Shown here one piece after another: positions 1-54,932 of a DNA stretch of 54,932 nucleotides. Each line of letters opens with the position of its first letter. Within the stretch, counting starts at the first letter, position 1. The stretch comes from a virus. Taxonomy: Duplodnaviria > Caudoviricetes. Below the pieces are notes generated by a model. The model searched no databases, was not told the origin of the DNA, and saw only the letters and a list, made by a program, of their open reading frames with translations. The DNA is taken from positions 1 to 54,932 of IMG/VR virus record IMGVR_UViG_3300010413_000058, one strand, 5' to 3'. The translations under genes were made by a program, and so were the position numbers.

Positions 1-46
1 CGGAAGCGCAAAAACAAGCACTCAGAAATCGCAAAGGAGGTAATCG

Positions 47-1099
47 ATGAAAGCGAAGGATCGTAGAAAGCGAATGAGAGAGAAGTTGGCCCAGAGACAC
101 AAGGAGGCTTACGACAGGAAAGATTCTTGGGGAGCAAGCACAGGAATATTCAAATCCCCTCTGCCTGAGGGCGTAACTATGTGGAAATGTGGTGAGGGAG
201 AACATATGGTTGATATTATCCCTTTCATTGCAGGAGATAAAATACCTCCCCCTGACAAACCTGGAGAGGAGAGCTACATATTAGACATCTGGGTCCACAA
301 CAACGTAGGTCCATCAGACGCCAGATTTGTATGTCTGTCTCGGACCCTTGAACTGCCCTGTCCTATCTGCGAAGAGCAAGACAGGATGAGAGATTCAGAT
401 GGATATGATGATGACGAGATTAAAGCCTTGAACCCCAGCCGACGGGCAATATACAATATTATCTGCCGAGACAGCCCAAAAGAGGAAGCTAAAGGCATTC
501 AAGTTTGGGAAATAGCTCACTGGTTTATGGCTAAACATCTCGACGAGAGATCGAAAAAGCCTAAAGGCGGAGGCTACATCTACTATACATTGCTCGACGA
601 AGAAGGCAAAACAGTCTATTTCAAGAGGAAAGGTACAAGTCAGAGAGGTACTGAATTTCTAGCGCACGACTTCATTGACAGAGAAGAGCCTCTGGATGAG
701 AACCTAGTAGAGAAGGCACACCCTTTGGATCAGTTAATAGCGTGGCCTTCATACGATGAAGTGTACAACGCATTTCACAAGAAACCACCAAAGGCAGAAG
801 AGCCAGAACCTGAAGCGGCAGAAGAGCAAGAACCTGAAGCGGCAGAAGAGCAAGAACCTGAAGCGGAAAAACCTGAATCGGCAGAAGAGCCAGAGCCTGA
901 AGAACCTGAAGCGGAAAAACCTGAAGCGGAAGGTGAGCTTGTTTGTCCTGGTGGAGGCAAAGTCGGAATAGACTTCGAGGAACTTGAAGCTTGCAAGAAA
1001 TGTAAAATATGGGATGAGTGTGATGAGGAGTACACTCGGATCAAAAAACGCAGGGAAGAAAAGAAAAAGCCTGAATTGGCGAGGAGGAGTGGTAAATAA
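47..1099 (+). CDS. Single-stranded DNA-binding protein, T4 gp32-like, with acidic repeat linker and C-terminal Cys cluster
   Basis: HNNVG..FVCL..CPICE Zn motif, acidic C-terminal region, position directly upstream of RecA; SD AAGGAGGT. Confidence 0.7.
   Translation: MKAKDRRKRMREKLAQRHKEAYDRKDSWGASTGIFKSPLPEGVTMWKCGEGEHMVDIIPFIAGDKIPPPDKPGEESYILDIWVHNNVGPSDARFVCLSRTLELPCPICEEQDRMRDSDGYDDDEIKALNPSRRAIYNIICRDSPKEEAKGIQVWEIAHWFMAKHLDERSKKPKGGGYIYYTLLDEEGKTVYFKRKGTSQRGTEFLAHDFIDREEPLDENLVEKAHPLDQLIAWPSYDEVYNAFHKKPPKAEEPEPEAAEEQEPEAAEEQEPEAEKPESAEEPEPEEPEAEKPEAEGELVCPGGGKVGIDFEELEACKKCKIWDECDEEYTRIKKRREEKKKPELARRSGK
793..930 (+). repeat. 24-nt tandem repeat (GGCAGAAGAGCAAGAACCTGAAGC, 3 near-identical copies plus degenerate copies) encoding the AEEQEPEA linker
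   Basis: Units at 793-816, 817-840 and 841-864, then derived 15-nt units. Confidence 0.9.
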
Positions 1100-2151
1100 T
1101 GGCAGAACTTGTCAGACGTGCCGCACAGCAAGTAGAAAATGAGGCGATGTCCGACGAGGAAAGAAAGCTTATTAACAGGAAGCTTAGTTTTGATAGGGTC
1201 ATTTCCACAGGCTCTACCCTGCTTGACCTTGCCATCAGTGGCAATAGAATACGGGGTGGAGGCATCCCTCCAGGCATTATACTTGAAATATTCGGTCCGC
1301 CTGGAGGGGGAAAGACCCAACTTCTCGTCGAGATATGTGCTTCTGCCCAAGCAAAAAAAGGTAGCGTCCGCTTCTTAGATCCAGAGGCTAGGCTAGACAA
1401 AGAATATTCTGAGCTGATGGGGATGAGTCTGCAGGAAGAATGGGCAGATTATCATAGACCTGATCTAGTAGTCCAAATGTTCAATGATTATGTCTGGCCT
1501 TGGGAACCAGAAACCTCTGACGCTATCAATGTGATAGCTGCGGATTCTTTGGCTGCTCTTAGTACCAAGCTTGAGATGGAAGACGAAGACAAAATGGGGA
1601 TGAAAAGAGCAAAAGACTTTTCGATGGGAGTCCGCAAAACATGCAGGTTAATAGCTAACAATGGATGGATTCTAGCTTGTACGAACCAATTACGACAAGG
1701 ACAACACGGCGATGTCACTCCAGGAGGAAAAGGTATTCCATATTTTGCTTCAGTGAGAATAAGAATAGCACCCAAATTCCAGAAGAATAAGATTGAAAAA
1801 ACAGTCACAGTAGATTTTGGAAAGAAGAAACAAGTAAAAGAGATCATCGGTATTATAAGTAAGTGCAAAGTAACAAAGAACACAGCCGACAATCCTTTCA
1901 GGGAAGCTCTGGTGTATATCATATTTGGCTATGGGTTCGATGATATTAGAGCAAATCTTCAATGGGCTAAGGATATGTCAGGCGACACGTCTTATGATGC
2001 CTTTACACACAAATACCAAAAGCTAGAGGATGCTGTTATTCACATTGAAAATGAAGGATTGCAAAGTAAGTTGAGGGACAAAGTGATAGATATGTGGGAA
2101 GAAATACAGGAGAAACTGAAAGTTAAAAGGGCTCCAAAAGTAAGATTCTAA
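1099..2151 (+). CDS. recA: RecA/UvsX-family recombinase
   Basis: ISTGSTLLDLAISG, Walker A EIFGPPGGGKT, ADSLAAL, NQLR, TPGGKGIPYFASVRI. Confidence 0.93.
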   Translation: MAELVRRAAQQVENEAMSDEERKLINRKLSFDRVISTGSTLLDLAISGNRIRGGGIPPGIILEIFGPPGGGKTQLLVEICASAQAKKGSVRFLDPEARLDKEYSELMGMSLQEEWADYHRPDLVVQMFNDYVWPWEPETSDAINVIAADSLAALSTKLEMEDEDKMGMKRAKDFSMGVRKTCRLIANNGWILACTNQLRQGQHGDVTPGGKGIPYFASVRIRIAPKFQKNKIEKTVTVDFGKKKQVKEIIGIISKCKVTKNTADNPFREALVYIIFGYGFDDIRANLQWAKDMSGDTSYDAFTHKYQKLEDAVIHIENEGLQSKLRDKVIDMWEEIQEKLKVKRAPKVRF

Positions 2152-2156
2152 GGGAG

Positions 2157-3035
2157 GTGATCTATTTGAAAGTCGATTATATAATTGTTGATTCCGATTT
2201 CGTCTGCTACCAAAACAAACACTCAATGAAAGAACTGTCTTGGGAAGATAAGCACACGGGAGTTATATTCGGCTTTCTAAGAGACACCTTATCTCTGGCT
2301 AAGAATCTGGAATGCAATAATTTTATATTTGTCTGGGATTCCGATAAGTCAAAAAGAAAGAAGATGTTTCCAGACTATAAAGCCAACAGAACAACCAAAG
2401 AAAAGACCCCTGAAGAGGAAGAACTGAGCAGGATTACTCATCCTCAATTTGACATAATCAGAGATGAGATACTTCCATACATCGGATTTAAAAATAACTT
2501 TATACAAGATGGCTTAGAAGGGGATGATCTGATAGCTAAGATAATCTTAGACCATGACTGGACTAACCTTGCGGTCGTAACGATAGATAGTGATCTTTAT
2601 CAGGTTCTCAGCCCTAATGTATTTATCTATAACCCCAGAAAAAAGAAAAAGTACACCCTAGATGACTTCAAAAAAGACTGGGGGATTGACCCTTGGCAAT
2701 GGTCTAACGTGCTGTCTTTAGCTGGTTGTTCTACTGACAATGTTCCAGGAATAAATGGAGTAGGTAAGCCCACCGCTGCTAAATACATTAGAGGGGAATT
2801 GCCTCCTACAAGAAAGGTCGTTCAAAGGATACAATCAAAGCAGGGCAAGGAAATAAAGAGAAGAAATGATTGGCTGGTAAAACTTCCTTTTCAAGGCACA
2901 GTTTCCATGACGATAAGAAGCAAGCAGAAGCTATCAAAGGACAGGTTTATTAAAGTATGCAGGAGATACGGATTTGAATCTTTCTTGAGGAAAAGCAAAT
3001 ATCAAGAGTGGAAGGAGGTGATGGACCTTGTCTAA
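2157..3035 (+). CDS. 5'-3' exonuclease / flap endonuclease (PolI N-terminal, T4 RNase H-like)
   Basis: VWD..RKKMFPDYKANR, EGDDLI, DSDLYQ, H3TH motif LAGCSTDNVPGINGVGKPTA. Confidence 0.92.
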   Translation: MIYLKVDYIIVDSDFVCYQNKHSMKELSWEDKHTGVIFGFLRDTLSLAKNLECNNFIFVWDSDKSKRKKMFPDYKANRTTKEKTPEEEELSRITHPQFDIIRDEILPYIGFKNNFIQDGLEGDDLIAKIILDHDWTNLAVVTIDSDLYQVLSPNVFIYNPRKKKKYTLDDFKKDWGIDPWQWSNVLSLAGCSTDNVPGINGVGKPTAAKYIRGELPPTRKVVQRIQSKQGKEIKRRNDWLVKLPFQGTVSMTIRSKQKLSKDRFIKVCRRYGFESFLRKSKYQEWKEVMDLV

Positions 3036-3576
3036 AGGTGGGGACTTCGAGTTGGAGATCACAAAAGAACTAAGTCTGTGGATAACTGATGGGAAGAGCA
3101 AAGAAGTTTTTAGAAGAGGAAGGAGAGGAGGGAGGGGAGACATAACTTACAGAGAACCTATCGGAAAACCTTTGATAGACGCTTGGAATATAGAGTGCAA
3201 GACTGGGTATTCTAGGAAATATAAAGCCACCCTTAAAAAGAAAAGGAAGATAACTAATTGGTGTATCATAGACCCGATTGACTCACGTGGATCTAACACA
3301 GTCTTTCAGGACTTCTGGGAACAGTGCGCCGAAGACGCAGACAAGACAAAAAGAATCCCTATACTCATCTTCAGGAGACCTTACATGATGACCTGTATAG
3401 CTTTCCGTCAATCCTTGTTCAACAGGATGATAGAAATATACGGTCCTCCTAGAGGTCAATATGTACTCGCCAACGTATTTGGCGAGACTTTAGCAATACA
3501 AACTCTCAAACAATTTTTTGAATGGGTTCCAAACCCAAACCTGATTTTAATGCCTAAACTGGTGAGAAGAGTATGA
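3028..3576 (+). CDS. Holliday junction resolvase-like PD-(D/E)XK nuclease
   Basis: N-terminal KGGDFELEI, GDI...IECK, FWEQC..DA...PILIFR. Confidence 0.75.
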   Translation: MSKGGDFELEITKELSLWITDGKSKEVFRRGRRGGRGDITYREPIGKPLIDAWNIECKTGYSRKYKATLKKKRKITNWCIIDPIDSRGSNTVFQDFWEQCAEDADKTKRIPILIFRRPYMMTCIAFRQSLFNRMIEIYGPPRGQYVLANVFGETLAIQTLKQFFEWVPNPNLILMPKLVRRV

Positions 3577-4688
3577 CAGTAGATGGAATAGAAATAAAAA
3601 ATGTCCAGCCACATGAACACACAATAATTGAACCTTCCAAAAGAGTAACAGTAATACAGGGCACATCTCATTCAGGAAAGTCCTCAATCGTCCGAGCAAT
3701 AAAGAAGCTCATAGAGAATAGACCTATGGGAAGAGAGGGGTTATTGTCTTGGTTTGCTAGTGACAAAGATGAAATAAGCATTGGGATGTCCTTTGAGGAA
3801 GGAACATACGTCTACAGGGAGCAAACTAAATCAGACAATAGATATACCACTAGTGAGAGCAAGAAACCGCTAAGAGCCATACGAAGTGATGTTCCAGAGG
3901 AAGTGTTGGCTATAACTAAAATGAACTCAGTTAATATACAGTCCCAGCATGACCCTTACTTCATGCTTCAAAACACTCCTGGAGAAGTTGGGCGGATGTT
4001 CAATGAAGCGGTAGGGCTGGAAATAATCGACGAAACTATTTCCCAAGCTAAAAAATTGTTCAACCTAATAAATGCTCAGAGAGCAGCTTGCTACAAGCAA
4101 GTGGAAGACTTGGAGAATGAGTTTTCTAGATACAAAGGATTAGATGAAATAAAACCTTTTATAGAAGACATAGAAAAAGCCTATGAACATTTAGGCATTC
4201 TGCAAGTCAGCAGAGAGAAGCTTCTGTCCTATTGGCTTGACATGGAAGTTCTTGAAGGAGACATTCTCTTGACGAAGGAGTTTCTCAAACTGGAAGATGA
4301 CTATAAGAAACTGCACTCCCTCGCCTCCCTCACGAATGCAAAGATTAGGAAAAGACAGGAAATATATGCCCATGTACTTGAATGGACAATGACTGAAGCC
4401 AGAATTGCTGTGAACAGAAAATGGGTAGATCAATATGAAAAATTCATAGAGATTCGGAATATCGCTCAGAACATGTCAAAATTGCGCTCAGATCGCATCA
4501 ACTTGAAACGTGTACTCAGATATATAATCGACACAAAAAACGAAATCCAAGCTAAAACCGAAGCATTATCTGACACTCGCAGAAAAATATACGAACTGTT
4601 ACAGAAGACTAAGATTTGTCCTTTCTGCTACACAGAAATTGACAGAGATACCATTGACCACATCTGCGAGAGGAGGGGGATAAAATGA
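3573..4688 (+). CDS. sbcC: SbcC/Rad50-like ATPase, N-terminal half (Walker A, Q-loop, coiled coil, zinc hook)
   Basis: IEIKNVQPH, Walker A GTSHSGKSS, IQSQHDP, long coiled coil, CPFC near the C-terminus; no Walker B. Confidence 0.85.
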   Translation: MTVDGIEIKNVQPHEHTIIEPSKRVTVIQGTSHSGKSSIVRAIKKLIENRPMGREGLLSWFASDKDEISIGMSFEEGTYVYREQTKSDNRYTTSESKKPLRAIRSDVPEEVLAITKMNSVNIQSQHDPYFMLQNTPGEVGRMFNEAVGLEIIDETISQAKKLFNLINAQRAACYKQVEDLENEFSRYKGLDEIKPFIEDIEKAYEHLGILQVSREKLLSYWLDMEVLEGDILLTKEFLKLEDDYKKLHSLASLTNAKIRKRQEIYAHVLEWTMTEARIAVNRKWVDQYEKFIEIRNIAQNMSKLRSDRINLKRVLRYIIDTKNEIQAKTEALSDTRRKIYELLQKTKICPFCYTEIDRDTIDHICERRGIK

Positions 4689-5623
4689 AGATACTGTGTG
4701 GTCCCGACTTGCACATCAGAGTAAGACCTCCAGAACACAGGATAGACGATTTTGTGGCGACACAGAAGCACAAGATAAAATGGATACTAAACCTAGCTAA
4801 GAAGAAAGATTGCAAACTAATATTGTTTCCTGGAGACCTTACAGACCATCCTAAACTTCCTCACCACATAATTGACCATTACATCAGGGTGTTCAGAAAC
4901 TACCCCAATCAAACTAAACTAGCTGTTAGAGGGCAACATGACATGCTCTACCATGTAGAGTCTGACAATACTCCTATATCAGTGATGGACGCCTCAGGGG
5001 CAGTCAACTTGATCGGCGGTGCCTACTATACTGCTTCTAGAGAGCCCAACATGGGGTGGGTCGTAATATATGGCGCAGACTTTGACCAACCCATTCCTGA
5101 AATACAGAACCCTGACCCTCTGCAAGTCAACATACTACTTATCCACAAGATGTTTGTCCTTGACAGATTGTGGGAAGGGCAGGAAGACTTTGTTAGGTCT
5201 TTGATTTTCTTGAAGACAACTAAATGGGACTTGATAGTGTCTGGTGACAATCACCAACATTATATGTCGTTCGCAAAAGGAGACAGATTTCACGTAAACT
5301 GTGGTTCTCTAATGAGACAGAGCATCGATCAAAAGAACCATAAACCTGTAGTCTACATTTACGATACAGAAGAGAGGACTCTGAAACATTATCATGTCCC
5401 CATAGATCCTATCGAGAAAGTAATGGACCTCGAGAAGGCAGAGGAAGACAAACAGCAAAGTCTAGAGCTTCAGGCATTCGTCGAAAGTATTCAGGAGACT
5501 ACAGAGATAGAAGGATTAGACTTTGTTAAGAATTTAACTAACAGACTCCAACAAGAAGATATTAGTCCAGGTGTAAAACAATTAGGAGAAGAAGTTCTAA
5601 AGAAAGCGGGTGAACTCACATGA
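4685..5623 (+). CDS. sbcD: SbcD/Mre11-like metallophosphoesterase nuclease
   Basis: DLH, GDLTD, GQHD, GDNH, NCGS motifs. Confidence 0.88.
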   Translation: MKILCGPDLHIRVRPPEHRIDDFVATQKHKIKWILNLAKKKDCKLILFPGDLTDHPKLPHHIIDHYIRVFRNYPNQTKLAVRGQHDMLYHVESDNTPISVMDASGAVNLIGGAYYTASREPNMGWVVIYGADFDQPIPEIQNPDPLQVNILLIHKMFVLDRLWEGQEDFVRSLIFLKTTKWDLIVSGDNHQHYMSFAKGDRFHVNCGSLMRQSIDQKNHKPVVYIYDTEERTLKHYHVPIDPIEKVMDLEKAEEDKQQSLELQAFVESIQETTEIEGLDFVKNLTNRLQQEDISPGVKQLGEEVLKKAGELT

Positions 5624-5880
5624 AAACAGATGAAATCATAGACAAACTGGAAGGTCTTGAGGAAGATTTTGAGGAAAAAAAGAAAAGTCTCGCTAGGGAT
5701 GAAGGCCGACTAGAATCTTTACAAGAGAGGATGGAGAAGGAGTTTGGCATTAAATCCTTGAAGAAAGCAGAGAGTGAGCTTATCAGATTGGATAAAGAGA
5801 TCGAAGAATCAGAAAAAGAACTCCACGAAAAGTACAAAAATATGAAAGAAGCGATGGAGAAGATCGATGTACAATCATAA
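5620..5880 (+). CDS. Small coiled-coil protein, possibly the middle segment of the split SbcC
   Basis: Heptad-rich E/K/L sequence, translationally coupled on both sides. Confidence 0.6.
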   Translation: MKTDEIIDKLEGLEEDFEEKKKSLARDEGRLESLQERMEKEFGIKSLKKAESELIRLDKEIEESEKELHEKYKNMKEAMEKIDVQS

Positions 5881-6487
5881 GGAATTTACAGAATACAAAA
5901 ACTGGTTTTATGAATTAGCAGGTCAACGTGATCTGCTAGAAGTTCAACTGAGAAGGGCTGAGGAAGAGAAAAACCTTCTGGATCAAGGATACGAAGATGC
6001 TTTGTTTTTAAGAGCATTAGTCCAAGAAGTAGCCCAACAGACGATGAATAATCTCTCCTATCACATATCCAATATAGTCACAGCAGCATTGAAAGCCATA
6101 CCTTTCCCTGATGCTCCTGAGTTTGAAGCCGAGTTCGTAAAAGGAAGAAATCAGGTTGAGTGTAACTTATGGTTTGTCACCAATGGCAACAAAAGCAAGC
6201 CTATAGAGTCTAGTGGAGGCGGAGCCCTCGACGTTACCTCTCTAGCATTGAGGCTCACCTACTGGTCTCTCAAAAAGAACCGACCCACCTTCATCCTCGA
6301 CGAGCCTTTCAAATACGTCTCTGTCGATCTCCAAGAGAAGTGTGCCGAGATGATCAAGATGCTGTCAGAGAGGATGGGTGTGCAGATCATTATGGTCAGT
6401 CATCTTCCCAACATCAACATCACCGCTGATAAAGAGTACAGGGTGGAGATGAAGGATGGGAAGAGTGTAGTGAAGGAAGTTAAATAG
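5867..6487 (+). CDS. sbcC: SbcC/Rad50-like ATPase, C-terminal half (ABC signature, Walker B, H-loop)
   Basis: ESSGGG signature, FILDEPF Walker B/D-loop, IIMVSH. Confidence 0.88.
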   Translation: MYNHKEFTEYKNWFYELAGQRDLLEVQLRRAEEEKNLLDQGYEDALFLRALVQEVAQQTMNNLSYHISNIVTAALKAIPFPDAPEFEAEFVKGRNQVECNLWFVTNGNKSKPIESSGGGALDVTSLALRLTYWSLKKNRPTFILDEPFKYVSVDLQEKCAEMIKMLSERMGVQIIMVSHLPNINITADKEYRVEMKDGKSVVKEVK

Positions 6488-6498
6488 CATTTTAGCCA

Positions 6499-6536
6499 TG
6501 GGAACATCAGTAAGTGGGGGCCGACACCGCTGGCAT
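6499..6536 (+). repeat. Structured intergenic element, copy 1 (3' half only); 38-bp exact repeat of 7036-7073
   Basis: TGGGAACATCAGTAAGTGGGGGCCGACACCGCTGGCAT is identical at both sites. Confidence 0.9.
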
Positions 6537-6555
6537 CTTTTGGAGGGAGTGATGT

Positions 6556-6942
6556 ATGGAAGAAGTAAAGAAAACAATACAAAGGTTACGGGATTATGTT
6601 GATGATGATCGTATAGTGGGTTACAGGCCCAGTGTACTCACCAGACCCATCTGTCGGTCAGACATTATCTTGGTATTGAAGCGCATCTCCGAGCTTGAAA
6701 AGCGCATCTCCGAGTTGGAGGATATGGTTGAAGTTGCTAGGTCAGTAAGAAAGGAAAGAATTAGAGAGCTTGAGCAGCAACTTATAATTAAATCAATTGA
6801 AGAACGTAGGGAAGAAGCACTAAAAATTGTTAAGAAATATACTGAAGAATACAAAAAGCTTGAGCAGGAGAACGCTCGGCTTCGTGAGGAAATTAAGGAA
6901 TTGAAACTCCGAATTGCTGATATGGAAACTTATTTACAGTAG
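6556..6942 (+). CDS. Hypothetical coiled-coil protein
   Basis: ORF with GGAGGGAG RBS; KRISELE duplicated (21-nt tandem at about 6679-6720). Confidence 0.7.
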   Translation: MEEVKKTIQRLRDYVDDDRIVGYRPSVLTRPICRSDIILVLKRISELEKRISELEDMVEVARSVRKERIRELEQQLIIKSIEERREEALKIVKKYTEEYKKLEQENARLREEIKELKLRIADMETYLQ

Positions 6943-6960
6943 ATGAGAGTGATGACACTT

Positions 6961-7080
6961 TGCCAGCGGTCTGCTTGGAAGCTATACGGCCTAGGACGCA
7001 TAGTGGAGGGCAGTGTGGGGGAGGACAGTCGGCATTGGGAACATCAGTAAGTGGGGGCCGACACCGCTGGCATTTAAGGA
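6961..7080 (+). ncRNA. Structured intergenic element, copy 2 (putative cis-acting RNA or DNA hairpin)
   Basis: TGCCAGCGGT (6961-6970) pairs with ACCGCTGGCA (7063-7072); inner stem GTCGGC (7028-7033)/GCCGAC (7057-7062); followed by TTTAAGGAG RBS. Confidence 0.65.
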
Positions 7081-7091
7081 GGGAGAAAGAA

Positions 7092-7268
7092 ATGGCAGAT
7101 GCAGATGATAAAATCATACCTTGGATTCCAGAGGATCAAGGAGAGGGTATTAAGGATTTCTTTTCTGGGTATGTAACACGTTGCCCGAAATGTAACTCTA
7201 TGAATATTTGGCAGATGTTTATGGCTCATTACGGCTGTTTAGACTGTAAGCATAAATGGGGGGAGTGA
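7092..7268 (+). CDS. Small zinc-ribbon protein (58 aa, MADADDK...)
   Basis: RBS AAGGAGGGAG then ATG at 7092; CPKC...CLDC. Confidence 0.7.
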   Translation: MADADDKIIPWIPEDQGEGIKDFFSGYVTRCPKCNSMNIWQMFMAHYGCLDCKHKWGE

Positions 7269-7474
7269 TGGATAAGCCTTGGATAGTTGGAAGATGGGAT
7301 ATTTGCCCAAAACTTCATGCAATGAATGACATGGGCATTGATTCAGAGCGAACCACAAAAGCAGGTAGGCGTATTTATAGCAGAACACGTACCTATAATG
7401 CCGAATGCTATGCTGAAAAAGATGGAGAAAGGTGTACTCGTCGTGGAAGGTGTATCTTGGCATACACAGACTAG
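7268..7474 (+). CDS. Small hypothetical Cys-containing protein
   Basis: TGATG stop/start coupling at 7266-7270. Confidence 0.6.
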   Translation: MDKPWIVGRWDICPKLHAMNDMGIDSERTTKAGRRIYSRTRTYNAECYAEKDGERCTRRGRCILAYTD

Positions 7475-7490
7475 GCAGTGGGGGTGAGGG

Positions 7491-7634
7491 ATGGAAATCA
7501 TTGTTGAGTGCGTAGAGTGTGGTTCAATACTAGAGCAAAACAAAACCACGATAAAATGGGGAGATGTAGTTATCCAAGTGATTCCATGCGACTGCATTAA
7601 TATGGAGCCAGAAATCGCCAAACAAGCATTGTAG
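7491..7634 (+). CDS. Small zinc-ribbon protein (47 aa), absent from the ORF track
   Basis: MEIIVECVECGSIL...IPCDC; GGTGAGGG upstream. Confidence 0.65.
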   Translation: MEIIVECVECGSILEQNKTTIKWGDVVIQVIPCDCINMEPEIAKQAL

Positions 7635-7635
7635 G

Positions 7636-7720
7636 AATAAGTCCAGCGGTCCCGAAAGGGTGGGCATGGGATGTCGGCACAAGGAAGGCGTGGGAGCTGA
7701 CACCGCTGGCATTTAAGGAG
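7636..7720 (+). ncRNA. Structured intergenic element, copy 3
   Basis: CCAGCGGT (7643-7650)/ACCGCTGG (7702-7709); CCC-GAAA-GGG hairpin; GTCGGC (7673-7678)/GCTGAC (7696-7701); then CATTTAAGGAG. Confidence 0.65.
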
Positions 7721-7726
7721 AAAGTG

Positions 7727-7894
7727 ATGAGTTGGACAAAAGTGGGAAGTTGCCCTCATTGTGGGGCACCAATTTATGAACCAATGGTCTGGCATGGAGT
7801 ATTGCCGCCACCGCCGCAATACACTTGTGCCTGTGCGCCAAAAGTGGAAACAAAGACAAAGTGGAAACAAAGACAAGCAATAATACAAGTATAG
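7727..7894 (+). CDS. Small zinc-ribbon protein (55 aa); C-terminus frameshifted by a 17-bp duplication
   Basis: MSWTKVGSCPHCGAPIY...YTCAC; RBS AAGGAG. Confidence 0.65.
   Translation: MSWTKVGSCPHCGAPIYEPMVWHGVLPPPPQYTCACAPKVETKTKWKQRQAIIQV
7841..7874 (+). repeat. 17-bp perfect tandem duplication, AAAGTGGAAACAAAGAC x2
   Basis: 7841-7857 is identical to 7858-7874. Confidence 0.95.
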
Positions 7895-7897
7895 ATA

Positions 7898-8000
7898 AAT
7901 AAGTCCAGCGGTCTAGGTGCTGATGAAGAGGGTGGGCTGTCAGCTTAAACTACTGGATAAAGCAGAATAGGGGTAGGTCGACACCGCTGCATTTAAGGAG
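7898..8000 (+). ncRNA. Structured intergenic element, copy 4
   Basis: AATAAGTCCAGCGGTC identical to 7636-7651; CAGCGGT/ACCGCTG stem; GTCAGC (7939-7944)/GTCGAC (7977-7982); then CATTTAAGGAG. Confidence 0.65.
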
Positions 8001-8006
8001 GGAGTA

Positions 8007-8120
8007 ATGACAGTAAAATGCCGTAATTGTGGTTATATATGGAAGGGAAAGATAAGAGAACCCGCTCCAATGTATTGTCCTTGTTGCAACCATACTGCGT
8101 GTTGGTGGACATTCTGGTAG
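8007..8120 (+). CDS. Tiny zinc-ribbon protein (37 aa), absent from the ORF track
   Basis: MTVKCRNCGYIW...MYCPCC; RBS AAGGAGGGAG. Confidence 0.65.
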   Translation: MTVKCRNCGYIWKGKIREPAPMYCPCCNHTACWWTFW

Positions 8121-8148
8121 ATTTGAAAAGGGTTTACAGGAGTAGGAG

Positions 8149-8547
8149 ATGAGTGATTATATAGTTCAGCATGTTATGGAGATTGTGAAAAAAATACACG
8201 ATGATACTGGGGTGAGATTGAAAGAGTTCTCAGTGACATGGGGGTACAGCTTAGATATAGGTCGCTGTTTCGTTGGTGGAGGCAGGGTTGAAGTCTTCCC
8301 ACTAGAAGGCCATCAGTTAGATGCGGACTACTTCACTCGCATTATAGACACTGCTAGTAAGGCTTACGAGAGATGGAATGTGATGTTTAAAAAATTCACT
8401 TTTGATTGGAAAGATGACGAATTAGAAGGGTGTCACTATAGGTGGGAAAGGGAAGAAGATGAGCAAACAAGCGAAGAGAGGACGGAAGTCGAAGAAGGAA
8501 CAGAAGAAAGCCAAAAAGAGAAGGATGAAGAAAAGCAGAAAAGGTAA
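8149..8547 (+). CDS. Hypothetical protein with acidic tail
   Basis: ORF with AGGAG RBS. Confidence 0.65.
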   Translation: MSDYIVQHVMEIVKKIHDDTGVRLKEFSVTWGYSLDIGRCFVGGGRVEVFPLEGHQLDADYFTRIIDTASKAYERWNVMFKKFTFDWKDDELEGCHYRWEREEDEQTSEERTEVEEGTEESQKEKDEEKQKR

Positions 8548-8560
8548 GGGTGGGAAATGA
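8459..8560 (+). CDS. Possible overlapping, highly basic 33-aa peptide MSKQAKRGRKSKKEQKKAKKRRMKKSRKGKGGK
   Basis: Stop overlaps the next ATG (ATGA 8557-8560); purine-rich upstream. Confidence 0.4.
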   Translation: MSKQAKRGRKSKKEQKKAKKRRMKKSRKGKGGK

Positions 8561-8715
8561 GGCCTCCCTCATGGATGGATCAGGGTAAATACTGCCTTCT
8601 CTACAAAGAGTGCGGATGGTTTAAGGTAGAACAATTCATCAAAGAAGGTAGCTGTCATCTGAGATTAAAATGCACAGGGACATGGCACAGTTGCCCTATG
8701 AGGAAAAGAAAATGA
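8557..8715 (+). CDS. Small Cys-rich protein (52 aa), absent from the ORF track
   Basis: MRPPSWMDQGKYCLLYKECGW...SCPMRKRK; ATGA coupling to the next gene. Confidence 0.55.
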   Translation: MRPPSWMDQGKYCLLYKECGWFKVEQFIKEGSCHLRLKCTGTWHSCPMRKRK

Positions 8716-8852
8716 GAACTCGATGCTGCAAGTGTGGAATTAAGTACAGTAAGAAAAAAGGTAAGGGTCTAACGTGGAGAGACAGATTTGAGAATGAACA
8801 CTGGACATGCGACAAGTGCGTCCCAAAATTAGGATGGAGACAGGGAAAATGA
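8712..8852 (+). CDS. Small zinc-finger protein
   Basis: MRTRCCKC...TCDKC; ATGA overlaps at both ends. Confidence 0.6.
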   Translation: MRTRCCKCGIKYSKKKGKGLTWRDRFENEHWTCDKCVPKLGWRQGK

Positions 8853-9121
8853 TAGAAATACAATACGCTAAATCTTCCTCGTTGAAGATTGAGCTAATAC
8901 GGTTTTTTAATAAAGGAAAATCGCAACTTGCCTTAGTCAAGTGCTCTTTACTTATAAATGGAATTCCTATTGCAGAAACCACTAAGGCTTTGGAAGCAGG
9001 TAGTACATTGGAATTTTCTAACCATCAAGCCGTTATGAATCAGATAAGTTACGAAGGATTGGAGCCTTTACTCGAAAACATCGAGAAGGTTAAAGGCCTG
9101 CTCTTACCTACAGGAGAATAA
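8849..9121 (+). CDS. Hypothetical protein
   Basis: ATGA-coupled start MIEIQY. Confidence 0.55.
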   Translation: MIEIQYAKSSSLKIELIRFFNKGKSQLALVKCSLLINGIPIAETTKALEAGSTLEFSNHQAVMNQISYEGLEPLLENIEKVKGLLLPTGE

Positions 9122-9150
9122 AGAAAATGATAACCAAAGGAGGTGATAGC

Positions 9151-9447
9151 ATGAAACTGAAAACCATCCTACCACTGCTAGTTATATTTGCTCTCGCAAT
9201 CCCCCTAAAGCCAACGAATTTGAAAGCAGATAGGGAATCCTATAAAGAGCACGTATTCGATGAGTTGAGGAAAGATATAGACAAGAGTCCATATTACTCC
9301 AGAAGAGAAAAAGCCGACATGAAAGTCAAACTATACGAGAAGATGTATGGAAAAGACGACTTCGAGATACCCCTTATTGCATGGTTGGGCATCATTCTGG
9401 CTATAATTGGGTGCAAGATTGCGATTAAATTAGGGAAACAAAAATGA
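9151..9447 (+). CDS. Membrane-anchored protein (signal peptide plus C-terminal TM helix)
   Basis: SD AAGGAGGTGA; MKLKTILPLLVIFALA; hydrophobic C-terminus followed by KLGKQK. Confidence 0.7.
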   Translation: MKLKTILPLLVIFALAIPLKPTNLKADRESYKEHVFDELRKDIDKSPYYSRREKADMKVKLYEKMYGKDDFEIPLIAWLGIILAIIGCKIAIKLGKQK

Positions 9448-9611
9448 AAGTGCCATTCGGGAAATTTAAAGGGTTAGACATAGAGGAAGTACCCTCTAGA
9501 TACCTCCTCTATCTGACGGAACAGGACTGGTTTAACGACAAGTTTGTGCAACTGTCGAATGAAGTGGTGAAAGAGTTGGAGTGGAGAGATAAATGGGACA
9601 AGCACATTTAA
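9444..9611 (+). CDS. Small protein with a PFGKxKG motif (DUF3820 / ExoX C-terminal-like), absent from the ORF track
   Basis: MKVPFGKFKGLDIEEVPSRYLLYL. Confidence 0.7.
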   Translation: MKVPFGKFKGLDIEEVPSRYLLYLTEQDWFNDKFVQLSNEVVKELEWRDKWDKHI

Positions 9612-9943
9612 CCATCACTATCCTTATCCCGCAATTTTATCCCCAGTGCTTTTTCGTAACTCTCAATCTTAGAATTAGGAATTTTTGCATTTTCACACAG
9701 ATCAGCCATAATAAGATTACCCAACATCAACCGTGCATTTATCATCTCTAATGTTCTGTTTAACTTCTCCCGAAACTCCTTCTGTTCCTTTGCTCTACGT
9801 GCAAGATTTTCCATGCAAACCTCGCATTGCTCCTTTGTTACGAACTTCTTCTCCATGCGGTGAGCATCCCAGAGCCTTGTGATACCAAAAGTTAACAGAA
9901 CTGACACTCCAACTGCCATTCCAACTGCTGTCGCAATTTCCAT
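9608..9943 (-). CDS. Membrane protein in the lysis region (N-terminal TM plus coiled coil)
   Basis: One TM helix, FVTKEQC motif, last gene of the late operon. Confidence 0.6.
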   Translation of the reverse strand: MEIATAVGMAVGVSVLLTFGITRLWDAHRMEKKFVTKEQCEVCMENLARRAKEQKEFREKLNRTLEMINARLMLGNLIMADLCENAKIPNSKIESYEKALGIKLRDKDSDG

Positions 9944-9954
9944 CTTCCCGAGCC

Positions 9955-10230
9955 CTATGATCTAGGCCGTGCTACAGCCCGAGTAACTTCATAGAGCCCA
10001 GTAGCAGCCGCACCTTGAACAAGTCCATACAAACTATAATCTACGATGTTTACTATAGTCCAAGGAAGCCCCTGATATGGAATAGCTAGTATCCCAAGCC
10101 CAAGTCCTGCCAAAAGGGCGATAAGAGACTTCCACCTATCCTGAACAGCGGGAGCAAATTTGAAAGCAATACTTAGGAATAGCATCAAGATGACAGGCAA
10201 CGCATATTTACCAAAAGTTACTTCGTCCAT
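9955..10230 (-). CDS. Putative holin
   Basis: 91 aa, three hydrophobic segments, GLVQGAAATGLYE, basic C-terminus. Confidence 0.75.
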   Translation of the reverse strand: MDEVTFGKYALPVILMLFLSIAFKFAPAVQDRWKSLIALLAGLGLGILAIPYQGLPWTIVNIVDYSLYGLVQGAAATGLYEVTRAVARPRS

Positions 10231-10242
10231 TACCCACCTCCT

Positions 10243-10419
10243 TTACTCTGGAACCTCAGGCAGTTTCTCGGAAGGACGCTTGAAGTGCTCCATTTTCACT
10301 GTAGCCCAATTAGCATCGATCACCGACTCATCCACCCCTGCCGTCTGTAGATACTGCAACACTAGCCCTATCATTGAAAACCCTAAACTTATTGCCATTT
10401 CCACTGCTTCATCTCCCAT
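10243..10419 (-). CDS. Small hypothetical protein (58 aa), absent from the ORF track
   Basis: SD AAGGAG; MGDEAVEMAISLGFSMIGLVLQYL...; fills the gap exactly. Confidence 0.65.
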   Translation of the reverse strand: MGDEAVEMAISLGFSMIGLVLQYLQTAGVDESVIDANWATVKMEHFKRPSEKLPEVPE

Positions 10420-10431
10420 AGTTGTACTCCT

Positions 10432-10782
10432 TTACATTGGGTACACCCCGAGTTGGTTCAAAAACATTATGAGTTCACTTTCGAGGTTGGGTGGGACTTG
10501 CCCGTCTAGCTCCACAACAGGTATAAGAGATTGAATAGTCTTGTCCAACCCTACTAGAGCCACTCTCTTCTGCCTGAGATACTCTTTTTGTCCTTCAGTG
10601 AGATCAGGTCTCACCACAGACACCATATACTTGTCGTACTCGGCTTTGTAGACGTTCATGGCGTAGGTCATCTTCTTCTTAGCTGACCAAGTAGTGAAGG
10701 GCTGCTCCTTTGCCTGTTGAAACGCAGCACACCCAACCACAAAAATAAGAATCAATAACAGCGAAACCCTTTTTCTCAACAT
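10432..10782 (-). CDS. Lipoprotein (possible spanin-like lysis accessory)
   Basis: MLRKRVSLLLILIFVVGC lipobox; SD AAGGAGGTGA. Confidence 0.65.
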   Translation of the reverse strand: MLRKRVSLLLILIFVVGCAAFQQAKEQPFTTWSAKKKMTYAMNVYKAEYDKYMVSVVRPDLTEGQKEYLRQKRVALVGLDKTIQSLIPVVELDGQVPPNLESELIMFLNQLGVYPM

Positions 10783-10787
10783 ACCTC

Positions 10788-11132
10788 TCACCTCCTTCTG
10801 ATTGTCCTCGAATCATGCACCTGATAGTGTAAGTGCAAACCCTGCCCTGTATCGTGAAAGATGCAAACTTTCTTATCAAGGCGAGTAGGGTCGTAAATCC
10901 ACCTATCATTCATCTTTCTCTCTATCTCATTCCCTAAACTCAATATATGACACCCCTCATCGATGCCCCTTAGAGGGATGACTTCGTGGACGCTAGAAGG
11001 AGGTCCATCTGGAATGCGATACAAACTCGTTATCCGCCCAATGTAATCAGGGAACTCTATGGCCCGATCCATCATCAAATTAATCATATCTCTGTGGATA
11101 AACTTGAGATTGTATAAATCTATCAACCACAT
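10788..11132 (-). CDS. Putative endolysin, peptidase M15-like Zn peptidase
   Basis: ITSLYR...SVH...RGID...HLHYQV; adjacent to the holin and lipoprotein. Confidence 0.65.
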   Translation of the reverse strand: MWLIDLYNLKFIHRDMINLMMDRAIEFPDYIGRITSLYRIPDGPPSSVHEVIPLRGIDEGCHILSLGNEIERKMNDRWIYDPTRLDKKVCIFHDTGQGLHLHYQVHDSRTIRRR

Positions 11133-11135
11133 AAA

Positions 11136-11291
11136 TCACCTCTTCTGTAAGAGTTTCCTCAAAAAGGGTTGCCAAACACATCTCTCATATATGTAAAAGC
11201 ACAAACAATACCAGAGATTGCCCCTCCTACATTCACCCCATCTGCACCATATATGCATAGGGTGGAGTCTGTGCTGAAGCCAACTTTTCAT
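11136..11291 (-). CDS. Small hypothetical protein
   Basis: MKSWLQHRLHPMHIWCR...; fills the gap. Confidence 0.5.
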   Translation of the reverse strand: MKSWLQHRLHPMHIWCRWGECRRGNLWYCLCFYIYERCVWQPFLRKLLQKR

Positions 11292-11308
11292 CACAAAACC
11301 CGACAGTG

Positions 11309-11608
11309 TTAAGCTGTAGCTGGATCGTAAATCCATCTATAGAATTCCTCTCCATAACCCTTAAAACCCCCCGGCAGTTCAGTATAGCCCTGAAAACACC
11401 ACAGTCCTCCTTGATCAAAATCTTCTGCTAGGGTAAAGTATTGGGCTTTGGTTGTTTCGACGACGTTGGCGTTCCCAGCCGAAGGGAACACTCCTGTTGT
11501 CCCATCAGGTTTCCTGTAATTTATTTTTAAGACATCTGGAGCACCTAAGGTCACATTCAGATTGGCTTTGATTTCAACATCCACTTGACCAACATATATT
11601 TTCCCCAT
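11309..11608 (-). CDS. BppU-like small tail/baseplate-associated beta protein
   Basis: KIYVGQ...INYRKPDGT...QYFT...DFDQGGLW.FQGY pattern. Confidence 0.55.
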   Translation of the reverse strand: MGKIYVGQVDVEIKANLNVTLGAPDVLKINYRKPDGTTGVFPSAGNANVVETTKAQYFTLAEDFDQGGLWCFQGYTELPGGFKGYGEEFYRWIYDPATA

Positions 11609-11620
11609 CCCTACTTCTCC

Positions 11621-13825
11621 CTAATTTAACCGAGAATCCCCTTCTAATGTTACTGAACTCTCACTATCTCCGTCAATATCTGTTTCAACTAAACTGTCCT
11701 GAATAAGAGACATAGTTAATTCAGTGTCTCCAAGAAGTTGCTCAATAATCCTCCTAACTGTCAAGCTTACATACTCTGTCAAAATCATCCCGTCTAGAGG
11801 ACCGACAGCTTGAAGAATATTAGACCTCATTATAACATGTTCACGTATTCTGGCAGAGTCTACTACTGTCAGCGGGAGAAAATGAGAGAACAAATAGACT
11901 GAGGCAAGATCGGCGATAACTGACCGATCTAACCCCGTAGCATTCACTTGAGCAAGCAGAACTGAAGCCTGTTCCTTTACAGCTAAAGCCTCTTTTATAG
12001 AAAAATTCAACGCCCCTATAACCACAGAGACAGCTTCACTCACCCTTGCTGCATCAAAAACATCCTTATGTAACTGTTTGATAACCAACGATACCAGTTC
12101 TTTTATTCTCTTCCTGTCTGAAACATTCCCATAAAGTACCCCAGGTTCAACACGAAGTACGTTTATTGTCTCTTTAATAGCTGCCAGATCAACAACCGAA
12201 ACATTCAACTGAGAGTACAGTAATTCGACAACCTCTTTCACCGAAACGAGATCCAAAGCAGAGATATGCAACCTATCTATTAACGCCGTGACACTCTCTC
12301 TGACAGTCAAGGTATCGAGGGTCTGGATAGCAACCGTTGTAGTTATATTGATAAACTCTGATATGCTGAGAGTGTCTGACTCGGAAACATTGAATTGGCG
12401 TAGCAGAATATCTATGTATTCAGAGATAACCGCCCTATCAAGAGCCGATGAATAATTAATGAGGGTCATCTGGATCAGTTCTTTGACTGATGCCTTGTCT
12501 ATGGCTTGCGCCTGCAGGAATAGAGCGGCGGCTACATTGACATAGACATACTCAGCTAAGGTCAGCTTGTCGGCTGCTGGGGAAAGATGCAATCTATCAA
12601 TAATGAGGGTGACAAGTTCGGTTACAGTTAAATCATCTGAAGGAGAAAGCTGGAGTTGTTTGAGTAGCATGGCGACTTTATCGGTCACAGTTAACTTGTC
12701 AGTCGCAATTACATACCCAGCCTTTAACAGCAGCATTTGGATAGTTTCTTTGATTATGCTGGCATCGAATACAGGCCTCTTCAGAGCTGGAATAAGGAGA
12801 TTGATATACTCACTCACCTCTGTCATATCCGTGACATCGATATGGAGTACATTGAGGAGCATCGTGACAGCTTCAATTATCCCAGCCTCATCCGCCACCG
12901 TAATATGCAATTTATCTATCAGAGTGGTAACGGCTTCTTGGATAGTTGCACTGTCGGCCACCAATCTCTTTAGCTCTGGGATTCTATCAGCTAGAGTTTC
13001 GGCCATCCCAAGAGAGTCAGAAACCCGTATGCCAAGAACAGGAAGCAGAACGGAAATATTTTCCAGAATATTAGCCTTATCTGAAACATCCATGGTAAAT
13101 TCAGGAATAGCGGAGAGAAATACCGTAACTGCTTCCTTTATAGTCGCCGCATCATATACATCAATCAGATTCCCAAATGTTATAGACCATAAATCAGCAG
13201 AAATTGTGTACGTCCCCACCGCCTTAATGACATTAACTAATTCTTTGATAGTGGAGGCGTCTTGAACTTGGCGAAGCAGAGTCGGTATTCGTTTAACTAA
13301 CTCTTCGTTACTGGCGAGCTTGTCGGCTACATTGATGAAGAGTTCAGCAACGGCGGAAGGAGATGCTTCGACATACTCTTTAACCGTCGCCTTATCCGAG
13401 ACATTAATGTGGAGTGTTGTTATGATAACGGATAAGGCTTCTGCAACTCTGTAAGCGTCGCTGACATTGATGTTGAGCTTATCAACCAAGAGCGACACCA
13501 CATCTTCAATCGTACCCTTATCGCTCACCAACCGCTTCAATTCAGGGAGAAGGTCAGATGTGGTATCAACAACCCCAAAAGAATCAGTTACATTTAGAGA
13601 TAGGATAGGGGTAAAGGCAAGGCGATCTAAATACTCTTCAACATTCAATTTGTCGGAAGCATCGATGAAAAGGATAGAAAGAAATGGGGAGACACTTTGG
13701 TACTCTTTTACCCGAGCACTATCGACGACGTTCAGATAATAGACAGGAACTCGCTCACTATCACTCTCAGCAGCCTTGAACTTGTCGCTGACATTGATAT
13801 TCAGTTGTCTAATTCTAATAGACAT
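11621..13825 (-). CDS. Long repeat protein (about 24-aa repeats L.I.VSD...V.E.V), putative fibre or surface protein
   Basis: Recurrent INVSDK/VxExV units throughout 734 aa. Confidence 0.7.
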   Translation of the reverse strand: MSIRIRQLNINVSDKFKAAESDSERVPVYYLNVVDSARVKEYQSVSPFLSILFIDASDKLNVEEYLDRLAFTPILSLNVTDSFGVVDTTSDLLPELKRLVSDKGTIEDVVSLLVDKLNINVSDAYRVAEALSVIITTLHINVSDKATVKEYVEASPSAVAELFINVADKLASNEELVKRIPTLLRQVQDASTIKELVNVIKAVGTYTISADLWSITFGNLIDVYDAATIKEAVTVFLSAIPEFTMDVSDKANILENISVLLPVLGIRVSDSLGMAETLADRIPELKRLVADSATIQEAVTTLIDKLHITVADEAGIIEAVTMLLNVLHIDVTDMTEVSEYINLLIPALKRPVFDASIIKETIQMLLLKAGYVIATDKLTVTDKVAMLLKQLQLSPSDDLTVTELVTLIIDRLHLSPAADKLTLAEYVYVNVAAALFLQAQAIDKASVKELIQMTLINYSSALDRAVISEYIDILLRQFNVSESDTLSISEFINITTTVAIQTLDTLTVRESVTALIDRLHISALDLVSVKEVVELLYSQLNVSVVDLAAIKETINVLRVEPGVLYGNVSDRKRIKELVSLVIKQLHKDVFDAARVSEAVSVVIGALNFSIKEALAVKEQASVLLAQVNATGLDRSVIADLASVYLFSHFLPLTVVDSARIREHVIMRSNILQAVGPLDGMILTEYVSLTVRRIIEQLLGDTELTMSLIQDSLVETDIDGDSESSVTLEGDSRLN

Positions 13826-13837
13826 GAGAGTGCTACC

Positions 13838-14095
13838 TTAATTCGTCTGGACGTTCACCCCTGAATCTCCCTCAATTACTACCCTATTCTTTCCAAGAAT
13901 ACTGAGAAGTGCCCGCTGAAAATCCTCAGCGACTCCAAGTCTAGTTATCAAATCAACGGCAAGTTGGGCAGTTTGGATTCTATTCAGTCCAAATCTATGC
14001 ATCAATTTTTGGTCACACTTAGGGCATCGAATTGTAAACTCAATATACACCCTGTCGCCTTCACTTCCAACATTGTAGTAATGTTTGTCTGTCAT
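13838..14095 (-). CDS. Hypothetical protein with CPKC
   Basis: ATGA coupling to the upstream gene. Confidence 0.55.
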   Translation of the reverse strand: MTDKHYYNVGSEGDRVYIEFTIRCPKCDQKLMHRFGLNRIQTAQLAVDLITRLGVAEDFQRALLSILGKNRVVIEGDSGVNVQTN

Positions 14096-14934
14096 TTGTA
14101 TTGCTCCTCTTCTCCATGAGCAGGATACTGAATCCCATTCATGTCAATGTGCTTGCAGAAAACACTGGTATCACAGAGAAAGGGGTATCGCTTGCGGTGC
14201 AAATTAGGGTAACCTGCTTTCTTCAGATACCCACCTGCCATAACTTTGTCGTACCATGGCAAGTCTTCTGTACCTCTAAATTTCCCGATAACTTTCCCCG
14301 TCTCTGGATCTATTTTCTGATAGCTTGGTGTTTCAAATATCTTCTTAATCCTATGGCCTGGTCTAGGTTCGTAGTGCTCTACATCTTCACTCATAATCTT
14401 CAGCAAGTCAACTTTGATCATGTGGCACCCTAGACCCATCCCATCACACCAGACTTCCTCACCTATTTTAAACTTGTTGTAGAATGTGGTTCCTCTCCCT
14501 CTATAAACAAGAGGTTCGGCTGGATAGGATTTAGTAAAATAAAGACCTCCCCAAATAGGAACTTTATCTTCTATAACCCTCCAATTCCATTTGATGAGAA
14601 CATCAGGAGGAAGGAGAACATCGTGATCGACGAAAAACAACCACTCATAGCCATCCCTAATAGCCTTGTCAGCTATTATGTTTCTTGCATCTGCTACTGG
14701 AAACCCCAGAGGATGATACGTCGGCAGACCCCAAGCATACATTCCCTGAGACCAATTTGTGGGGGTTATGAGACCTTGTTGAGACCAATGCCATTCCGAT
14801 CTGATAACCCCAGTCATCGGAATTCCGAACATGATCCGTCTCGTCAATGGTTCTAGTGTTACAGGATGAGGTTCTCCTAGCAAAGGATTGCCTGAATTGT
14901 CTACGCTAATCTTAGGTGTCTTTGGATTTTTCAT
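14092..14934 (-). CDS. GT-A fold glycosyltransferase-like protein
   Basis: IMFGIP, ADARNII, WLFFVDHDV (DxD), GMGLGCHMIK, TEDLPW, CDTSVFCKHID. Confidence 0.75.
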   Translation of the reverse strand: MKNPKTPKISVDNSGNPLLGEPHPVTLEPLTRRIMFGIPMTGVIRSEWHWSQQGLITPTNWSQGMYAWGLPTYHPLGFPVADARNIIADKAIRDGYEWLFFVDHDVLLPPDVLIKWNWRVIEDKVPIWGGLYFTKSYPAEPLVYRGRGTTFYNKFKIGEEVWCDGMGLGCHMIKVDLLKIMSEDVEHYEPRPGHRIKKIFETPSYQKIDPETGKVIGKFRGTEDLPWYDKVMAGGYLKKAGYPNLHRKRYPFLCDTSVFCKHIDMNGIQYPAHGEEEQYK

Positions 14935-15238
14935 CTCTAAAAATCCTCTCTATCCAATCATCTGGTAATGCAGAGATCGGTCCGTGTAGAGATTGACATC
15001 CGGGTACGGAGGTGGACATAGCAGGCCACTCGAATATATTCCCACAAGTCCTGCAAATATACTTGACAAATTTCAACCTGTACCCTTTAACTACTTTAAC
15101 ATCTCCATATTGAACTACACAGGGTTCGTATCCTGGAGGACACTTCTCATAATAAGGATTAGCATCTGAAATCTTTATCTCATATTTCATCTCCGAATCA
15201 GTCAACCCATAATAATCGTTGTATTTTACATCACACAT
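14912..15238 (-). CDS. Hypothetical zinc-ribbon protein
   Basis: YICRTCGNIFEW...PGC. Confidence 0.5.
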   Translation of the reverse strand: MCDVKYNDYYGLTDSEMKYEIKISDANPYYEKCPPGYEPCVVQYGDVKVVKGYRLKFVKYICRTCGNIFEWPAMSTSVPGCQSLHGPISALPDDWIERIFRDEKSKDT

Positions 15239-15863
15239 CTTTTTTCACCTCTTCTACCTTCTCCAGCACAACCTCTAGGTCCCCGTCAGAAGCATAGGTG
15301 GGAAACTTCTTATCAATGTGCCAAGGTTTAGGTTTGTAAATCTCCCACAAAGGAAATCGTGGGTCAAAATACTGCCACGTATATTCATTTGCGGGGTTGC
15401 AGTGAGTTGGATCTTGGACGAATCTGTGATTGCACCCGTATGGCATAGATATTGCCAACTGCCCACCAACTCTAGCAATTCTCCACACCTCATTCATCCA
15501 ATCAATGACAAACCATGGTTTGATATGCTCAAAAACATGGCTTGCGACTATAGTTATACAGCACCCATCGGGGAGGGGCCATGGAAATATCTCCATGTCC
15601 CAAACGATGTCAACTCCTGGGAGGGCTCGAATGTCCAGATTGACAAAATTGGGCATAATATTTGATCCACACCCAACATTCAACAATATCCCGCCCTTTT
15701 CCTCGATGACTGCTTGCACTTTTTTCGTCGAAAGGTCCGCAACATCGGACCTCTGTTGTTTACCATGCACAGGGCACTCCTTTGCTTCCACTAGATCGCA
15801 AAAGCAATCGTGGTTGTTAAGCTGAAGTTGTCTGGATTTGCCACTCATAAGTAAATTGTACAT
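15231..15863 (-). CDS. Class I SAM-dependent methyltransferase (start uncertain)
   Basis: LNVGCG, NLDI..LPGVDIVWD, ASHVFEHI, EVWRI...GG, QDPTH. Confidence 0.85.
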   Translation of the reverse strand: MYNLLMSGKSRQLQLNNHDCFCDLVEAKECPVHGKQQRSDVADLSTKKVQAVIEEKGGILLNVGCGSNIMPNFVNLDIRALPGVDIVWDMEIFPWPLPDGCCITIVASHVFEHIKPWFVIDWMNEVWRIARVGGQLAISMPYGCNHRFVQDPTHCNPANEYTWQYFDPRFPLWEIYKPKPWHIDKKFPTYASDGDLEVVLEKVEEVKKDV

Positions 15864-16320
15864 CCTGATTTGTATCCACAGTGCTCACGCCATAAGTCTG
15901 ACCACAAGCCAGAGACATTGCACCTCCAGTCGTCGAATACAGACCAATGTTCTGTATAGCGTGGGTGGTTGTGACGAAGTTCTGAGAACTGTCAAACGTG
16001 CCATACCATCTCATTGTGATGGCAGTGCTGGCGGTGAGAGTTGATCTGCTCACACTCTCATAGGAACTGTCACTATTGTCAGTGATCTCCCCCGGTAATC
16101 TGGTGGAGTTAGTGGCTGGTTCAGTCCCAGTTCCCAACTGTGCATAGTTGACTATCTGAGAACCAGCGTCAGCAGCCAACACTCTCACAAGAAAGTCCGA
16201 AAGGCCGGTTTGGGTGATCCGATTTGACCCCTTCAAACCGCTATCACCCACGACTTTGCCATCCTGTAGAATCTTTACTCTGGCAAAACCTCTGATTGAA
16301 AACACTTGAGCCTGTTCCAT
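15817..16320 (-). CDS. Putative virion/tail-associated beta protein
   Basis: NRIT..G...LGTGT.P....T.L..EI and IQNIGLY pattern typical of phage tail-collar-type proteins. Confidence 0.55.
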   Translation of the reverse strand: MEQAQVFSIRGFARVKILQDGKVVGDSGLKGSNRITQTGLSDFLVRVLAADAGSQIVNYAQLGTGTEPATNSTRLPGEITDNSDSSYESVSRSTLTASTAITMRWYGTFDSSQNFVTTTHAIQNIGLYSTTGGAMSLACGQTYGVSTVDTNQDVQFTYEWQIQTTSA

Positions 16321-16336
16321 CTTCTTACACCTCCTT

Positions 16337-16945
16337 TTAGTCTAGGGTTTCTTTGTTCCTAAACTTGTCACTAACATTTATTGACAACGCCGCCACTGAG
16401 GCAATCGTAAGTTGAGCAGCAGCAGCAGAGGATCTTATGCTATATGTTATATTGTAAAAATAGAACGTGTATTGTATTCCTGGCACAGCATTATCCGTAT
16501 CTAAAGCCCAAAAAAATTCTCGCCATTGTTCGCTACCGCAAGCGATGGTGCCTGCATCTGGTAGATTCTTATCCTCTTTATTATAGTTGCTACCTAAATA
16601 TCCGCTTGCACAGGCAGCTCCACTTGGATCGTTAAGTCTCATTCCAACTGCGTCAGCCTGATCATCATTGAATTGGGTCGTAGTTCCAGGGCTAATCTCA
16701 TTAGCAGCATCCACATCTATGTAGGTACCGAGGTTGTTCGACTTCTCATACTGCAACTTAAACTGGGCACTATTGTAAGTCTTGTTACATCCAGGAGCAC
16801 CTATACCTGACCAGACAGCCATACCAAGAATGAATGGGCTTCCTTTCGTCCAATTAGCAACATCAGCGTCAATCGCACCTTGCGCCACAAAACTATCGTT
16901 ATAGATCCTGCTAGAGCCTATTGCATCATAATCAGAATTTGACAT
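16337..16945 (-). CDS. Putative virion-associated protein ending in one copy of the INVSDK repeat
   Basis: C-terminus ALSINVSDKFRNKE resembles the N-terminus LNINVSDKFKAAE of 11621-13825. Confidence 0.6.
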   Translation of the reverse strand: MSNSDYDAIGSSRIYNDSFVAQGAIDADVANWTKGSPFILGMAVWSGIGAPGCNKTYNSAQFKLQYEKSNNLGTYIDVDAANEISPGTTTQFNDDQADAVGMRLNDPSGAACASGYLGSNYNKEDKNLPDAGTIACGSEQWREFFWALDTDNAVPGIQYTFYFYNITYSIRSSAAAAQLTIASVAALSINVSDKFRNKETLD

Positions 16946-17266
16946 TTATTCCTGCTTTCTATATTCAATGATGCAGTTTTCGTCACTAACTGGGTCTTCT
17001 CCTAAACACCTCAATGGAAGCATGGAACCAGCAGTACATTCCCACTCCTCACCATTCTTCCTGAGCTTCACACAGTTTCCCTCATCATCGTGACCGAATG
17101 GGGCAGCCTTCCACATATCCATACAGCAAGCTCCGCACTTGTTGCACCTCACGGATTTAATATAAACGGGTTGGTCTTTGCCTGGCTCCTTATAAGCAAC
17201 CAACTCAGTGTTAGCATAAACCTTAACATAAGCGTCTTCAGCCCAATCTGGTATATCTATTTTCAC
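16946..17266 (-). CDS. CxxCGxCC (YkgJ-like) metal/Fe-S-binding protein
   Basis: CNKCGACC...C..L...EC...PLRC. Confidence 0.6.
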   Translation of the reverse strand: MKIDIPDWAEDAYVKVYANTELVAYKEPGKDQPVYIKSVRCNKCGACCMDMWKAAPFGHDDEGNCVKLRKNGEEWECTAGSMLPLRCLGEDPVSDENCIIEYRKQE

Positions 17267-17820
17267 TAGGGTAGCTCCTCTCGTCCTAGCAATACTTTCA
17301 ATCTCTCGTTGTAGGGTTTGTAGTAATCAAGAAGTAAACTCCTAACTTCATCATCCATCACTTCTGGGTACTCAGAGATGGATGAATGTTTGGGGAAATC
17401 AGGAAAGGTAACTTTGGGCTCCAATCCCAACCAGTTCTGCACATCAATGAAATACTGATTCGGAGTGGAATAGAACTCTTTCGTGAAATATATCCTGAAT
17501 TGCTGTCGATGAGACACCGAGAACCACCTCTCTAAATGATCTACATATCTCCCTCTCGACAGATAGGAGAAAAAGAACTGGCTACAAAAACATGCTTCAC
17601 TTCTCTGTATAGCCACGAAGGGTAATTTTTCAATTTTATTTATCAATACCTCATGCCAATAAAGAGACCATGCTCCGCTGACAGGCTCCCTCAGAAGGAC
17701 TATAAACCTAGCATCGGGACATGCCCTCTTAATTCTTTCCTCCACTCCTTCTATATCGAAGTATTCAGGGCTTGCATAGAACCCCATTTTTCCATGTATG
17801 AATAAATTAGGCTTTCCCAC
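17266..17820 (-). CDS. Sulfotransferase-like protein with an apparent internal deletion of the 5'-PAPS-binding loop
   Basis: ASPEY..PDARFIVLLREPVSGAWSLY, YLSRGRY..HLERW, YYKPYNERL; no KxGTT motif. Confidence 0.75.
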   Translation of the reverse strand: MGKPNLFIHGKMGFYASPEYFDIEGVEERIKRACPDARFIVLLREPVSGAWSLYWHEVLINKIEKLPFVAIQRSEACFCSQFFFSYLSRGRYVDHLERWFSVSHRQQFRIYFTKEFYSTPNQYFIDVQNWLGLEPKVTFPDFPKHSSISEYPEVMDDEVRSLLLDYYKPYNERLKVLLGREELP

Positions 17821-19007
17821 TATATCTCCTGATACACTCTAAAGCTAACCCAGTTATTAGCATCATAATAATTGCTCAAGCTAGTTGTGATTGTCCCTTC
17901 GAGAGTGAACTCTTCATCCACAGACGCCGTATTATTGGTATCCATATCTACCCATTGCCCACCTCCTGTTACCCTATCTCGAATTTGTAATTTTATAGCG
18001 TTAGAAGATGGAGCCAATGAACTTTTCCCCTTCCAGGTTACCGCTATGGGGTCTGTATTATTACTATGTCGATTTTTAAACTGAAATATTGCATATTCAC
18101 CGTCTGCTGTCTGCAACGTGTATATATTATCATCCAGCCTTACATTCTTTACTTCTTCAATACTAAAAGAGTTTTCCAAATCATCGTCATTTGTAGGTAA
18201 AACTGCGTAGTCACCACGAGTATAAAGTATCCCCGTATAGGGCAATTTAGTAAACGGCTTATATGGAATAATGTGCTGATATGGGTTGTAGAGAAGTTGT
18301 GCCATTTGATTTGCGTCAAACATATAAGACCAGAAACCCGCCCAATAAGTCTTTGTTAACTGGATTCTATCACTAGCAAAATTTGCTATATACAATGATT
18401 CACTTGTAGGGCCAGCTACGGAAGGAGTAAGATTTCTCACCTCAACAAGATTTTTATATAAATAACCCGTAGTTCCATTCCAGGCAATAATCCATAACAC
18501 AATATCTCCGGCAACTATATCTGATGTGCCACCCAAACTGTAACTATCTCTCAATCCAAGTATATACTGAGTGCTTGAATATCTACCCCCATAAAGTCTA
18601 ACTCCACCGGCAAATCTGCCATTAGCAGGAGTATACGATGTGCTTATACTATCTATTCGTTGTACTACAGCAAAGGTAAATGGTGTAGCAAATGGATGAG
18701 TGTATCCAGTATCAATGCAAGCTCCCGAAGTTACACCATCATTGTAAATACCGCCTCCTTGCCAGGTTATCGAACTTGCTTCTATTATCGTAGCATCTAA
18801 ATCTCTAACTAGACACCGTGGAGGATGGGAGTCTTCGTTCAATATATAATAAAACTCGCACCTATCCGCTAACCAGTGAGCTTTGTCCATCTCGCACGGA
18901 AACGACGGTTTTTCGCACATTTCTACAAATGGATTGACATCTGTATTATAGAGAAATCTGCGCCTGGAAAACAATTGCTCTATATGGCGTTTTTGTCGTG
19001 CTTTCAT
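17820..19007 (-). CDS. LamG/concanavalin-like domain virion protein
   Basis: IIAWNGTTGYLYKN..LYIAN..QLLYNPY pattern. Confidence 0.55.
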   Translation of the reverse strand: MKARQKRHIEQLFSRRRFLYNTDVNPFVEMCEKPSFPCEMDKAHWLADRCEFYYILNEDSHPPRCLVRDLDATIIEASSITWQGGGIYNDGVTSGACIDTGYTHPFATPFTFAVVQRIDSISTSYTPANGRFAGGVRLYGGRYSSTQYILGLRDSYSLGGTSDIVAGDIVLWIIAWNGTTGYLYKNLVEVRNLTPSVAGPTSESLYIANFASDRIQLTKTYWAGFWSYMFDANQMAQLLYNPYQHIIPYKPFTKLPYTGILYTRGDYAVLPTNDDDLENSFSIEEVKNVRLDDNIYTLQTADGEYAIFQFKNRHSNNTDPIAVTWKGKSSLAPSSNAIKLQIRDRVTGGGQWVDMDTNNTASVDEEFTLEGTITTSLSNYYDANNWVSFRVYQEI

Positions 19008-19010
19008 AGC

Positions 19011-19445
19011 CTATGCCGGAGAATAGGTTTTTACTTTGAGGGTCACTCCACTAGACGGAAATGATACTCCTGTTTTGTTTGTCAATCTGTACTTGTATTT
19101 AAGCGGCCCTATTGGATGCAGGTCGAGAGTAGCATACCGCTGCCCAGAAGCCTTTGCAAAGCGTATCCTACCAATAACCTCCCCTGCCGCATAAGAAGTT
19201 GGATAATTTGTTCCATCATAACTTGCAATCTGTCGTAGTTCACAATATGGAAAGTTGTCGCCACCCGACATATCAGTAGACGCCCCAAGATCAAGTTGAA
19301 ATACAGCATGACTCTCAAGATTGGACGTATTGTCGAGAGCATTGTCATCACAGTCAACACTTCCCTCGTCAGCCAAGCTGTTAAAGCCTGTGGTTTCTAG
19401 GGTTACTTCATTTGCCGCTGCTTCCCACCAAGGCATTTTACTCAC
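19011..19445 (-). CDS. Hypothetical beta-rich virion-associated protein
   Basis: ORF with SD GGAGG. Confidence 0.55.
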   Translation of the reverse strand: MSKMPWWEAAANEVTLETTGFNSLADEGSVDCDDNALDNTSNLESHAVFQLDLGASTDMSGGDNFPYCELRQIASYDGTNYPTSYAAGEVIGRIRFAKASGQRYATLDLHPIGPLKYKYRLTNKTGVSFPSSGVTLKVKTYSPA

Positions 19446-19448
19446 CTC

Positions 19449-19862
19449 CTATTCAGGATAGTTTTTCGCATCTGCTACTATCTGCTCAAAGATAGTCGGC
19501 AGTCCTAGCTCTGTGGCCCTGGAAGCGTTTTCCTTCCTGGCATTTTGTAAGTTGCTCATTGTTGTTGAACCTACACCAAATATATATTCTACAAACGCTA
19601 CAGCTACGGTATTAAATGGGTCGATTTCTCCTATGCCACAAAACCCTATCCACTGACTTTTTTTACTGTCTGAAAGAGCCGCATATTCTGCTGCGCTGGT
19701 ATTATAAAATACCTCTGCTCCTGTCATGCTCAATTTGTTTATTTGGCGATAGACAGTGTTCAAATCGTTAGCAATTTCCTGATTTGACATACTGCTGTAA
19801 CCTCGCCCTAGAGGATCAGTAACAATTTCAGACTTCAAAATAAACCACTGATTCACATCCAT
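19449..19862 (-). CDS. Hypothetical protein
   Basis: LKSEIVTDPLGRGY...SRATELGL; SD GGAGGTGA. Confidence 0.65.
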   Translation of the reverse strand: MDVNQWFILKSEIVTDPLGRGYSSMSNQEIANDLNTVYRQINKLSMTGAEVFYNTSAAEYAALSDSKKSQWIGFCGIGEIDPFNTVAVAFVEYIFGVGSTTMSNLQNARKENASRATELGLPTIFEQIVADAKNYPE

Positions 19863-19877
19863 TGTTTTTCACCTCCG

Positions 19878-20174
19878 TTACTTGATTACTCTTAGTCTTT
19901 CCCTTTCCTTTTCTCTAGCATCAAAGATCGCCTCAAGTATGGACATCTGCCTGCGTACCCACTCCTTATGCTCTATAAATTGCTCCACATACCGACTATT
20001 CGTTTGCTTCAGTTTCTCAACCACCTCATCAAACGCTTCTACCCTAAGATAAAGCCTGTCTGCTTCATGGAAGAGAGCCAAGAGATCGGCTTTATCTTGA
20101 CCTTCTTCCATGTCTACTACTGCATTGTATAGATCGACAAATTTCTCACTCGGCTTCACGGTTCTTTGCCTCAA
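19878..20174 (-). CDS. Hypothetical coiled-coil protein
   Basis: Fills the gap; start uncertain. Confidence 0.5.
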   Translation of the reverse strand: MRQRTVKPSEKFVDLYNAVVDMEEGQDKADLLALFHEADRLYLRVEAFDEVVEKLKQTNSRYVEQFIEHKEWVRRQMSILEAIFDAREKERERLRVIK

Positions 20175-20178
20175 TACA

Positions 20179-20640
20179 TTACGGTGTGCTTACATTTCTC
20201 AAGTTTGTTGGGGCTGCCATTGCTGCAAAGAACCTTATACCAAAATCCACGCCATCCTTGCAGTCTGCTGGATTGTCCGACCAAGCAAAATTACTTTCAG
20301 GAACCACAGGCTGGCTTGTAGCATCTTCTGCTAAAAACGAAGTTACCCCTACAAAATACGTGCCCTTAGTATTGAGGGTGATCGTATATTGCGTTTGATT
20401 AGTTGTCCCAACTTTAGCAGGATTTGCCTTACCTGGGTCAGTTGCAGAGTTAGCCAAATATACGTTGTACTCCATGTGGAATCCAGTTGGGATAGGATCA
20501 CCATCTACATCCTGTGTTACTGCATCCCACGATACTGTTGACTGATTAGCCGTTACCCAAGTCAGGGCCATAGCCGGAGTTACAACATAGCAGAGAATGA
20601 ATGGAATCATCAACAACATTGCCGCTAACTTTTTCTTCAT
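20179..20640 (-). CDS. Secreted fibronectin type III-like protein
   Basis: Signal peptide MKKKLAAMLL...AMA; TVSWDAV...YNVY...GTYFVGVTS...ESNF...APTNL. Confidence 0.75.
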   Translation of the reverse strand: MKKKLAAMLLMIPFILCYVVTPAMALTWVTANQSTVSWDAVTQDVDGDPIPTGFHMEYNVYLANSATDPGKANPAKVGTTNQTQYTITLNTKGTYFVGVTSFLAEDATSQPVVPESNFAWSDNPADCKDGVDFGIRFFAAMAAPTNLRNVSTP

Positions 20641-20651
20641 AATACACCTCC

Positions 20652-23600
20652 TTATGGTGAAGTTATTCCAAAAGCTCCATCTCCCGATGCACCACTGCTT
20701 AGCCCTAAGTTACCTGTAGCTGCAGGTTCAAATCCTACTACACCACCCGAACCCGTCCCTCCTTCTTCCTCCGTACTAAATGAACGAATTACTGGAGTTC
20801 CGCCAACGGGCGAACCATTAACGTCAATACCTAGCTTCGTCACTATGTATACTGTTTGCCCGTTAGGTAATGTATCGGCTGGGATAGTTTTGCTGTACAG
20901 ATTAGAGGCATCCCAAGGGTCGCCAGCAGGCCAATGCTTTGTTACACAGCCAGTATCAGCGCAAGCTGCCCAGTATGTATATTCATGTTCCCTATTGGTG
21001 TAGATTTGATTTTGGTCTATTTCAAGTGTTATGGTTTGGGTGACATCAACGTCAATCGCACCATTGCTAGGCGTAGACCCACTGTAGGTTGCGGCCAAGG
21101 GGATAAATTCATCAAGCTCCAAGGAATTGGATGAGCCAAAAAAACCACTGTGGTTTTCGTGGGTAGAGGTATTGCACATCCAGCCACCGTCCGCTCCCGC
21201 CCAGAACATGGCAAGACTAATTTCTGGAAAATCGCTTGAGATTATATCCAGCCACTCTGTTTTCAGGTTTAGCTTACCTTTACCGTTTGCTAAGCAACCA
21301 TCATTTGGATGGTCTGGGTCATAGTAAGCGTCAGCACCATGACCAGTTTCTGCAAGCCATAATATTTTATGATGTGCCTGGGAGTATTCTTTTAGATCAT
21401 CATAAAGGGTTTTGGTTCTACTGATGTCCGTTCCAAGCGTGGTTCCCCTACTGTTCATTATGTCAACATTTGCTCCTGGGTCTGACAGATTGCTGTAATT
21501 GATGTAGAGATTTCCGTACTCGCTATCGGACGCTGACCCACCTTGAAAATAATAAGTATTGTTAGTGTCCTTACATTCATCTATGCTAGCCGTCTCCGTT
21601 AATGTAGTGGCACTTACCCTGACGGAATACGGCCTCCCATTATAGTAATCTGCGTTCGTTGCTAAGTTGGCGTAATAAAGACCCGTTGCGTGTTGTGACC
21701 AAATATCTGCAATATCAATCCAACTTGCTGAATCATAATTTTTGATGGTGCATGGATTGAATGTGAAATTCGCAAAAGCTCCCACATACTGCGTCCACCC
21801 TATGACATCCACTACATCGTCGCCTGGGTACCAAACCCTCCAATCACTCCTGTCTGACGAAGTCTGAATACCTGTTTGTGAAACTGCCTGGTACGCAAAA
21901 ATCTCATTCGTTAGTCCCTGTACTGGAACTGTGCTAACTGTGCATCCACTATAGTTGGAACCTAATGGGTCGCCGCTTATGGTCCCACTAACTTGTGCCC
22001 ATGTTCCACTCGTCAACTCAAAGTAAACAACGTCATCAAAATCTGATTCATTGGCGTACAATGCAATGCCTGTCGCACCACCACCGAAGGTGATAGTTTC
22101 ATGTGCATTAGTCGGTATCCCATCAACAAGAGTTCCTTGAGCATAGTAGTTGTCAACATCGCAAGCACCATCTACAGTCGTCACCTTTCCAAAATTCCTG
22201 TGGACTTCAACGTATCTGCGAAATGCCGCCTTGAACTTTGCTGGTGTTGCGGTATCAGTTCTGTCTTTAGAGTAGTGGAACCATTCACCATTTGTTTCAC
22301 CCATTAACTTTGTCAATACCGTAGCATCTGCTTGTTCCTTCCAGTATGCTACATCAATGGCATTGGTCGTTACCATATTGAGAAATCTATCAGTTGAGGC
22401 ATACGTTCCTGGTGACAGAACCACTTCGGCCCAATCACCACAGCCAGTATGAGTACGGTAATTGCAGCCAATTATTTTATAGCTATCACCAGTTCTAACA
22501 TCATCGTTGTAAAAATCTGAACCAACCACCGTAGTCAGAAAGGTAGCCTCATTGCCCTGTATCTCATATTCAATTCCCTCTGCGTCACATCCATCACAAT
22601 CAGTAATAACCACGTAATAGCCGTCATAGACGTTATGTTCCCAATTCTGTGTACTATCTGTAAGATTTTGGGCCGTTGGATTAGACGTTAATGTACCGTC
22701 AGATTTTCCTCCTGATTCACACCCAAATAATACACTGCTTGTACTGCTATCATATAAATTCCATGCACAGTCGCTATCCCACGGATCAGAAAATTCGTGT
22801 GGTGACATGGCAATGAAGGCACCGTTATTCCATACTATTAAGCCTGTAGAAAAAGCATCATCCCACGGTGGAGTCCGTCTCACTCCACCACCAACAAATG
22901 CTGGCATTTCCCCGAAAGCACTATCGCAACTATTTGCACTGCCTTCCACATAATCATAATATGATCCAGTTGCACTGTCCCAATCGGCATCGCCATCGCC
23001 TAGCCACTGCCCAGGTATAACCTTGCCCGTACCCCTCAATGCCCATATATAATTCAGCATGGCTAGAGCATTTGCGTCATATTTATCGGTTGACCACACC
23101 AACTGATCGTCAGCATCCGTACCGTCACTTGTTATTCTGGTGAGCCACACCGCAACATTTGTATAGCTCGGTCTACCCTGCGCCGTGTCAAGCGTAAAAG
23201 AGCCATCTGATGTTTGCGTAATGGTTCCTGTGCTTCCATTTACATGACCATCTATCCTGTACCATTCGTAGTAATATTTCCCCGCTGGCAAGTAAACATT
23301 AAAAGGTGAATTAGCCTCTTGAAGAATTATATAGTCATGCCCAGGATTAGCCGTACACCACCCCGTAGTAGAGCAATCGCCACTTCCCATGCTTTGACCA
23401 TCATCGGGATACATACCTCCCAAGTCGAACACCTGCCTTGTCCACGACACGATCTTACCTGAACTGTACCTTACATCATCATAGGCTGTTGTTTCTAAAG
23501 TCCAGTCGTCAAAAGGTGTGTCATAATTAGTATAGTGGTAACCCCTAGTAAATAATTTCCACGGCAGCACCGCATCATCGTCATTTTGGCTTATGCTATT

Positions 23601-24626
23601 GTGGTCTATATCCACCATGATTGGCATTTTTACACTGCTATTTATAATAGGAATGTCGCCTGATTCCGGTGGGTTATTCGCTTTCAAGGTGAAACCGAAT
23701 GTATCCAAAGTATATTCGTCACCACCAAAGACGCTAAATCCTTCTGTTCCTTTAATTGTACTCCAAGTATAGGAACCTGGACTCGAACCACAACCACCTG
23801 AGCCTTCCGTCACCATACCTGGGGTAATCATAAAAAGTCTGCTATCGTAGTTTGTGGCAGCCTTGACATAGCCAATAAGGTCTTCATACGTTCCTAATGA
23901 TGGGTAACCCTGCTCATTGTATGGTTCAAAATACCAATTATCCAAATCATGCAAGTTATTCATTAATGCTTGCGCCCAAGCCTGTTGATAACTTTGCAAT
24001 GTTGAGGACGGACTTTCAAAAAACTCCATTGCACAACCATCGTCGTCGGTATCTGCATCCAAGCTGTTTTCGTTATTATCTTCACTAAACGGATTGCCAA
24101 ACCAGTTATTATCACCTGGCGTAGTTTTGAAGCAAAAATTTTCGTAGATCATCACACTTACATAGACACCTATGTCCTGCAAATCCTCAATCCTATCGTG
24201 TAGCCTAGTGAAGAAACCAGAATTAAACCCCTGTGTCAAATCGTATGTAGCTTTACCATCATTCGCAGTCCCTGGTCCTGTTCTGACATATATTTCTGGG
24301 TAACTACTATCATCACTGGTGTTATTACTGGTAGATGAAACGTCAATCCACAGGCGAATGAAGTTGTAGCCACGGGCTTGCAGAAACGTAAGATACTTGT
24401 CCCAATCAAGTGCTGAATCACCATCGTATGTGTTTCTCCCCGTACCAAGACTATGAGGATAATCACGGACTATACCGAATATCTGCGTACCGCTGAGATA
24501 CAAGGGGTTGCCGTTTTCATCAGCAAAGTATATGGGGTTCGATTTGTACACACTAATAGGTGCGGTAAAGGAAACCGCCGGAATCAACAATGCCACGATT
24601 GACAATAGTAGTATTACTCTTCTCAT
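20652..24626 (-). CDS. Large secreted protein: clan GH-A-like TIM barrel, beta domain, and GH26-like barrel with insertions
   Basis: Signal peptide; GYNFIRLW and FEPYNE; GETNGEWF, WYPGDDVVDVIG, KILWLAETG. Confidence 0.7.
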   Translation of the reverse strand: MRRVILLLSIVALLIPAVSFTAPISVYKSNPIYFADENGNPLYLSGTQIFGIVRDYPHSLGTGRNTYDGDSALDWDKYLTFLQARGYNFIRLWIDVSSTSNNTSDDSSYPEIYVRTGPGTANDGKATYDLTQGFNSGFFTRLHDRIEDLQDIGVYVSVMIYENFCFKTTPGDNNWFGNPFSEDNNENSLDADTDDDGCAMEFFESPSSTLQSYQQAWAQALMNNLHDLDNWYFEPYNEQGYPSLGTYEDLIGYVKAATNYDSRLFMITPGMVTEGSGGCGSSPGSYTWSTIKGTEGFSVFGGDEYTLDTFGFTLKANNPPESGDIPIINSSVKMPIMVDIDHNSISQNDDDAVLPWKLFTRGYHYTNYDTPFDDWTLETTAYDDVRYSSGKIVSWTRQVFDLGGMYPDDGQSMGSGDCSTTGWCTANPGHDYIILQEANSPFNVYLPAGKYYYEWYRIDGHVNGSTGTITQTSDGSFTLDTAQGRPSYTNVAVWLTRITSDGTDADDQLVWSTDKYDANALAMLNYIWALRGTGKVIPGQWLGDGDADWDSATGSYYDYVEGSANSCDSAFGEMPAFVGGGVRRTPPWDDAFSTGLIVWNNGAFIAMSPHEFSDPWDSDCAWNLYDSSTSSVLFGCESGGKSDGTLTSNPTAQNLTDSTQNWEHNVYDGYYVVITDCDGCDAEGIEYEIQGNEATFLTTVVGSDFYNDDVRTGDSYKIIGCNYRTHTGCGDWAEVVLSPGTYASTDRFLNMVTTNAIDVAYWKEQADATVLTKLMGETNGEWFHYSKDRTDTATPAKFKAAFRRYVEVHRNFGKVTTVDGACDVDNYYAQGTLVDGIPTNAHETITFGGGATGIALYANESDFDDVVYFELTSGTWAQVSGTISGDPLGSNYSGCTVSTVPVQGLTNEIFAYQAVSQTGIQTSSDRSDWRVWYPGDDVVDVIGWTQYVGAFANFTFNPCTIKNYDSASWIDIADIWSQHATGLYYANLATNADYYNGRPYSVRVSATTLTETASIDECKDTNNTYYFQGGSASDSEYGNLYINYSNLSDPGANVDIMNSRGTTLGTDISRTKTLYDDLKEYSQAHHKILWLAETGHGADAYYDPDHPNDGCLANGKGKLNLKTEWLDIISSDFPEISLAMFWAGADGGWMCNTSTHENHSGFFGSSNSLELDEFIPLAATYSGSTPSNGAIDVDVTQTITLEIDQNQIYTNREHEYTYWAACADTGCVTKHWPAGDPWDASNLYSKTIPADTLPNGQTVYIVTKLGIDVNGSPVGGTPVIRSFSTEEEGGTGSGGVVGFEPAATGNLGLSSGASGDGAFGITSP

Positions 24627-24635
24627 ACTGCACCT

Positions 24636-26066
24636 TTATGGTTTGAATGCTGCGGTTACGCTCACCCAATTATCTGACGAAGACATACTAAATGCTTTTG
24701 CAGCCGTTGCACCTGCACTAGCCTGTTCAAAAACACCAAATGCCGCCAAGACTCCAGCACTCGTGTCCTGCTGTTCTTCTAGTATTTGTGTATCAACGCT
24801 AGGCCACGAACTTACCGATTGCACACCCGCTGTATCCTGTGATATGGCAACAAACACAAGGGAATTGTCTTGGTTGGTAGTCACTGAAGGAGCCGTGGCA
24901 GTAGAGCTTTCAGCCTCATCCTTGCCACTCACATCCAACGGAGAACCCGCTGCCCCCGTAACCCTTGCTATTGCACAAACGTAGTCGGCAGCAGCAGAAA
25001 ATGTCCAAGAATAATTTGACGGCTCACTCCCGCCGGCCACCTGGTACCAAACTGATAATGATGCGGAACTTCCATGTATGTCTTGCTGAATTACGGTAAA
25101 TTCTGAACTGTCAGAACTATGTGTTCGTCCATCATCGCTGGCTACCATCGCAACCAGTAAGTCACCGCTAGACGTTCCACTCGGTTTCGTAACTGTACAG
25201 CCAGTAGAATCGCCCTTTGCGTATTGGTAACTCTCGTAAACTGGAGTGCCTGAAGGTGGAGCTTCGCCAGGAGGTTCTATAAGAGCCGTACTGACTGTGA
25301 CTTCATCTACATAGTAATAACAGCTAGTAGTGGAATTTGAGGTATCCTCAAAGTAGATTGCCCTAACCGCATAGTCAGCGCCATCTTCATACAGGATATA
25401 GTTTGAGGAGTTGGTCTGTAACTGTGTTGGAGTGTCGGTCCACACTCGCAATTCACAGCCATTGGCTGTGTTGCGTCGCCCACGTAAAGCTATATAATAG
25501 ACATTTCCTGCTGTGAGGGTGAAATACTCGGAAGGAGAGGACGTCATATCAAAGGACAACTTTTGAACGCCTGATTCATCCCGCAGGTGAATATCACATA
25601 CTGAATTGCTGGTGTCGCTGTCGTTGATGTGTCCTATATAGCCAGAATATGCATCAGTTGGCACATCTGGGGCTTTATACCACCAGTGAAAGTATCGGTC
25701 TGTCTGGTCAGAGTTAAGAACACCCCCAATGTTACAGGCTGGATCACCATCGGTATTGCAGTTGTTATTGTTATTAACTTCTATTTCAACCGAATGAGAA
25801 AGATGTTTTGACCATGCCGTAGAGTAGGTGTTTATGTGGTTCCCACTTGCACCGCTATCGTCAATTACCCAATCATTCGAGCAGAAATCATCCGCTCCAT
25901 ATTCAAACGACTCTATGATGTCACCACCACCCCAATCAAGAGAGCCAGTACAACTGTAACCCGATTCTCCACCTCCGATGAATACAAGATTAATGCCACC
26001 AGGAAAGGCCAAACTAGGCACGGTCAATAAAAGCAGAAGAATTACGAGTGATAAATACCTTTTCAT
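24636..26066 (-). CDS. Secreted Ser/Asp/Cys-rich beta-sandwich protein
   Basis: Signal peptide MKRYLSLVILLLLLTVPSLA; C-terminal KPSGTSSGDLLVA...EPSNYSWT...APSVTT domain. Confidence 0.7.
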   Translation of the reverse strand: MKRYLSLVILLLLLTVPSLAFPGGINLVFIGGGESGYSCTGSLDWGGGDIIESFEYGADDFCSNDWVIDDSGASGNHINTYSTAWSKHLSHSVEIEVNNNNNCNTDGDPACNIGGVLNSDQTDRYFHWWYKAPDVPTDAYSGYIGHINDSDTSNSVCDIHLRDESGVQKLSFDMTSSPSEYFTLTAGNVYYIALRGRRNTANGCELRVWTDTPTQLQTNSSNYILYEDGADYAVRAIYFEDTSNSTTSCYYYVDEVTVSTALIEPPGEAPPSGTPVYESYQYAKGDSTGCTVTKPSGTSSGDLLVAMVASDDGRTHSSDSSEFTVIQQDIHGSSASLSVWYQVAGGSEPSNYSWTFSAAADYVCAIARVTGAAGSPLDVSGKDEAESSTATAPSVTTNQDNSLVFVAISQDTAGVQSVSSWPSVDTQILEEQQDTSAGVLAAFGVFEQASAGATAAKAFSMSSSDNWVSVTAAFKP

Positions 26067-27094
26067 TAGTTACCTTCCACTATGTAAGCTGAGCACCATA
26101 TTTGAAGATAATCGATGTCTTCGCTGTCTACTGTTGCGTAAATAATACTGCCAGCCGAAATAGTTCCGCTATCAATAGTTCCGTTATCTTCGCATTCGTA
26201 CACATTGGTGCAGGTTATTGCTTCTATTGTAGTTGGCGACCCATCACTAGGGGAACTGTAATCCTTCAACGTCACTGTATAAGTCACTGTGTTGTCATCA
26301 AGTTTCAATCCGCAATCAGTTATTATTATGCCATGAGGGTAGTAATCGTCCTCTATCGGCCACAGCGGAAAAGTAGATACTGCCTGACCATCAGGGTCAA
26401 CAATCGTAGCGACTAATGGCTTATCCCTGCAGGCATATAGCCTTGACCCCACAGAATCACGGACCTCAATACAGGCATCATTGTTATCGTGAGCAATGCG
26501 GCCCTCGGCGGCTGTAGTAGGCTCGTTAGCATTCGGCAGAGTGATGTATGATACGTTCATGGTGTTTGACCAGGAGGGCGTGCCAGAGCTAACCATCAAC
26601 ACTTCGCCGTTATTACCAATGGCAAACCTGGTCAAGGTGCTTGAACTATATCTAAGCAGATCACCTTCTGCCCATCCTGAAATTGCCGCTAATTCGTCCA
26701 GTTCTGAGTCTTGAGGTTGTGCTCCTATACTCGCCACCGCTTCTGGTCCTGTTGTTGCTCCAGTTCCACCTGCTGGTATTGGTAGATTCTGCAATATCCA
26801 TCTACCATTTCCAGCTCCATCAGGATCTACTATACTAGGTAAATTTTCATCTTCACCACTATCCTCATCATATTTATAAAACAGAGGACCACCATAGGTA
26901 GAATCGGAAGGAACAACGGCGGTTTCTCCATCAATCATTCCTGTCAAATCATCTAAATCATACCCTGTGGTACAACCACCATCAATACATTTTCTGCCAT
27001 AATGTTTTTGCTGTGCCCACCCTTTACCCGGTAAAACCGTTAAAAGGAATGTGAAGAATACCAGGATCGTCATAATAGGGTATCTTCTCACCAC
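26066..27094 (-). CDS. Signal-peptide-bearing tail-fibre-like protein
   Basis: SD AAGGAGGTGA then GTG; hydrophobic N-terminus ending GWA; LPIPAGGTGATT and QPQDSELDELAA tail-fibre motifs. Confidence 0.65.
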   Translation of the reverse strand: MVRRYPIMTILVFFTFLLTVLPGKGWAQQKHYGRKCIDGGCTTGYDLDDLTGMIDGETAVVPSDSTYGGPLFYKYDEDSGEDENLPSIVDPDGAGNGRWILQNLPIPAGGTGATTGPEAVASIGAQPQDSELDELAAISGWAEGDLLRYSSSTLTRFAIGNNGEVLMVSSGTPSWSNTMNVSYITLPNANEPTTAAEGRIAHDNNDACIEVRDSVGSRLYACRDKPLVATIVDPDGQAVSTFPLWPIEDDYYPHGIIITDCGLKLDDNTVTYTVTLKDYSSPSDGSPTTIEAITCTNVYECEDNGTIDSGTISAGSIIYATVDSEDIDYLQIWCSAYIVEGN

Positions 27095-27107
27095 CAGAAT
27101 CACCTCC

Positions 27108-27620
27108 TTAAAGGAACAGAACACTTTCAGTTAAAACCATATTGCCCCCAGAAGCCGAGAAGTCAAACACAATCGCTTCACATTTTTCCAAATCAAATTC
27201 TCTGTAGAAATCCGTGATAGCTTCTCCACTAATAGGAACAACAGGTGTACCAAAAGTCCAAGCCTCTCCCGATGTATTAGCCTTGCAGGCTCTCACATCT
27301 ACAGTAAGTTCGGCAGCGACAGGACCAGTTCCTTTCACAAGCAGAGCAAAGCTTCTGGCAGCTTCAAAATCAAATAATTCCAAATTGAATGGTCCTGCTC
27401 TCTTCGTCTGTCCATCATTTATCGTAAGATCACTCTCGATGAGGACATCAAGTTTGGACTCTGTGGGTTCTATAGGGGCGGCAGTAGGAATATGGGAAAC
27501 AAGAGTTAGATCAGGGTCATACACATAATGGGAAACTTCCTCTGTAGCTCCATACAGAATGCTCTTTCCCCTAGCAACTAAGGTGGCTTGATCGGATCTA
27601 TCATTACGGTATCTGGGCAT
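27108..27620 (-). CDS. Hypothetical virion-associated protein (2 SGE motifs)
   Basis: SD AGGAGGT before MPRYRN. Confidence 0.65.
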   Translation of the reverse strand: MPRYRNDRSDQATLVARGKSILYGATEEVSHYVYDPDLTLVSHIPTAAPIEPTESKLDVLIESDLTINDGQTKRAGPFNLELFDFEAARSFALLVKGTGPVAAELTVDVRACKANTSGEAWTFGTPVVPISGEAITDFYREFDLEKCEAIVFDFSASGGNMVLTESVLFL

Positions 27621-27643
27621 TTCAGCACCTCCTTCCATTTATA

Positions 27644-27672
27644 AAAGTATCACAAACAGTTAAACCTCGCAA
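27644..27672 (-). promoter_or_regulatory. Putative sigma70-type promoter
   Basis: TTGCGA, 17-nt spacer, TACTTT with extended -10 TG, in a rare AT-rich intergenic gap. Confidence 0.45.
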
Positions 27673-27673
27673 T

Positions 27674-28186
27674 TTATTTTCTAATCTCCTTCTTGGCTAG
27701 ATAGAGAAGGACATACAGCATTGCTTTCAATGTGGTTTTCTGATCAGTAGTAAGGCTTCCAAATACGTTTTCAACATGAACAGGAATCTGGTCATAATTC
27801 AGGTTTTCAACTAGCTCAGTCAATCTCTGTTTCAGTTGTCTATTATCTGACATGCTAGACGCTCGGTTTGCTTGCTCAATCGTATATTCTGCATCAGACA
27901 ATAGAATTATCGTCTTCGTAACCCCGACAGATTGTAGACGCAATTTGTGACGTTCATAGTATCGCATGGAAACAGGTTGGGAACCCGCAACAGGTACAGC
28001 ATGAAGCTCAAAATTACCGTCCTTGTATCTAACGTAAATCTCACTGAGGTTCATTAGGTCAACCACTTTGCCAATTCTGTGATCAAACCTCAGTCTTTCC
28101 CATCCCACTCCTCTAGGAACAGGACCTACATTTACACCCCCTTTCCATGGTCTTACTAGAATATCCTCATTGAGTAGAACTCTCAC
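27674..28186 (-). CDS. Hypothetical protein, possibly a tail-fibre assembly chaperone
   Basis: Position downstream of the fibre genes. Confidence 0.55.
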   Translation of the reverse strand: MRVLLNEDILVRPWKGGVNVGPVPRGVGWERLRFDHRIGKVVDLMNLSEIYVRYKDGNFELHAVPVAGSQPVSMRYYERHKLRLQSVGVTKTIILLSDAEYTIEQANRASSMSDNRQLKQRLTELVENLNYDQIPVHVENVFGSLTTDQKTTLKAMLYVLLYLAKKEIRK

Positions 28187-28661
28187 GCCTGTCCTCTATT
28201 TGCCCTACATCAATCGATAGAGCCGTTTCAAGTTTATCCACAACCCCACTTTCCTCCAGTGCCGACGCAAATCTGTTCATAACTAGCAGGGTATCTTGCA
28301 AGCCTTTAAATACCTTTCTCACCTGCTCTAGTTTTCTTATCACTCCCTTATTGAGAGCCGAACTCTGCGACAATCTGCTCCTCTGCTCCCCCAGAACTTT
28401 CCTCATCCCCCTGTAGACCCCTTCGTGATACTTCAAGTGTTGAGTCCAAAAGGAGGGGAGAAATACGTCTTCTTTCCTTAATTCTTTCGATGCTAGGGGC
28501 ATCCCTGTTTTGTCATCTAGCACCTTTTCCCAAGTCATCTCTACTGTCAAAGCCTTGACAACTGCCTTCTCAACCATATCCCGCACAGTGACTTCCAACT
28601 CCACTCTGACAGCCGATTTGATTGCCTCGTACAACCACTCTTTATCTTTCTTGGATAGCAT
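28167..28661 (-). CDS. Hypothetical protein
   Basis: ATG MLSKKDK with AAGGGGG upstream. Confidence 0.6.
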   Translation of the reverse strand: MLSKKDKEWLYEAIKSAVRVELEVTVRDMVEKAVVKALTVEMTWEKVLDDKTGMPLASKELRKEDVFLPSFWTQHLKYHEGVYRGMRKVLGEQRSRLSQSSALNKGVIRKLEQVRKVFKGLQDTLLVMNRFASALEESGVVDKLETALSIDVGQIEDRRESSTQ

Positions 28662-28672
28662 AAAATCCCCCC

Positions 28673-29326
28673 TTATGGTATCTTGATTGGGTAAATCATT
28701 ATGCCTACCGCAGCTTGAGGTCTCCAAGTTCCTAACGACGACCCTGTTGAATGGGTTATAGTAGGATCTGGTCCATCAGTTGTATAACCAGCAGTATAAA
28801 GAGAACTACCAACAGTCCCCGACCTGGTAATCAAATTTTGGCCTACAATCGTATCCTTTGCTACTCCATAGCCTCCATAAGTGCCGGCTGTACTTGGAGA
28901 TCCTACATTCTCCAAAGTATGTGAGTGAGATGAATGATTCGGAATAGTAATATCATCTAAATTCCACTGCCCCCTCTTACCCCAGACAGAATAATCCTGG
29001 TAACCTCCCCTTAAAGCCAACACTCTATCACCATTAGCCGTATCCTCCGTAAAACCCTCTTCCTGAGCACTTGCATACACCCACATCCTCGTGATGTTAG
29101 CTTCCGTCTGATCTCTGAAAGCAATAATACCTCTCCATTGACCACTCGCTCCTCTATGTCTTAGCAAAGATCCAGTTGTATCATACCACAGTTGTCCCGG
29201 CTCTGCGCTGGGTGCCAAAGGGCCTGAAAACGATGATCTTACAGAATACAAAGCATTCTCAATAGCCAACATATCCTGCTCTGAGTCATTGGTCATCTCA
29301 AAAAGATTAGTGGCAAAATTCTGCAC
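28673..29326 (-). CDS. Tail-fibre-like protein
   Basis: FSGPLAPSAEPGQLWYDT, HSHT and WRPQAAVG motifs typical of fibres. Confidence 0.65.
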   Translation of the reverse strand: MQNFATNLFEMTNDSEQDMLAIENALYSVRSSFSGPLAPSAEPGQLWYDTTGSLLRHRGASGQWRGIIAFRDQTEANITRMWVYASAQEEGFTEDTANGDRVLALRGGYQDYSVWGKRGQWNLDDITIPNHSSHSHTLENVGSPSTAGTYGGYGVAKDTIVGQNLITRSGTVGSSLYTAGYTTDGPDPTITHSTGSSLGTWRPQAAVGIMIYPIKIP

Positions 29327-29342
29327 CTTCCATCACCTCCCT

Positions 29343-32300
29343 CTATGTATAAAAGTTTATAGTCATAGCACTGACTAGACCTCTTATGGCCTCATTCGGG
29401 TCGAATATCTCGACTTGCATCTTGTAATATCTACCCTCAGTAATTGCAGCCAATATTTCCATCATTCTCGCTTCGTTAGCCATCTCTCCCGAATAACTGT
29501 CATCCCACATAAGTTTCATTCTAACGGTGGGAGCTGCGGTTAATTCAAGCAACTCATACCATTTCTTGCCTGTAATAACTTGGTACCATTTTTCTGAACC
29601 CGGAGGAAATAAATCTTCCCAAGTAGTTCCGCCTCCTATAGAGGAAAATGAAACATCAGCCCAAACCATCCTTGTGGCAATCGAACCAGCATCTACAATG
29701 TGACTTGTATAGATGGCATAGAGATTGTCTGCCCTAAATGATCTGTCTTGATAACCATATAAAATCCAATCAGATCCTCCCTCATCTCCATAAAACTCAA
29801 AATATGCGTCACTTACAAAGTCAAAATACCCATCATCGACAAATTCAAAATATGGATCTCCAGAACCCCCTCCACCTCCTCCCTCTATCTTAGCAGCCAT
29901 ACCGCCGCCATATTCACCACTAATATCAATCTCCCAAGCCAGAGTATTTTCCCCATCAACACTAAAATCACTTCCCTTGATACTTAGCCAATATTCATCT
30001 CCCTCTTCTACATCGAGACCACCAGCAGGCAACCTAAACGTAGTCCATTCAAATGTTGTGCCGATTCCTGTAACATCTATACCTTCCCCAGATAATATTA
30101 CAGATCCAGGATTTTCCCCGCTCATATCATAAATGTAAACACGAGCCTCCCCCGATGGGTCTCCTATTCTCATCAATTTGAATTGAAACTGGTCTATGGT
30201 GAAGTCTCTCTCTACGTTCCATTTCTGTGCATACTCATATGGGAATCCCCCTTTGTGAAATCTCTCCCCACTAACTAAACTAGAAATCCTTTCACCACTA
30301 TGTGTTCCCTGTAAGTAATCTTCGTATGAATACACCGTATGAGAAGCTCCAAAGAACTTTCCTCTAGGTATAACCTTAATATTATCAAAATAAATCGTAC
30401 CTAGATCACTCGTATTCTTACCAAATATCAGAGAAAACTCATCCTCCAGATCACTTAACGGTATTGCAAATTCGCCGGAAAACGTCTTTAATTCAGACTG
30501 ACTTGTGCCAGTTACATACCCATCCGCATACCCTCCATCCGTGACATTCCATATTCCGAAGAATATTTCCTTGTCACCTGCTGTTCCAGATTTACAATCC
30601 AACTGCACATCTAGAATAAGTTCTTCAAATAAATCTCCCATACTCTGCGAGGCAGATTGAGAGGACCCGCTAGTAGCATCCATCTCCAACATCTCACCTG
30701 ATATGCTCAGAGTACAATTCGTAGGAGTCCACCCATCAGTGTTAACACTAAAATGACCATTCCTTACCATGTTATAATAAATATCAGCCGAACCTTCAGA
30801 CGACCACCCTTTAGGAGTAGGTACTTTAGCTGTAGCCGATCTAGGGATTTCTCCATATACTTCATTATTGCTGAGAGTGTTGGCGTAGAATATGTGGGTG
30901 CCAGGCCTTACACCCTTTAGGCTGAGATTGGGAGACCTTAAGGCTCCTAAAAATACTCCACCCGTCCAAGCTCCTAATCGAAACTCATACAATTCAATGT
31001 CAGGGTCAGTTAGTTTTGTGGAATATAAATTGATTGCCTGCTCGGCGACAACTGCGGCTAGCCAGGGCAAACTGGATGGGGCAGTCACCTTTCCCGTCAC
31101 TCGGTGCTGTAATGGGGATATACTACCGAGGGCCAACTTAACACCCCATATGGAGACGGGTTGGAGTTTTATTAAATACAATTGGCCCTCTTCCACAGGG
31201 TCAATCGTAAAATTGGTATTCACATCATAGAGATACTTATAATCACTGTCTCCACTTCTCTTCACATACACTCTACAGTAATCATACCAAGGATAGTTGA
31301 TAGGCTGGTCAAAGGATATATGCAGACGGGTAAAAGTTCTTAATCTGTAATAATATGTTTCTTCGGTTATGCTTGGTCGATAAACTTCACCAGGTGATTC
31401 TCTCGGATCAACTAGGGCGGAAGAATAAACTTGATCCTCATTCAAATCATAATCATCATTATATAATACAGCATTCTCGTAGATGAAATCTATATCTACA
31501 AGACCATCAGTCCTGATCGTACTCCCTCTAACCCTGAACAACTCACCACTTATACCAAGTCCCCCTCTTCCAGTATAGCCATGCGTTATAGTAACAAGAT
31601 CGTGAGGATCAACTTGGAGTAATTCATCAGTAAATGTACCTCTAACTCCCCTATTTAATCTTGACCTCTCTAAAAAATAAACCCCAACATCTAATGCCTG
31701 CTGCTTACTCCCCATTCCTATAGCACTAAATTCTTGAATATTACCTACTACATCACCAACCTGAATATCATCTGTACTCCAATCCTTATCAGGATCAATG
31801 AACTTGACTTTGAACCCATCAGGTTTGTCCATACGAGAAGGCTCATACATCTCAATCATGGCCTTCCCCGTAGTCTCTTCTACTGCTACATGTTCATCTT
31901 TAATATGAAAGACGGGGACTTCATAATCTAAATCGGCATAGCGGAGATAAATCTTGTTGCTAAAGTGAACAAACTGACCTCTGAAAGACCTTAGAATAAC
32001 GTCAACAATGGTCTGAGAGGGAAGATCACTACCTATAGCATAGTTTAAATACCAACCTTGTAAATCACAATAGTTTGCAGCCTCAGTCCACGAATCAATA
32101 TCAATCTTAGAAACACTAACAGCCTTCCCATACCTAGTATTTGTCATATAGTCATAGAGACAGAGCACTGGATTATGGGAACCTACAGTCCAATTCAAAG
32201 GATCAGGATCAGAGAGATCAACATCTACCCAATTATAAGAAGCAGTCCTGAAATCATAAACCTTTCTTCCCTTTAGTAAATAGGTTCTGCTGGGAGTTCT

Positions 32301-32828
32301 TACAAAATAATCTTCATCATACTTCAGCCTCCACACTACATTGCACGTATATTTATAATGGTCGGTATGGCTGGGAAATGCTGCTGCTAAGTCTAGATCC
32401 TCAGTTTGATTTGATGCTCCGCTATGAAATGTAAAACTTTTAAGGTTTGAGGGGTATTCATTATGAAGAATCTCATCTAGCCATACTTGAGTTATACCAG
32501 TTATAGGATCTACATGTAAACCTTCACATTCCCCTTCTCCTAAAGAATCAACAATATATAAATATTTATTTTCATTTCCACCTGAATTTATAAATATCTC
32601 ATTAGAGCCAACCTTGTGCATTCCATAAATAAGCTTGATTGCAGCCTGAGTAGTTCGAGTATTTATCTGAAGTTTTCGACCTACGTCCTGATCGGGTTCA
32701 TGGATTGTTAAAGAGGCTTCAGCCCAAGCAGCCAACACAAGGGAAGCAGCCAACCAATACTGTTGAAAAGCAGCGGCTACGAAGGCCGCTACCATCAACC
32801 CTATTATCCTCGCTCTTTGGCTGCCCAT
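29343..32828 (-). CDS. Central tail fibre / host-specificity protein (lambda J-like)
   Basis: IKLIYG, LGEGE, KGRKVYD, NPVLCLYDYMTN.RYG, AANYCD; FN3-like and carbohydrate-binding-like inserts; 10 SGE motifs. Confidence 0.85.
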   Translation of the reverse strand: MGSQRARIIGLMVAAFVAAAFQQYWLAASLVLAAWAEASLTIHEPDQDVGRKLQINTRTTQAAIKLIYGMHKVGSNEIFINSGGNENKYLYIVDSLGEGECEGLHVDPITGITQVWLDEILHNEYPSNLKSFTFHSGASNQTEDLDLAAAFPSHTDHYKYTCNVVWRLKYDEDYFVRTPSRTYLLKGRKVYDFRTASYNWVDVDLSDPDPLNWTVGSHNPVLCLYDYMTNTRYGKAVSVSKIDIDSWTEAANYCDLQGWYLNYAIGSDLPSQTIVDVILRSFRGQFVHFSNKIYLRYADLDYEVPVFHIKDEHVAVEETTGKAMIEMYEPSRMDKPDGFKVKFIDPDKDWSTDDIQVGDVVGNIQEFSAIGMGSKQQALDVGVYFLERSRLNRGVRGTFTDELLQVDPHDLVTITHGYTGRGGLGISGELFRVRGSTIRTDGLVDIDFIYENAVLYNDDYDLNEDQVYSSALVDPRESPGEVYRPSITEETYYYRLRTFTRLHISFDQPINYPWYDYCRVYVKRSGDSDYKYLYDVNTNFTIDPVEEGQLYLIKLQPVSIWGVKLALGSISPLQHRVTGKVTAPSSLPWLAAVVAEQAINLYSTKLTDPDIELYEFRLGAWTGGVFLGALRSPNLSLKGVRPGTHIFYANTLSNNEVYGEIPRSATAKVPTPKGWSSEGSADIYYNMVRNGHFSVNTDGWTPTNCTLSISGEMLEMDATSGSSQSASQSMGDLFEELILDVQLDCKSGTAGDKEIFFGIWNVTDGGYADGYVTGTSQSELKTFSGEFAIPLSDLEDEFSLIFGKNTSDLGTIYFDNIKVIPRGKFFGASHTVYSYEDYLQGTHSGERISSLVSGERFHKGGFPYEYAQKWNVERDFTIDQFQFKLMRIGDPSGEARVYIYDMSGENPGSVILSGEGIDVTGIGTTFEWTTFRLPAGGLDVEEGDEYWLSIKGSDFSVDGENTLAWEIDISGEYGGGMAAKIEGGGGGGSGDPYFEFVDDGYFDFVSDAYFEFYGDEGGSDWILYGYQDRSFRADNLYAIYTSHIVDAGSIATRMVWADVSFSSIGGGTTWEDLFPPGSEKWYQVITGKKWYELLELTAAPTVRMKLMWDDSYSGEMANEARMMEILAAITEGRYYKMQVEIFDPNEAIRGLVSAMTINFYT

Positions 32829-33247
32829 CTTATAACCGCCTCTATTGGGTAGTTTCTTTTGTTGACCAATCCCACCGAATCTCCTACAAAACTCGACAGA
32901 ATCAACCCGTTTCCTACATATATACCTGCTCCTAATACACCTTTACCATCTTTAAATAGAACCAAATCTGGGGGAAACAAGCAATAATTGTCTACCTTTT
33001 CTCCTAAACTAAGTACATAAGAAATAAAAGCGAATTTAGCCTGTTCGGGGAACTCAGACCACAATTTAGAATAATTTTCTTCAGTTATCCCTCTATATTC
33101 CTTAGGGATTTTAATTCCTAACTCTCTTCCTATAGAGTTAACCATCATTAAACAATCCATACCTGACAAATCTCTCCCACCCAACTTGTAGGGGACACCA
33201 ATATATTTACTAATTACACTAGAAAGATTAAGCTTTTGTTTAGCCAA
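32804..33247 (-). CDS. NlpC/P60-family tail protein (lambda K-like), catalytic His missing
   Basis: YIGVPYKLGGRDLSGMDC, DLVLF, GAGIYVGNG. Confidence 0.85.
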   Translation of the reverse strand: MAKQKLNLSSVISKYIGVPYKLGGRDLSGMDCLMMVNSIGRELGIKIPKEYRGITEENYSKLWSEFPEQAKFAFISYVLSLGEKVDNYCLFPPDLVLFKDGKGVLGAGIYVGNGLILSSFVGDSVGLVNKRNYPIEAVIRWAAKERG

Positions 33248-33899
33248 CTTTAGGATTCCTTCCCCACCAGATTATCTTGTCCTCAATGTCAGGCAACCAA
33301 CGATACCCTCCAAAATTATCCGTATTGTTATATTTGCTACAGGCGGCATAGGTGCGGTCGCATTCCTGAGTAGGATAATCCTTAGAATAACCACATTCAT
33401 CTCCACCAAATACTTTCCATCTACAGCTAGGAGAATGAAGATTAATCGTATTCATATCCCAACGGGTAAACTCATTGGTCATAGTTATGCGAATCTTCTC
33501 GTCAGGGTATAAATTCCAAGCGTCTATCTCTCCCGAAAACATTGTAATCGCAGCATCTCCCACAATCTGAAAATCACTATCCAGCAGCACCATTTTGAGC
33601 CCAATGGGTTGCCCCTGCTGCCCCGTTTCAGCAAAGTAATACGTCAACGATTGATCCAACACATCTATATCCACCGTTGCCTCATCGATAATTCTAGCCG
33701 TACTGTAGTTCACGGAGTCTACGGAGAAAGGGTAAGGCTCATACTTCGCCCCTTCAAAATATATAGAAACATCACAATCAGTTAAATTAAAATGATATGC
33801 CTCCCCTTGATCATTCACCACAGAGAGATTCATAAGTATAAAGGGCCGAATGCTCCCTTTCCTAATTTCGTCCAATAAATCTTGATCTATTTCTCTCAT
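33240..33899 (-). CDS. Tail tip / baseplate hub protein (lambda L-like, C-terminal Cys cluster)
   Basis: CRWKVFGGDECGY...CDRTYAAC...NFGG. Confidence 0.8.
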   Translation of the reverse strand: MREIDQDLLDEIRKGSIRPFILMNLSVVNDQGEAYHFNLTDCDVSIYFEGAKYEPYPFSVDSVNYSTARIIDEATVDIDVLDQSLTYYFAETGQQGQPIGLKMVLLDSDFQIVGDAAITMFSGEIDAWNLYPDEKIRITMTNEFTRWDMNTINLHSPSCRWKVFGGDECGYSKDYPTQECDRTYAACSKYNNTDNFGGYRWLPDIEDKIIWWGRNPKVG

Positions 33900-34528
33900 A
33901 ACTCATCATTTAAGAGCCCTTTCAGCTCCACCCCCGATCTTCCCACTATATTGTAAAAGTCCTCATAACTAAAGGCATCCTGCATAAATCTACATCTAAT
34001 CTTCAAAACACCTGTAAAATCGACCGTTACACGATTGCCTTCTTCTGGTGCCACAGTGAAATGTAAAATGTCTTCTCCATCGGAGCCAGCTTGAGGATCA
34101 ATCCAATATTCTCCTGAAGTTGCTAAAGGGTCTCCTCCTTTATACACCGTTTCATTGGATATACTTTTACCAGGTAGACTGAACTGAGTAGTGCTTCCAT
34201 CCCCCACACCTACATATTCACTCTCATAATCTTGTATCCCATAGTTGGATCTCTCGATGAAAGGGGCATCTAGGTAGAAACTGAACACTTCATACCTACC
34301 CATCCTTGCAACAAAGAATTTCCAAATAGTCCTTATATTCGCCGCAGTGAAGAACTTATTATTATAAGGTATTCGGATGTTGCGGCGGGGCACGGTCCAT
34401 TTCTGTCTTCTCTTTTCCCGCCCCGGTACATTTTCGTCATCAAATTGGGACACCAAGGTCTTCGTCTGAAATTCAATGACAATAGGAAAATCATAGTTTA
34501 TGTCTGAAAAATCAGGAAATTTAGCCAC
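33896..34528 (-). CDS. Distal tail protein (DUF2460-like)
   Basis: FFVARMGRYEVF, GVGDGSTTQF, FTVAP; follows the tape measure gene. Confidence 0.75.
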   Translation of the reverse strand: MAKFPDFSDINYDFPIVIEFQTKTLVSQFDDENVPGREKRRQKWTVPRRNIRIPYNNKFFTAANIRTIWKFFVARMGRYEVFSFYLDAPFIERSNYGIQDYESEYVGVGDGSTTQFSLPGKSISNETVYKGGDPLATSGEYWIDPQAGSDGEDILHFTVAPEEGNRVTVDFTGVLKIRCRFMQDAFSYEDFYNIVGRSGVELKGLLNDEL

Positions 34529-37500
34529 GGCTTACCCTCTTTATGCTAGATACTAATTGTTTGTCTCCTTCCCTAATTGACTGTGTAGTAGCTCCGGCAA
34601 ACAAACTCCTATGTCTTCTCACCCATTCATCCATCGTCCGTGTGTCTGGGGTCATTATAGTTATATTAACATTACCTGCCCCTGCTGCTTCATCCCGAGG
34701 GGTAACAGTTTCACCTCTTTGCAATATGGCGGGGAACTCATCAGGACTAAGACCTGAATGCAGTCTAGGAGCGGCTTGGATGATCCACTGTGGAACCTGT
34801 TTGCGGGGGAATACATCGACGCCTATCTGACCACCTGAATGCTGCAAAGCTATTCTACCTAACCCAGCGTCAGAACTATATGTGCTTCCAGCCGCACCCG
34901 CTGTACCAGGTGTAGTTGTTCCACTAAGTGCCCCTAACATCCTTATCCCTAACGCAATCAACTCCGCCGTCGCCCTATCCGCCAAGAACTTAGCAATCTC
35001 TCTCAACAGAGCATCGAGAAATCCCTTCCAAGCATCGTGAGCACTCTTCAGATCACCTTTCATAACCTGAAAGAAATACTCTTCCATCGCTCCAGCCATG
35101 TGATTCGCTGAATTTTGTACGATTGTAGACCAATCCCTTGCAGCCAATTTAAAGTCTATCCCAGCTAATTCAAGACCTGCTCTCAGCTTCATAAGCCAAT
35201 CATCACTGTACTCCTTCATTATCGCCCATTTTTCTCTCTCAACAATTAATTCCTGCTCACCTGCATCCCTGAGCATTTTCTGTCGGTAGCGGATGTATTC
35301 TTCACTGTCACGAGGTAGACGTTTCAGGTATCGTTCGTGTTCCAAAATCCTCTTATCGGTATTATTCTTTTCTATATCATAAGCAATTTTAGCTACTTCA
35401 TTTTGGCCCTTTAAATATTCCTCTGTACCTTCTTTTTGTCTAGAAAGGAAATTTTCAGCAATGGACAACCTTTTATTTAAAATATCTCTCTCAATATCCA
35501 ATTCCTCTAGCCTTATATCCTCTCTACTCTTAAATCCATCTACCCATAAAGCTGTTTGTCTTTCAATGCTTATTTTTCCATACATTTCTTCCAATTCTAG
35601 TTGATCTAATTCACTCTGAGCGTAAATCTTTCTTCTTTCTGCTAGAAACTTTTGATCTATCTCAGCCCTTCCTTTAATATACTTCTGACGCTTTTTCTCT
35701 TTTTCTCCAGGATCAAGGTCTAATTTCAACTGCTCTTTATACCAAATATTCAGATCATCCAAATTCTTCTGTCGAGTTGCCTTGGCTTTAGATAACTCGT
35801 CAGTTTGAAGTCTAGCCATCAAAGAGTCATATTGTTTTTGAAACTTCAATTTGGTTTCGAGTTTCTTTTTCTCTGCCGCCTCTGTATTCCTTACATCCTG
35901 CTCCCCAAGAACCTTAATGAGAGCCATAATTCTCATATATTCATCCGCTCTCTGTTTGCCATATTTCTTCTCTATGTCAGCCTTAATCTTAGCAGCATCC
36001 TGAGCATCAGAAACCCCCCTGAGTTCTTGCATTGTGGCATTTTCTTGGAATTTATCTATTTGCTCTAATCTAACCTTATATTGCTCTTTCCAAGTTCTCA
36101 GCAAGTCTCCCTGCAACTTTCTAATTATCCTAACACGTTCCTCCTCAGTCCAAATCTCTTTCCCTATACCCTCAATAGTTTCATTTATTGCCCTAAGATG
36201 TAATGCCGCCCTACCCTCTGCAAGTTCCTTATCTGTAAGTCCTAATTCTTTAGCCGTAGTCTCCCAAGTTGAAATCCTCTGATTCATCAACTTTATTTGC
36301 TCTAGCAAAGCAACCCGCTCGATTGCAGTAAGTTGGTTGTAAATAGAACGCCAGTAGCTTGGCAGAGTAGATACAGCTTCCTTTTCTCTTTCAGCCTGCT
36401 TCTGTCTCTCGTAATTCGTCCAATAGACTTTCTGCAAATATTCAAGAGCAACGGCGGTGAATTGCTCCAGTTGACCTGCTGCTAATTCCATATCGCCTAT
36501 AAGATAAAATATCGATCTTCTCAAAAAGCTTATAAATTCAGGACCTTCACCTGGCTTCCACTCAATACGCAATTTAGAAAGGGCCTCACCTAAACGCCCT
36601 ACCCTCTCATTGAGTTCTGCCACGTCTTTATCACTAACTAATTGATCCACTACCGAAAACTCAGGTAACTCCATCCACAAAAATGACTGACCTGCACTCC
36701 TCACAGCCTTGGCATAATGAGCTATCTGTTTGGCTAACTGTTCAAAGGAAGCCATAGCATTCTTCTTAATAAGCTCATCTAATGCCTCACCCTGATCATT
36801 CCAAGCCCTAGTCAGTTCGTCGATATTACTTTTTAATTCGGGGAAATCCTCACCCAGTCTCTTCAATACGGCTAGGTACTCAAGAGTTCCAGGAGTTAGT
36901 TCCTTCAATTCATCTCTATATCTCTGCAAAGATTCCACGTTTTTGGCTGCTGCTCTCTCTTCTGCCTCCCATTTTTCAATCCTCTTATCCAGGTACCTAA
37001 ACAAAGCTACAAAAAAGGTGCCAAAAGCACCAGCAATAAAAAACAAAGGATGGGCAGTAAGAGTCTTCCTTAGTACACTCATCGCCACAGTAAATAAACC
37101 AACCTTCTCTGTGGCTTGCATCCACAATCTTACATTTATACCAGTAGTGAGGGCAGCAAATATAGGAATTATTGACTTCAACGCATACCCTAAAAACTGA
37201 AATGTTGAAAATAAAACAAGACCAATTGTATTCAAAGCACCCAATGACACAATAAACTGTCCGACTACAGGTATCTCTACTATGTAAGTGATAGCTTTTA
37301 CTACTTCCCTCAAAACCTCTAGCAGAACTTTAAAGGCCCCAGCAATACCCGCTTCACCTATATCGACTGCCAGCGTACCCAACCTATCCCGTAAGTTCTT
37401 AGCTGTTACTGCAAGACCTTCCATTTGCGTTTCAGCCATCCTCGTAGCTTCACCTGCCCGTATCGCAGCCTCGTACATCTTGTCGAAACCCTCGACCCCT

Positions 37501-38513
37501 GCTTCAGTTAAGGCTGCCACGGCAGGAGCGCCACGAAGACCAAACAACTGGAATGCTCTGGCAGCATCAGGGACGATCTTCACAAGTTCTTCAATAATGC
37601 CCCTCATCTTCAAACTTCCACCACTAAACTTGCTAAGATCCACACCCGCTGCTATAAAAGCCTCCCGTAGCTTTTCATTAGGAGCAACTAGGCGAGCTAA
37701 GACCTGTCTCAGCCCAGTACCTATCGTACTCGCTCGAATACCTGCATTAGCAAGAATCATAGTAGCTGCGGCGGTATCTTCAATCTGTAGACCAGCTTTG
37801 GCAGCAACAGGACCTAAATAGTTGAATGCAATACGGAGTTTATCAACGGTGAGCTTTGATCGGTTTATAGCGTTAGCCATAACATCAGCGACACGATTCG
37901 ACTGTGTTGCCTCAAGACCAAACGCCCGTATAACCGTAGTAAGCAAATCAGAAGATGTTTTGAGATCAGTCAACGTGCCAGTTGCCAGCTTTGCCACTGC
38001 CCCAATGGCATCCACAGACTCCGCAGCATCGAAACCTGCCTGTGCCAACAGAACCATCCCATCCGCAACTTCTTTCACAGAGAATTTAGTATCTTTGGCT
38101 ACATTGAATATAGCCTTACCCATCGTATCGAGTTCGGATTCAGTGGCATTAGTGATGGCTTGCAGATTATAGAGGGCTTGATCAAACTCGAATATTACCT
38201 CAGTTCCACTTCTAATAGAATTGATCAATCCATATGTCAGAGTTCCAGCTATTCCATACGCAGCAACAACCTTAAATGCTGCCATAATTCTTTCCAATCC
38301 CCCATGAACCCTACTCAACTGCTTGTTCATTTGGGTAAATTGGGTGGTTGCCCCTTTTACTCCTTCTCCTGCTTTCGTTGCTGCCACACCCGCCTGAGTC
38401 GTAGCTCCAGCAAAATTAGCCATCTGCGTCCGCAACCGAGCCAGGGCCTCAGTCACTGGGGCAATGTTGGCCGTAAACATTATCCCTAATGATAATTCTC
38501 GTCTATCTACCAT
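34521..38513 (-). CDS. Tail tape measure protein (TP901-like core)
   Basis: TKFSVKEVADGM..LAQAG, ADVMA, GTGLRQ, FGLRG; 1330 aa helical; C-terminal HSGG/ILQRGE. Confidence 0.93.
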   Translation of the reverse strand: MVDRRELSLGIMFTANIAPVTEALARLRTQMANFAGATTQAGVAATKAGEGVKGATTQFTQMNKQLSRVHGGLERIMAAFKVVAAYGIAGTLTYGLINSIRSGTEVIFEFDQALYNLQAITNATESELDTMGKAIFNVAKDTKFSVKEVADGMVLLAQAGFDAAESVDAIGAVAKLATGTLTDLKTSSDLLTTVIRAFGLEATQSNRVADVMANAINRSKLTVDKLRIAFNYLGPVAAKAGLQIEDTAAATMILANAGIRASTIGTGLRQVLARLVAPNEKLREAFIAAGVDLSKFSGGSLKMRGIIEELVKIVPDAARAFQLFGLRGAPAVAALTEAGVEGFDKMYEAAIRAGEATRMAETQMEGLAVTAKNLRDRLGTLAVDIGEAGIAGAFKVLLEVLREVVKAITYIVEIPVVGQFIVSLGALNTIGLVLFSTFQFLGYALKSIIPIFAALTTGINVRLWMQATEKVGLFTVAMSVLRKTLTAHPLFFIAGAFGTFFVALFRYLDKRIEKWEAEERAAAKNVESLQRYRDELKELTPGTLEYLAVLKRLGEDFPELKSNIDELTRAWNDQGEALDELIKKNAMASFEQLAKQIAHYAKAVRSAGQSFLWMELPEFSVVDQLVSDKDVAELNERVGRLGEALSKLRIEWKPGEGPEFISFLRRSIFYLIGDMELAAGQLEQFTAVALEYLQKVYWTNYERQKQAEREKEAVSTLPSYWRSIYNQLTAIERVALLEQIKLMNQRISTWETTAKELGLTDKELAEGRAALHLRAINETIEGIGKEIWTEEERVRIIRKLQGDLLRTWKEQYKVRLEQIDKFQENATMQELRGVSDAQDAAKIKADIEKKYGKQRADEYMRIMALIKVLGEQDVRNTEAAEKKKLETKLKFQKQYDSLMARLQTDELSKAKATRQKNLDDLNIWYKEQLKLDLDPGEKEKKRQKYIKGRAEIDQKFLAERRKIYAQSELDQLELEEMYGKISIERQTALWVDGFKSREDIRLEELDIERDILNKRLSIAENFLSRQKEGTEEYLKGQNEVAKIAYDIEKNNTDKRILEHERYLKRLPRDSEEYIRYRQKMLRDAGEQELIVEREKWAIMKEYSDDWLMKLRAGLELAGIDFKLAARDWSTIVQNSANHMAGAMEEYFFQVMKGDLKSAHDAWKGFLDALLREIAKFLADRATAELIALGIRMLGALSGTTTPGTAGAAGSTYSSDAGLGRIALQHSGGQIGVDVFPRKQVPQWIIQAAPRLHSGLSPDEFPAILQRGETVTPRDEAAGAGNVNITIMTPDTRTMDEWVRRHRSLFAGATTQSIREGDKQLVSSIKRVSRG

Positions 38514-38516
38514 CTC

Positions 38517-38903
38517 TTATCCTGCCTTCACTGTCCCCTTCGAGAACAACCCCTTAAACTTGCCCATCATCTTCTGGGTCAACTGCTCCCGTTCTTCAGG
38601 GGATAAGTTCTCGTAGTCAGCCGGATCTCTAAAGAGCATTGATTCCTTTTCTTTCCTCTTCTTCTCCTCTTTATCTATATCTACCCCACTCAGTGCCGCT
38701 TGAATCTTAACCCTTGCCCTCTCCTCGTCCGTTGCATGTTTCGACATAACAAACAGCTGGCTCAGTGTGAGACCTCCTTCTCTGTAGCCTCGTCTGTAGA
38801 AGTGGGAGAGGTCATATTGGGAATATCTTCTGAGGGTATAGGTGACAATTTCGGCGAGCGAAACTGTTTCTTGATCTTCTCCACGAGGCTCTTCACTTTT
38901 CCC
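38517..38903 (-). CDS. Tail assembly chaperone GT extension (-1 frame)
   Basis: The -1 frame is open from the slippery site (SEEPRGEDQETVSLAEIV...LTLSQLFVMSKH) and in frame with ORF 38517-38747. Confidence 0.8.
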   Translation of the reverse strand, partial: GKSEEPRGEDQETVSLAEIVTYTLRRYSQYDLSHFYRRGYREGGLTLSQLFVMSKHATDEERARVKIQAALSGVDIDKEEKKRKEKESMLFRDPADYENLSPEEREQLTQKMMGKFKGLFSKGTVKAG

Positions 38904-39238
38904 GCTATACTTTCGTAGTTGACTTCATAAAGGATTTCAGCTATTTCGGCTGCTTGAAGGTTGGTGATCTCTTTGAGGATGTCTTCCCCTTCATCCGTCG
39001 CCTTCTTCAATAACACCGTAACATTGTCCTTGATAGCTGTAGCCATAAATGTCGCAATTCCCAACTCCGACTGATCTCCACTCTGCACGTAGGTCTTTAT
39101 TGCTGCGGCTACCAGATCAGTAACCTCCAACTGATCAGCCATAGAGAGAGGGTAAATCTGAATCTCCCTCAAACTTTTTATACCAATTGTTACACGCCTA
39201 ATTTGTGGGTTCAACTTTTGATCGTCCGTTATAGTCAT
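38762..39238 (-). CDS. Tail assembly chaperone (gpG-like)
   Basis: Between tail tube and tape measure; SD AAGGAG before MTITDD. Confidence 0.8.
   Translation of the reverse strand: MTITDDQKLNPQIRRVTIGIKSLREIQIYPLSMADQLEVTDLVAAAIKTYVQSGDQSELGIATFMATAIKDNVTVLLKKATDEGEDILKEITNLQAAEIAEILYEVNYESIAGKVKSLVEKIKKQFRSPKLSPIPSEDIPNMTSPTSTDEATEKEVSH
38897..38903 (-). other. Programmed -1 ribosomal frameshift site G GGA AAA
   Basis: X XXY YYZ heptamer in the correct frame; analogous to lambda G-T GGGAAAG. Confidence 0.85.
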
Positions 39239-39262
39239 CTTACCGACTCCTTTTAGATTGTT

Positions 39263-39284
39263 CTGCTGCCCCGAAGGGCAGCAG
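39263..39284. terminator. 9-bp hairpin with cUUCGg loop (- strand) downstream of the tail tube gene
   Basis: CTGCTGCCC-TTCG-GGGCAGCAG; no U-tract on the - strand, TTGTATTT follows on the + strand. Confidence 0.5.
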
Positions 39285-39304
39285 TTGTATTTAGAGTCCA
39301 CTTA

Positions 39305-39898
39305 TTAGGTGAACTTAATCCAGCCAAGAGGCATAGTATCCCACACAGCACTGCCTCCCGAAACCTCACTATCTGCCCTCTTACTTTCAAACGTAAGAGT
39401 GACAGCCACAGCATCCTCAGCCTGTAGATCCATCTCAGTGGCAGGAACGGGCTGTGCCCTTGGGAAAATGATGTGCATGTAATTGGTACCATTCGGGAAC
39501 GTGTACATCGCTTCCATCCTCACGTAGTCAATATCCCTACTATCGAAGTCACCTAACTTCACTTCACCCGAATGAGCCGTGTCATAGCCTCCTCCTGTAG
39601 GATCAATACCCCGAGAGAGAGCAACATTATAAGGAGTGATTTCCTTGAAAGCACACTCCAACGCAGCAACCTCACGGAGGGGTATCTGGTGATCTTCCAT
39701 CAGAGGGAACCCTGACTCTAACTTCCACACATCGATGGTGCTGGTGAACTTAGTGTTAGCAAGAGCGCCAATGCTGTCATCAGAATCCAACTGGGGATGA
39801 ATGTCCCCAATATAAGTAGCACTCGTACCAACTCTAATCTGAGCCAGCCCCAATGCGACAGTAGAAGTATCTTTTGTTACAGGACCTGAACGTGGCAT
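39305..39898 (-). CDS. Major tail tube protein
   Basis: Position, size, FKEITPYNVAL and IIFPRA motifs; SD AAGGAGGTGA. Confidence 0.75.
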   Translation of the reverse strand: MPRSGPVTKDTSTVALGLAQIRVGTSATYIGDIHPQLDSDDSIGALANTKFTSTIDVWKLESGFPLMEDHQIPLREVAALECAFKEITPYNVALSRGIDPTGGGYDTAHSGEVKLGDFDSRDIDYVRMEAMYTFPNGTNYMHIIFPRAQPVPATEMDLQAEDAVAVTLTFESKRADSEVSGGSAVWDTMPLGWIKFT

Positions 39899-39944
39899 AT
39901 ACGACCTCACCTCCTTTCACAATAAAGTAATCTAAATTTTTGTT

Positions 39945-40247
39945 CTATTTATGGTATGACTCAGCGGAACGCTGATTGTCTTTCGGTTGGTCCGATTGTT
40001 TGGCGTGTTCAAACGTATCTGTATTAGGAAAGTAATGGAGAATGTTGAATGCTCTGCAACTTCTCCCAATACACCTGATCTTTAATGATCCGTGTATGTA
40101 AATCTCTACTGGGCAGTATTCTCCAAGCCCATCTGTCTTAATCTTTTTGCCGAAAGCAAAGTACCACAGCCCATTTGGCAACCTACAAATCAGTTTCTTT
40201 CCACACTCTTTGCACCGAACAAAAGTCGTCAAATCTTCGACCCCCAC
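39945..40247 (-). CDS. Mu Com-like zinc-finger protein
   Basis: VRCKECGKKL...LKIRC...CRAFN. Confidence 0.6.
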   Translation of the reverse strand: MGVEDLTTFVRCKECGKKLICRLPNGLWYFAFGKKIKTDGLGEYCPVEIYIHGSLKIRCIGRSCRAFNILHYFPNTDTFEHAKQSDQPKDNQRSAESYHK

Positions 40248-40705
40248 TTCAACCTAGCATTCAGCATTTTGTATTTTGTCCCGTCATCGGCCTCGAACTG
40301 CTCTGATTCAGGGTCGAGTTGAACTACTAATCCTCCTATTACGTCCCAAGCCCCACTCTCGTAACTCCTATAAAACGTGATTCTCCTCCGCCCATCTGTT
40401 TGATCTGCGTCAGTCAAATATCCCATAACTTTATCCCGAAGCTGAGCCAATCTAAACCCTTCAGCGTCAAACCTAGTGCAGCAATAGATAGTGAGGAGCA
40501 TACTGGAAAGGGTGTCAGGATCAAGGAAACCAAAATTAACAGAAACCCATTTATCCACACTCTGAGCATCCCCTTGAATCTGAGGGCTACTGAGACCTCT
40601 ATCAAACGTGAGGGGAATGTTCTCGGCTCTGGCAAGATTATCTACGAAATATTTCTTGACAGAATCCCTTACGTTAGCCTCTCGTGCCGTAGGGTCAAGT
40701 ACCAC
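40229..40705 (-). CDS. Putative tail terminator / completion protein
   Basis: Position and size; LAQLRDKVMGYL helix between beta strands. Confidence 0.55.
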   Translation of the reverse strand: MVLDPTAREANVRDSVKKYFVDNLARAENIPLTFDRGLSSPQIQGDAQSVDKWVSVNFGFLDPDTLSSMLLTIYCCTRFDAEGFRLAQLRDKVMGYLTDADQTDGRRRITFYRSYESGAWDVIGGLVVQLDPESEQFEADDGTKYKMLNARLKWGSKI

Positions 40706-40708
40706 CTG

Positions 40709-40900
40709 TTATCTCCTAAAAAATAAACGAAATCTTTTATCTCCAAACATTGTATAGTTACCAAAAAGGATCGGTTTCACTATCTCCAATGTAGGATAAT
40801 CACAATTGGGACACGGTTGAATAGGAGTACCATCTGGCTGAAAATCATGCTCAAACTCAGCCTCTATCTCCCATTTACAATTACTGCATCTAACTAACAT
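40709..40900 (-). CDS. Small zinc-ribbon protein
   Basis: CSNC...CPNC. Confidence 0.65.
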   Translation of the reverse strand: MLVRCSNCKWEIEAEFEHDFQPDGTPIQPCPNCDYPTLEIVKPILFGNYTMFGDKRFRLFFRR

Positions 40901-41117
40901 ATTTCTCAGCGTCCTTTACAAGATTATCAATGAAAGGCCAAAACACTTGCGTCATGTATTCCACGGATGGCAAGTTTCGAGGATCATCTTTTGACCTTTT
41001 ATCAAATTCCCCTAAACTAATTGCTCTGTGGACCATCCTCAATTCTTCGAGAGACATAGAGAAGGTTACGTGGACATCTCGAATTTGAATATCTTTTACT
41101 TCAGGCATCAGTGCCAC
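40890..41117 (-). CDS. Hypothetical protein
   Basis: Coupled ORF. Confidence 0.55.
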   Translation of the reverse strand: MALMPEVKDIQIRDVHVTFSMSLEELRMVHRAISLGEFDKRSKDDPRNLPSVEYMTQVFWPFIDNLVKDAEKYVS

Positions 41118-41695
41118 CCCATCAATATCTTCTGAGCTAGAAGATTAATAAAAGGTCCAGCTTCAAAATCCTGCAACACGTAGGTAAACACAGGGCGAGG
41201 ATGATGGTGTCCGCCCTCTCCAAAACTTCCCCCAAACTCCAGCACTCGTGCGTAGAAGGCTACAGGCTTAGCAGGACCTCTAATTGTCTTCACCCCTTTC
41301 CCTAAAGTTGTAAACCATGATTTACCAGGCTGAGACATTACTCCTGCAGGAATCCCTGCCATATACCCATAATGTCTCCCTGCATATCTCTGCCGCCGCA
41401 CTGTTATAGATTTCAGCAAATCACCCCACAACTGCCAATATGCCTGCTTCCCTGCTCCTGACCCATATATGAGTTTCCATTTCCTGTACCGCTCGCTTCC
41501 TGGTGTTGTGCCAAAGGGAACATAGCGACCTGCATATTTCTGAGTAACAATGGCAGCGACGATCTCTTGGTGAGCCTTTCGAGCCATTAGAAGAGGAACT
41601 TCATCTTTCCCATAGAACAACACGGCACTCTGCACTTTATGTGTTGCCCACATAATTCGTTCCATATCTTGTGGATTGGGGTAGATGTAGATCAC
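41108..41695 (-). CDS. Neck / tail-completion protein (HK97 gp10-like)
   Basis: GDLLKSI...YARVLEFG...PRP motifs. Confidence 0.7.
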   Translation of the reverse strand: MIYIYPNPQDMERIMWATHKVQSAVLFYGKDEVPLLMARKAHQEIVAAIVTQKYAGRYVPFGTTPGSERYRKWKLIYGSGAGKQAYWQLWGDLLKSITVRRQRYAGRHYGYMAGIPAGVMSQPGKSWFTTLGKGVKTIRGPAKPVAFYARVLEFGGSFGEGGHHHPRPVFTYVLQDFEAGPFINLLAQKILMGWH

Positions 41696-42081
41696 TCAAT
41701 TTCCTCCAACCAGCCGTTCAGCACAGTCTCACCAACGTAACTGGCTATATTTACAGGATACAATCTTTTGTCGTGCAGCACAACATTATTTCTGAAGATC
41801 CGAGGACATTTATCAATTCCTTCACTTGATCGTCTGTACAGACTCAAATAATCGAACTGATCGCAATAAAAGAACGTCGGGAGTGCGTCGGATAGCGACT
41901 CTGTTAAGCGTTCGTCGTCATAGATATACAAAACATAGTCTGTCGATACTCCGAACTCTGAGAACGTCGGATCGAAGTCTGCTATAATCGTAGCCACAGG
42001 TAATTTGCCAAGTGACTCGATGCACTTCTCTCTCATCCTTTTATCTTCTTTCCCCGACCTCAGAACGATTGCCGTTAACAC
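41692..42081 (-). CDS. Short, degenerate GT2-like glycosyltransferase
   Basis: KCIESL, TDYVLYIYDDERL, PRIFRN; resembles 45968-46708. Confidence 0.55.
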   Translation of the reverse strand: MLTAIVLRSGKEDKRMREKCIESLGKLPVATIIADFDPTFSEFGVSTDYVLYIYDDERLTESLSDALPTFFYCDQFDYLSLYRRSSEGIDKCPRIFRNNVVLHDKRLYPVNIASYVGETVLNGWLEEIE

Positions 42082-43316
42082 TACTTCAATTTCTCCTTAT
42101 CCTTATACTTCGCTTCCATCATGTCCCTCAATTCAACTATCCTCTCTGAAGACAGTCCTTCAGTGGACACAGTGGATTTGTAACTACCAGGAATCCCTTT
42201 GTACCACATTGGGGCACTATTGTATTGGAACTTTATGTCCCAGAGTTCTGGTTTCTCGAAGACAGGTGATCCTGGTAGCGGCTGGAAAACCGTGAAATCA
42301 ACGTCATCGGGTCTCGCCTCCTCGATCCACCTTTGTGTATCCAATATAGTGCCTTCAGTCTCTCCAGGTAGACCAACGATAAGAAACGCCTTGCATCTGA
42401 TTCCTGCTTTTCTGAGTGCCCATACAGCCTCAAGATTGCGTTGCGTAGTCGTTCCTTTGAGGTTCTTTTGGAGTATTTCGTCTGATCCACTCTCTACCCC
42501 CATTCCGACCTCTACTACACCCATTCGGGCTAAGTAGCTGGCAGTCTGGTCGTCTATAAGGTTGGACCGAGCAAAACACCTGAACCTGTAATCCTTCTGT
42601 CCAAAATATTCAGCTAACTCTCTTGTCCTCTTCCTACTCGTTACAAATACGTCATCAAAGATCATAAAAGCCTCAAACCCATATTCTTTATTCAAATGCT
42701 CGACTTCTCTGATCACGTATTTGGAGGAGGCTTGACGAAACTTTCGGGTTATTCTGGCGCAGAAGGAACAATGAAATGGGCAACCCCTCGAAGTCATCAG
42801 CGTAGTGGCGGGGCGAGAATCGATTGTGTAGTGATATTTCTTGATGTCAATGAGATCACGGGCAGGAAGGGGGAGGCGATCTATAGAGACTAAATCCGAC
42901 GTATTCCCAAGCACTTTCTCGTCACATTGCATCCCGCTTGTAAGATATAACATCAGAGCAGTCAACGCCATCTCCCCTTCGCCCTTGATCACATAATCAA
43001 AACCATTCTCAATGCACTCATGGGGCATATGGGTAGCGTGAGGTCCTCCTGCTATTAGAGTCTTTCCCTCTTTCTTCAACTGCCTAGCTATCCTATATGC
43101 TTGATCTCTCTGTGGGGTAGTCAGTGAGATACCTACTATGTTAGATTCCACTCTAACCAAATCATTGAAATCCGCAGCAGCCAAATCAATCACCTGAACC
43201 GTATATCCCCAATCTCTCAACACAGCCGCAAGATAAAGTATCCCAAGAGGGGGAAACACCTCTTGATCAATCAGAAAAGGACTGCTGGGGAATATTAAGG
43301 AAATGTCACAAGTCAT
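42081..43316 (-). CDS. Cobalamin-binding radical SAM protein
   Basis: PPLGILYLAA, GGPHAT, GEGE B12 domain; TSRGCPFHCSFC; GVESGS; IVGLPGET. Confidence 0.93.
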   Translation of the reverse strand: MTCDISLIFPSSPFLIDQEVFPPLGILYLAAVLRDWGYTVQVIDLAAADFNDLVRVESNIVGISLTTPQRDQAYRIARQLKKEGKTLIAGGPHATHMPHECIENGFDYVIKGEGEMALTALMLYLTSGMQCDEKVLGNTSDLVSIDRLPLPARDLIDIKKYHYTIDSRPATTLMTSRGCPFHCSFCARITRKFRQASSKYVIREVEHLNKEYGFEAFMIFDDVFVTSRKRTRELAEYFGQKDYRFRCFARSNLIDDQTASYLARMGVVEVGMGVESGSDEILQKNLKGTTTQRNLEAVWALRKAGIRCKAFLIVGLPGETEGTILDTQRWIEEARPDDVDFTVFQPLPGSPVFEKPELWDIKFQYNSAPMWYKGIPGSYKSTVSTEGLSSERIVELRDMMEAKYKDKEKLK

Positions 43317-43860
43317 ATCTTAACCTCTGAAACACCACATCAATCGTACAGGATCTATCATGGGGTATAGTGTCAATTTGAACTAACTTCAATAGGGGAA
43401 GGCGGGTCATTATATTCTGAATAAAAGGTTTTCCCACATTTACTTGATGGCTGGGATTTCCCCCTTCTTCTACCGTAGCATACCTTCCCCCTTGCATGTC
43501 AGGGAGCAGGAGAACTAAATACCCTTCAGGTCTGATCAATCTTCTCGCCCATCCATTGAGACAAGCAATGATTTCGTTTTCTGTTGGCAGGTCTTCAACC
43601 ATGTGGCTGCTGAAGACAAAATCGACAGGCTCGTAATGTACATACCGCACAGCATCCCAGTGAATAAACCTTCCCTCTGGAACTTGCATTTCACAAAGGG
43701 GTTGAGGAGATATGTCAACATGATAACAATCACCCAGAAGAAGAGGGCAACTGCCGCAGCCCATATCAAGACCCCGACCCTGAAGATAAGCCGCAACGTG
43801 TCCAACATTGAAGTCGAACTCGACCCTGACATTTTTTACGTCCTCCAAGCTATACTCCAT
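43306..43860 (-). CDS. SAM-dependent methyltransferase
   Basis: GLDMGCG, DFVFSSHMVED, IRPEGYLVLLLPD. Confidence 0.85.
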   Translation of the reverse strand: MEYSLEDVKNVRVEFDFNVGHVAAYLQGRGLDMGCGSCPLLLGDCYHVDISPQPLCEMQVPEGRFIHWDAVRYVHYEPVDFVFSSHMVEDLPTENEIIACLNGWARRLIRPEGYLVLLLPDMQGGRYATVEEGGNPSHQVNVGKPFIQNIMTRLPLLKLVQIDTIPHDRSCTIDVVFQRLRYDL

Positions 43861-44920
43861 TTAATTCCCCTGTCACATCCGTAACAAAACCCCTCTCTTT
43901 AACAATCTCAAAAAACCTTAGATGTCTCTCTGCCATTATTTTACTTGTGAATCTATGCTCGTACAGACGCCTACAGGATTCTCTAGAGATACTATCAATT
44001 TGCTTGAGGGCATCAACAGAGGATTGAATGGCTTGTTCTCTTTGTTCATGGGAATAGCCATCGTGATTAATAATGAATCCATGTTTTCCATGCTCTATTA
44101 TTTCACCTCCATTGTAGTTAATAGCTGAAGGTTCTTGAGAGTTTCCCCAACCTATAACAGGAACACCACACGCCAAAGACTCTAAGTTTATTACACCTAA
44201 CATCTCGTGGTACCCATTGAATATAGGATTAATTAGAGCCTTTGCCCTCCTCCAAACTCTGTATTTAATCTCGTCATCACATCCTCTTAACCATATGATC
44301 TGCCGTCCATCCACTTTTGGGAGTACATTATCATGGCAAAAAGGGTAGTGATAAGCAGGACCTATAAGGATAAGTCTCTCCCCTGCCCTCTTAGCTATAT
44401 CTATGGCTATGTCAGGGCACTTACCTGGGTCCATTCTTCCTATCCACAATGAAAAATTGTCGTGATCTTTGTCCCATTCTGGGTAAATCCATTCAGGAAC
44501 TCCATGATAAATCAAAGTACCTATCCCACCACTAACACTTTTGATTTTTTTAGAGTAAACTACCTTATTCTTGTCAATTCGGGGCAAATTGAAAAAGGGT
44601 TCTATAGTGAAAGGCCAATTACTTCTCAGATCATGGCTAATATAACCGGAGCCCATAAATGAATGTACATGGTCGAACTTTTTGTTTTTCTCAACCTCAT
44701 ACGCCTTAATTGCCTCAAGATAAATATCCCGATCGTCTTCCCAGGGGACCGACATCTCGACGAACTCAAATCCAGGCAAATCACACCCTTTTATAGAAAA
44801 CACAACACACTCATGCCCTATATCTCTCCACTCTCTAATCAAGTAATAGATGAGCCTTTCAGCCCCATAAATATGTCCTTCGCCGAATGGGTGGGCGTAG
44901 CCCAATACTGCGATTCTCAT
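43850..44920 (-). CDS. GT4-family (GT-B) glycosyltransferase
   Basis: MRIAV..YGAER, IYHGV, IGRMDPGK, EMLGVINLESLACGVPVI. Confidence 0.9.
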   Translation of the reverse strand: MRIAVLGYAHPFGEGHIYGAERLIYYLIREWRDIGHECVVFSIKGCDLPGFEFVEMSVPWEDDRDIYLEAIKAYEVEKNKKFDHVHSFMGSGYISHDLRSNWPFTIEPFFNLPRIDKNKVVYSKKIKSVSGGIGTLIYHGVPEWIYPEWDKDHDNFSLWIGRMDPGKCPDIAIDIAKRAGERLILIGPAYHYPFCHDNVLPKVDGRQIIWLRGCDDEIKYRVWRRAKALINPIFNGYHEMLGVINLESLACGVPVIGWGNSQEPSAINYNGGEIIEHGKHGFIINHDGYSHEQREQAIQSSVDALKQIDSISRESCRRLYEHRFTSKIMAERHLRFFEIVKERGFVTDVTGELNGV

Positions 44921-45234
44921 AATCCCAACTCCTTTAGCCGTTCTCTCTGCCATTGTTTCAATGTTTCGCCTACCGCTGTGTGCAATCTATTACCACACAC
45001 TGAACAAAAATTCACATCACCAAACAATTCAACCACCTGTTTGTGAAAACACGGGGTATTTATCTCTGTCTCAGAAAACAAAGGGGGAGGTACGTTAGGT
45101 TGCACATTGTCAACCCAATACATATCTCCACAGTAGGGACACCGATGTTTGCCTGGCACGATCTCAAAATCTGGCATACGCCAGAACCTGCCACACCCCA
45201 AACACATGTATCTATCCGTTGCTCTCCCCATCAC
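44917..45234 (-). CDS. Small double zinc-ribbon protein
   Basis: CLGC...CPYC, C.H...CSVC. Confidence 0.6.
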   Translation of the reverse strand: MMGRATDRYMCLGCGRFWRMPDFEIVPGKHRCPYCGDMYWVDNVQPNVPPPLFSETEINTPCFHKQVVELFGDVNFCSVCGNRLHTAVGETLKQWQRERLKELGL

Positions 45235-45971
45235 CTAATCCTTTCTGCCCACAGTTGGCCGTGACCTAACTTTGTGTGCTTGTGACTCCATTTTTTCTTT
45301 TCATTCTTAGCAAACCAGTGAAGAAACTCAAAATTCTGAGTCTCCACAATATCATCAAAGACCACAATACTTCCAATCTTTGAATAATCCCTAAAAAGCT
45401 TCCACTCCCTTATTATATGTTCAGTCGTGTGCAAAGTATCTTGAAAACAGAAATCCCATTCACCAATTCTAGGCATGACTTCTGTAAGGGTGTCATACGT
45501 CAATCCCTCTATGAACTCAACCTCAACATTCTTTAATCCTTTCATCTCCTCCAATCTCTTATTTCTCTTCTCAATCACTAATCCCCAAGACTTCCACCCT
45601 CTGGCACACACATGCTTTTCAGGGAAGTTCTTCCAATCGACTATTGGTCCTTCTTCAAAAGTTGGAGCGCAGCCATAAGGCTCCCCGAGAGAGTTAGCAG
45701 GAGAATGACCTACATCAAACGTGTATAACTTCCCTCCCCCATATTCACTCATTGCCTTAGCTATTTTATAAGTACCATAGCCCTCAAAAGTTCCCAGCTC
45801 CATTACTACATCGGGCTGCAAGACCAACAACGCTTGCACAATCATATCCATATTTGCATTGTCATGGACCCAGGGTCGCATAAAAGCCTCTGCCACACAT
45901 TCTTCGTGTGTTATTCCTTCACTCACTCTGGGCTTTATAGTATCCCAATTGTTTTCTAGAAATTCCATCAA
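45231..45971 (-). CDS. SAM-dependent methyltransferase (Methyltransf_24-like, possibly a sugar O-methyltransferase)
   Basis: VMELGTFEGYGT, LYTFD, DFCFQDTLH, GSIVVFDD. Confidence 0.85.
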   Translation of the reverse strand: MMEFLENNWDTIKPRVSEGITHEECVAEAFMRPWVHDNANMDMIVQALLVLQPDVVMELGTFEGYGTYKIAKAMSEYGGGKLYTFDVGHSPANSLGEPYGCAPTFEEGPIVDWKNFPEKHVCARGWKSWGLVIEKRNKRLEEMKGLKNVEVEFIEGLTYDTLTEVMPRIGEWDFCFQDTLHTTEHIIREWKLFRDYSKIGSIVVFDDIVETQNFEFLHWFAKNEKKKWSHKHTKLGHGQLWAERIR

Positions 45972-46708
45972 TAGTCCTTCCAGTAGCCAGGGTTAGCACA
46001 TTCAATAATCTGTCTTTTTGGAGTTGTCTCGAATACATCGTGAGTAAGACCTAACTGTTTTCTTCTCGCTTGAGCCCTCAACCACAATTTCTCAATCCTA
46101 ACCCTATCCCGATAATCATCCTTCTCAAAATGCTCCAGATCAGATTCAAATTTATAGTACGGCAAATCTTGAGGCCAAAGCACATGATGAGGACTATTTA
46201 CCCAGTGCATTCCAACCTCTCTCATTATCAATCTGCATTGGTAGTCAGGGTACTGACCTATTTGATGACTGATCAAGGGCCACCCATCCACTGAACTAGG
46301 AATTGCATAAGGTGATTCGGGAAATCGCAAAGGCTCATAAGTCCTGCGAGGCACATGGCCAACTTTATAGTAAAACCCACCCTCCTTGAAAGTTTTGTCC
46401 ACAAACTCCAGTTCCCTCTTGAGCCCATCTGTTAATCGCTCGTCGAAGTCGAGGATGAAACACATCTGCCCATGTGGAATATAGGAAAGAGCGATGTTGC
46501 TTTGGGTCGTTTCCATATCGTGAAACCAGTTGAGCCACGGGTGTATGAAGACTTCCGGTTTCTCGTACTCTCTGAGGGCTTGGACAGTGAAATCTGTACT
46601 GCCCCCATCAACCACAATAATTCTTTCAAAGTAAGATTCATTATGGACATTTTTCATTACCCTTTCTACTTGTTTCTCTTCGTTCAGACACTTCATTAGA
46701 AGAATCAC
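45968..46708 (-). CDS. GT2-family glycosyltransferase (SunS/GmaR-like architecture)
   Basis: NEEKQV, IIVVDGGSTDFT, FILDFDERL, YPDYQCRL, SPHH. Confidence 0.88.
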   Translation of the reverse strand: MILLMKCLNEEKQVERVMKNVHNESYFERIIVVDGGSTDFTVQALREYEKPEVFIHPWLNWFHDMETTQSNIALSYIPHGQMCFILDFDERLTDGLKRELEFVDKTFKEGGFYYKVGHVPRRTYEPLRFPESPYAIPSSVDGWPLISHQIGQYPDYQCRLIMREVGMHWVNSPHHVLWPQDLPYYKFESDLEHFEKDDYRDRVRIEKLWLRAQARRKQLGLTHDVFETTPKRQIIECANPGYWKDY

Positions 46709-46720
46709 GATTGTACTCCT

Positions 46721-47056
46721 TTACTTTAATCCTTTCTTCTTTTCTTCCAATTCCTTTATCTCCCGCTCTAAATTCAAACAATCGGTCTGTGCAGGTTGGG
46801 GCATACGTATGCAGTCTCTTGTTCCATATTGCTTGTACATCTGGTACAACATATCACGCTTGGTAGATATTCGGATGTCAACAAACTCAGCTTTGGAGAA
46901 AGCGGCTAAGAACTCTATCTTATCCTGTGTCTGCTCAAACTGCTCTTTGGTTTCTTCACAGGCTGTGAGGAAATCATTCATAGGAGTAAAATAGGATATT
47001 GCCCCTATCGTAGCCGCCACTATTGCTATCGCCACTGTTATATCCTTCCACGTCAT
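46721..47056 (-). CDS. Membrane-anchored small protein
   Basis: N-terminal TM helix plus coiled coil. Confidence 0.6.
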   Translation of the reverse strand: MTWKDITVAIAIVAATIGAISYFTPMNDFLTACEETKEQFEQTQDKIEFLAAFSKAEFVDIRISTKRDMLYQMYKQYGTRDCIRMPQPAQTDCLNLEREIKELEEKKKGLK

Positions 47057-49113
47057 ATCCCAAACGCCCCCTTTGGTTGCAATAGCTTTGTCAATTCTTT
47101 TACAACCAACATTGGGTTAATGGTACTGATACAGGGAGACATGCAGGGAGCTTTTCCTGGCTGCCCCCAGCAGTTCGCCGTAATTGGACAAACATCAAGC
47201 TTGTTAGGTTCCAAATTGATGATAGTGCCGTTGTCTGACCTTGGTCCAGTTACTCTGGCAGGAGCAGGGCCGTACAAGACTATTGCTGGGGTTCCTAAAG
47301 CCCCAGCTAAATGGCTCAGAAACGAATCGATAACCACGGCAGCACGGGCATTTTTCATAACCCACGCAGATTGTCTCCAAGTCAACTTCTCCCTCAAATC
47401 TAAAACTGTTCTCCTGCATGCCAGATCCTTTCCCATCCCCAGTTGAACGAACTTATACTGGGGCATCATTTGAATCACGACATCCATATGTCTATACGTC
47501 CTATACTGCTTCTGAGCACCAGCCGTTTGCACCACGATGTACTCATCAGGGAGTTCGATTTCAGGTTTTTCGAGCTTTATGAACATATTATCAGGTTCGA
47601 CTTGGCAGAAATAAGGGTACATAGAATGGAGAGGGACATCGAGATTGTTCCAACCTCCAGGGAGAATCTTTTCTCCATGAGGATTATATACAATCTGATA
47701 TTTCCCTAACATTGAATCGTTCCAACTAATAATCTCATCAACATATGGGTTCCCTTCTACTATATCCCGATACATATCCTGAGTCATGTAGACGAGAGGA
47801 ACATCGGGGTGTCTCTCCTTAATTCCCTTAAAACATTGAGTGCTCATCAGCACATCGCCTCCCGAGGAGTGCTGGGCGAAGAGGACTTTGTTGATCTTGG
47901 GAGGTCCAACCTTGATGCCAGGCTCTGTAGCCTCATCCAATAACTTGTTAATATTACTCGATCTTTCCATCCACTGCCTGGCTGCTTTAGCACCTTTCTT
48001 TATAATATCTCTCCTCAACCTGTCATCCCTAACAATCTTATCCATCTTATCAACTAGATCCGAAAAACTACAACACACCGACTCGACAAACGTGCGACCA
48101 CGCTGGGCTATGATAGGCACATAGGTTAATTCGTGGCAATCAACAGGCAATCCTGCTCCATCCGCCAGCAGTTCTATCTGCGCTGTGGTGTTGGAGGCTA
48201 CTACGGGGCATCCACACAGTTGAGCCTCCAATATCGTCCAACTCAGTCCCTCATGCGTCGAAGTATTCACTAAGCAATTCAACGAATTATAAATATCTAC
48301 CATCCTCTTTCTATCATAGAATATGTTAGGCTTCTTGGCAACGACATCTCCCGTCTTTGCCCCATATACCGCAGCATAATCATTCAATGTTTGCTCTAAA
48401 TTGTAAACCCCAGTCGTCATATCCGTATGAAGATAGAGGGTAACATTTGGGTTCTGCTTTTTGACTTCAAAGAAGGCTTTAATGGCTCTCTGAGGATCCT
48501 TCCGAAACTGATTAGGTCCTATGAATCCAAATAGAAATCGCTCGTCAGACAATTCAGGGAACAACTGGTGGCGAACTGCTATCTTTTCTTCAGGAGAGTA
48601 GATCCTGAACACTTCGTAATCGTTGACGGGCGGACGGAAATAGCGAAGTTCTGGAACATAAGGTTTTAAAGTGTGGTAGCCATATTTGGAGTAAACACAG
48701 GGGAAATCAAACACGCTGAACCATTTGGCGAAATCGGCTCTTATCTCAGGGAGGTCGTAGGGCATAATACATATAGTTTTCATACCCCTCAATTCAGCCA
48801 ACTGCATCAACGCATCATACACATGGGCGTACATCCATATATCTACTCCAACAATAACCAACACATCCAACTCATTGTGCTGAACAAAATTAATCAGATC
48901 CTTCCCGCCAAAATCCCTTTCATCCCTAGCAATCGTCACGTTGTAGTTGGGGAGTTTGTCTTCAAACACTTTGTTTCTAATGGGGGGTGGATAAGGAGAG
49001 AATATAGCAGGGATATAATTGTTCCTGTCAACCTGCTCCAGCAGAGCAGCCATCATATTAGCATTGCCAGTGACTCCAAGCGGATGGTCTCCTACGAATA
49101 ACACATTCTTCAC
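47053..49113 (-). CDS. Bifunctional glycosyltransferase, GT4 fused to GT9 (heptosyltransferase-like)
   Basis: NQFRKD, EGLSWTILEAQLCGCPVV; then SSGGDVLMST, NPYVDEII, IDSFLSHLAGALGTP.IVLYGP. Confidence 0.9.
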   Translation of the reverse strand: MKNVLFVGDHPLGVTGNANMMAALLEQVDRNNYIPAIFSPYPPPIRNKVFEDKLPNYNVTIARDERDFGGKDLINFVQHNELDVLVIVGVDIWMYAHVYDALMQLAELRGMKTICIMPYDLPEIRADFAKWFSVFDFPCVYSKYGYHTLKPYVPELRYFRPPVNDYEVFRIYSPEEKIAVRHQLFPELSDERFLFGFIGPNQFRKDPQRAIKAFFEVKKQNPNVTLYLHTDMTTGVYNLEQTLNDYAAVYGAKTGDVVAKKPNIFYDRKRMVDIYNSLNCLVNTSTHEGLSWTILEAQLCGCPVVASNTTAQIELLADGAGLPVDCHELTYVPIIAQRGRTFVESVCCSFSDLVDKMDKIVRDDRLRRDIIKKGAKAARQWMERSSNINKLLDEATEPGIKVGPPKINKVLFAQHSSGGDVLMSTQCFKGIKERHPDVPLVYMTQDMYRDIVEGNPYVDEIISWNDSMLGKYQIVYNPHGEKILPGGWNNLDVPLHSMYPYFCQVEPDNMFIKLEKPEIELPDEYIVVQTAGAQKQYRTYRHMDVVIQMMPQYKFVQLGMGKDLACRRTVLDLREKLTWRQSAWVMKNARAAVVIDSFLSHLAGALGTPAIVLYGPAPARVTGPRSDNGTIINLEPNKLDVCPITANCWGQPGKAPCMSPCISTINPMLVVKELTKLLQPKGAFGI

Positions 49114-49140
49114 GATTCTCTCCTTTAAAAGAGATTGCTA

Positions 49141-49779
49141 TCATCGGTCTCTAGTGTCGGTTTCTAACTCGGCAACATCTATGCCATCATATCTGCGGCG
49201 TTTTACAGTGGTAATCATATACCATTCGCCGCTTACAGGTGTAAAACGATCAAGGGATTGAATTTGATAAGATGAGGAGATGTAGAGTTCGTGCCTTTCC
49301 AACCCTAGCATCCCTAGCTCTACGTCCGTCTCCAATGAATGTCCGAACAGACTCTCCGTAACTAAAGCCTTGATATTGTCGTCTATAACATTCCATACAT
49401 GCTTCTTCTGATATGTCTGAGCATCCCAGTCTTCGCCTGACGACCGCTCTAGTTTTCCTGCCAGAACATTGCATTTGTAGAGGACGCTTTGGTACTCAAT
49501 TACTTCGTTCTCGAAAAGGTCAGGCGTCATGTTCATTAATAAGAACTTACGCCCATCCCCAGTGAACTCAACCACATCTCCAACCGCCGCTACGCTGTCG
49601 TACGGCAGAGATGCTTCAATGAAGTATTCTCGAATAAATGGTTTGGTTACTTGACGGTTAAGCTCAAAATCTAAGTAACCTGCCTCTACTTCTCCAGAGG
49701 CACCAGGTGCCGCCCGGACAGCACTGTACGCCGTGCCCACTTCTCTATAGACATCTTTAATATCGAACCCAATTGACAT
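49141..49779 (-). CDS. Putative head-closure / head-tail joining protein (3 SGE motifs)
   Basis: Position after the adaptor; beta-rich. Confidence 0.55.
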   Translation of the reverse strand: MSIGFDIKDVYREVGTAYSAVRAAPGASGEVEAGYLDFELNRQVTKPFIREYFIEASLPYDSVAAVGDVVEFTGDGRKFLLMNMTPDLFENEVIEYQSVLYKCNVLAGKLERSSGEDWDAQTYQKKHVWNVIDDNIKALVTESLFGHSLETDVELGMLGLERHELYISSSYQIQSLDRFTPVSGEWYMITTVKRRRYDGIDVAELETDTRDR

Positions 49780-50234
49780 TACTCCGTATCCGACGGGTTG
49801 ATCTTGACCCGATTACTTTCCTCATACGTGATGTCTTTTCCTGTGGTACGGTCGTAAGCGAACCCAGGGGCCAATTGATGTCCAAAAGCTTGCGTAGCCT
49901 CAACGCCCGCAAACTCGAACATCTCTTCCTCTAACGCCTTCTCAAACTTCTCATCCAACTGTTTGATAAGCGTGTTATAGTGATCAAACCTCTGATTCAA
50001 ACTAAATTGCTTGACTTTGAATTTATGGGCACTCTCGGAGTAGAGCATGAAGAAAAGGTGACGCTTTGTCCTCTCCATCAACCACTTTATTCGGAAACTG
50101 GTAGAGGCAGGAAGAGTGAAGCTTGTATCTCTCTGAGCATCATCCACAGCCAACTCATAGTCTATATCATCGAAATAGTTCGACAACCCCTTAATGCTCG
50201 TCTTCACCCTGTAAACTAACTCATCCCTAGTCAC
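49779..50234 (-). CDS. Putative head-tail adaptor
   Basis: Position and helical character. Confidence 0.55.
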   Translation of the reverse strand: MTRDELVYRVKTSIKGLSNYFDDIDYELAVDDAQRDTSFTLPASTSFRIKWLMERTKRHLFFMLYSESAHKFKVKQFSLNQRFDHYNTLIKQLDEKFEKALEEEMFEFAGVEATQAFGHQLAPGFAYDRTTGKDITYEESNRVKINPSDTE

Positions 50235-50682
50235 TGTCCTCTTCCCTCACGATAAGAGTGGGTTTCTCGTAGTTGATTCCCTCAGTCAACGACTGAATGA
50301 GTTCCTCAGCTTCATCTTTCCTCAAAGCCGCCCTGTTCATCTTCATACCAGTCTCAGTATTGATGACATTGTACCAACCGCCACCTTTGTAATCCATTTC
50401 GTAGAGAGGTCTGGGTTCTTTCTCCTCCCCTTCCTCCACCTCTAGCCCCTCTTTCAGCAAACTCTTAGCAACGTCGCTGAAAGAGGGCTGAGGTTCAGGT
50501 GGAGGTGGAGGAGGGACGGCAGGTTTCTGATCAACTTGTTCAAAAATCCTGACCGTCCCTCTATCCAGAGCTATTTCTGCGGCTATTTCTCGTGGCATCG
50601 TGTCGTAGTCAAAGACGTGACCCTTATACCACAATTCCGTATCTCCTCTAAGAGTCGCCAATAATTCGATCTTTTTAGCCAT
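50227..50682 (-). CDS. Hypothetical protein (Pro-rich linker, GGGWYNV C-terminal domain)
   Basis: SD AAGGAGGT. Confidence 0.6.
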   Translation of the reverse strand: MAKKIELLATLRGDTELWYKGHVFDYDTMPREIAAEIALDRGTVRIFEQVDQKPAVPPPPPPEPQPSFSDVAKSLLKEGLEVEEGEEKEPRPLYEMDYKGGGWYNVINTETGMKMNRAALRKDEAEELIQSLTEGINYEKPTLIVREEDSD

Positions 50683-50698
50683 CGATTGTACCTCCTTG

Positions 50699-51184
50699 TT
50701 AGAGTGGCTCCACTTCCACGAGCAAAACAGCGTTGCTCATCTCACTGGTAGGCGTAGCGGTTCTAGTGAGAGCAGCATTCCACTGAATCACATCTCCCAC
50801 CGAAAACTCATTCGCAGCCGCATTGACAACAGCCTGAGTAACACCTGTGTCTCCGCTCTGCAAAGTCGTCTTCTGCATCGAAGCCTCACCGCTGACGTGG
50901 GCGATCTTAGGTTTTGTAGTCAAACACGAAACCCCATTAATCAACACATCAGCCTCCAGAGATAGAGCATTTGAATCATCTTTACCGCTTTTCAGCACCG
51001 ACAACGCCACATTCATAATCTTTCCAGAATAGCGAGCCATACCTAAGGCAATTCCGTTAGCGGAAGCCTTAACCTCGCCTGATATGAGTCCCATTGGGAT
51101 TCCCATATCGACAGCGGCAACTTGCTTGTCAAATGCTGGGCTAGGAAATGGACCCCTCCAATATCTCGGTTCGGTCGGACTCAT
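50699..51184 (-). CDS. Putative capsid decoration / head fibre protein (2 SGE motifs)
   Basis: Directly downstream of the major capsid gene; Ala/Val/Ser/Thr-rich beta protein. Confidence 0.55.
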   Translation of the reverse strand: MSPTEPRYWRGPFPSPAFDKQVAAVDMGIPMGLISGEVKASANGIALGMARYSGKIMNVALSVLKSGKDDSNALSLEADVLINGVSCLTTKPKIAHVSGEASMQKTTLQSGDTGVTQAVVNAAANEFSVGDVIQWNAALTRTATPTSEMSNAVLLVEVEPL

Positions 51185-51198
51185 GGGTCACCTCCTAA

Positions 51199-52422
51199 TT
51201 AAGCAACGGTTAAGATGTACACGCCATCCCTCTGGTATAGAACCGGCAGACCTTTATTCTGCACTCGAATCCATGTTCCTTCAGGATCCCACTCATCCAT
51301 CGAATCAACTTTCATGCCCCGGGTGCGGGTCAGGCCGAAAGGAGCTTCCATAAACTCAGCAATCTTCGTCCCTTGCACATTGTCACAGAACATGATGAAC
51401 TTGTTGGTGGGAAGGAACTTCTTGGTCATCGTAACGCAGTCCTCACTAGCCTTGAAGCTGGCAGTAGGAGCAGTGGAAACAGTAATCGTCCCCGCCGCAA
51501 CGTCAACGGCACTGATCGTTTCATCTTCCCAAGTGTCTGCGCTGACATCGTGGAACCTTAGGGTAGCTCCCACCTCAAAGTCCGTGGCATCGTCAACGTA
51601 GATCGTCGTTGTTGCTCCGCCCGTAACAGCCGCCGTCAACCAACCCTTCAACTGATACTGCTCGTCGTAAATGACGAAGTTGTCGATGTTGAGAAGATTG
51701 GCGAGGACTGCGGCAGGACGGGCAAACAGATCACCGTTGCCAAAAGCAGACTTCTTCAATAGGGTTTGAATTGAGGTGTTGAGGAACATGTACTTTAGGG
51801 TTTCGGTGGTCAGGAGGGCATAGTTCAAATCTGCCCCAACACTATTCCTGATCGCCAACTTAGCGTCGAATATATCCTCAACGATGTTTGCATTCGCCCC
51901 AGTGCTCCACAGACGGGAGGCGGCGAGAGTAACTACCTGAGCGGAGGGGATACCGTAGTCAACCGTGTGATAAATCCCCTTCATGTCAGTATAGCTGAAA
52001 CTCCCATTTGTGATCATCTTAGCGAACATCCACTCTTTCCGACGATCACACCGATTCCTCAGCATCTTCATATTTCGAGCCAGCATATTCTTTGCTGCCC
52101 AGTGTTGCTGCGTAGTACCTGGCATTCGGAGGTTATTCAGAAATACTTCATCGAAGTACATCTTCTCCTTCCAGAACGCAGCCGTGGCCTGGTGCTGTGA
52201 AATGCCGACAGGCTCGACTTGAGGCGCTTTGGCACCGGGGGCTACAAACGGGGTCATCCCCCTGCTACCAATCATTCCCTCCCACGTGATCGTATCTGAT
52301 TCAGCTGGAATGCTCCCCCAGAGTCCAGACAACACAAGGGAAGGGGACTGCATGAACATTTCTATTAATCTCTGGAGTCGAGCTAATCTCAACTCCGGAA
52401 TCTCGGCAGCGCCTAGTGGCAT
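51199..52422 (-). CDS. Major capsid protein (lambda gpE-like) with an inserted beta domain
   Basis: MTPFVAPG, RKEWMFAK, VDYGIP, WDPEG...GLPVL. Confidence 0.9.
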   Translation of the reverse strand: MPLGAAEIPELRLARLQRLIEMFMQSPSLVLSGLWGSIPAESDTITWEGMIGSRGMTPFVAPGAKAPQVEPVGISQHQATAAFWKEKMYFDEVFLNNLRMPGTTQQHWAAKNMLARNMKMLRNRCDRRKEWMFAKMITNGSFSYTDMKGIYHTVDYGIPSAQVVTLAASRLWSTGANANIVEDIFDAKLAIRNSVGADLNYALLTTETLKYMFLNTSIQTLLKKSAFGNGDLFARPAAVLANLLNIDNFVIYDEQYQLKGWLTAAVTGGATTTIYVDDATDFEVGATLRFHDVSADTWEDETISAVDVAAGTITVSTAPTASFKASEDCVTMTKKFLPTNKFIMFCDNVQGTKIAEFMEAPFGLTRTRGMKVDSMDEWDPEGTWIRVQNKGLPVLYQRDGVYILTVA

Positions 52423-52444
52423 ATCTATTCACCTCCTTCCATTA

Positions 52445-53158
52445 TTATTTCATAATCAGGAACTGCCCATCGACGCTGGCGCCGAGATCAGTCCTGGCTT
52501 GGGCGATCATGTTTGTCAACAATGCGTTATAGAACATGGCATTGCTGAGGACCATTGGAGCAACTGCACCCTTCGCATCTTCCCCTACACCTGTGTTGAC
52601 AGAGTGCATCAGCACCCCAACTGCAACACTGTAGGAGTTAGTGCTCGCAGCACCCGCCTCCACGTGAATGCAGGCGTTGTTGGCAACGGCGAAGGCTCCA
52701 CTGATGGACGCAGTTGTCGTTATTTTTGCCATGTGCAGGTAGGTCGTGCGGTCGATAGCCGTAATTGCCCCTAAGTTCTCCGAACTGGCAGCGTAGGTGT
52801 TATCATCAAGGATGATAATGTCGTCACCCACCACAAACTTGTAACTGTCCTCCATCGTGACGTAGAGGATGTTGGTGGCGGCGTCTGCTACAAGAAAAGC
52901 ACACGCCAGTTGGTGATCTGGGTTGGCTGCACTAGGCAAATTTGCTGCAATACCTGGCATAAGAGGAACGTACTTGCCGACATTTCCAGCAGCCGACAGA
53001 TTCTTCGCCAGAACTGTGCCGGCACGAATTACCCCGTAACCAGGGGCTAGGGTTACTTCTTTGGTCAGGGCTCGGTCGGGTTCACTGTAGAATATTCTTT
53101 TGTAGTCAGTTTGCCCGCCCCTGATGATGGACGGCATGTCCATAACCTGAGTCGTCAT
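52445..53158 (-). CDS. Head decoration protein (lambda gpD-like position) with an inserted domain
   Basis: VTLAPGYGVIRAGTVLAK...GKYVP...AVGVL; between protease and capsid. Confidence 0.75.
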   Translation of the reverse strand: MTTQVMDMPSIIRGGQTDYKRIFYSEPDRALTKEVTLAPGYGVIRAGTVLAKNLSAAGNVGKYVPLMPGIAANLPSAANPDHQLACAFLVADAATNILYVTMEDSYKFVVGDDIIILDDNTYAASSENLGAITAIDRTTYLHMAKITTTASISGAFAVANNACIHVEAGAASTNSYSVAVGVLMHSVNTGVGEDAKGAVAPMVLSNAMFYNALLTNMIAQARTDLGASVDGQFLIMK

Positions 53159-53185
53159 ATTCTATTCACCTCCTTCTCTGTTATA

Positions 53186-53719
53186 TTAATGCTGTGTTGC
53201 GGGCTTTTCGCCGGCTAGCTCCAGCATCTCGTTTACAAAGTCGTCGTCAGCCTTTTTATCGGCGGCGACATTGGCACCTTCACTGGAACCAGGAGGAGTC
53301 CCACCCCCCATCACTTTCTCAGTCGTGAATCCTTCCCAATCCTTGATCTCTTCTCTCACTGCCTCCCTAAACGCCTTCGCATCCAACACACCATCTTTGA
53401 CAAACTTGTCATGGCGGATCATGGAGCGAACTTTGGGATGCAGTCGGGAGGGGACATCGCTGGTGATCAACTCTTCGTTCCAGATGTGGTGAGCCGTGTT
53501 CTCGATTTCCCTTTCTGCCCTGAGAGCCTCAGCCTTCTCCAGCTTTAGCAGCCGCGAGTTGGTCTCGTCGAGATTCTTGGTCAGACTGTCGTTGGCCTCT
53601 AGGAGATCGGAAATAGTTTCATCCCTCTCATCGATCTCCTTCTGCATCTCAGCCCTAACCTCATCAACGATCTGTTGGTACTCCTCAGGGTGCTCGACTT
53701 TATACTCATTTCTATCCAT
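53186..53719 (-). CDS. Nested scaffolding protein (Nu3-like) from an internal start
   Basis: In-frame ATG (MDRNEYK) preceded by AAGGAGGTGA. Confidence 0.75.
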   Translation of the reverse strand: MDRNEYKVEHPEEYQQIVDEVRAEMQKEIDERDETISDLLEANDSLTKNLDETNSRLLKLEKAEALRAEREIENTAHHIWNEELITSDVPSRLHPKVRSMIRHDKFVKDGVLDAKAFREAVREEIKDWEGFTTEKVMGGGTPPGSSEGANVAADKKADDDFVNEMLELAGEKPATQH

Positions 53720-54742
53720 TCTCTTTCTCACCTCCTTCTTTTTAGGTTTAACCATCGTTGACAATCTATCCACAGCATGACCGAAAGATCCAATCCTATC
53801 GATCAACCCAACATCCAACGCTTTCTGACCGATAAAGATTTTCCCCTCAGCCATGTCACCCAGTACCTTCTCCTTCTCAACCCCTCTATTCTGAGCCACC
53901 ATATCCACAAACATCGTGTAATAGTGGTCGAGGCGCTCTTGGATATACTTGCGGGATTGGTCGTCGAGGGGGGCGGAGTCGTGGCCCATAGCCTTGTACT
54001 TCCCCGAGTACAAGTAAGTTTTCTTCACCCCCATCTGCTCCTGCTGTTTAGAGTAATCATAGTGAGCCGCTAAGACTCCTATACTGCCCACCCTCGACAC
54101 CGAATTGCTTACAATCTCGTCCGCCGCACTCCCTATCATATATGCCGCACTTGTCATTTGTCCATTAGCGTAAGAGACCATCGGCTTTACACCCCGATAC
54201 GAATGAATCAATTCGGCGACATCGAAGGGGCCGTCCACGGAACCACCTGGCGAATCTATGTCGAACAGCAGACCTTTGACCTCCTTGTCCTCCATCGCCA
54301 CCTGAATATCCCTCATCAGCAGTTCAGCACTCGTCCCACCGCTGATCATAGTGAAAAGGTTCATCTTCTTGGCGATGGTCCCATAGACAGGCAACACACA
54401 TATACCATTGTCTAGACAGTAGGGGCCGTCAGGGCGGTCTTGATTCTTCTTGATTCTAGCCAACTCTCCTTCGGTCAATTCAACTTGCCCTCCACTCACC
54501 CGAACGCCTAAAATCTTGTGCATGTTCTCCAGAGCTTCCTGAGTAATCGCCCAATACTCCTCATTCAAGAAATCGATCAGATGTCCGTATGTCAAATCTT
54601 CGCTCCTCGCTCCTTTACGCCAACTATCTTGACAGATAGCATGGCGCTGTTTCTGGTCTTTGTATTCGTTGGCTAGGGCTCGGTGGCAGCGTGAAGTAAA
54701 ATCCTTATTAGATTCGCCCTTCTTAGGTCTCGGAATCGGCAT
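53186..54742 (-). CDS. Prohead protease (S49/SppA family, lambda gpC-like) fused to scaffold
   Basis: DIDSPGG, SAAYMIGSAAD, VGSIGV, SGKYK, GLIDRIG; coiled-coil C-terminus. Confidence 0.92.
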   Translation of the reverse strand: MPIPRPKKGESNKDFTSRCHRALANEYKDQKQRHAICQDSWRKGARSEDLTYGHLIDFLNEEYWAITQEALENMHKILGVRVSGGQVELTEGELARIKKNQDRPDGPYCLDNGICVLPVYGTIAKKMNLFTMISGGTSAELLMRDIQVAMEDKEVKGLLFDIDSPGGSVDGPFDVAELIHSYRGVKPMVSYANGQMTSAAYMIGSAADEIVSNSVSRVGSIGVLAAHYDYSKQQEQMGVKKTYLYSGKYKAMGHDSAPLDDQSRKYIQERLDHYYTMFVDMVAQNRGVEKEKVLGDMAEGKIFIGQKALDVGLIDRIGSFGHAVDRLSTMVKPKKKEVRKRMDRNEYKVEHPEEYQQIVDEVRAEMQKEIDERDETISDLLEANDSLTKNLDETNSRLLKLEKAEALRAEREIENTAHHIWNEELITSDVPSRLHPKVRSMIRHDKFVKDGVLDAKAFREAVREEIKDWEGFTTEKVMGGGTPPGSSEGANVAADKKADDDFVNEMLELAGEKPATQH

Positions 54743-54755
54743 CTCACTATTCTCC

Positions 54756-54932
54756 TTACTTTGCAGGAGTCTTAGGTTTCTTTTTGGGAGATGGTTCTAT
54801 GCGCTTCTCTTGCAGCATTTCGTCGTCTTCGGGGTCAGTGAGGCGCGGAAACATCTCCTCCTCCGTCGCATGTTGCAATCTGAGTTCCCTATAATTACCG
54901 AATCCCATCCTCTTAGCCAGCTGGGCTTTGGG
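54756..54932 (-). CDS. C-terminal end of a probable portal protein (partial)
   Basis: Open frame PKAQLAKRMGFGNY...KTPAK* directly upstream of the protease; identity inferred from position only. Confidence 0.5.
   Translation of the reverse strand, partial: PKAQLAKRMGFGNYRELRLQHATEEEMFPRLTDPEDDEMLQEKRIEPSPKKKPKTPAK

Follow-up and report, generated by a model that had tools for sequence, protein, structure and literature searches.

What is the repeated element that separates the small genes of this phage, and why do its copies stand where they do? The window, by which we mean the whole viral contig of 54,932 nt that was analyzed, contains three full copies of this element and one 3' half, built on a common outer stem of 8 bp and inner stem of 6 bp. 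Much of the host-takeover and counter-defense repertoire of phages resides in arrays of tiny orphan genes such as the one punctuated by these copies, and little is understood of how these arrays turn over except in T4-like phages. The contig, with a completeness of about 65%, stems from a siphovirus-like, not a T4-like, phage; the nearest matches among cultured phages lie below 35% identity and come from mixed hosts. Upstream of the array, at 47-6487, lie genes for a RecA family protein, a gp32-like single-stranded DNA-binding protein (SSB), a 5'-3' exonuclease and a PDDEXK nuclease, as well as split SbcCD genes. We propose, with a probability of roughly 0.45, that the element is a lineage-specific boundary cassette, which would combine a conserved mRNA leader, an optional Y-shaped hairpin, and short blocks serving as crossover points between micro-genes.

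Exact copies of the repeat and of its complementary arms occur at 6499-7990 and at no other place in the contig. The 5' arm CCAGCGGT(C) has only three exact matches on the + strand of the contig, at 6963, 7643, and 7905; the 3' motif GACACCGCTG is found exactly at 6523, 7060, 7699, and 7980, and GCATTTAAGGAG exactly at 7070, 7709, and 7989. With up to three mismatches allowed, the 16-mer CCGACACCGCTGGCAT gives three matches versus 0.11 expected, a count that none of 100 shuffles reached. From base composition, one would expect only 0.47 occurrences across the contig of an 8-nt sequence exactly complementary to the 3' arm, yet such a sequence precedes three copies. Searching for CCAGCGGTC with one mismatch returned seven matches versus 6.0 expected in the contig, which is not above chance; the repeat signal consists of the exact copies and their fixed arrangement, and not of the mismatch-tolerant count of this motif.

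Copy 1 (6499-6536, + strand) is a 3' half only, made up of part of the loop, the inner 3' arm GCCGAC, the outer 3' arm ACCGCTGG, and a CAT. The three other copies are full and lie on the same strand. Copy 2 (6963-7070) has its outer arms at 6963-6970 and 7063-7070 and its inner arms at 7028-7033 and 7057-7062; all positions pair (outer 8/8, inner 6/6), with a 5' bulge of 57 nt and a loop of 23 nt. Copy 3 (7643-7709; outer arms 7643-7650 and 7702-7709, inner arms 7673-7678 and 7696-7701) again pairs at 8/8 outer positions, and its inner stem is formed by five Watson-Crick pairs and one G-U pair, with a hairpin CCCGAAAGGG at 7651-7660, a 5' bulge of 22 nt, and a loop of 17 nt. In copy 4 (7905-7989; outer arms 7905-7912 and 7983-7989, inner arms 7939-7944 and 7977-7982), one G of the 3' arm is deleted and 7/8 outer pairs are left, while the inner stem comprises four Watson-Crick pairs, one G-U pair, and one A-C mismatch, the 5' bulge and the loop measuring 26 and 32 nt. 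Across the full copies, the outer arms are separated by 51-92 nt. These arms and coordinates agree with an earlier note on this DNA, which had described three full copies and one 3' half, an outer stem abutting an inner stem whose variants largely keep pairing, and a single mismatch in copy 4. That note had also called the loops unrelated, which they are not wholly: copy 1 is identical at 38 of 38 positions to the 3' part of copy 2 (7036-7073), loop included, and copies 3 and 4 have in common AATAAGT ahead of the 5' arm and GGGTGGGC within.

The placement of the copies, from a stop codon to a ribosome-binding site, is equally as the earlier note had it. All are sense-oriented and occupy the only large gaps in the + strand operon. 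A TAG stop codon precedes each of them (6485-6487, 6940-6942, 7632-7634, and 7892-7894), and the 3' block adjoins a strong ribosome-binding site in all copies, the copy ending 4-6 nt ahead of a GGAG-type site that is followed by an ATG at 6556, 7092, 7727, and 8007, respectively. The leaders (all + strand) are of the CTTTTGGAGG type, with a Shine-Dalgarno sequence, before gene A (6537-6555), a type that also follows both element copies in a relative contig described below; CATTTAAGGAGG, with an extended Shine-Dalgarno sequence, before gene B (7071-7091); CATTTAAGGAG before gene E (7710-7726); and again CATTTAAGGAGG before gene F (7990-8006). Gene A (6556-6942, 128 aa) encodes a coiled-coil protein with no family above the cut-off, and gene B (7092-7268, 58 aa) a Zn-ribbon-like protein with a CxxC...CxxC pattern. 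The start of gene C (7268-7474, 68 aa), for which no relative was found in IMG/VR, overlaps the stop codon of gene B. Genes D (7491-7634, 47 aa) and E (7727-7894, 55 aa) both display a CxxC...CxC motif, gene E with a 17-nt tandem duplication at 7841-7874, and gene F (8007-8120, 37 aa) encodes a rubredoxin-like Zn ribbon with a Pfam match below the cut-off; all six genes are on the + strand. Those genes of the array that have no element in front are coupled or nearly so, as illustrated by B, C, and D. Zn-ribbon genes had been said to be the usual neighbors downstream of the element, a description that fits the Zn-ribbon-like or Cys-motif genes B, E, and F but not the coiled-coil gene A after copy 1.

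The 3' half is found alone three times in two contigs and again in population variants, so that the 3' block, and not the hairpin, is to be seen as the minimal unit. Copy 1, the two copies of the relative, and population variants retain nothing but this half, and the hairpin is therefore dispensable. The minimum-energy fold retains both stems in copies 2 and 3, and with the AAUAAGU/CAUUUA extension the helix of copies 3 and 4 can reach 19 stacked pairs; the G-U pair of copy 3 forms on the + strand transcript only. Folding z-scores against shuffles amount to -1.93, -1.26, and -0.09 for copies 2-4, which is weak and not clearly better than shuffles. No compensatory base change was found in any stem of the three full copies, the arms being invariant or altered on one side only, and R-scape-type covariation statistics are uninformative because the arms vary too little. 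A covariance model was built from copies 3 and 4 (19 pairs), leaving out copy 2, whose 5' arm is misplaced by MAFFT; in the contig and 20 loci (205,468 bases), it retrieved only the two training copies and copy 2 (E = 0.017).

Among the pattern scans of IMG/VR and GTDB, the element is restricted to two contigs. In IMG/VR, the 14-mer GACACCGCTGGCAT occurs in at least 118 stretches, and among the matches listed there are single, chance-type ones; one such look-alike (L073) lies inside a coding region and was rejected as an element copy. A 17-mer scan of the same collection returned 35 stretches, with two copies in the relative contig (L127) only, and a 20-letter degenerate pattern returned two, namely L127 and one chance match. 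The same pattern met 40 stretches in GTDB genome contigs, with a single match each, and in 41 GTDB loci examined (L173-L213) there was no 5' arm within 160 nt, several of the matches lying in a conserved enzyme gene. None of 18 metagenome loci related through the neighboring SbcC-C protein (33-61% identity) carries the element. One of them (L155, 61% identity in this protein) has small Cys-rich genes without it, and in another (L169, 34% identity) the SbcC-C gene is directly followed by a 96-nt cassette in three copies, with an A/T palindrome and TTGACG-17-TACATT. A blastn search in distant mode with 4600-9000 gave no match in 50,697 phage records. The scan of the whole contig with Rfam 15 yielded no match at the gathering score and, at E ≤ 10, only four chance-level matches, the best one in 6400-8200 having E = 3.2 over 15 nt, which is in line with the earlier impression of an RNA motif that is not a recognized one; nor does the contig contain a tRNA or tmRNA. 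A literature search, supplements excluded, found no description of the element.

The relative contig (L122/L127) carries two 3'-half copies, each ahead of a Shine-Dalgarno sequence and an ATG. It is 90% identical to our contig over 6197-6554 and 100% identical over 7715-7858; the homology stops at 6554 and restarts at 7715, unrelated small genes lie between the two homology blocks, and different genes follow the element copies of the relative. Its end corresponds to the second block (the gene E region), and there no element stands ahead of gene E. The array region was found near-identical (at least 0.82 of sampled words) in 16 DNA runs of 6 studies. Population contigs were compared from four runs, two DNA and two RNA-library ones (metagenome or metatranscriptome). 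Parts of the array are present in contigs of the RNA-library runs X17 and X18; such contigs may derive from DNA and are proof of neither transcription nor RNA ends, and the parts of the array that they leave uncovered carry no meaning. The population contigs display many rearranged forms of the array, in which the same blocks are joined differently. Eleven of the 16 joint end points lie inside elements and leaders, which represent 372 of the 3201 bases compared, and three further ones at the ribosome-binding sites of genes C and D, an enrichment to be read as descriptive and not as an independent test, since repeats alone break contigs and map as joints. In a contig of 302 nt, half-copy 1, gene C, and the 3' part of copy 3 are joined, and gene C directly follows a 3'-half copy in variant arrays. 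Gene D and the 5' arm of copy 3 are both missing in variants from three runs (joint 7477->7660), and gene A is missing from variant arrays with the joint 6544->7261, one of several that lie at a micro-homology of ribosome-binding sites (here 10 letters in common) and not at the element. At several joints the arms are unchanged and the interiors between them are new. Relatives thus differ in the genes downstream of the element, and the element is where the break points lie, so that the check proposed in the earlier note gave a positive result.

We infer both a role at the RNA level and a recombination pathway for the boundary cassette. It would sit in an early operon of this uncultured siphovirus-like phage, with the conserved 3' block G-N-Y-Y-GACACCGCTGGCA as its minimal unit, which is joined through a short U/A-rich spacer to the strong Shine-Dalgarno sequence and heads each translation unit. 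In the full copies, this 3' block is matched by complementary sequence in an upstream arm, (AATAAGT)CCAGCGGT, and in the inner arm GTCGGC, so that the sense transcript can fold up as an intercistronic hairpin of Y shape, which has two variable arms. Hairpin and leader may act in cis on the polycistronic early mRNA, possibly as a processing or stability signal, or as an insulator for translation starts. The conserved blocks being the only conserved DNA between otherwise unrelated micro-genes, homologous recombination could swap, delete, and insert micro-genes at these blocks, and the phage-encoded RecA-like recombinase, gp32-like SSB, PDDEXK nuclease, and SbcCD may perform this exchange.

A reading at the DNA level, which we consider unlikely, would make the 3' block a promoter or operator, recognized by a transcription factor, sigma factor, or polymerase specific to the phage or the host. 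On this view, we would be dealing with a genuine cassette of the type of the PeSLs (promoter-early stem-loops) of T4-type phages, in which a promoter, a stem-loop, and a Shine-Dalgarno sequence come together (PMC2839356). In its favor, every unit of the array begins with a copy, the sequence of the 3' block is conserved also where the partner arm is missing, and the three 96-nt cassettes of L169, with their TTGACG-17-TACATT, occupy the same position after the SbcC-C gene. Yet a consensus scan of 1-11000 finds no sigma-70-like site on the + strand in any copy (6499-6555, 6963-7091, 7643-7726, and 7905-8006), and the 3' block, ending 4-6 nt before the Shine-Dalgarno sequence, leaves almost no room for a start site and a leader. 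The proteins scanned of this contig, which is about 65% complete, include no member of an RNA polymerase, sigma factor, or repressor family. TGGCAY resembles the -24 box of sigma-54 promoters, but, judged by eye, position -12 has no GC and transcription would be predicted to start on the ATG itself, and a sigma-54 promoter was therefore rejected.

Just as doubtful is the view that the element has no selected function. Its copies would then be what serial duplication and illegitimate recombination left behind in an accessory region that evolves fast, carried along by the good ribosome-binding sites next to them, and the hairpin would have arisen by accident from an inverted duplication in an ancestor. 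Its confinement to two contigs among everything searched, the tolerance of truncated copies, the absence of covariation together with the weak folding z-scores, and the 38-nt perfect duplication between copies 1 and 2, which looks recent, all fit such a view. It accounts less well for the fixed spacing to the Shine-Dalgarno sequence, for the exact complement of the 3' arm upstream of three copies, and for arms that stay constant while unrelated interiors replace each other, both in the population variants and in the three contig copies, a pattern that is expected if the arms are under constraint.

The hairpins themselves could also be sites of exchange. It seems improbable that the Y-hairpins are integron-like exchange sites run by the upstream module of RecA-like protein, SSB, PDDEXK resolvase, and SbcCD, with arms selected for recombination and not for expression; if this were true, such a system would keep reshuffling Zn-ribbon micro-proteins, possibly host-takeover or anti-defense factors, in natural populations. 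Still less credit can be given to a dedicated recombination site, i.e., a folded single-stranded hairpin, attC-like or REP-like, for a site-specific recombinase or HUH enzyme that moves micro-gene cassettes, of which the attC-like form had been suggested in the earlier note. Integron attC sites have the core sites R''/R' (RYYYAAC ... GTTRRRY), and the element recalls them in its imperfect inverted repeats with conserved stems, bulged strand, and variable loops at the center, and in its array of small promoterless genes, flanked by inverted arms (3' arm, gene, next 5' arm), whose content differs between genomes. However, the arms CCAGCGGT and ACCGCTGG do not contain the R'/R'' consensus, no IntI-type or other integrase, serine recombinase, or transposase family is present among the 50 proteins scanned of the contig (about 65% complete), and no target-site duplication is visible. 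Moreover, the element precedes the gene and is directly joined to the ribosome-binding site of the latter, the joints, instead of falling on one crossover point, are spread across the borders of several conserved blocks and across micro-homologies at ribosome-binding sites, and the deletions 6544->7261 and 7477->7660 do not span from arm to arm. These observations speak against the attC-like suggestion.

A self-cleaving ribozyme or ligand-binding riboswitch on a three-way junction is very improbable: its layout of three stems with variable peripheral arms, the CTGATGA of copy 4, and the GAAA loop of copy 3 call to mind the conserved hammerhead core (CUGAUGA ... GAAA), but Rfam has no match to such a family even at E ≤ 10, the junction nucleotides differ among the three full copies, and the half copies are without two of the three stems; a hammerhead-type ribozyme was rejected on these variable junction letters and on CTGATGA being found in copy 4 only. 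Several smaller candidates were tried and rejected as well. A coding reading of the 3' block, as a short peptide running to the TAA of CATTTAAGG, loses its frame in copy 4 and in the relative. G-runs exist, but the loops of a G-quadruplex would measure 15-40 nt. The Chi-like AGCGG of the arm occurs 28 times in the contig versus 27.9 expected. As for a MITE/REP-like mobile hairpin, the flanks AAGT and CATT are not duplicated, the interiors are dissimilar, and no transposase family was seen in the proteins scanned.

How, then, does the boundary cassette compare with known systems? The RNase III sites of bacteriophage T7 are intercistronic hairpins of the early transcript, with about two turns of interrupted double-stranded RNA. 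The element is similar in that its copies are intercistronic, related to one another by duplication, and located just upstream of the next ribosome-binding site of a presumably early polycistronic transcript. Its helix is different, however, with 8+6 bp (or at most 19 bp with the extension in copies 3 and 4) and an interruption by an arm of 22-57 nt.

A close parallel in behavior is provided by the PeSLs. They are located between a stop codon and a Shine-Dalgarno sequence, their stem-loops contain G-T pairs (PMC2839356), and they mediate insertions and deletions in hyperplastic regions (PMC2839356, Arbiol et al., 2010; PMC4122927, Comeau et al., 2014). PeSLs are further marked by terminator or attenuator activity and by the formation of mini-circles. 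Here too, composite cassettes are repeated between small genes, from the stop codon of one to the Shine-Dalgarno sequence and start of the following gene, a stem-loop contains G-T/G-U pairs, the region is a hyperplastic one of small orphan genes, and the break points of insertions, deletions, and replacements between close relatives are found at the cassettes. The cassette anatomy differs: the hairpin is Y-shaped, with no recognizable sigma-70 promoter in the scan described above, and it is not terminator-like, since its interiors are long and variable and no U-run follows the stem. In addition, the phage is siphovirus-like and not T4-like, and four copies in one array contrast with about 50 per genome for PeSLs.

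The SAS of cluster K mycobacteriophages is a 13-bp motif, GGGATAGGAGCCC (with up to two mismatches), 3-8 bp before the start codon (PMC3203893, PMC12699233), and the ESAS consists of two imperfect inverted repeats of 17 bp, spaced 4-13 bp apart and located immediately before it (PMC3203893). The function of SAS is described as still unexplained, with a suspected role in expression (PMC3203893). Both systems have an asymmetric motif of one orientation at the translation start region of some non-structural genes, and about half of the copies have an extra upstream inverted repeat with a variable spacer. In contrast, the SAS consensus GGGATAGGAGCCC includes the Shine-Dalgarno sequence, whereas the block described here is unrelated in sequence and lies upstream of it, and the SAS motif was not found in the element leaders, which read CATTTAAGGAGG or CATCTTTTGGAGG. 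The arms, of 8+6 bp, split by a bulge and with 51-92 nt between the outer ones, also differ from the 17 bp of ESAS, and SAS is conserved across a whole phage cluster, unlike an element known from two contigs. In the proposed reading, the element works like PeSLs and resembles SAS/ESAS but belongs to neither. Through it, the notion that regulatory cassettes serve as recombination linkers reaches a new type of phage, uncultured and unrelated to T4. It offers a natural system for separating the roles of such cassettes in expression and in recombination, and may shed light on the still unexplained SAS/ESAS motifs.

The repeated element that precedes the micro-genes of this phage is a real and well delimited feature. 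Its 5' arm, CCAGCGGT(C), has exact matches at only three plus-strand positions of the window, 6963, 7643 and 7905, and its 3' motif, GACACCGCTG, is exact at 6523, 7060, 7699 and 7980; full copies span 6963-7070 (copy 2), 7643-7709 (copy 3) and 7905-7989 (copy 4), and copy 1 (6499-6536) is a 3' half. With up to 3 mismatches allowed, the 16-mer of the 3' block has 3 matches versus 0.11 expected, a number reached in 0 of 100 shuffles. Followed arm by arm, the pairing agrees with the outer and inner stems described in the earlier note: the outer stem pairs at 8/8, 8/8 and 7/8 positions in copies 2, 3 and 4, and the inner stem at 6/6 in copy 2, with five pairs plus one G-U in copy 3, and with four pairs, one G-U and one A-C mismatch in copy 4. 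The 3' strand of both stems is contiguous (GCCGACACCGCTGG) and an arm of 22-57 nt interrupts the 5' strand, which makes the fold Y-shaped. By folding, five further outer-helix pairs are possible in copies 3 and 4 (UAAGU with AUUUA), and the foot of the helix so extended reaches the Shine-Dalgarno sequence at its first base. The reported placement, after a stop codon and just before a ribosome-binding site, holds in all four copies, with TAG upstream and a GGAG-type site 4-6 nt downstream of the copy end. The loops, in contrast, are not entirely unrelated as had been claimed, since the 38 nt of copy 1 are identical to the end of copy 2, and AATAAGT and GGGTGGGC are common to copies 3 and 4. No compensatory base change is present among the available copies.

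The micro-genes (37-128 aa; genes A to F at 6556-6942, 7092-7268, 7268-7474, 7491-7634, 7727-7894 and 8007-8120) directly follow a plus-strand recombination/replication module (47-6487) encoding a gp32-like SSB, a RecA-family recombinase, a 5'-3' exonuclease, a PDDEXK nuclease, and SbcCD, the SbcC part of which is divided into two halves. They had been described as small, usually Zn-ribbon genes; CxxC pairs do occur in most of them, but gene A, which follows copy 1, encodes a coiled-coil protein. SbcC lies in pieces around SbcD (3573-6487, plus strand), in the order N-terminal ATPase half (3573-4688), SbcD-like nuclease (4685-5623), small coiled-coil ORF of 86 aa (5620-5880) and C-terminal ATPase half (5867-6487), a gene order identical in a relative (L122, 3716-6600). 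The gp32-like gene contains a run of repeats with a 24-nt period (758-938), rich in GAA/GAG/CCT/GCG codons (Glu, Pro, Ala). Structural genes of siphovirus type (tape measure, central tail fibre, major head protein, head protease) lie on the minus strand from ~10 kb onwards, as do a weak holin match and several glycosyl-, methyl- and sulfo-transferases; the position of these transferase genes amid the structural ones (15234-15863, 17269-17820, 43309-49113) suggests that the virion, or a polymer on the host surface, may be modified. The window's 54,932 bases are the entire IMG/VR virus record, with a completeness estimate of 65%. No close cultured phage was found by blastn, and the capsid and RecA-like proteins match cultured phages of mixed hosts at <35% identity.

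The one relative carrying the element, a contig labelled L122 or L127, is a mosaic of the window. Its upstream genes are ~70% identical, and 6197-6554 of the window matches L127 12186-12544 at 90%, from inside the SbcC C-terminal gene through half-copy 1; the step from ~70% to 90% in mid-gene is itself a mosaic joint within a conserved gene. After half-copy 1 the relative has a different Zn-ribbon gene, followed by a copy of the 3' block reduced to a minimal 28 nt, which has a CACCTTTTGGAGG leader, and by another unrelated gene; its gene E is 100% identical from window position 7715 on and is preceded by no element. Homology thus ends at 6554 and resumes at 7715, so that its breaks coincide exactly with the elements' 3' edge, and downstream ORFs differ between relatives with break points at the element, as the earlier note had proposed to check. 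The 3' block and leader do occur without any 5' partner: the minimal unit is a conserved, orientation-fixed 3' block joined to a Shine-Dalgarno sequence, and the hairpin is an optional closure through a complementary upstream arm.

Each of 16 DNA runs contains at least 0.82 of the words sampled from the array region (6300-8300); these runs belong to 6 studies, with labels such as soil, marine sediment and mangrove. Parts of the region occur in four metatranscriptome runs. Contigs from two RNA-library and two DNA runs were placed on 5600-8800; the RNA libraries may include DNA, and the contigs carry nothing on RNA ends, strands or levels. The array is split over short contigs with many joints, and 11/16 joint end points lie within the four elements and their leaders, which cover 372 of the 3201 bases compared, bearing in mind that repeats alone break contigs and that short-sided joints may derive from relatives; the other five are at the ribosome-binding sites of genes C and D (3/16) or inside gene A (2/16). 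In a 302-nt contig half-copy 1 is joined directly to gene C and this to the 3' portion of copy 3, with genes A, B and D and both 5' arms missing; the contig's first joint recurs in two runs (two studies) and its second in three runs. Elsewhere two outer arms enclose a new 37-nt interior, further contigs keep the inner-stem halves unchanged with new bulge arms or loops, and loose contig ends show the copy 3 block followed by the other leader type and a different gene, or the inner hairpin with a short loop before gene F. What these contigs do show is that 5' arm, inner-stem region, 3' block and leaders, the conserved blocks, turn up in nature in many different arrangements. Within genes, 17 nt near the 3' end of E are perfectly duplicated in tandem (7841-7874), which shifts the reading frame of the tail; the repeated unit is present as a single copy in one RNA-library contig (17 letters absent at 7841), and another such contig skips 90 nt of gene A (6766-6857) between similar coiled-coil stretches sharing 11 letters at the joint.

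The element is extremely restricted in the databases searched. When all of IMG/VR was scanned with a 17-mer, 35 stretches matched and L127 alone had two copies; a 20-letter degenerate pattern fitting all six known copies returned that contig and one chance match. In GTDB (one genome per species) the pattern gave 40 single matches, several inside a conserved enzyme gene, and no 5' arm near them. None of 18 metagenome loci encoding relatives of the SbcC C-terminal half (33-61% identity) carries the element; in the closest (L155, 61%), small Cys-rich genes directly follow without it. Run over the window and 20 related loci (205,468 bases), a covariance model built from copies 3 and 4 recovered copies 2, 3 and 4 of the window and nothing else. 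The motif had not been recognised from sequence, and Rfam likewise gave no family that reached the gathering score anywhere in the window, and only four chance-level matches at E<=10 in 6400-8200; no tRNA or tmRNA was found. A viral contig of high GC (L215, 928-1041) encodes a homologue of gene E (71% identity over 38 aa) in an altogether different gene context and without the element, therefore micro-protein E travels between very different phages.

We infer that the element is a cis-acting leader with an intercistronic hairpin of an early polycistronic mRNA. Its role in gene expression would lie in this leader and hairpin, which may act in processing or stability of the mRNA, or insulate translation starts. 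The weightiest alternative is a promoter or operator for a transcription system not of known type. At the same position a distant relative (L169, 34% identity in the SbcC C-terminal half) has a 96-nt cassette three times (5506-5601, 7151-7246, 7727-7822), the first beginning right after the SbcC stop, each with an A/T palindrome and TTGACG-17-TACATT; this is a sigma-70-like promoter cassette resembling the promoter-early stem-loops (PeSLs). The same locus holds a 179-nt duplication of 98% identity (5602-5780 and 7824-8002). In the window, neither a sigma-70-like nor a terminator-like site lies on the plus strand of any copy. By eye, a likeness to the sigma-54 -24 box (TGGCAY) was rejected: GC is missing at -12 and the predicted start would coincide with the ATG. 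Next in weight comes a functionless duplication remnant; for it, copy 1 does repeat the end of copy 2, and against it, the arms stay constant while interiors are replaced, which suggests constraint on the arms. The G-U pair of copy 3 also speaks for a sense RNA rather than for DNA or the antisense strand, but evidence on both points is thin because folding z-scores against shuffles are only -1.93, -1.26 and -0.09 (copies 2, 3 and 4). A dedicated hairpin recombination site is less probable: joints cluster at the element, yet they fall on the borders of several blocks and on micro-homologies at ribosome-binding sites, with no single fixed nucleotide, and the attC-like site suggested earlier fails because the copies depart from its consensus, the proteins scanned include no recombinase and the joints are scattered. 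A ribozyme or riboswitch is least probable, the core motifs varying from copy to copy. In the favoured reading the conserved blocks would, besides acting as leader and hairpin, be the short homologies where micro-gene modules are exchanged; the break points do lie at the element, and the RecA-like, SSB, resolvase and SbcCD genes immediately upstream are candidates for the exchange pathway.

Among known systems, T7 RNase III sites offer a possible analogy for the element. The PeSLs of T4-type phages are described as composite cassettes from stop codon to Shine-Dalgarno, with stem-loops containing G-T pairs, situated in hyperplastic regions of orphan genes and undergoing cassette-to-cassette recombination (PMC2839356, PMC4122927). 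In placement, stem-loop, orphan genes and shuffling the window's element works like PeSLs, but it is not one: it lacks the sigma-70-like promoter that defines them, and its stem-loop does not resemble a terminator. The start-associated motif of cluster K mycobacteriophages and its extended form (SAS/ESAS) are presented as an asymmetric motif of unknown function with, in half of the copies, an upstream inverted repeat with a variable spacer (PMC3203893, PMC12699233); the element resembles them, yet fits neither their consensus nor their geometry. The element is best read as a regulatory boundary cassette mediating modular shuffling, of a kind already known; the literature searched gave no description of such a cassette in this type of phage or with this anatomy.

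Follow-up and report, generated by a model that had tools for sequence, protein, structure and literature searches.

A Ser-Gly-Glu tripeptide in the virion proteins of an uncultured tailed phage, a probable glycosylation sequon that co-occurs with a fusion glycosyltransferase

Why does one tripeptide, Ser-Gly-Glu (SGE), recur in the virion proteins of an uncultured tailed phage that also encodes a cluster of glycosyltransferases (GTs)? We analyzed the whole 54,932-nucleotide stretch of DNA available from this phage, hereafter called the window. An original prediction had proposed that SGE is a glycosylation sequon of the virion. This reading is supported by our analysis, since it survived comparison with shuffled sequences and the examination of conservation in relatives. 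Judging from sequence, we consider it probable that SGE is the O-glycosylation sequon of a phage-encoded virion system and that it is read by a fusion enzyme, GT1-9.

SGE is enriched in virion-module proteins of the window

We translated 66 chosen open reading frames (ORFs) of the window and scored in-frame occurrences of SGE. This yielded 21 sites in eight virion-module proteins, against 4.96 expected from the composition of each protein; the total and the set of eight proteins are exactly those counted originally. The SGE-bearing proteins, all encoded on the minus strand, are as follows.

50699-51184, minus strand: jelly-roll protein (h161), 161 aa, putative head decoration or cement protein (AF2 model, pLDDT 87.0); SGE at residues 35 and 98
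49141-49779, minus strand: head-closure (stopper) protein (H212), 212 aa, two stopper-fold domains (AF2 model, pLDDT 83.8); SGE at residues 28, 114, and 183
39305-39910, minus strand: putative major tail (tube) protein, 201 aa, so named from its position alone, two genes upstream of the tape measure; no PHROG match; single SGE (residue 114) within H-S-G-E-V
33896-34528, minus strand: distal tail protein (DUF2460), 210 aa (Pfam DUF2460, 1.9e-15); SGE at residue 138
33240-33899, minus strand: tail hub/assembly protein, 219 aa (phrog_778, 5.4e-13; Pfam Gp84_N, 1.6e-5, just under the cut-off); SGE at residue 122
29343-32828, minus strand: central tail fibre, 1,161 aa, with a J-like N-terminal part (phrog_31, central tail fiber J, 2.5e-42); SGE at residues 427, 710, 784, 844, 853, 892, 903, 913, 970, and 1113
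27108-27638, minus strand: distal tail-module protein, 176 aa, no family match; SGE at residues 123 and 137
26066-27124, minus strand: tail-fibre-like protein, 352 aa (phrog_2097, tail fiber protein, 3.3e-6); SGE at residue 89

The ORF starts adopted for 27108-27638 and 26066-27124 are slightly different from those in use beforehand. Among the earlier labels, "head-closure" is backed by the fold, whereas "tail tube," "Dit," and "hub" derive from gene position or weak family matches. In the model of the head-closure protein, residues 1 to 105 resemble T4 gp14, the Pam3 neck protein, and the T1 stopper (VIA Z about 10), and residues 99 to 212 resemble SPP1 gp16 and XkdH (VIA Z 8.9). The h161 gene adjoins the major capsid gene, and the predicted fold of its product is a TNF/C1q-like jelly-roll, to which phage cement proteins match with Z values of 6.0 to 7.1, under the level that proves kinship.

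SGE ranked first among all 8,000 tripeptides in the window (Poisson p, 7e-8), followed by GGG (2e-5). The central fibre carries 10 sites against 0.55 expected from composition, in agreement with the earlier estimate of less than one, and the 10 coordinates given for them were reproduced exactly (29484, 29913, 30084, 30114, 30147, 30264, 30291, 30471, 30693, and 31542). When each protein was shuffled 5,000 times, the count of the fibre was never matched (0/5,000), and neither was that of the head-closure protein (0/5,000), so that the enrichment over shuffled sequences called for at the outset is highly significant. The shuffle p value was 0.0014 for h161 and 0.002 for the 27108-27638 protein, each with two SGE; none of the four single-SGE proteins was individually significant (p, 0.05 to 0.13).

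At the sequence level, the excess is specific to the three residues: TGE (2 observed/4.7 expected), AGE (7/5.6), GGE (2/6.1), and SxE (72/72.6) showed no excess in the window, and SGD reached just 11/5.7. It is also restricted to virion proteins. SGE is absent from the remaining 58 of the 66 ORFs, including all ORFs below position 26066 as well as the tape measure, the major capsid protein, the 1,324-aa protein, and the GT-cluster enzymes, which had been described as SGE-free. Finally, the excess is frame-specific. On the coding strand of 26066-51184, we counted 22 matches to the DNA pattern (Ser codon)GGNGAR, and all but one of these (21/22) are in frame; the opposite strand has a single match. 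We also confirmed that the fibre sites use all six Ser codons and have unrelated flanks; the earlier conclusion that SGE is not a DNA repeat therefore holds.

SGE co-occurs with the fusion glycosyltransferase GT1-9

The cluster comprises the following genes, in order from the head-closure gene.

47053-49113, minus strand: fusion glycosyltransferase GT1-9, 686 aa, GT4-GT9 (Pfam Glycos_transf_1, 2.1e-11; Glyco_transf_9, 2.6e-9)
46721-47056, minus strand: 111-aa protein, no Pfam match
45968-46708, minus strand: GT2-family glycosyltransferase, a variable accessory (Pfam Glycos_transf_2, 2.9e-7)
45231-45971, minus strand: SAM methyltransferase of the Methyltransf_24 family (Pfam, 1.4e-11), weakly similar to rhamnosyl O-methyltransferase
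44917-45234, minus strand: 105-aa protein with a weak zinc-ribbon match (Pfam DZR, 0.003, under the cut-off)
43850-44953, minus strand: accessory GT4/GT1-family glycosyltransferase (Pfam Glyco_trans_1_4, 7e-6; Glycos_transf_1, 1.3e-5; both near the cut-offs)
43306-43860, minus strand: SAM methyltransferase of the Methyltransf_11 family (Pfam, 4.4e-4, at the cut-off)
42081-43316, minus strand: B12-binding radical-SAM enzyme, class-B methylase type (Pfam Radical_SAM, 1.4e-22; B12-binding, 6.1e-20; NCBIfam matches to BchE, PhpK, and others, all under the cut-offs)

GT1-9 combines an N-terminal GT4-like GT-B module (residues ∼3 to 396) with a C-terminal GT9 heptosyltransferase-like module (∼412 to 680), and its NCBIfam matches to heptosyltransferases I and II fall under the cut-offs. 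In a PDB profile search, the top match and best solved counterpart of the N-terminal module was B736L of chlorovirus NY-2A (3oy2; E value, 1.8e-10; positions 3 to 396), followed by the GT9 structure 3tov and WaaF/WaaC.

We pooled three samplings, which gave 118 distinct head-closure genes whose neighbour is known, and scored a locus as SGE positive when it held an ORF with at least two SGE. In 72 distinct loci, the gene immediately downstream of the head-closure gene encodes GT1-9. An SGE-rich virion ORF was present in all 72 loci with GT1-9 versus 3 of the 46 without it, and these three contained exactly two SGE each, in proteins of 317 to 1,205 aa. The expected co-occurrence of SGE with the GT cluster was thus observed, and the near confinement of SGE to loci with GT1-9 suggests that it is probably a tag for the sugar-attaching enzymes of the phage. 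Counts over whole records agree: observed/expected SGE numbers were 21/5.0, 16/7.3, 14/4.8, 20/4.3, 30/4.5, and 5/2.9 in records with GT1-9 (the last, G005, not significant) and 4/7.3, 5/5.6, 5/4.9, 3/3.3, and 3/2.8 in sister-clade records without it. Distal tail modules held 35 SGE against 5.5 expected in GT1-9 records (window excluded) versus 8 against 7.5 in records without GT1-9; in one GT1-9 record, G001, the distal tail proteins had no SGE excess (2/1.8).

GT1-9 is the only protein of the window with a homologue in all five SGE-rich records and in none of the five SGE-poor records. The original prediction had singled out the GT2 enzyme (45968-46708) of the cluster for assay; this enzyme was found in four of the five SGE-rich records and none of the others. 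The constant partner of SGE is GT1-9 and not GT2, which differs from lineage to lineage, as do the methyltransferases and the radical-SAM enzyme. By tblastn, h161 was found in equally many records (4/5 and 0/5).

Conservation of SGE sites and alternative explanations

We then compared individual sites. All 11 tube orthologues with GT1-9 read SGE at this site, as do 3 of the 21 that lack the enzyme. In the tube H-S-G-E motif, S, G, and E underwent 0, 0, and 0 changes over the GT1-9 subtree (length, 6.49), versus at least nine for S, none for G, and at least seven for E over the subtree without GT1-9 (length, 4.50). The head-closure family has a consensus of four SGE motifs. Each of the nine columns of its three conserved sites underwent 0 to 3 changes in the GT1-9 subtree (column mean, 8.0) versus 2 to 10 in the other subtree (column mean, 3.5); the N-terminal site of the window protein (S28) shows poor conservation even in the presence of GT1-9. 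These sequence comparisons demonstrate that the S and E columns of the tube and head-closure sites are constrained in a GT1-9-dependent manner, and SGE is not equally conserved in relatives without the cluster. Both h161 sites are invariant or at least 90% conserved in 42 aligned homologues. The 10 fibre sites are kept in all four members of the fibre family (74 to 77% identity), and their 30 motif residues are 100% identical versus a column mean of 72%.

The relatives without GT1-9 had been regarded as GT-less, a contrast that needs correction. The two records examined from this clade carry a different GT, sulfotransferase, and methyltransferase cluster, and poly-Ser/Thr tails replace SGE. 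Such C-terminal tails are found on the capsid (26/26), stopper (24/24), and tube (20/21) proteins of the clade without GT1-9 versus 0/29, 0/32, and 0/7, respectively, in the GT1-9 clade. Acceptor motif and enzyme set thus appear, from their sequences, to have been swapped jointly on the same virion proteins.

Could SGE instead be a clade-specific structural or assembly motif, such as a strand-start turn or a protein contact, with the GT cluster merely co-inherited and acting elsewhere, on DNA, the host envelope, or one protein? GT1-9 presence changed once on the head-closure tree, once on the capsid tree, and three times on a larger FastTree (one independent pair with supported branches, three with all branches). 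Co-occurrence therefore amounts to about one historical event, and any other clade-separating trait could in principle impose the SGE constraint. The tube-site Gly is invariant in both clades, and in the AF2 models, SGE sites lie in loops, at loop-to-strand boundaries, or within strands, with hydrophobic neighbours, as a structural motif might. However, orthologues without GT1-9 have the same folds and tolerate many S and E substitutions, and in the clade that lost SGE, the proteins concerned acquired another feature, one that is classic for glycan acceptors. Moreover, repeated origin in unrelated proteins, and solely with GT1-9, is not what one would expect of a purely structural motif. The SGE carriers of records G003 and G004 are mostly not homologous to the window fibre by blastp, implying that their sites arose separately (for example, 11 SGE in a 971-aa protein and 5 in a 456-aa protein, versus 0.65 and 0.24 expected). 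One lineage (L217, L223, L247, L256, and L263) has GT1-9 but lacks both h161 and SGE in the head-closure protein, and it encodes an unrelated 186-aa capsid-adjacent protein with four or five SGE versus 0.08 to 0.09 expected. The other clade-specific virion protein, h161, is missing from some SGE-rich lineages. On balance, a structural role is unlikely.

It is likewise improbable that SGE marks another cluster-dependent modification, such as Glu or Ser methylation, radical-SAM chemistry, or phosphate or sulfate transfer, while the GTs act elsewhere. Such a reading would fit the constraint on S, G, and E, beyond Ser alone, and the composition of related clusters, whose 109 accessory ORFs are rich in Methyltransf_24 (the commonest, 18), radical-SAM (14), Methyltransf_11 (12), and Methyltransf_23 (11) proteins. 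However, these enzyme types are inconstant in SGE-rich lineages; homologues of the radical-SAM enzyme and of the Methyltransf_11 protein of the window each occur in two of five GT1-9 records. The sole constant partner is GT1-9, the smallest cluster seen consists of GT1-9 with a 71-aa and a 239-aa ORF, and the 25 commonest of the 40 Pfam families with matches in the accessory ORFs include no kinase family.

Prohead protease motifs of the S/A/G-x-E type are known from other phages, SGE is consistent with an x-x-Glu pattern, and a homologue of head maturation proteases is encoded at 53186-54742 of the window (phrog_53, 4e-90). Cleavage of SGE by this protease is nevertheless very improbable, since most SGE belong to proteins of the tail fibre, tube, and distal tail, outside the prohead, SGE is missing from the major capsid protein, the protease is common to clades with and without SGE, and AGE and GGE are not enriched. 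Chance, amino acid composition, or a DNA repeat, to which the single-site proteins might have pointed, is refuted as the origin of SGE by the tripeptide ranking, the shuffles, the frame-specificity, and the replication of the excess in other records.

A candidate mechanism and its known counterparts

In the glycosylation reading, which we prefer, the soluble two-module enzyme encoded at 47053-49113 would act in the cytoplasm late in infection and recognize SGE, through its Ser, on virion proteins, preferably within the form hydrophobic-S-G-E-hydrophobic/aromatic. Its acceptors would be the capsid-adjacent jelly-roll, head-closure, and tube proteins and, foremost, the distal tail and fibre proteins. 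GT1-9 would initiate an O-linked glycan, and lineage-varying accessory enzymes (GT2, GT4, and GT8 transferases, SAM methyltransferases, B12/radical-SAM enzymes, and sugar-modifying enzymes) would then extend and decorate it. We infer that the modification is a glycan, that Ser provides the attachment atom, and that the reader is the fusion GT and not an accessory enzyme. The glycan may be methylated and could serve in shielding, stability, or receptor interplay.

Short linear Ser-centred motifs that direct glycan attachment are known from the Bacteroidetes O-glycosylation motif D-(S/T)-(A/I/L/V/M/T) and from proteoglycan xylosylation, which uses Ser-Gly with acidic neighbours. SGE resembles both, although those systems act in the periplasm or Golgi with unrelated enzymes. 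A literature search for SGE or Ser-Gly-Glu by motif name yielded no such sequon, and none of the matches listed dealt with glycosylation or phages.

The C-terminal module of GT1-9 recalls the autotransporter heptosyltransferases of the BAHT family (TibC/AAH), described in the part of PMC4358343 consulted as cytoplasmic GT-B enzymes with a fold related to lipopolysaccharide heptosyltransferases. These GT9-fold enzymes modify Ser, not Thr, at many sites on beta-rich surface proteins, comparable to the SGE acceptors; of the mapped TibA sites, one has the context N-S-G-G, and that text describes no strict tripeptide sequon (PMC4358343). The TibC catalytic domain has four conserved Cys toward its end (iron finger; PMC4358343), which have a parallel in four Cys close to the C terminus of GT1-9, two of them invariant (C642 and C648) and two at least 90% conserved (C657 and C661). 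Unlike TibC, GT1-9 includes a second, complete GT-B module by fusion, and TibC was not among the best 60 of its 84 PDB profile matches.

Chloroviruses likewise have their own glycosylation machinery; according to the portion of PMC9614988 consulted, virus-encoded cytoplasmic GTs act at noncanonical sequons (NTXT and NIPG) on a structural protein. There, a eukaryotic virus has glycans N-linked to Asn of its major capsid protein (PMC9614988), whereas the motif here is Ser-centred, in a tailed phage whose major capsid protein is spared. Chlorovirus B736L is a GT-B enzyme that binds GDP-mannose.

Virion O-glycosylation has reportedly been found in mycobacteriophages by Freeman et al. (Cell Host Microbe, 2023). 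In that system, the GTs are reportedly phage encoded and expressed with the structural genes, and virion structural proteins are the acceptors, as proposed here. According to a citing passage (PMC12619734), the glycans are on the C termini of capsid and tube subunits, whereas the candidate acceptor here is an internal strict tripeptide on stopper, tube, fibre, and capsid-adjacent proteins, with none on the major capsid protein, and the candidate enzyme is a GT4-GT9 fusion. This mycobacteriophage mode is more closely resembled by the poly-Ser/Thr C-terminal tails on the capsid, tube, and stopper proteins of the sister clade.

The SGE excess and its carrier proteins

The record (54,932 bases, a whole IMG/VR virus record) has an estimated completeness of 65%, and a megablast search of deposited phages with 29000-52500 as query returned no close relative. 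It carries a siphovirus-type late operon, which runs on the minus strand from about 54.7 kb to 20.6 kb.

Late operon of the window
53186-54742, minus strand: head maturation protease homologue, 518 aa (phrog_53, 4e-90), at the high end of the window
51199-52422, minus strand: major capsid protein (phrog_29, 9e-39)
after the major capsid gene and before the enzyme cluster, minus strand: four small head/neck genes in total (from gene order)
50699-51184, minus strand: h161, a 161-aa capsid-adjacent protein
49141-49779, minus strand: stopper (head-closure protein)
42081-49113, minus strand: eight-gene enzyme cluster, between head and tail genes
47053-49113, minus strand: GT1-9, a 686-aa GT4-GT9 fusion glycosyltransferase (GT)
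39305-39910, minus strand: tube (putative major tail protein)
34521-38513, minus strand: tape measure, within the tail genes
29343-32828, minus strand: J-like central fibre (phrog_31, 2.5e-42)
after the central fibre, minus strand: further distal tail genes (from gene order)

The enzyme cluster agrees with its description in the original prediction. Its products include a 686-aa GT1+GT9 protein, one GT2 and one GT4/GT1 enzyme, a pair of SAM methyltransferases, and a radical-SAM enzyme of the B12-binding type. Its phage-encoded GT genes (GT1/GT9, GT2, and GT4 domains at 42081-49113) lie amid structural genes, a placement found in 72 distinct related loci. The 518-aa product of 53186-54742 matched head maturation proteases, not portal; portal and terminase genes lie upstream in relatives and are missing from this 65%-complete record.

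The 21 Ser-Gly-Glu (SGE) tripeptides originally reported in eight virion proteins were all recovered where they had been placed, with none elsewhere among the 66 translated ORFs. Composition predicts 4.96 SGE in the window as a whole and 0.55 in the fibre, and SGE ranked first for over-representation among the 8000 possible tripeptides (p 7e-8). The enrichment held up to shuffling (5000 shuffles per protein): the counts of the fibre and of the stopper were never reached, and those of the two two-site proteins were reached in 0.1-0.2% of shuffles, whereas the four single-site proteins were individually not significant. Related tripeptides showed no such excess (observed/expected: TGE, 2/4.7; AGE, 7/5.6; GGE, 2/6.1; SxE, 72/72.6). 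As the original prediction had noted, all six Ser codons are used at SGE sites, and the pattern (Ser codon)GGNGAR gave 22 matches on the coding strand of 26066-51184, 21 of them in frame, versus 1 on the opposite strand. The in-frame patterns, the six codons, and the enrichment statistics rule out a DNA repeat, a composition artefact, or chance, and a Shine-Dalgarno-like signal is rejected because GGE and AGE are not enriched. A prohead-protease cleavage motif is likewise excluded, since 18 of the 21 sites lie in the tube, distal tail, fibre, or stopper and the protease homologue occurs whether or not a clade has SGE. Among 130 non-redundant SGE sites from related genomes, a hydrophobic residue preceded Ser in 48% and followed Glu in 57%, compared to a background of 34%.

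The predicted model of the stopper (pLDDT 83.8) consists of two tandem stopper domains: residues 1-105 matched T4 gp14, the Pam3 neck, and the T1 stopper with Z scores of about 10, and residues 99-212 matched SPP1 gp16 and XkdH with Z scores of 8.7-8.9 (VIA-align). The stopper fold is thus duplicated in tandem; most of the solved stoppers listed are single domains of about 100-125 residues. The h161 model (pLDDT 87.0) is a jelly-roll, whose best VIA-align matches (Z 6-7.7, scores too low to prove kinship) include phage cement proteins; the position of h161 beside the capsid gene suggests a decoration protein. Foldseek with the stopper or h161 model alone yielded no hits with an E of 0.001 or better. 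In addition to two SGE motifs, h161 has a nearly invariant stretch at residues 66-70, S-G-K-D-D, with G67 and D70 invariant and S66, K68, and D69 conserved at 90% or more. The tube was assigned solely from its gene position, and the remaining carriers are the fibre, two distal tail proteins with weak family matches, and two more tail-module proteins. SGE is absent from the major capsid protein, the protease, the tape measure, and all enzymes. The Ser/Gly-rich distal tail protein of 1324 aa (20652-24626) also has none, with 0.46 expected; it shows a weak match to glycoside hydrolase family 26 at residues 723-816 (E 7.6e-5) and, judged by this match, may be a polysaccharide-degrading tail protein.

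All ten SGE of the fibre are kept in every one of the 4 members of its family (74-77% identity), compared to a mean column identity of 72%, and L002, a fifth relative that is truncated, retains 8 of the 9 that it covers. A homologue of the window fibre was undetectable in 9 of 10 long related records, and the protein collection contained just 3 close homologues. We therefore compared stoppers, tube proteins, and entire distal tail modules in place of the fibre-versus-fibre comparison originally proposed.

Co-occurrence of SGE and the fusion gene in related phages

For the stopper gene, 207 homologues reached an E of 0.001 or better, and the family consensus contains four SGE motifs. We sampled 80 related loci from viral contigs and sorted them according to which gene comes after the stopper gene, as identified by blastp with the window proteins. 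A GT1-9 homologue followed in 41 loci, all with 2-5 SGE in the stopper, whereas tail genes followed directly in 35 loci, all with 0-1; the other 4 loci were cut off and not classed. A second sample (metagenome contigs plus two genome-collection contigs) and a third (viral contigs, different query) gave the same picture, and a scan of the genome collection with GT1-9 added only two further loci, both in the same phage group. The union of the three samples held 227 loci with a stopper gene, of which 109 were dropped as duplicate or undetermined, leaving 118 distinct stoppers with a known neighbour. An ORF with at least 2 SGE was present in 72 of 72 GT1-9 loci versus 3 of 46 loci without GT1-9, so in relatives the motif follows GT1-9, in line with the co-occurrence with the GT cluster that the original prediction anticipated. 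The three GT1-9-less exceptions have exactly 2 SGE each, in proteins of 317, 582, and 1205 aa.

For the stopper itself, at least 2 SGE were found in 67 of 72 GT1-9 loci versus none of 46 without GT1-9. The five GT1-9 loci with an SGE-free stopper form one lineage (L217, L223, L247, L256, and L263), and their GT1-9 is full-length. They lack h161 and encode in its stead an unrelated 186-aa capsid-adjacent protein (e.g., L223:3692-4249) that contains 4-5 SGE, with 0.08-0.09 expected; this protein gave no match to an h161 profile at E up to 10.

Counted over whole records with a simple purpose-made ORF caller, observed/expected SGE were 21/5.0, 16/7.3, 14/4.8, 20/4.3, 30/4.5, and 5/2.9 in records with GT1-9, versus 4/7.3, 5/5.6, 5/4.9, 3/3.3, and 3/2.8 in records without it. 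The excess extends to the distal tail modules, where the GT1-9 records other than the window had 35 SGE (5.5 expected) and the others had 8 (7.5 expected). In two of the former (G003 and G004), the SGE carriers are mostly not blastp homologous to the window fibre, for example, a protein of 971 aa that has 11 SGE and one of 456 aa that has 5, and the sites in these distal tail carriers arose separately.

The GT4-GT9 fusion and the constraint on single sites

Among the window proteins, GT1-9 alone occurred in all 5 SGE-rich records and in none of the 5 SGE-poor ones. For GT2 and for h161 the figures were 4 of 5 versus 0 of 5, and the radical-SAM enzyme and the methyltransferases were sporadic. 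Behind GT1-9, the make-up of the cluster varies strongly: 109 non-redundant accessory ORFs gave Pfam counts of 18 for Methyltransf_24, 15 for GT2, 14 for radical SAM (B12-binding in 4, SPASM in 5), 12 for Methyltransf_11, 11 for Methyltransf_23, and 3 for GT8, in addition to single DegT, RmlD, epimerase, and GNAT enzymes. The smallest cluster seen consists of GT1-9 and two small ORFs (L069 and L070).

The first module of GT1-9 is a full GT-B, whose best solved match is B736L of chlorovirus NY-2A (E 1.8e-10, positions 3-396); this enzyme is described as binding GDP-mannose and having no known acceptor (PMC9614988). The second module is a GT9 that matched 3tov, WaaF, and WaaC at positions 415-638 and scored 37.2 bits with Pfam Glyco_transf_9 (cut-off 22), which makes it a GT-B related to LPS heptosyltransferases. 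Near the C-terminus, residues 642-661 contain a C-x5-C-x8-C-x3-C pattern that is invariant or at least 90% conserved among 25 homologues. A complex prediction of GT1-9 with h161, run without controls, scored 0.00 and speaks neither for nor against binding.

Some of these features recall the GT9-fold autotransporter heptosyltransferases (BAHT; TibC/AAH), which, according to one report, modify Ser and not Thr, at many sites, and possess a four-Cys iron finger (PMC4358343). The four conserved C-terminal Cys of GT1-9 resemble this finger. BAHT enzymes have an N-terminal beta-barrel, a thumb formed by a beta-hairpin, plus a dodecameric ring, whereas the N-terminus of GT1-9 is a complete GT4-like module and not a beta-barrel. 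The BAHT donor is ADP-heptose, and no heptose-nucleotide synthesis family ranks within the 25 Pfam families most often matched by the GT1-9 accessory ORFs. TibC was not among the best 60 of 84 PDB profile matches of GT1-9 (E up to 10), and we therefore treat the likeness as resemblance, not membership.

The presence of GT1-9 changed once on the stopper tree (support 99), once on a capsid tree from which the C-terminal tails had been left out (support 100), and three times on a larger FastTree, which yields 1 independent pair on supported branches and 3 on all branches. With 1 or 3 pairs, a phylogenetic sign test cannot reach significance, and with so few changes the presence/absence association (gain or loss) is close to a single historical event. 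Such a history would suit the main rival explanation, according to which SGE is a structural motif specific to the clade and tied to the cluster by common descent only.

The behaviour of single sites within clades provides a stronger argument than presence or absence. At the H-S-G-E site of the tube, S, G, and E underwent 0, 0, and 0 changes in the GT1-9 subtree (11 rows, length 6.49), compared to at least 9, 0, and at least 7 in the GT1-9-less subtree (21 rows, length 4.50), where variants include HTGE, HTGS, HSGS, HKGS, HLGN, and HAGA. Similarly, the motif columns of three conserved stopper sites changed 0-3 times each in the GT1-9 subtree (column mean, 8.0) versus 2-10 times in the GT1-9-less subtree (column mean, 3.5). 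Strong purifying selection therefore acts on Ser and Glu only in the presence of the enzyme, and the fold tolerates their loss where GT1-9 is absent. In light of these counts, we judge the structural-motif explanation unlikely. Not every SGE is fixed, since the N-terminal stopper site (S28 in the window) is variable in both clades. Among 135 stopper-family representatives, the SGE-rich state changed at least 13 times, with at least 6 changes forced by supported branches.

The acceptor features covary with the enzymes, both in presence (72/72 versus 3/46 loci) and in the GT1-9-dependent conservation of S and E, over just 1-3 independent enzyme changes. From these sequence patterns, we consider it probable that the phage encodes a virion glycosylation system with SGE as its acceptor motif, in which the GT4-GT9 fusion would read SGE on virion proteins and the lineage-variable accessory enzymes would build and methylate the glycan.

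Poly-Ser/Thr tails and a second enzyme cluster

In the clade without GT1-9 (e.g., G006-G010, L009, L020, and L047), the C-termini of virion proteins are drawn out into poly-Ser/Thr tails, 12-45 residues long. Such tails were found on 26 of 26 capsid proteins, 24 of 24 stoppers, and 20 of 21 tube proteins, compared to 0 of 29, 0 of 32, and 0 of 7, respectively, in the GT1-9 clade. Several distal tail proteins of the GT1-9-less clade also contain Ser/Thr tracts hundreds of residues long. This clade is not glycosyltransferase-free, as its two longest records, G006 and G007, contain another enzyme cluster behind the distal tail genes.

Second cluster type
G006:C1:50154-59383, minus strand: GT2, GT4/GT1, methyltransferases, Sulfotransfer_2
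G007:C1:24058-32470, minus strand: GT2, GT4/GT1, methyltransferases, two Sulfotransfer_2, radical-SAM enzyme

A 420-aa GT of G006 is matched by homologues in G007, G008, and G010 (52-60% identity), three of the four remaining tail-bearing records, and has none in 5 of 6 SGE-rich records, the exception being a weak 26% match in G001. The second cluster type may serve the poly-Ser/Thr tails, and its sulfotransferases hint at sulfated glycans. Tails and SGE exclude each other: 138 stopper representatives comprised 66 SGE-rich, 4 tailed, 68 with neither, and none with both. The same virion proteins show one of two alternative candidate acceptor features, each with its own enzyme set. Mycobacteriophage glycans, according to PMC12619734 (citing Freeman et al. 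2023), sit on the C-termini of capsid and tube subunits.

SGE could also mark a different cluster-dependent modification, a reading that we rank next after the structural motif, as improbable too. The poly-Ser/Thr tails and the other GT clusters of the GT1-9-less clade strengthen the glycosylation reading. Extending the latter, we tentatively propose, with somewhat less than even confidence, that these phages use two interchangeable glycan display codes. One would be an SGE O-sequon, read by the soluble GT4-GT9 fusion and writable into any exposed loop (stopper, tube, decoration, fibre); the other would be the C-terminal poly-Ser/Thr tails, with a different GT and sulfotransferase cluster. Lineages would swap the enzyme cassette while acceptors on the same proteins are rewritten.

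To our knowledge, phage virion glycosylation is known from very few systems. A literature search for phage virion glycosylation sequons or the SGE motif found nothing relevant, and no short acceptor sequon for phage virion glycosylation is defined in the literature reached. Virion glycosylation by phages being already known, what is new here is a defined candidate sequon and a testable enzyme-tag pair. If one soluble enzyme indeed reads a three-residue tag, virion glycosylation would become predictable from sequence, and the tag would explain the GT cassettes within the structural operons of many uncultured phages. SGE and GT1-9 would then constitute a minimal, portable, cytoplasmic O-glycosylation tag-and-writer pair of use in bacterial glyco-engineering. 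With the SGE and poly-Ser/Thr sister clades, nature provides a system in which the rewriting of viral surface chemistry can be studied, which bears on receptor binding, stability, and host and immune recognition.

Three loci (L226, L234, and L255) have neither GT1-9 nor tails nor SGE. G001, a complete 91-kb record with terminal repeats, encodes GT1-9 and carries SGE on its stopper, h161, and tube. It is the sole GT1-9 record whose distal tail genes (24784-37619) show no SGE excess (2/1.8), and they contain poly-Thr tracts instead. At 40076-41947 (minus strand), it encodes a 624-aa GT1-like protein (weak GT1 matches) that is 26% identical to the 420-aa GT and lies beside a methyltransferase, and G001 may run both systems. 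In the window, two small minus-strand genes past the tail module, 15231-15863 and 17266-17820, gave weak, sub-cut-off Pfam matches to a methyltransferase family and to Sulfotransfer_1, respectively; they may be remnants or distant relatives of the cluster enzymes of the other clade.
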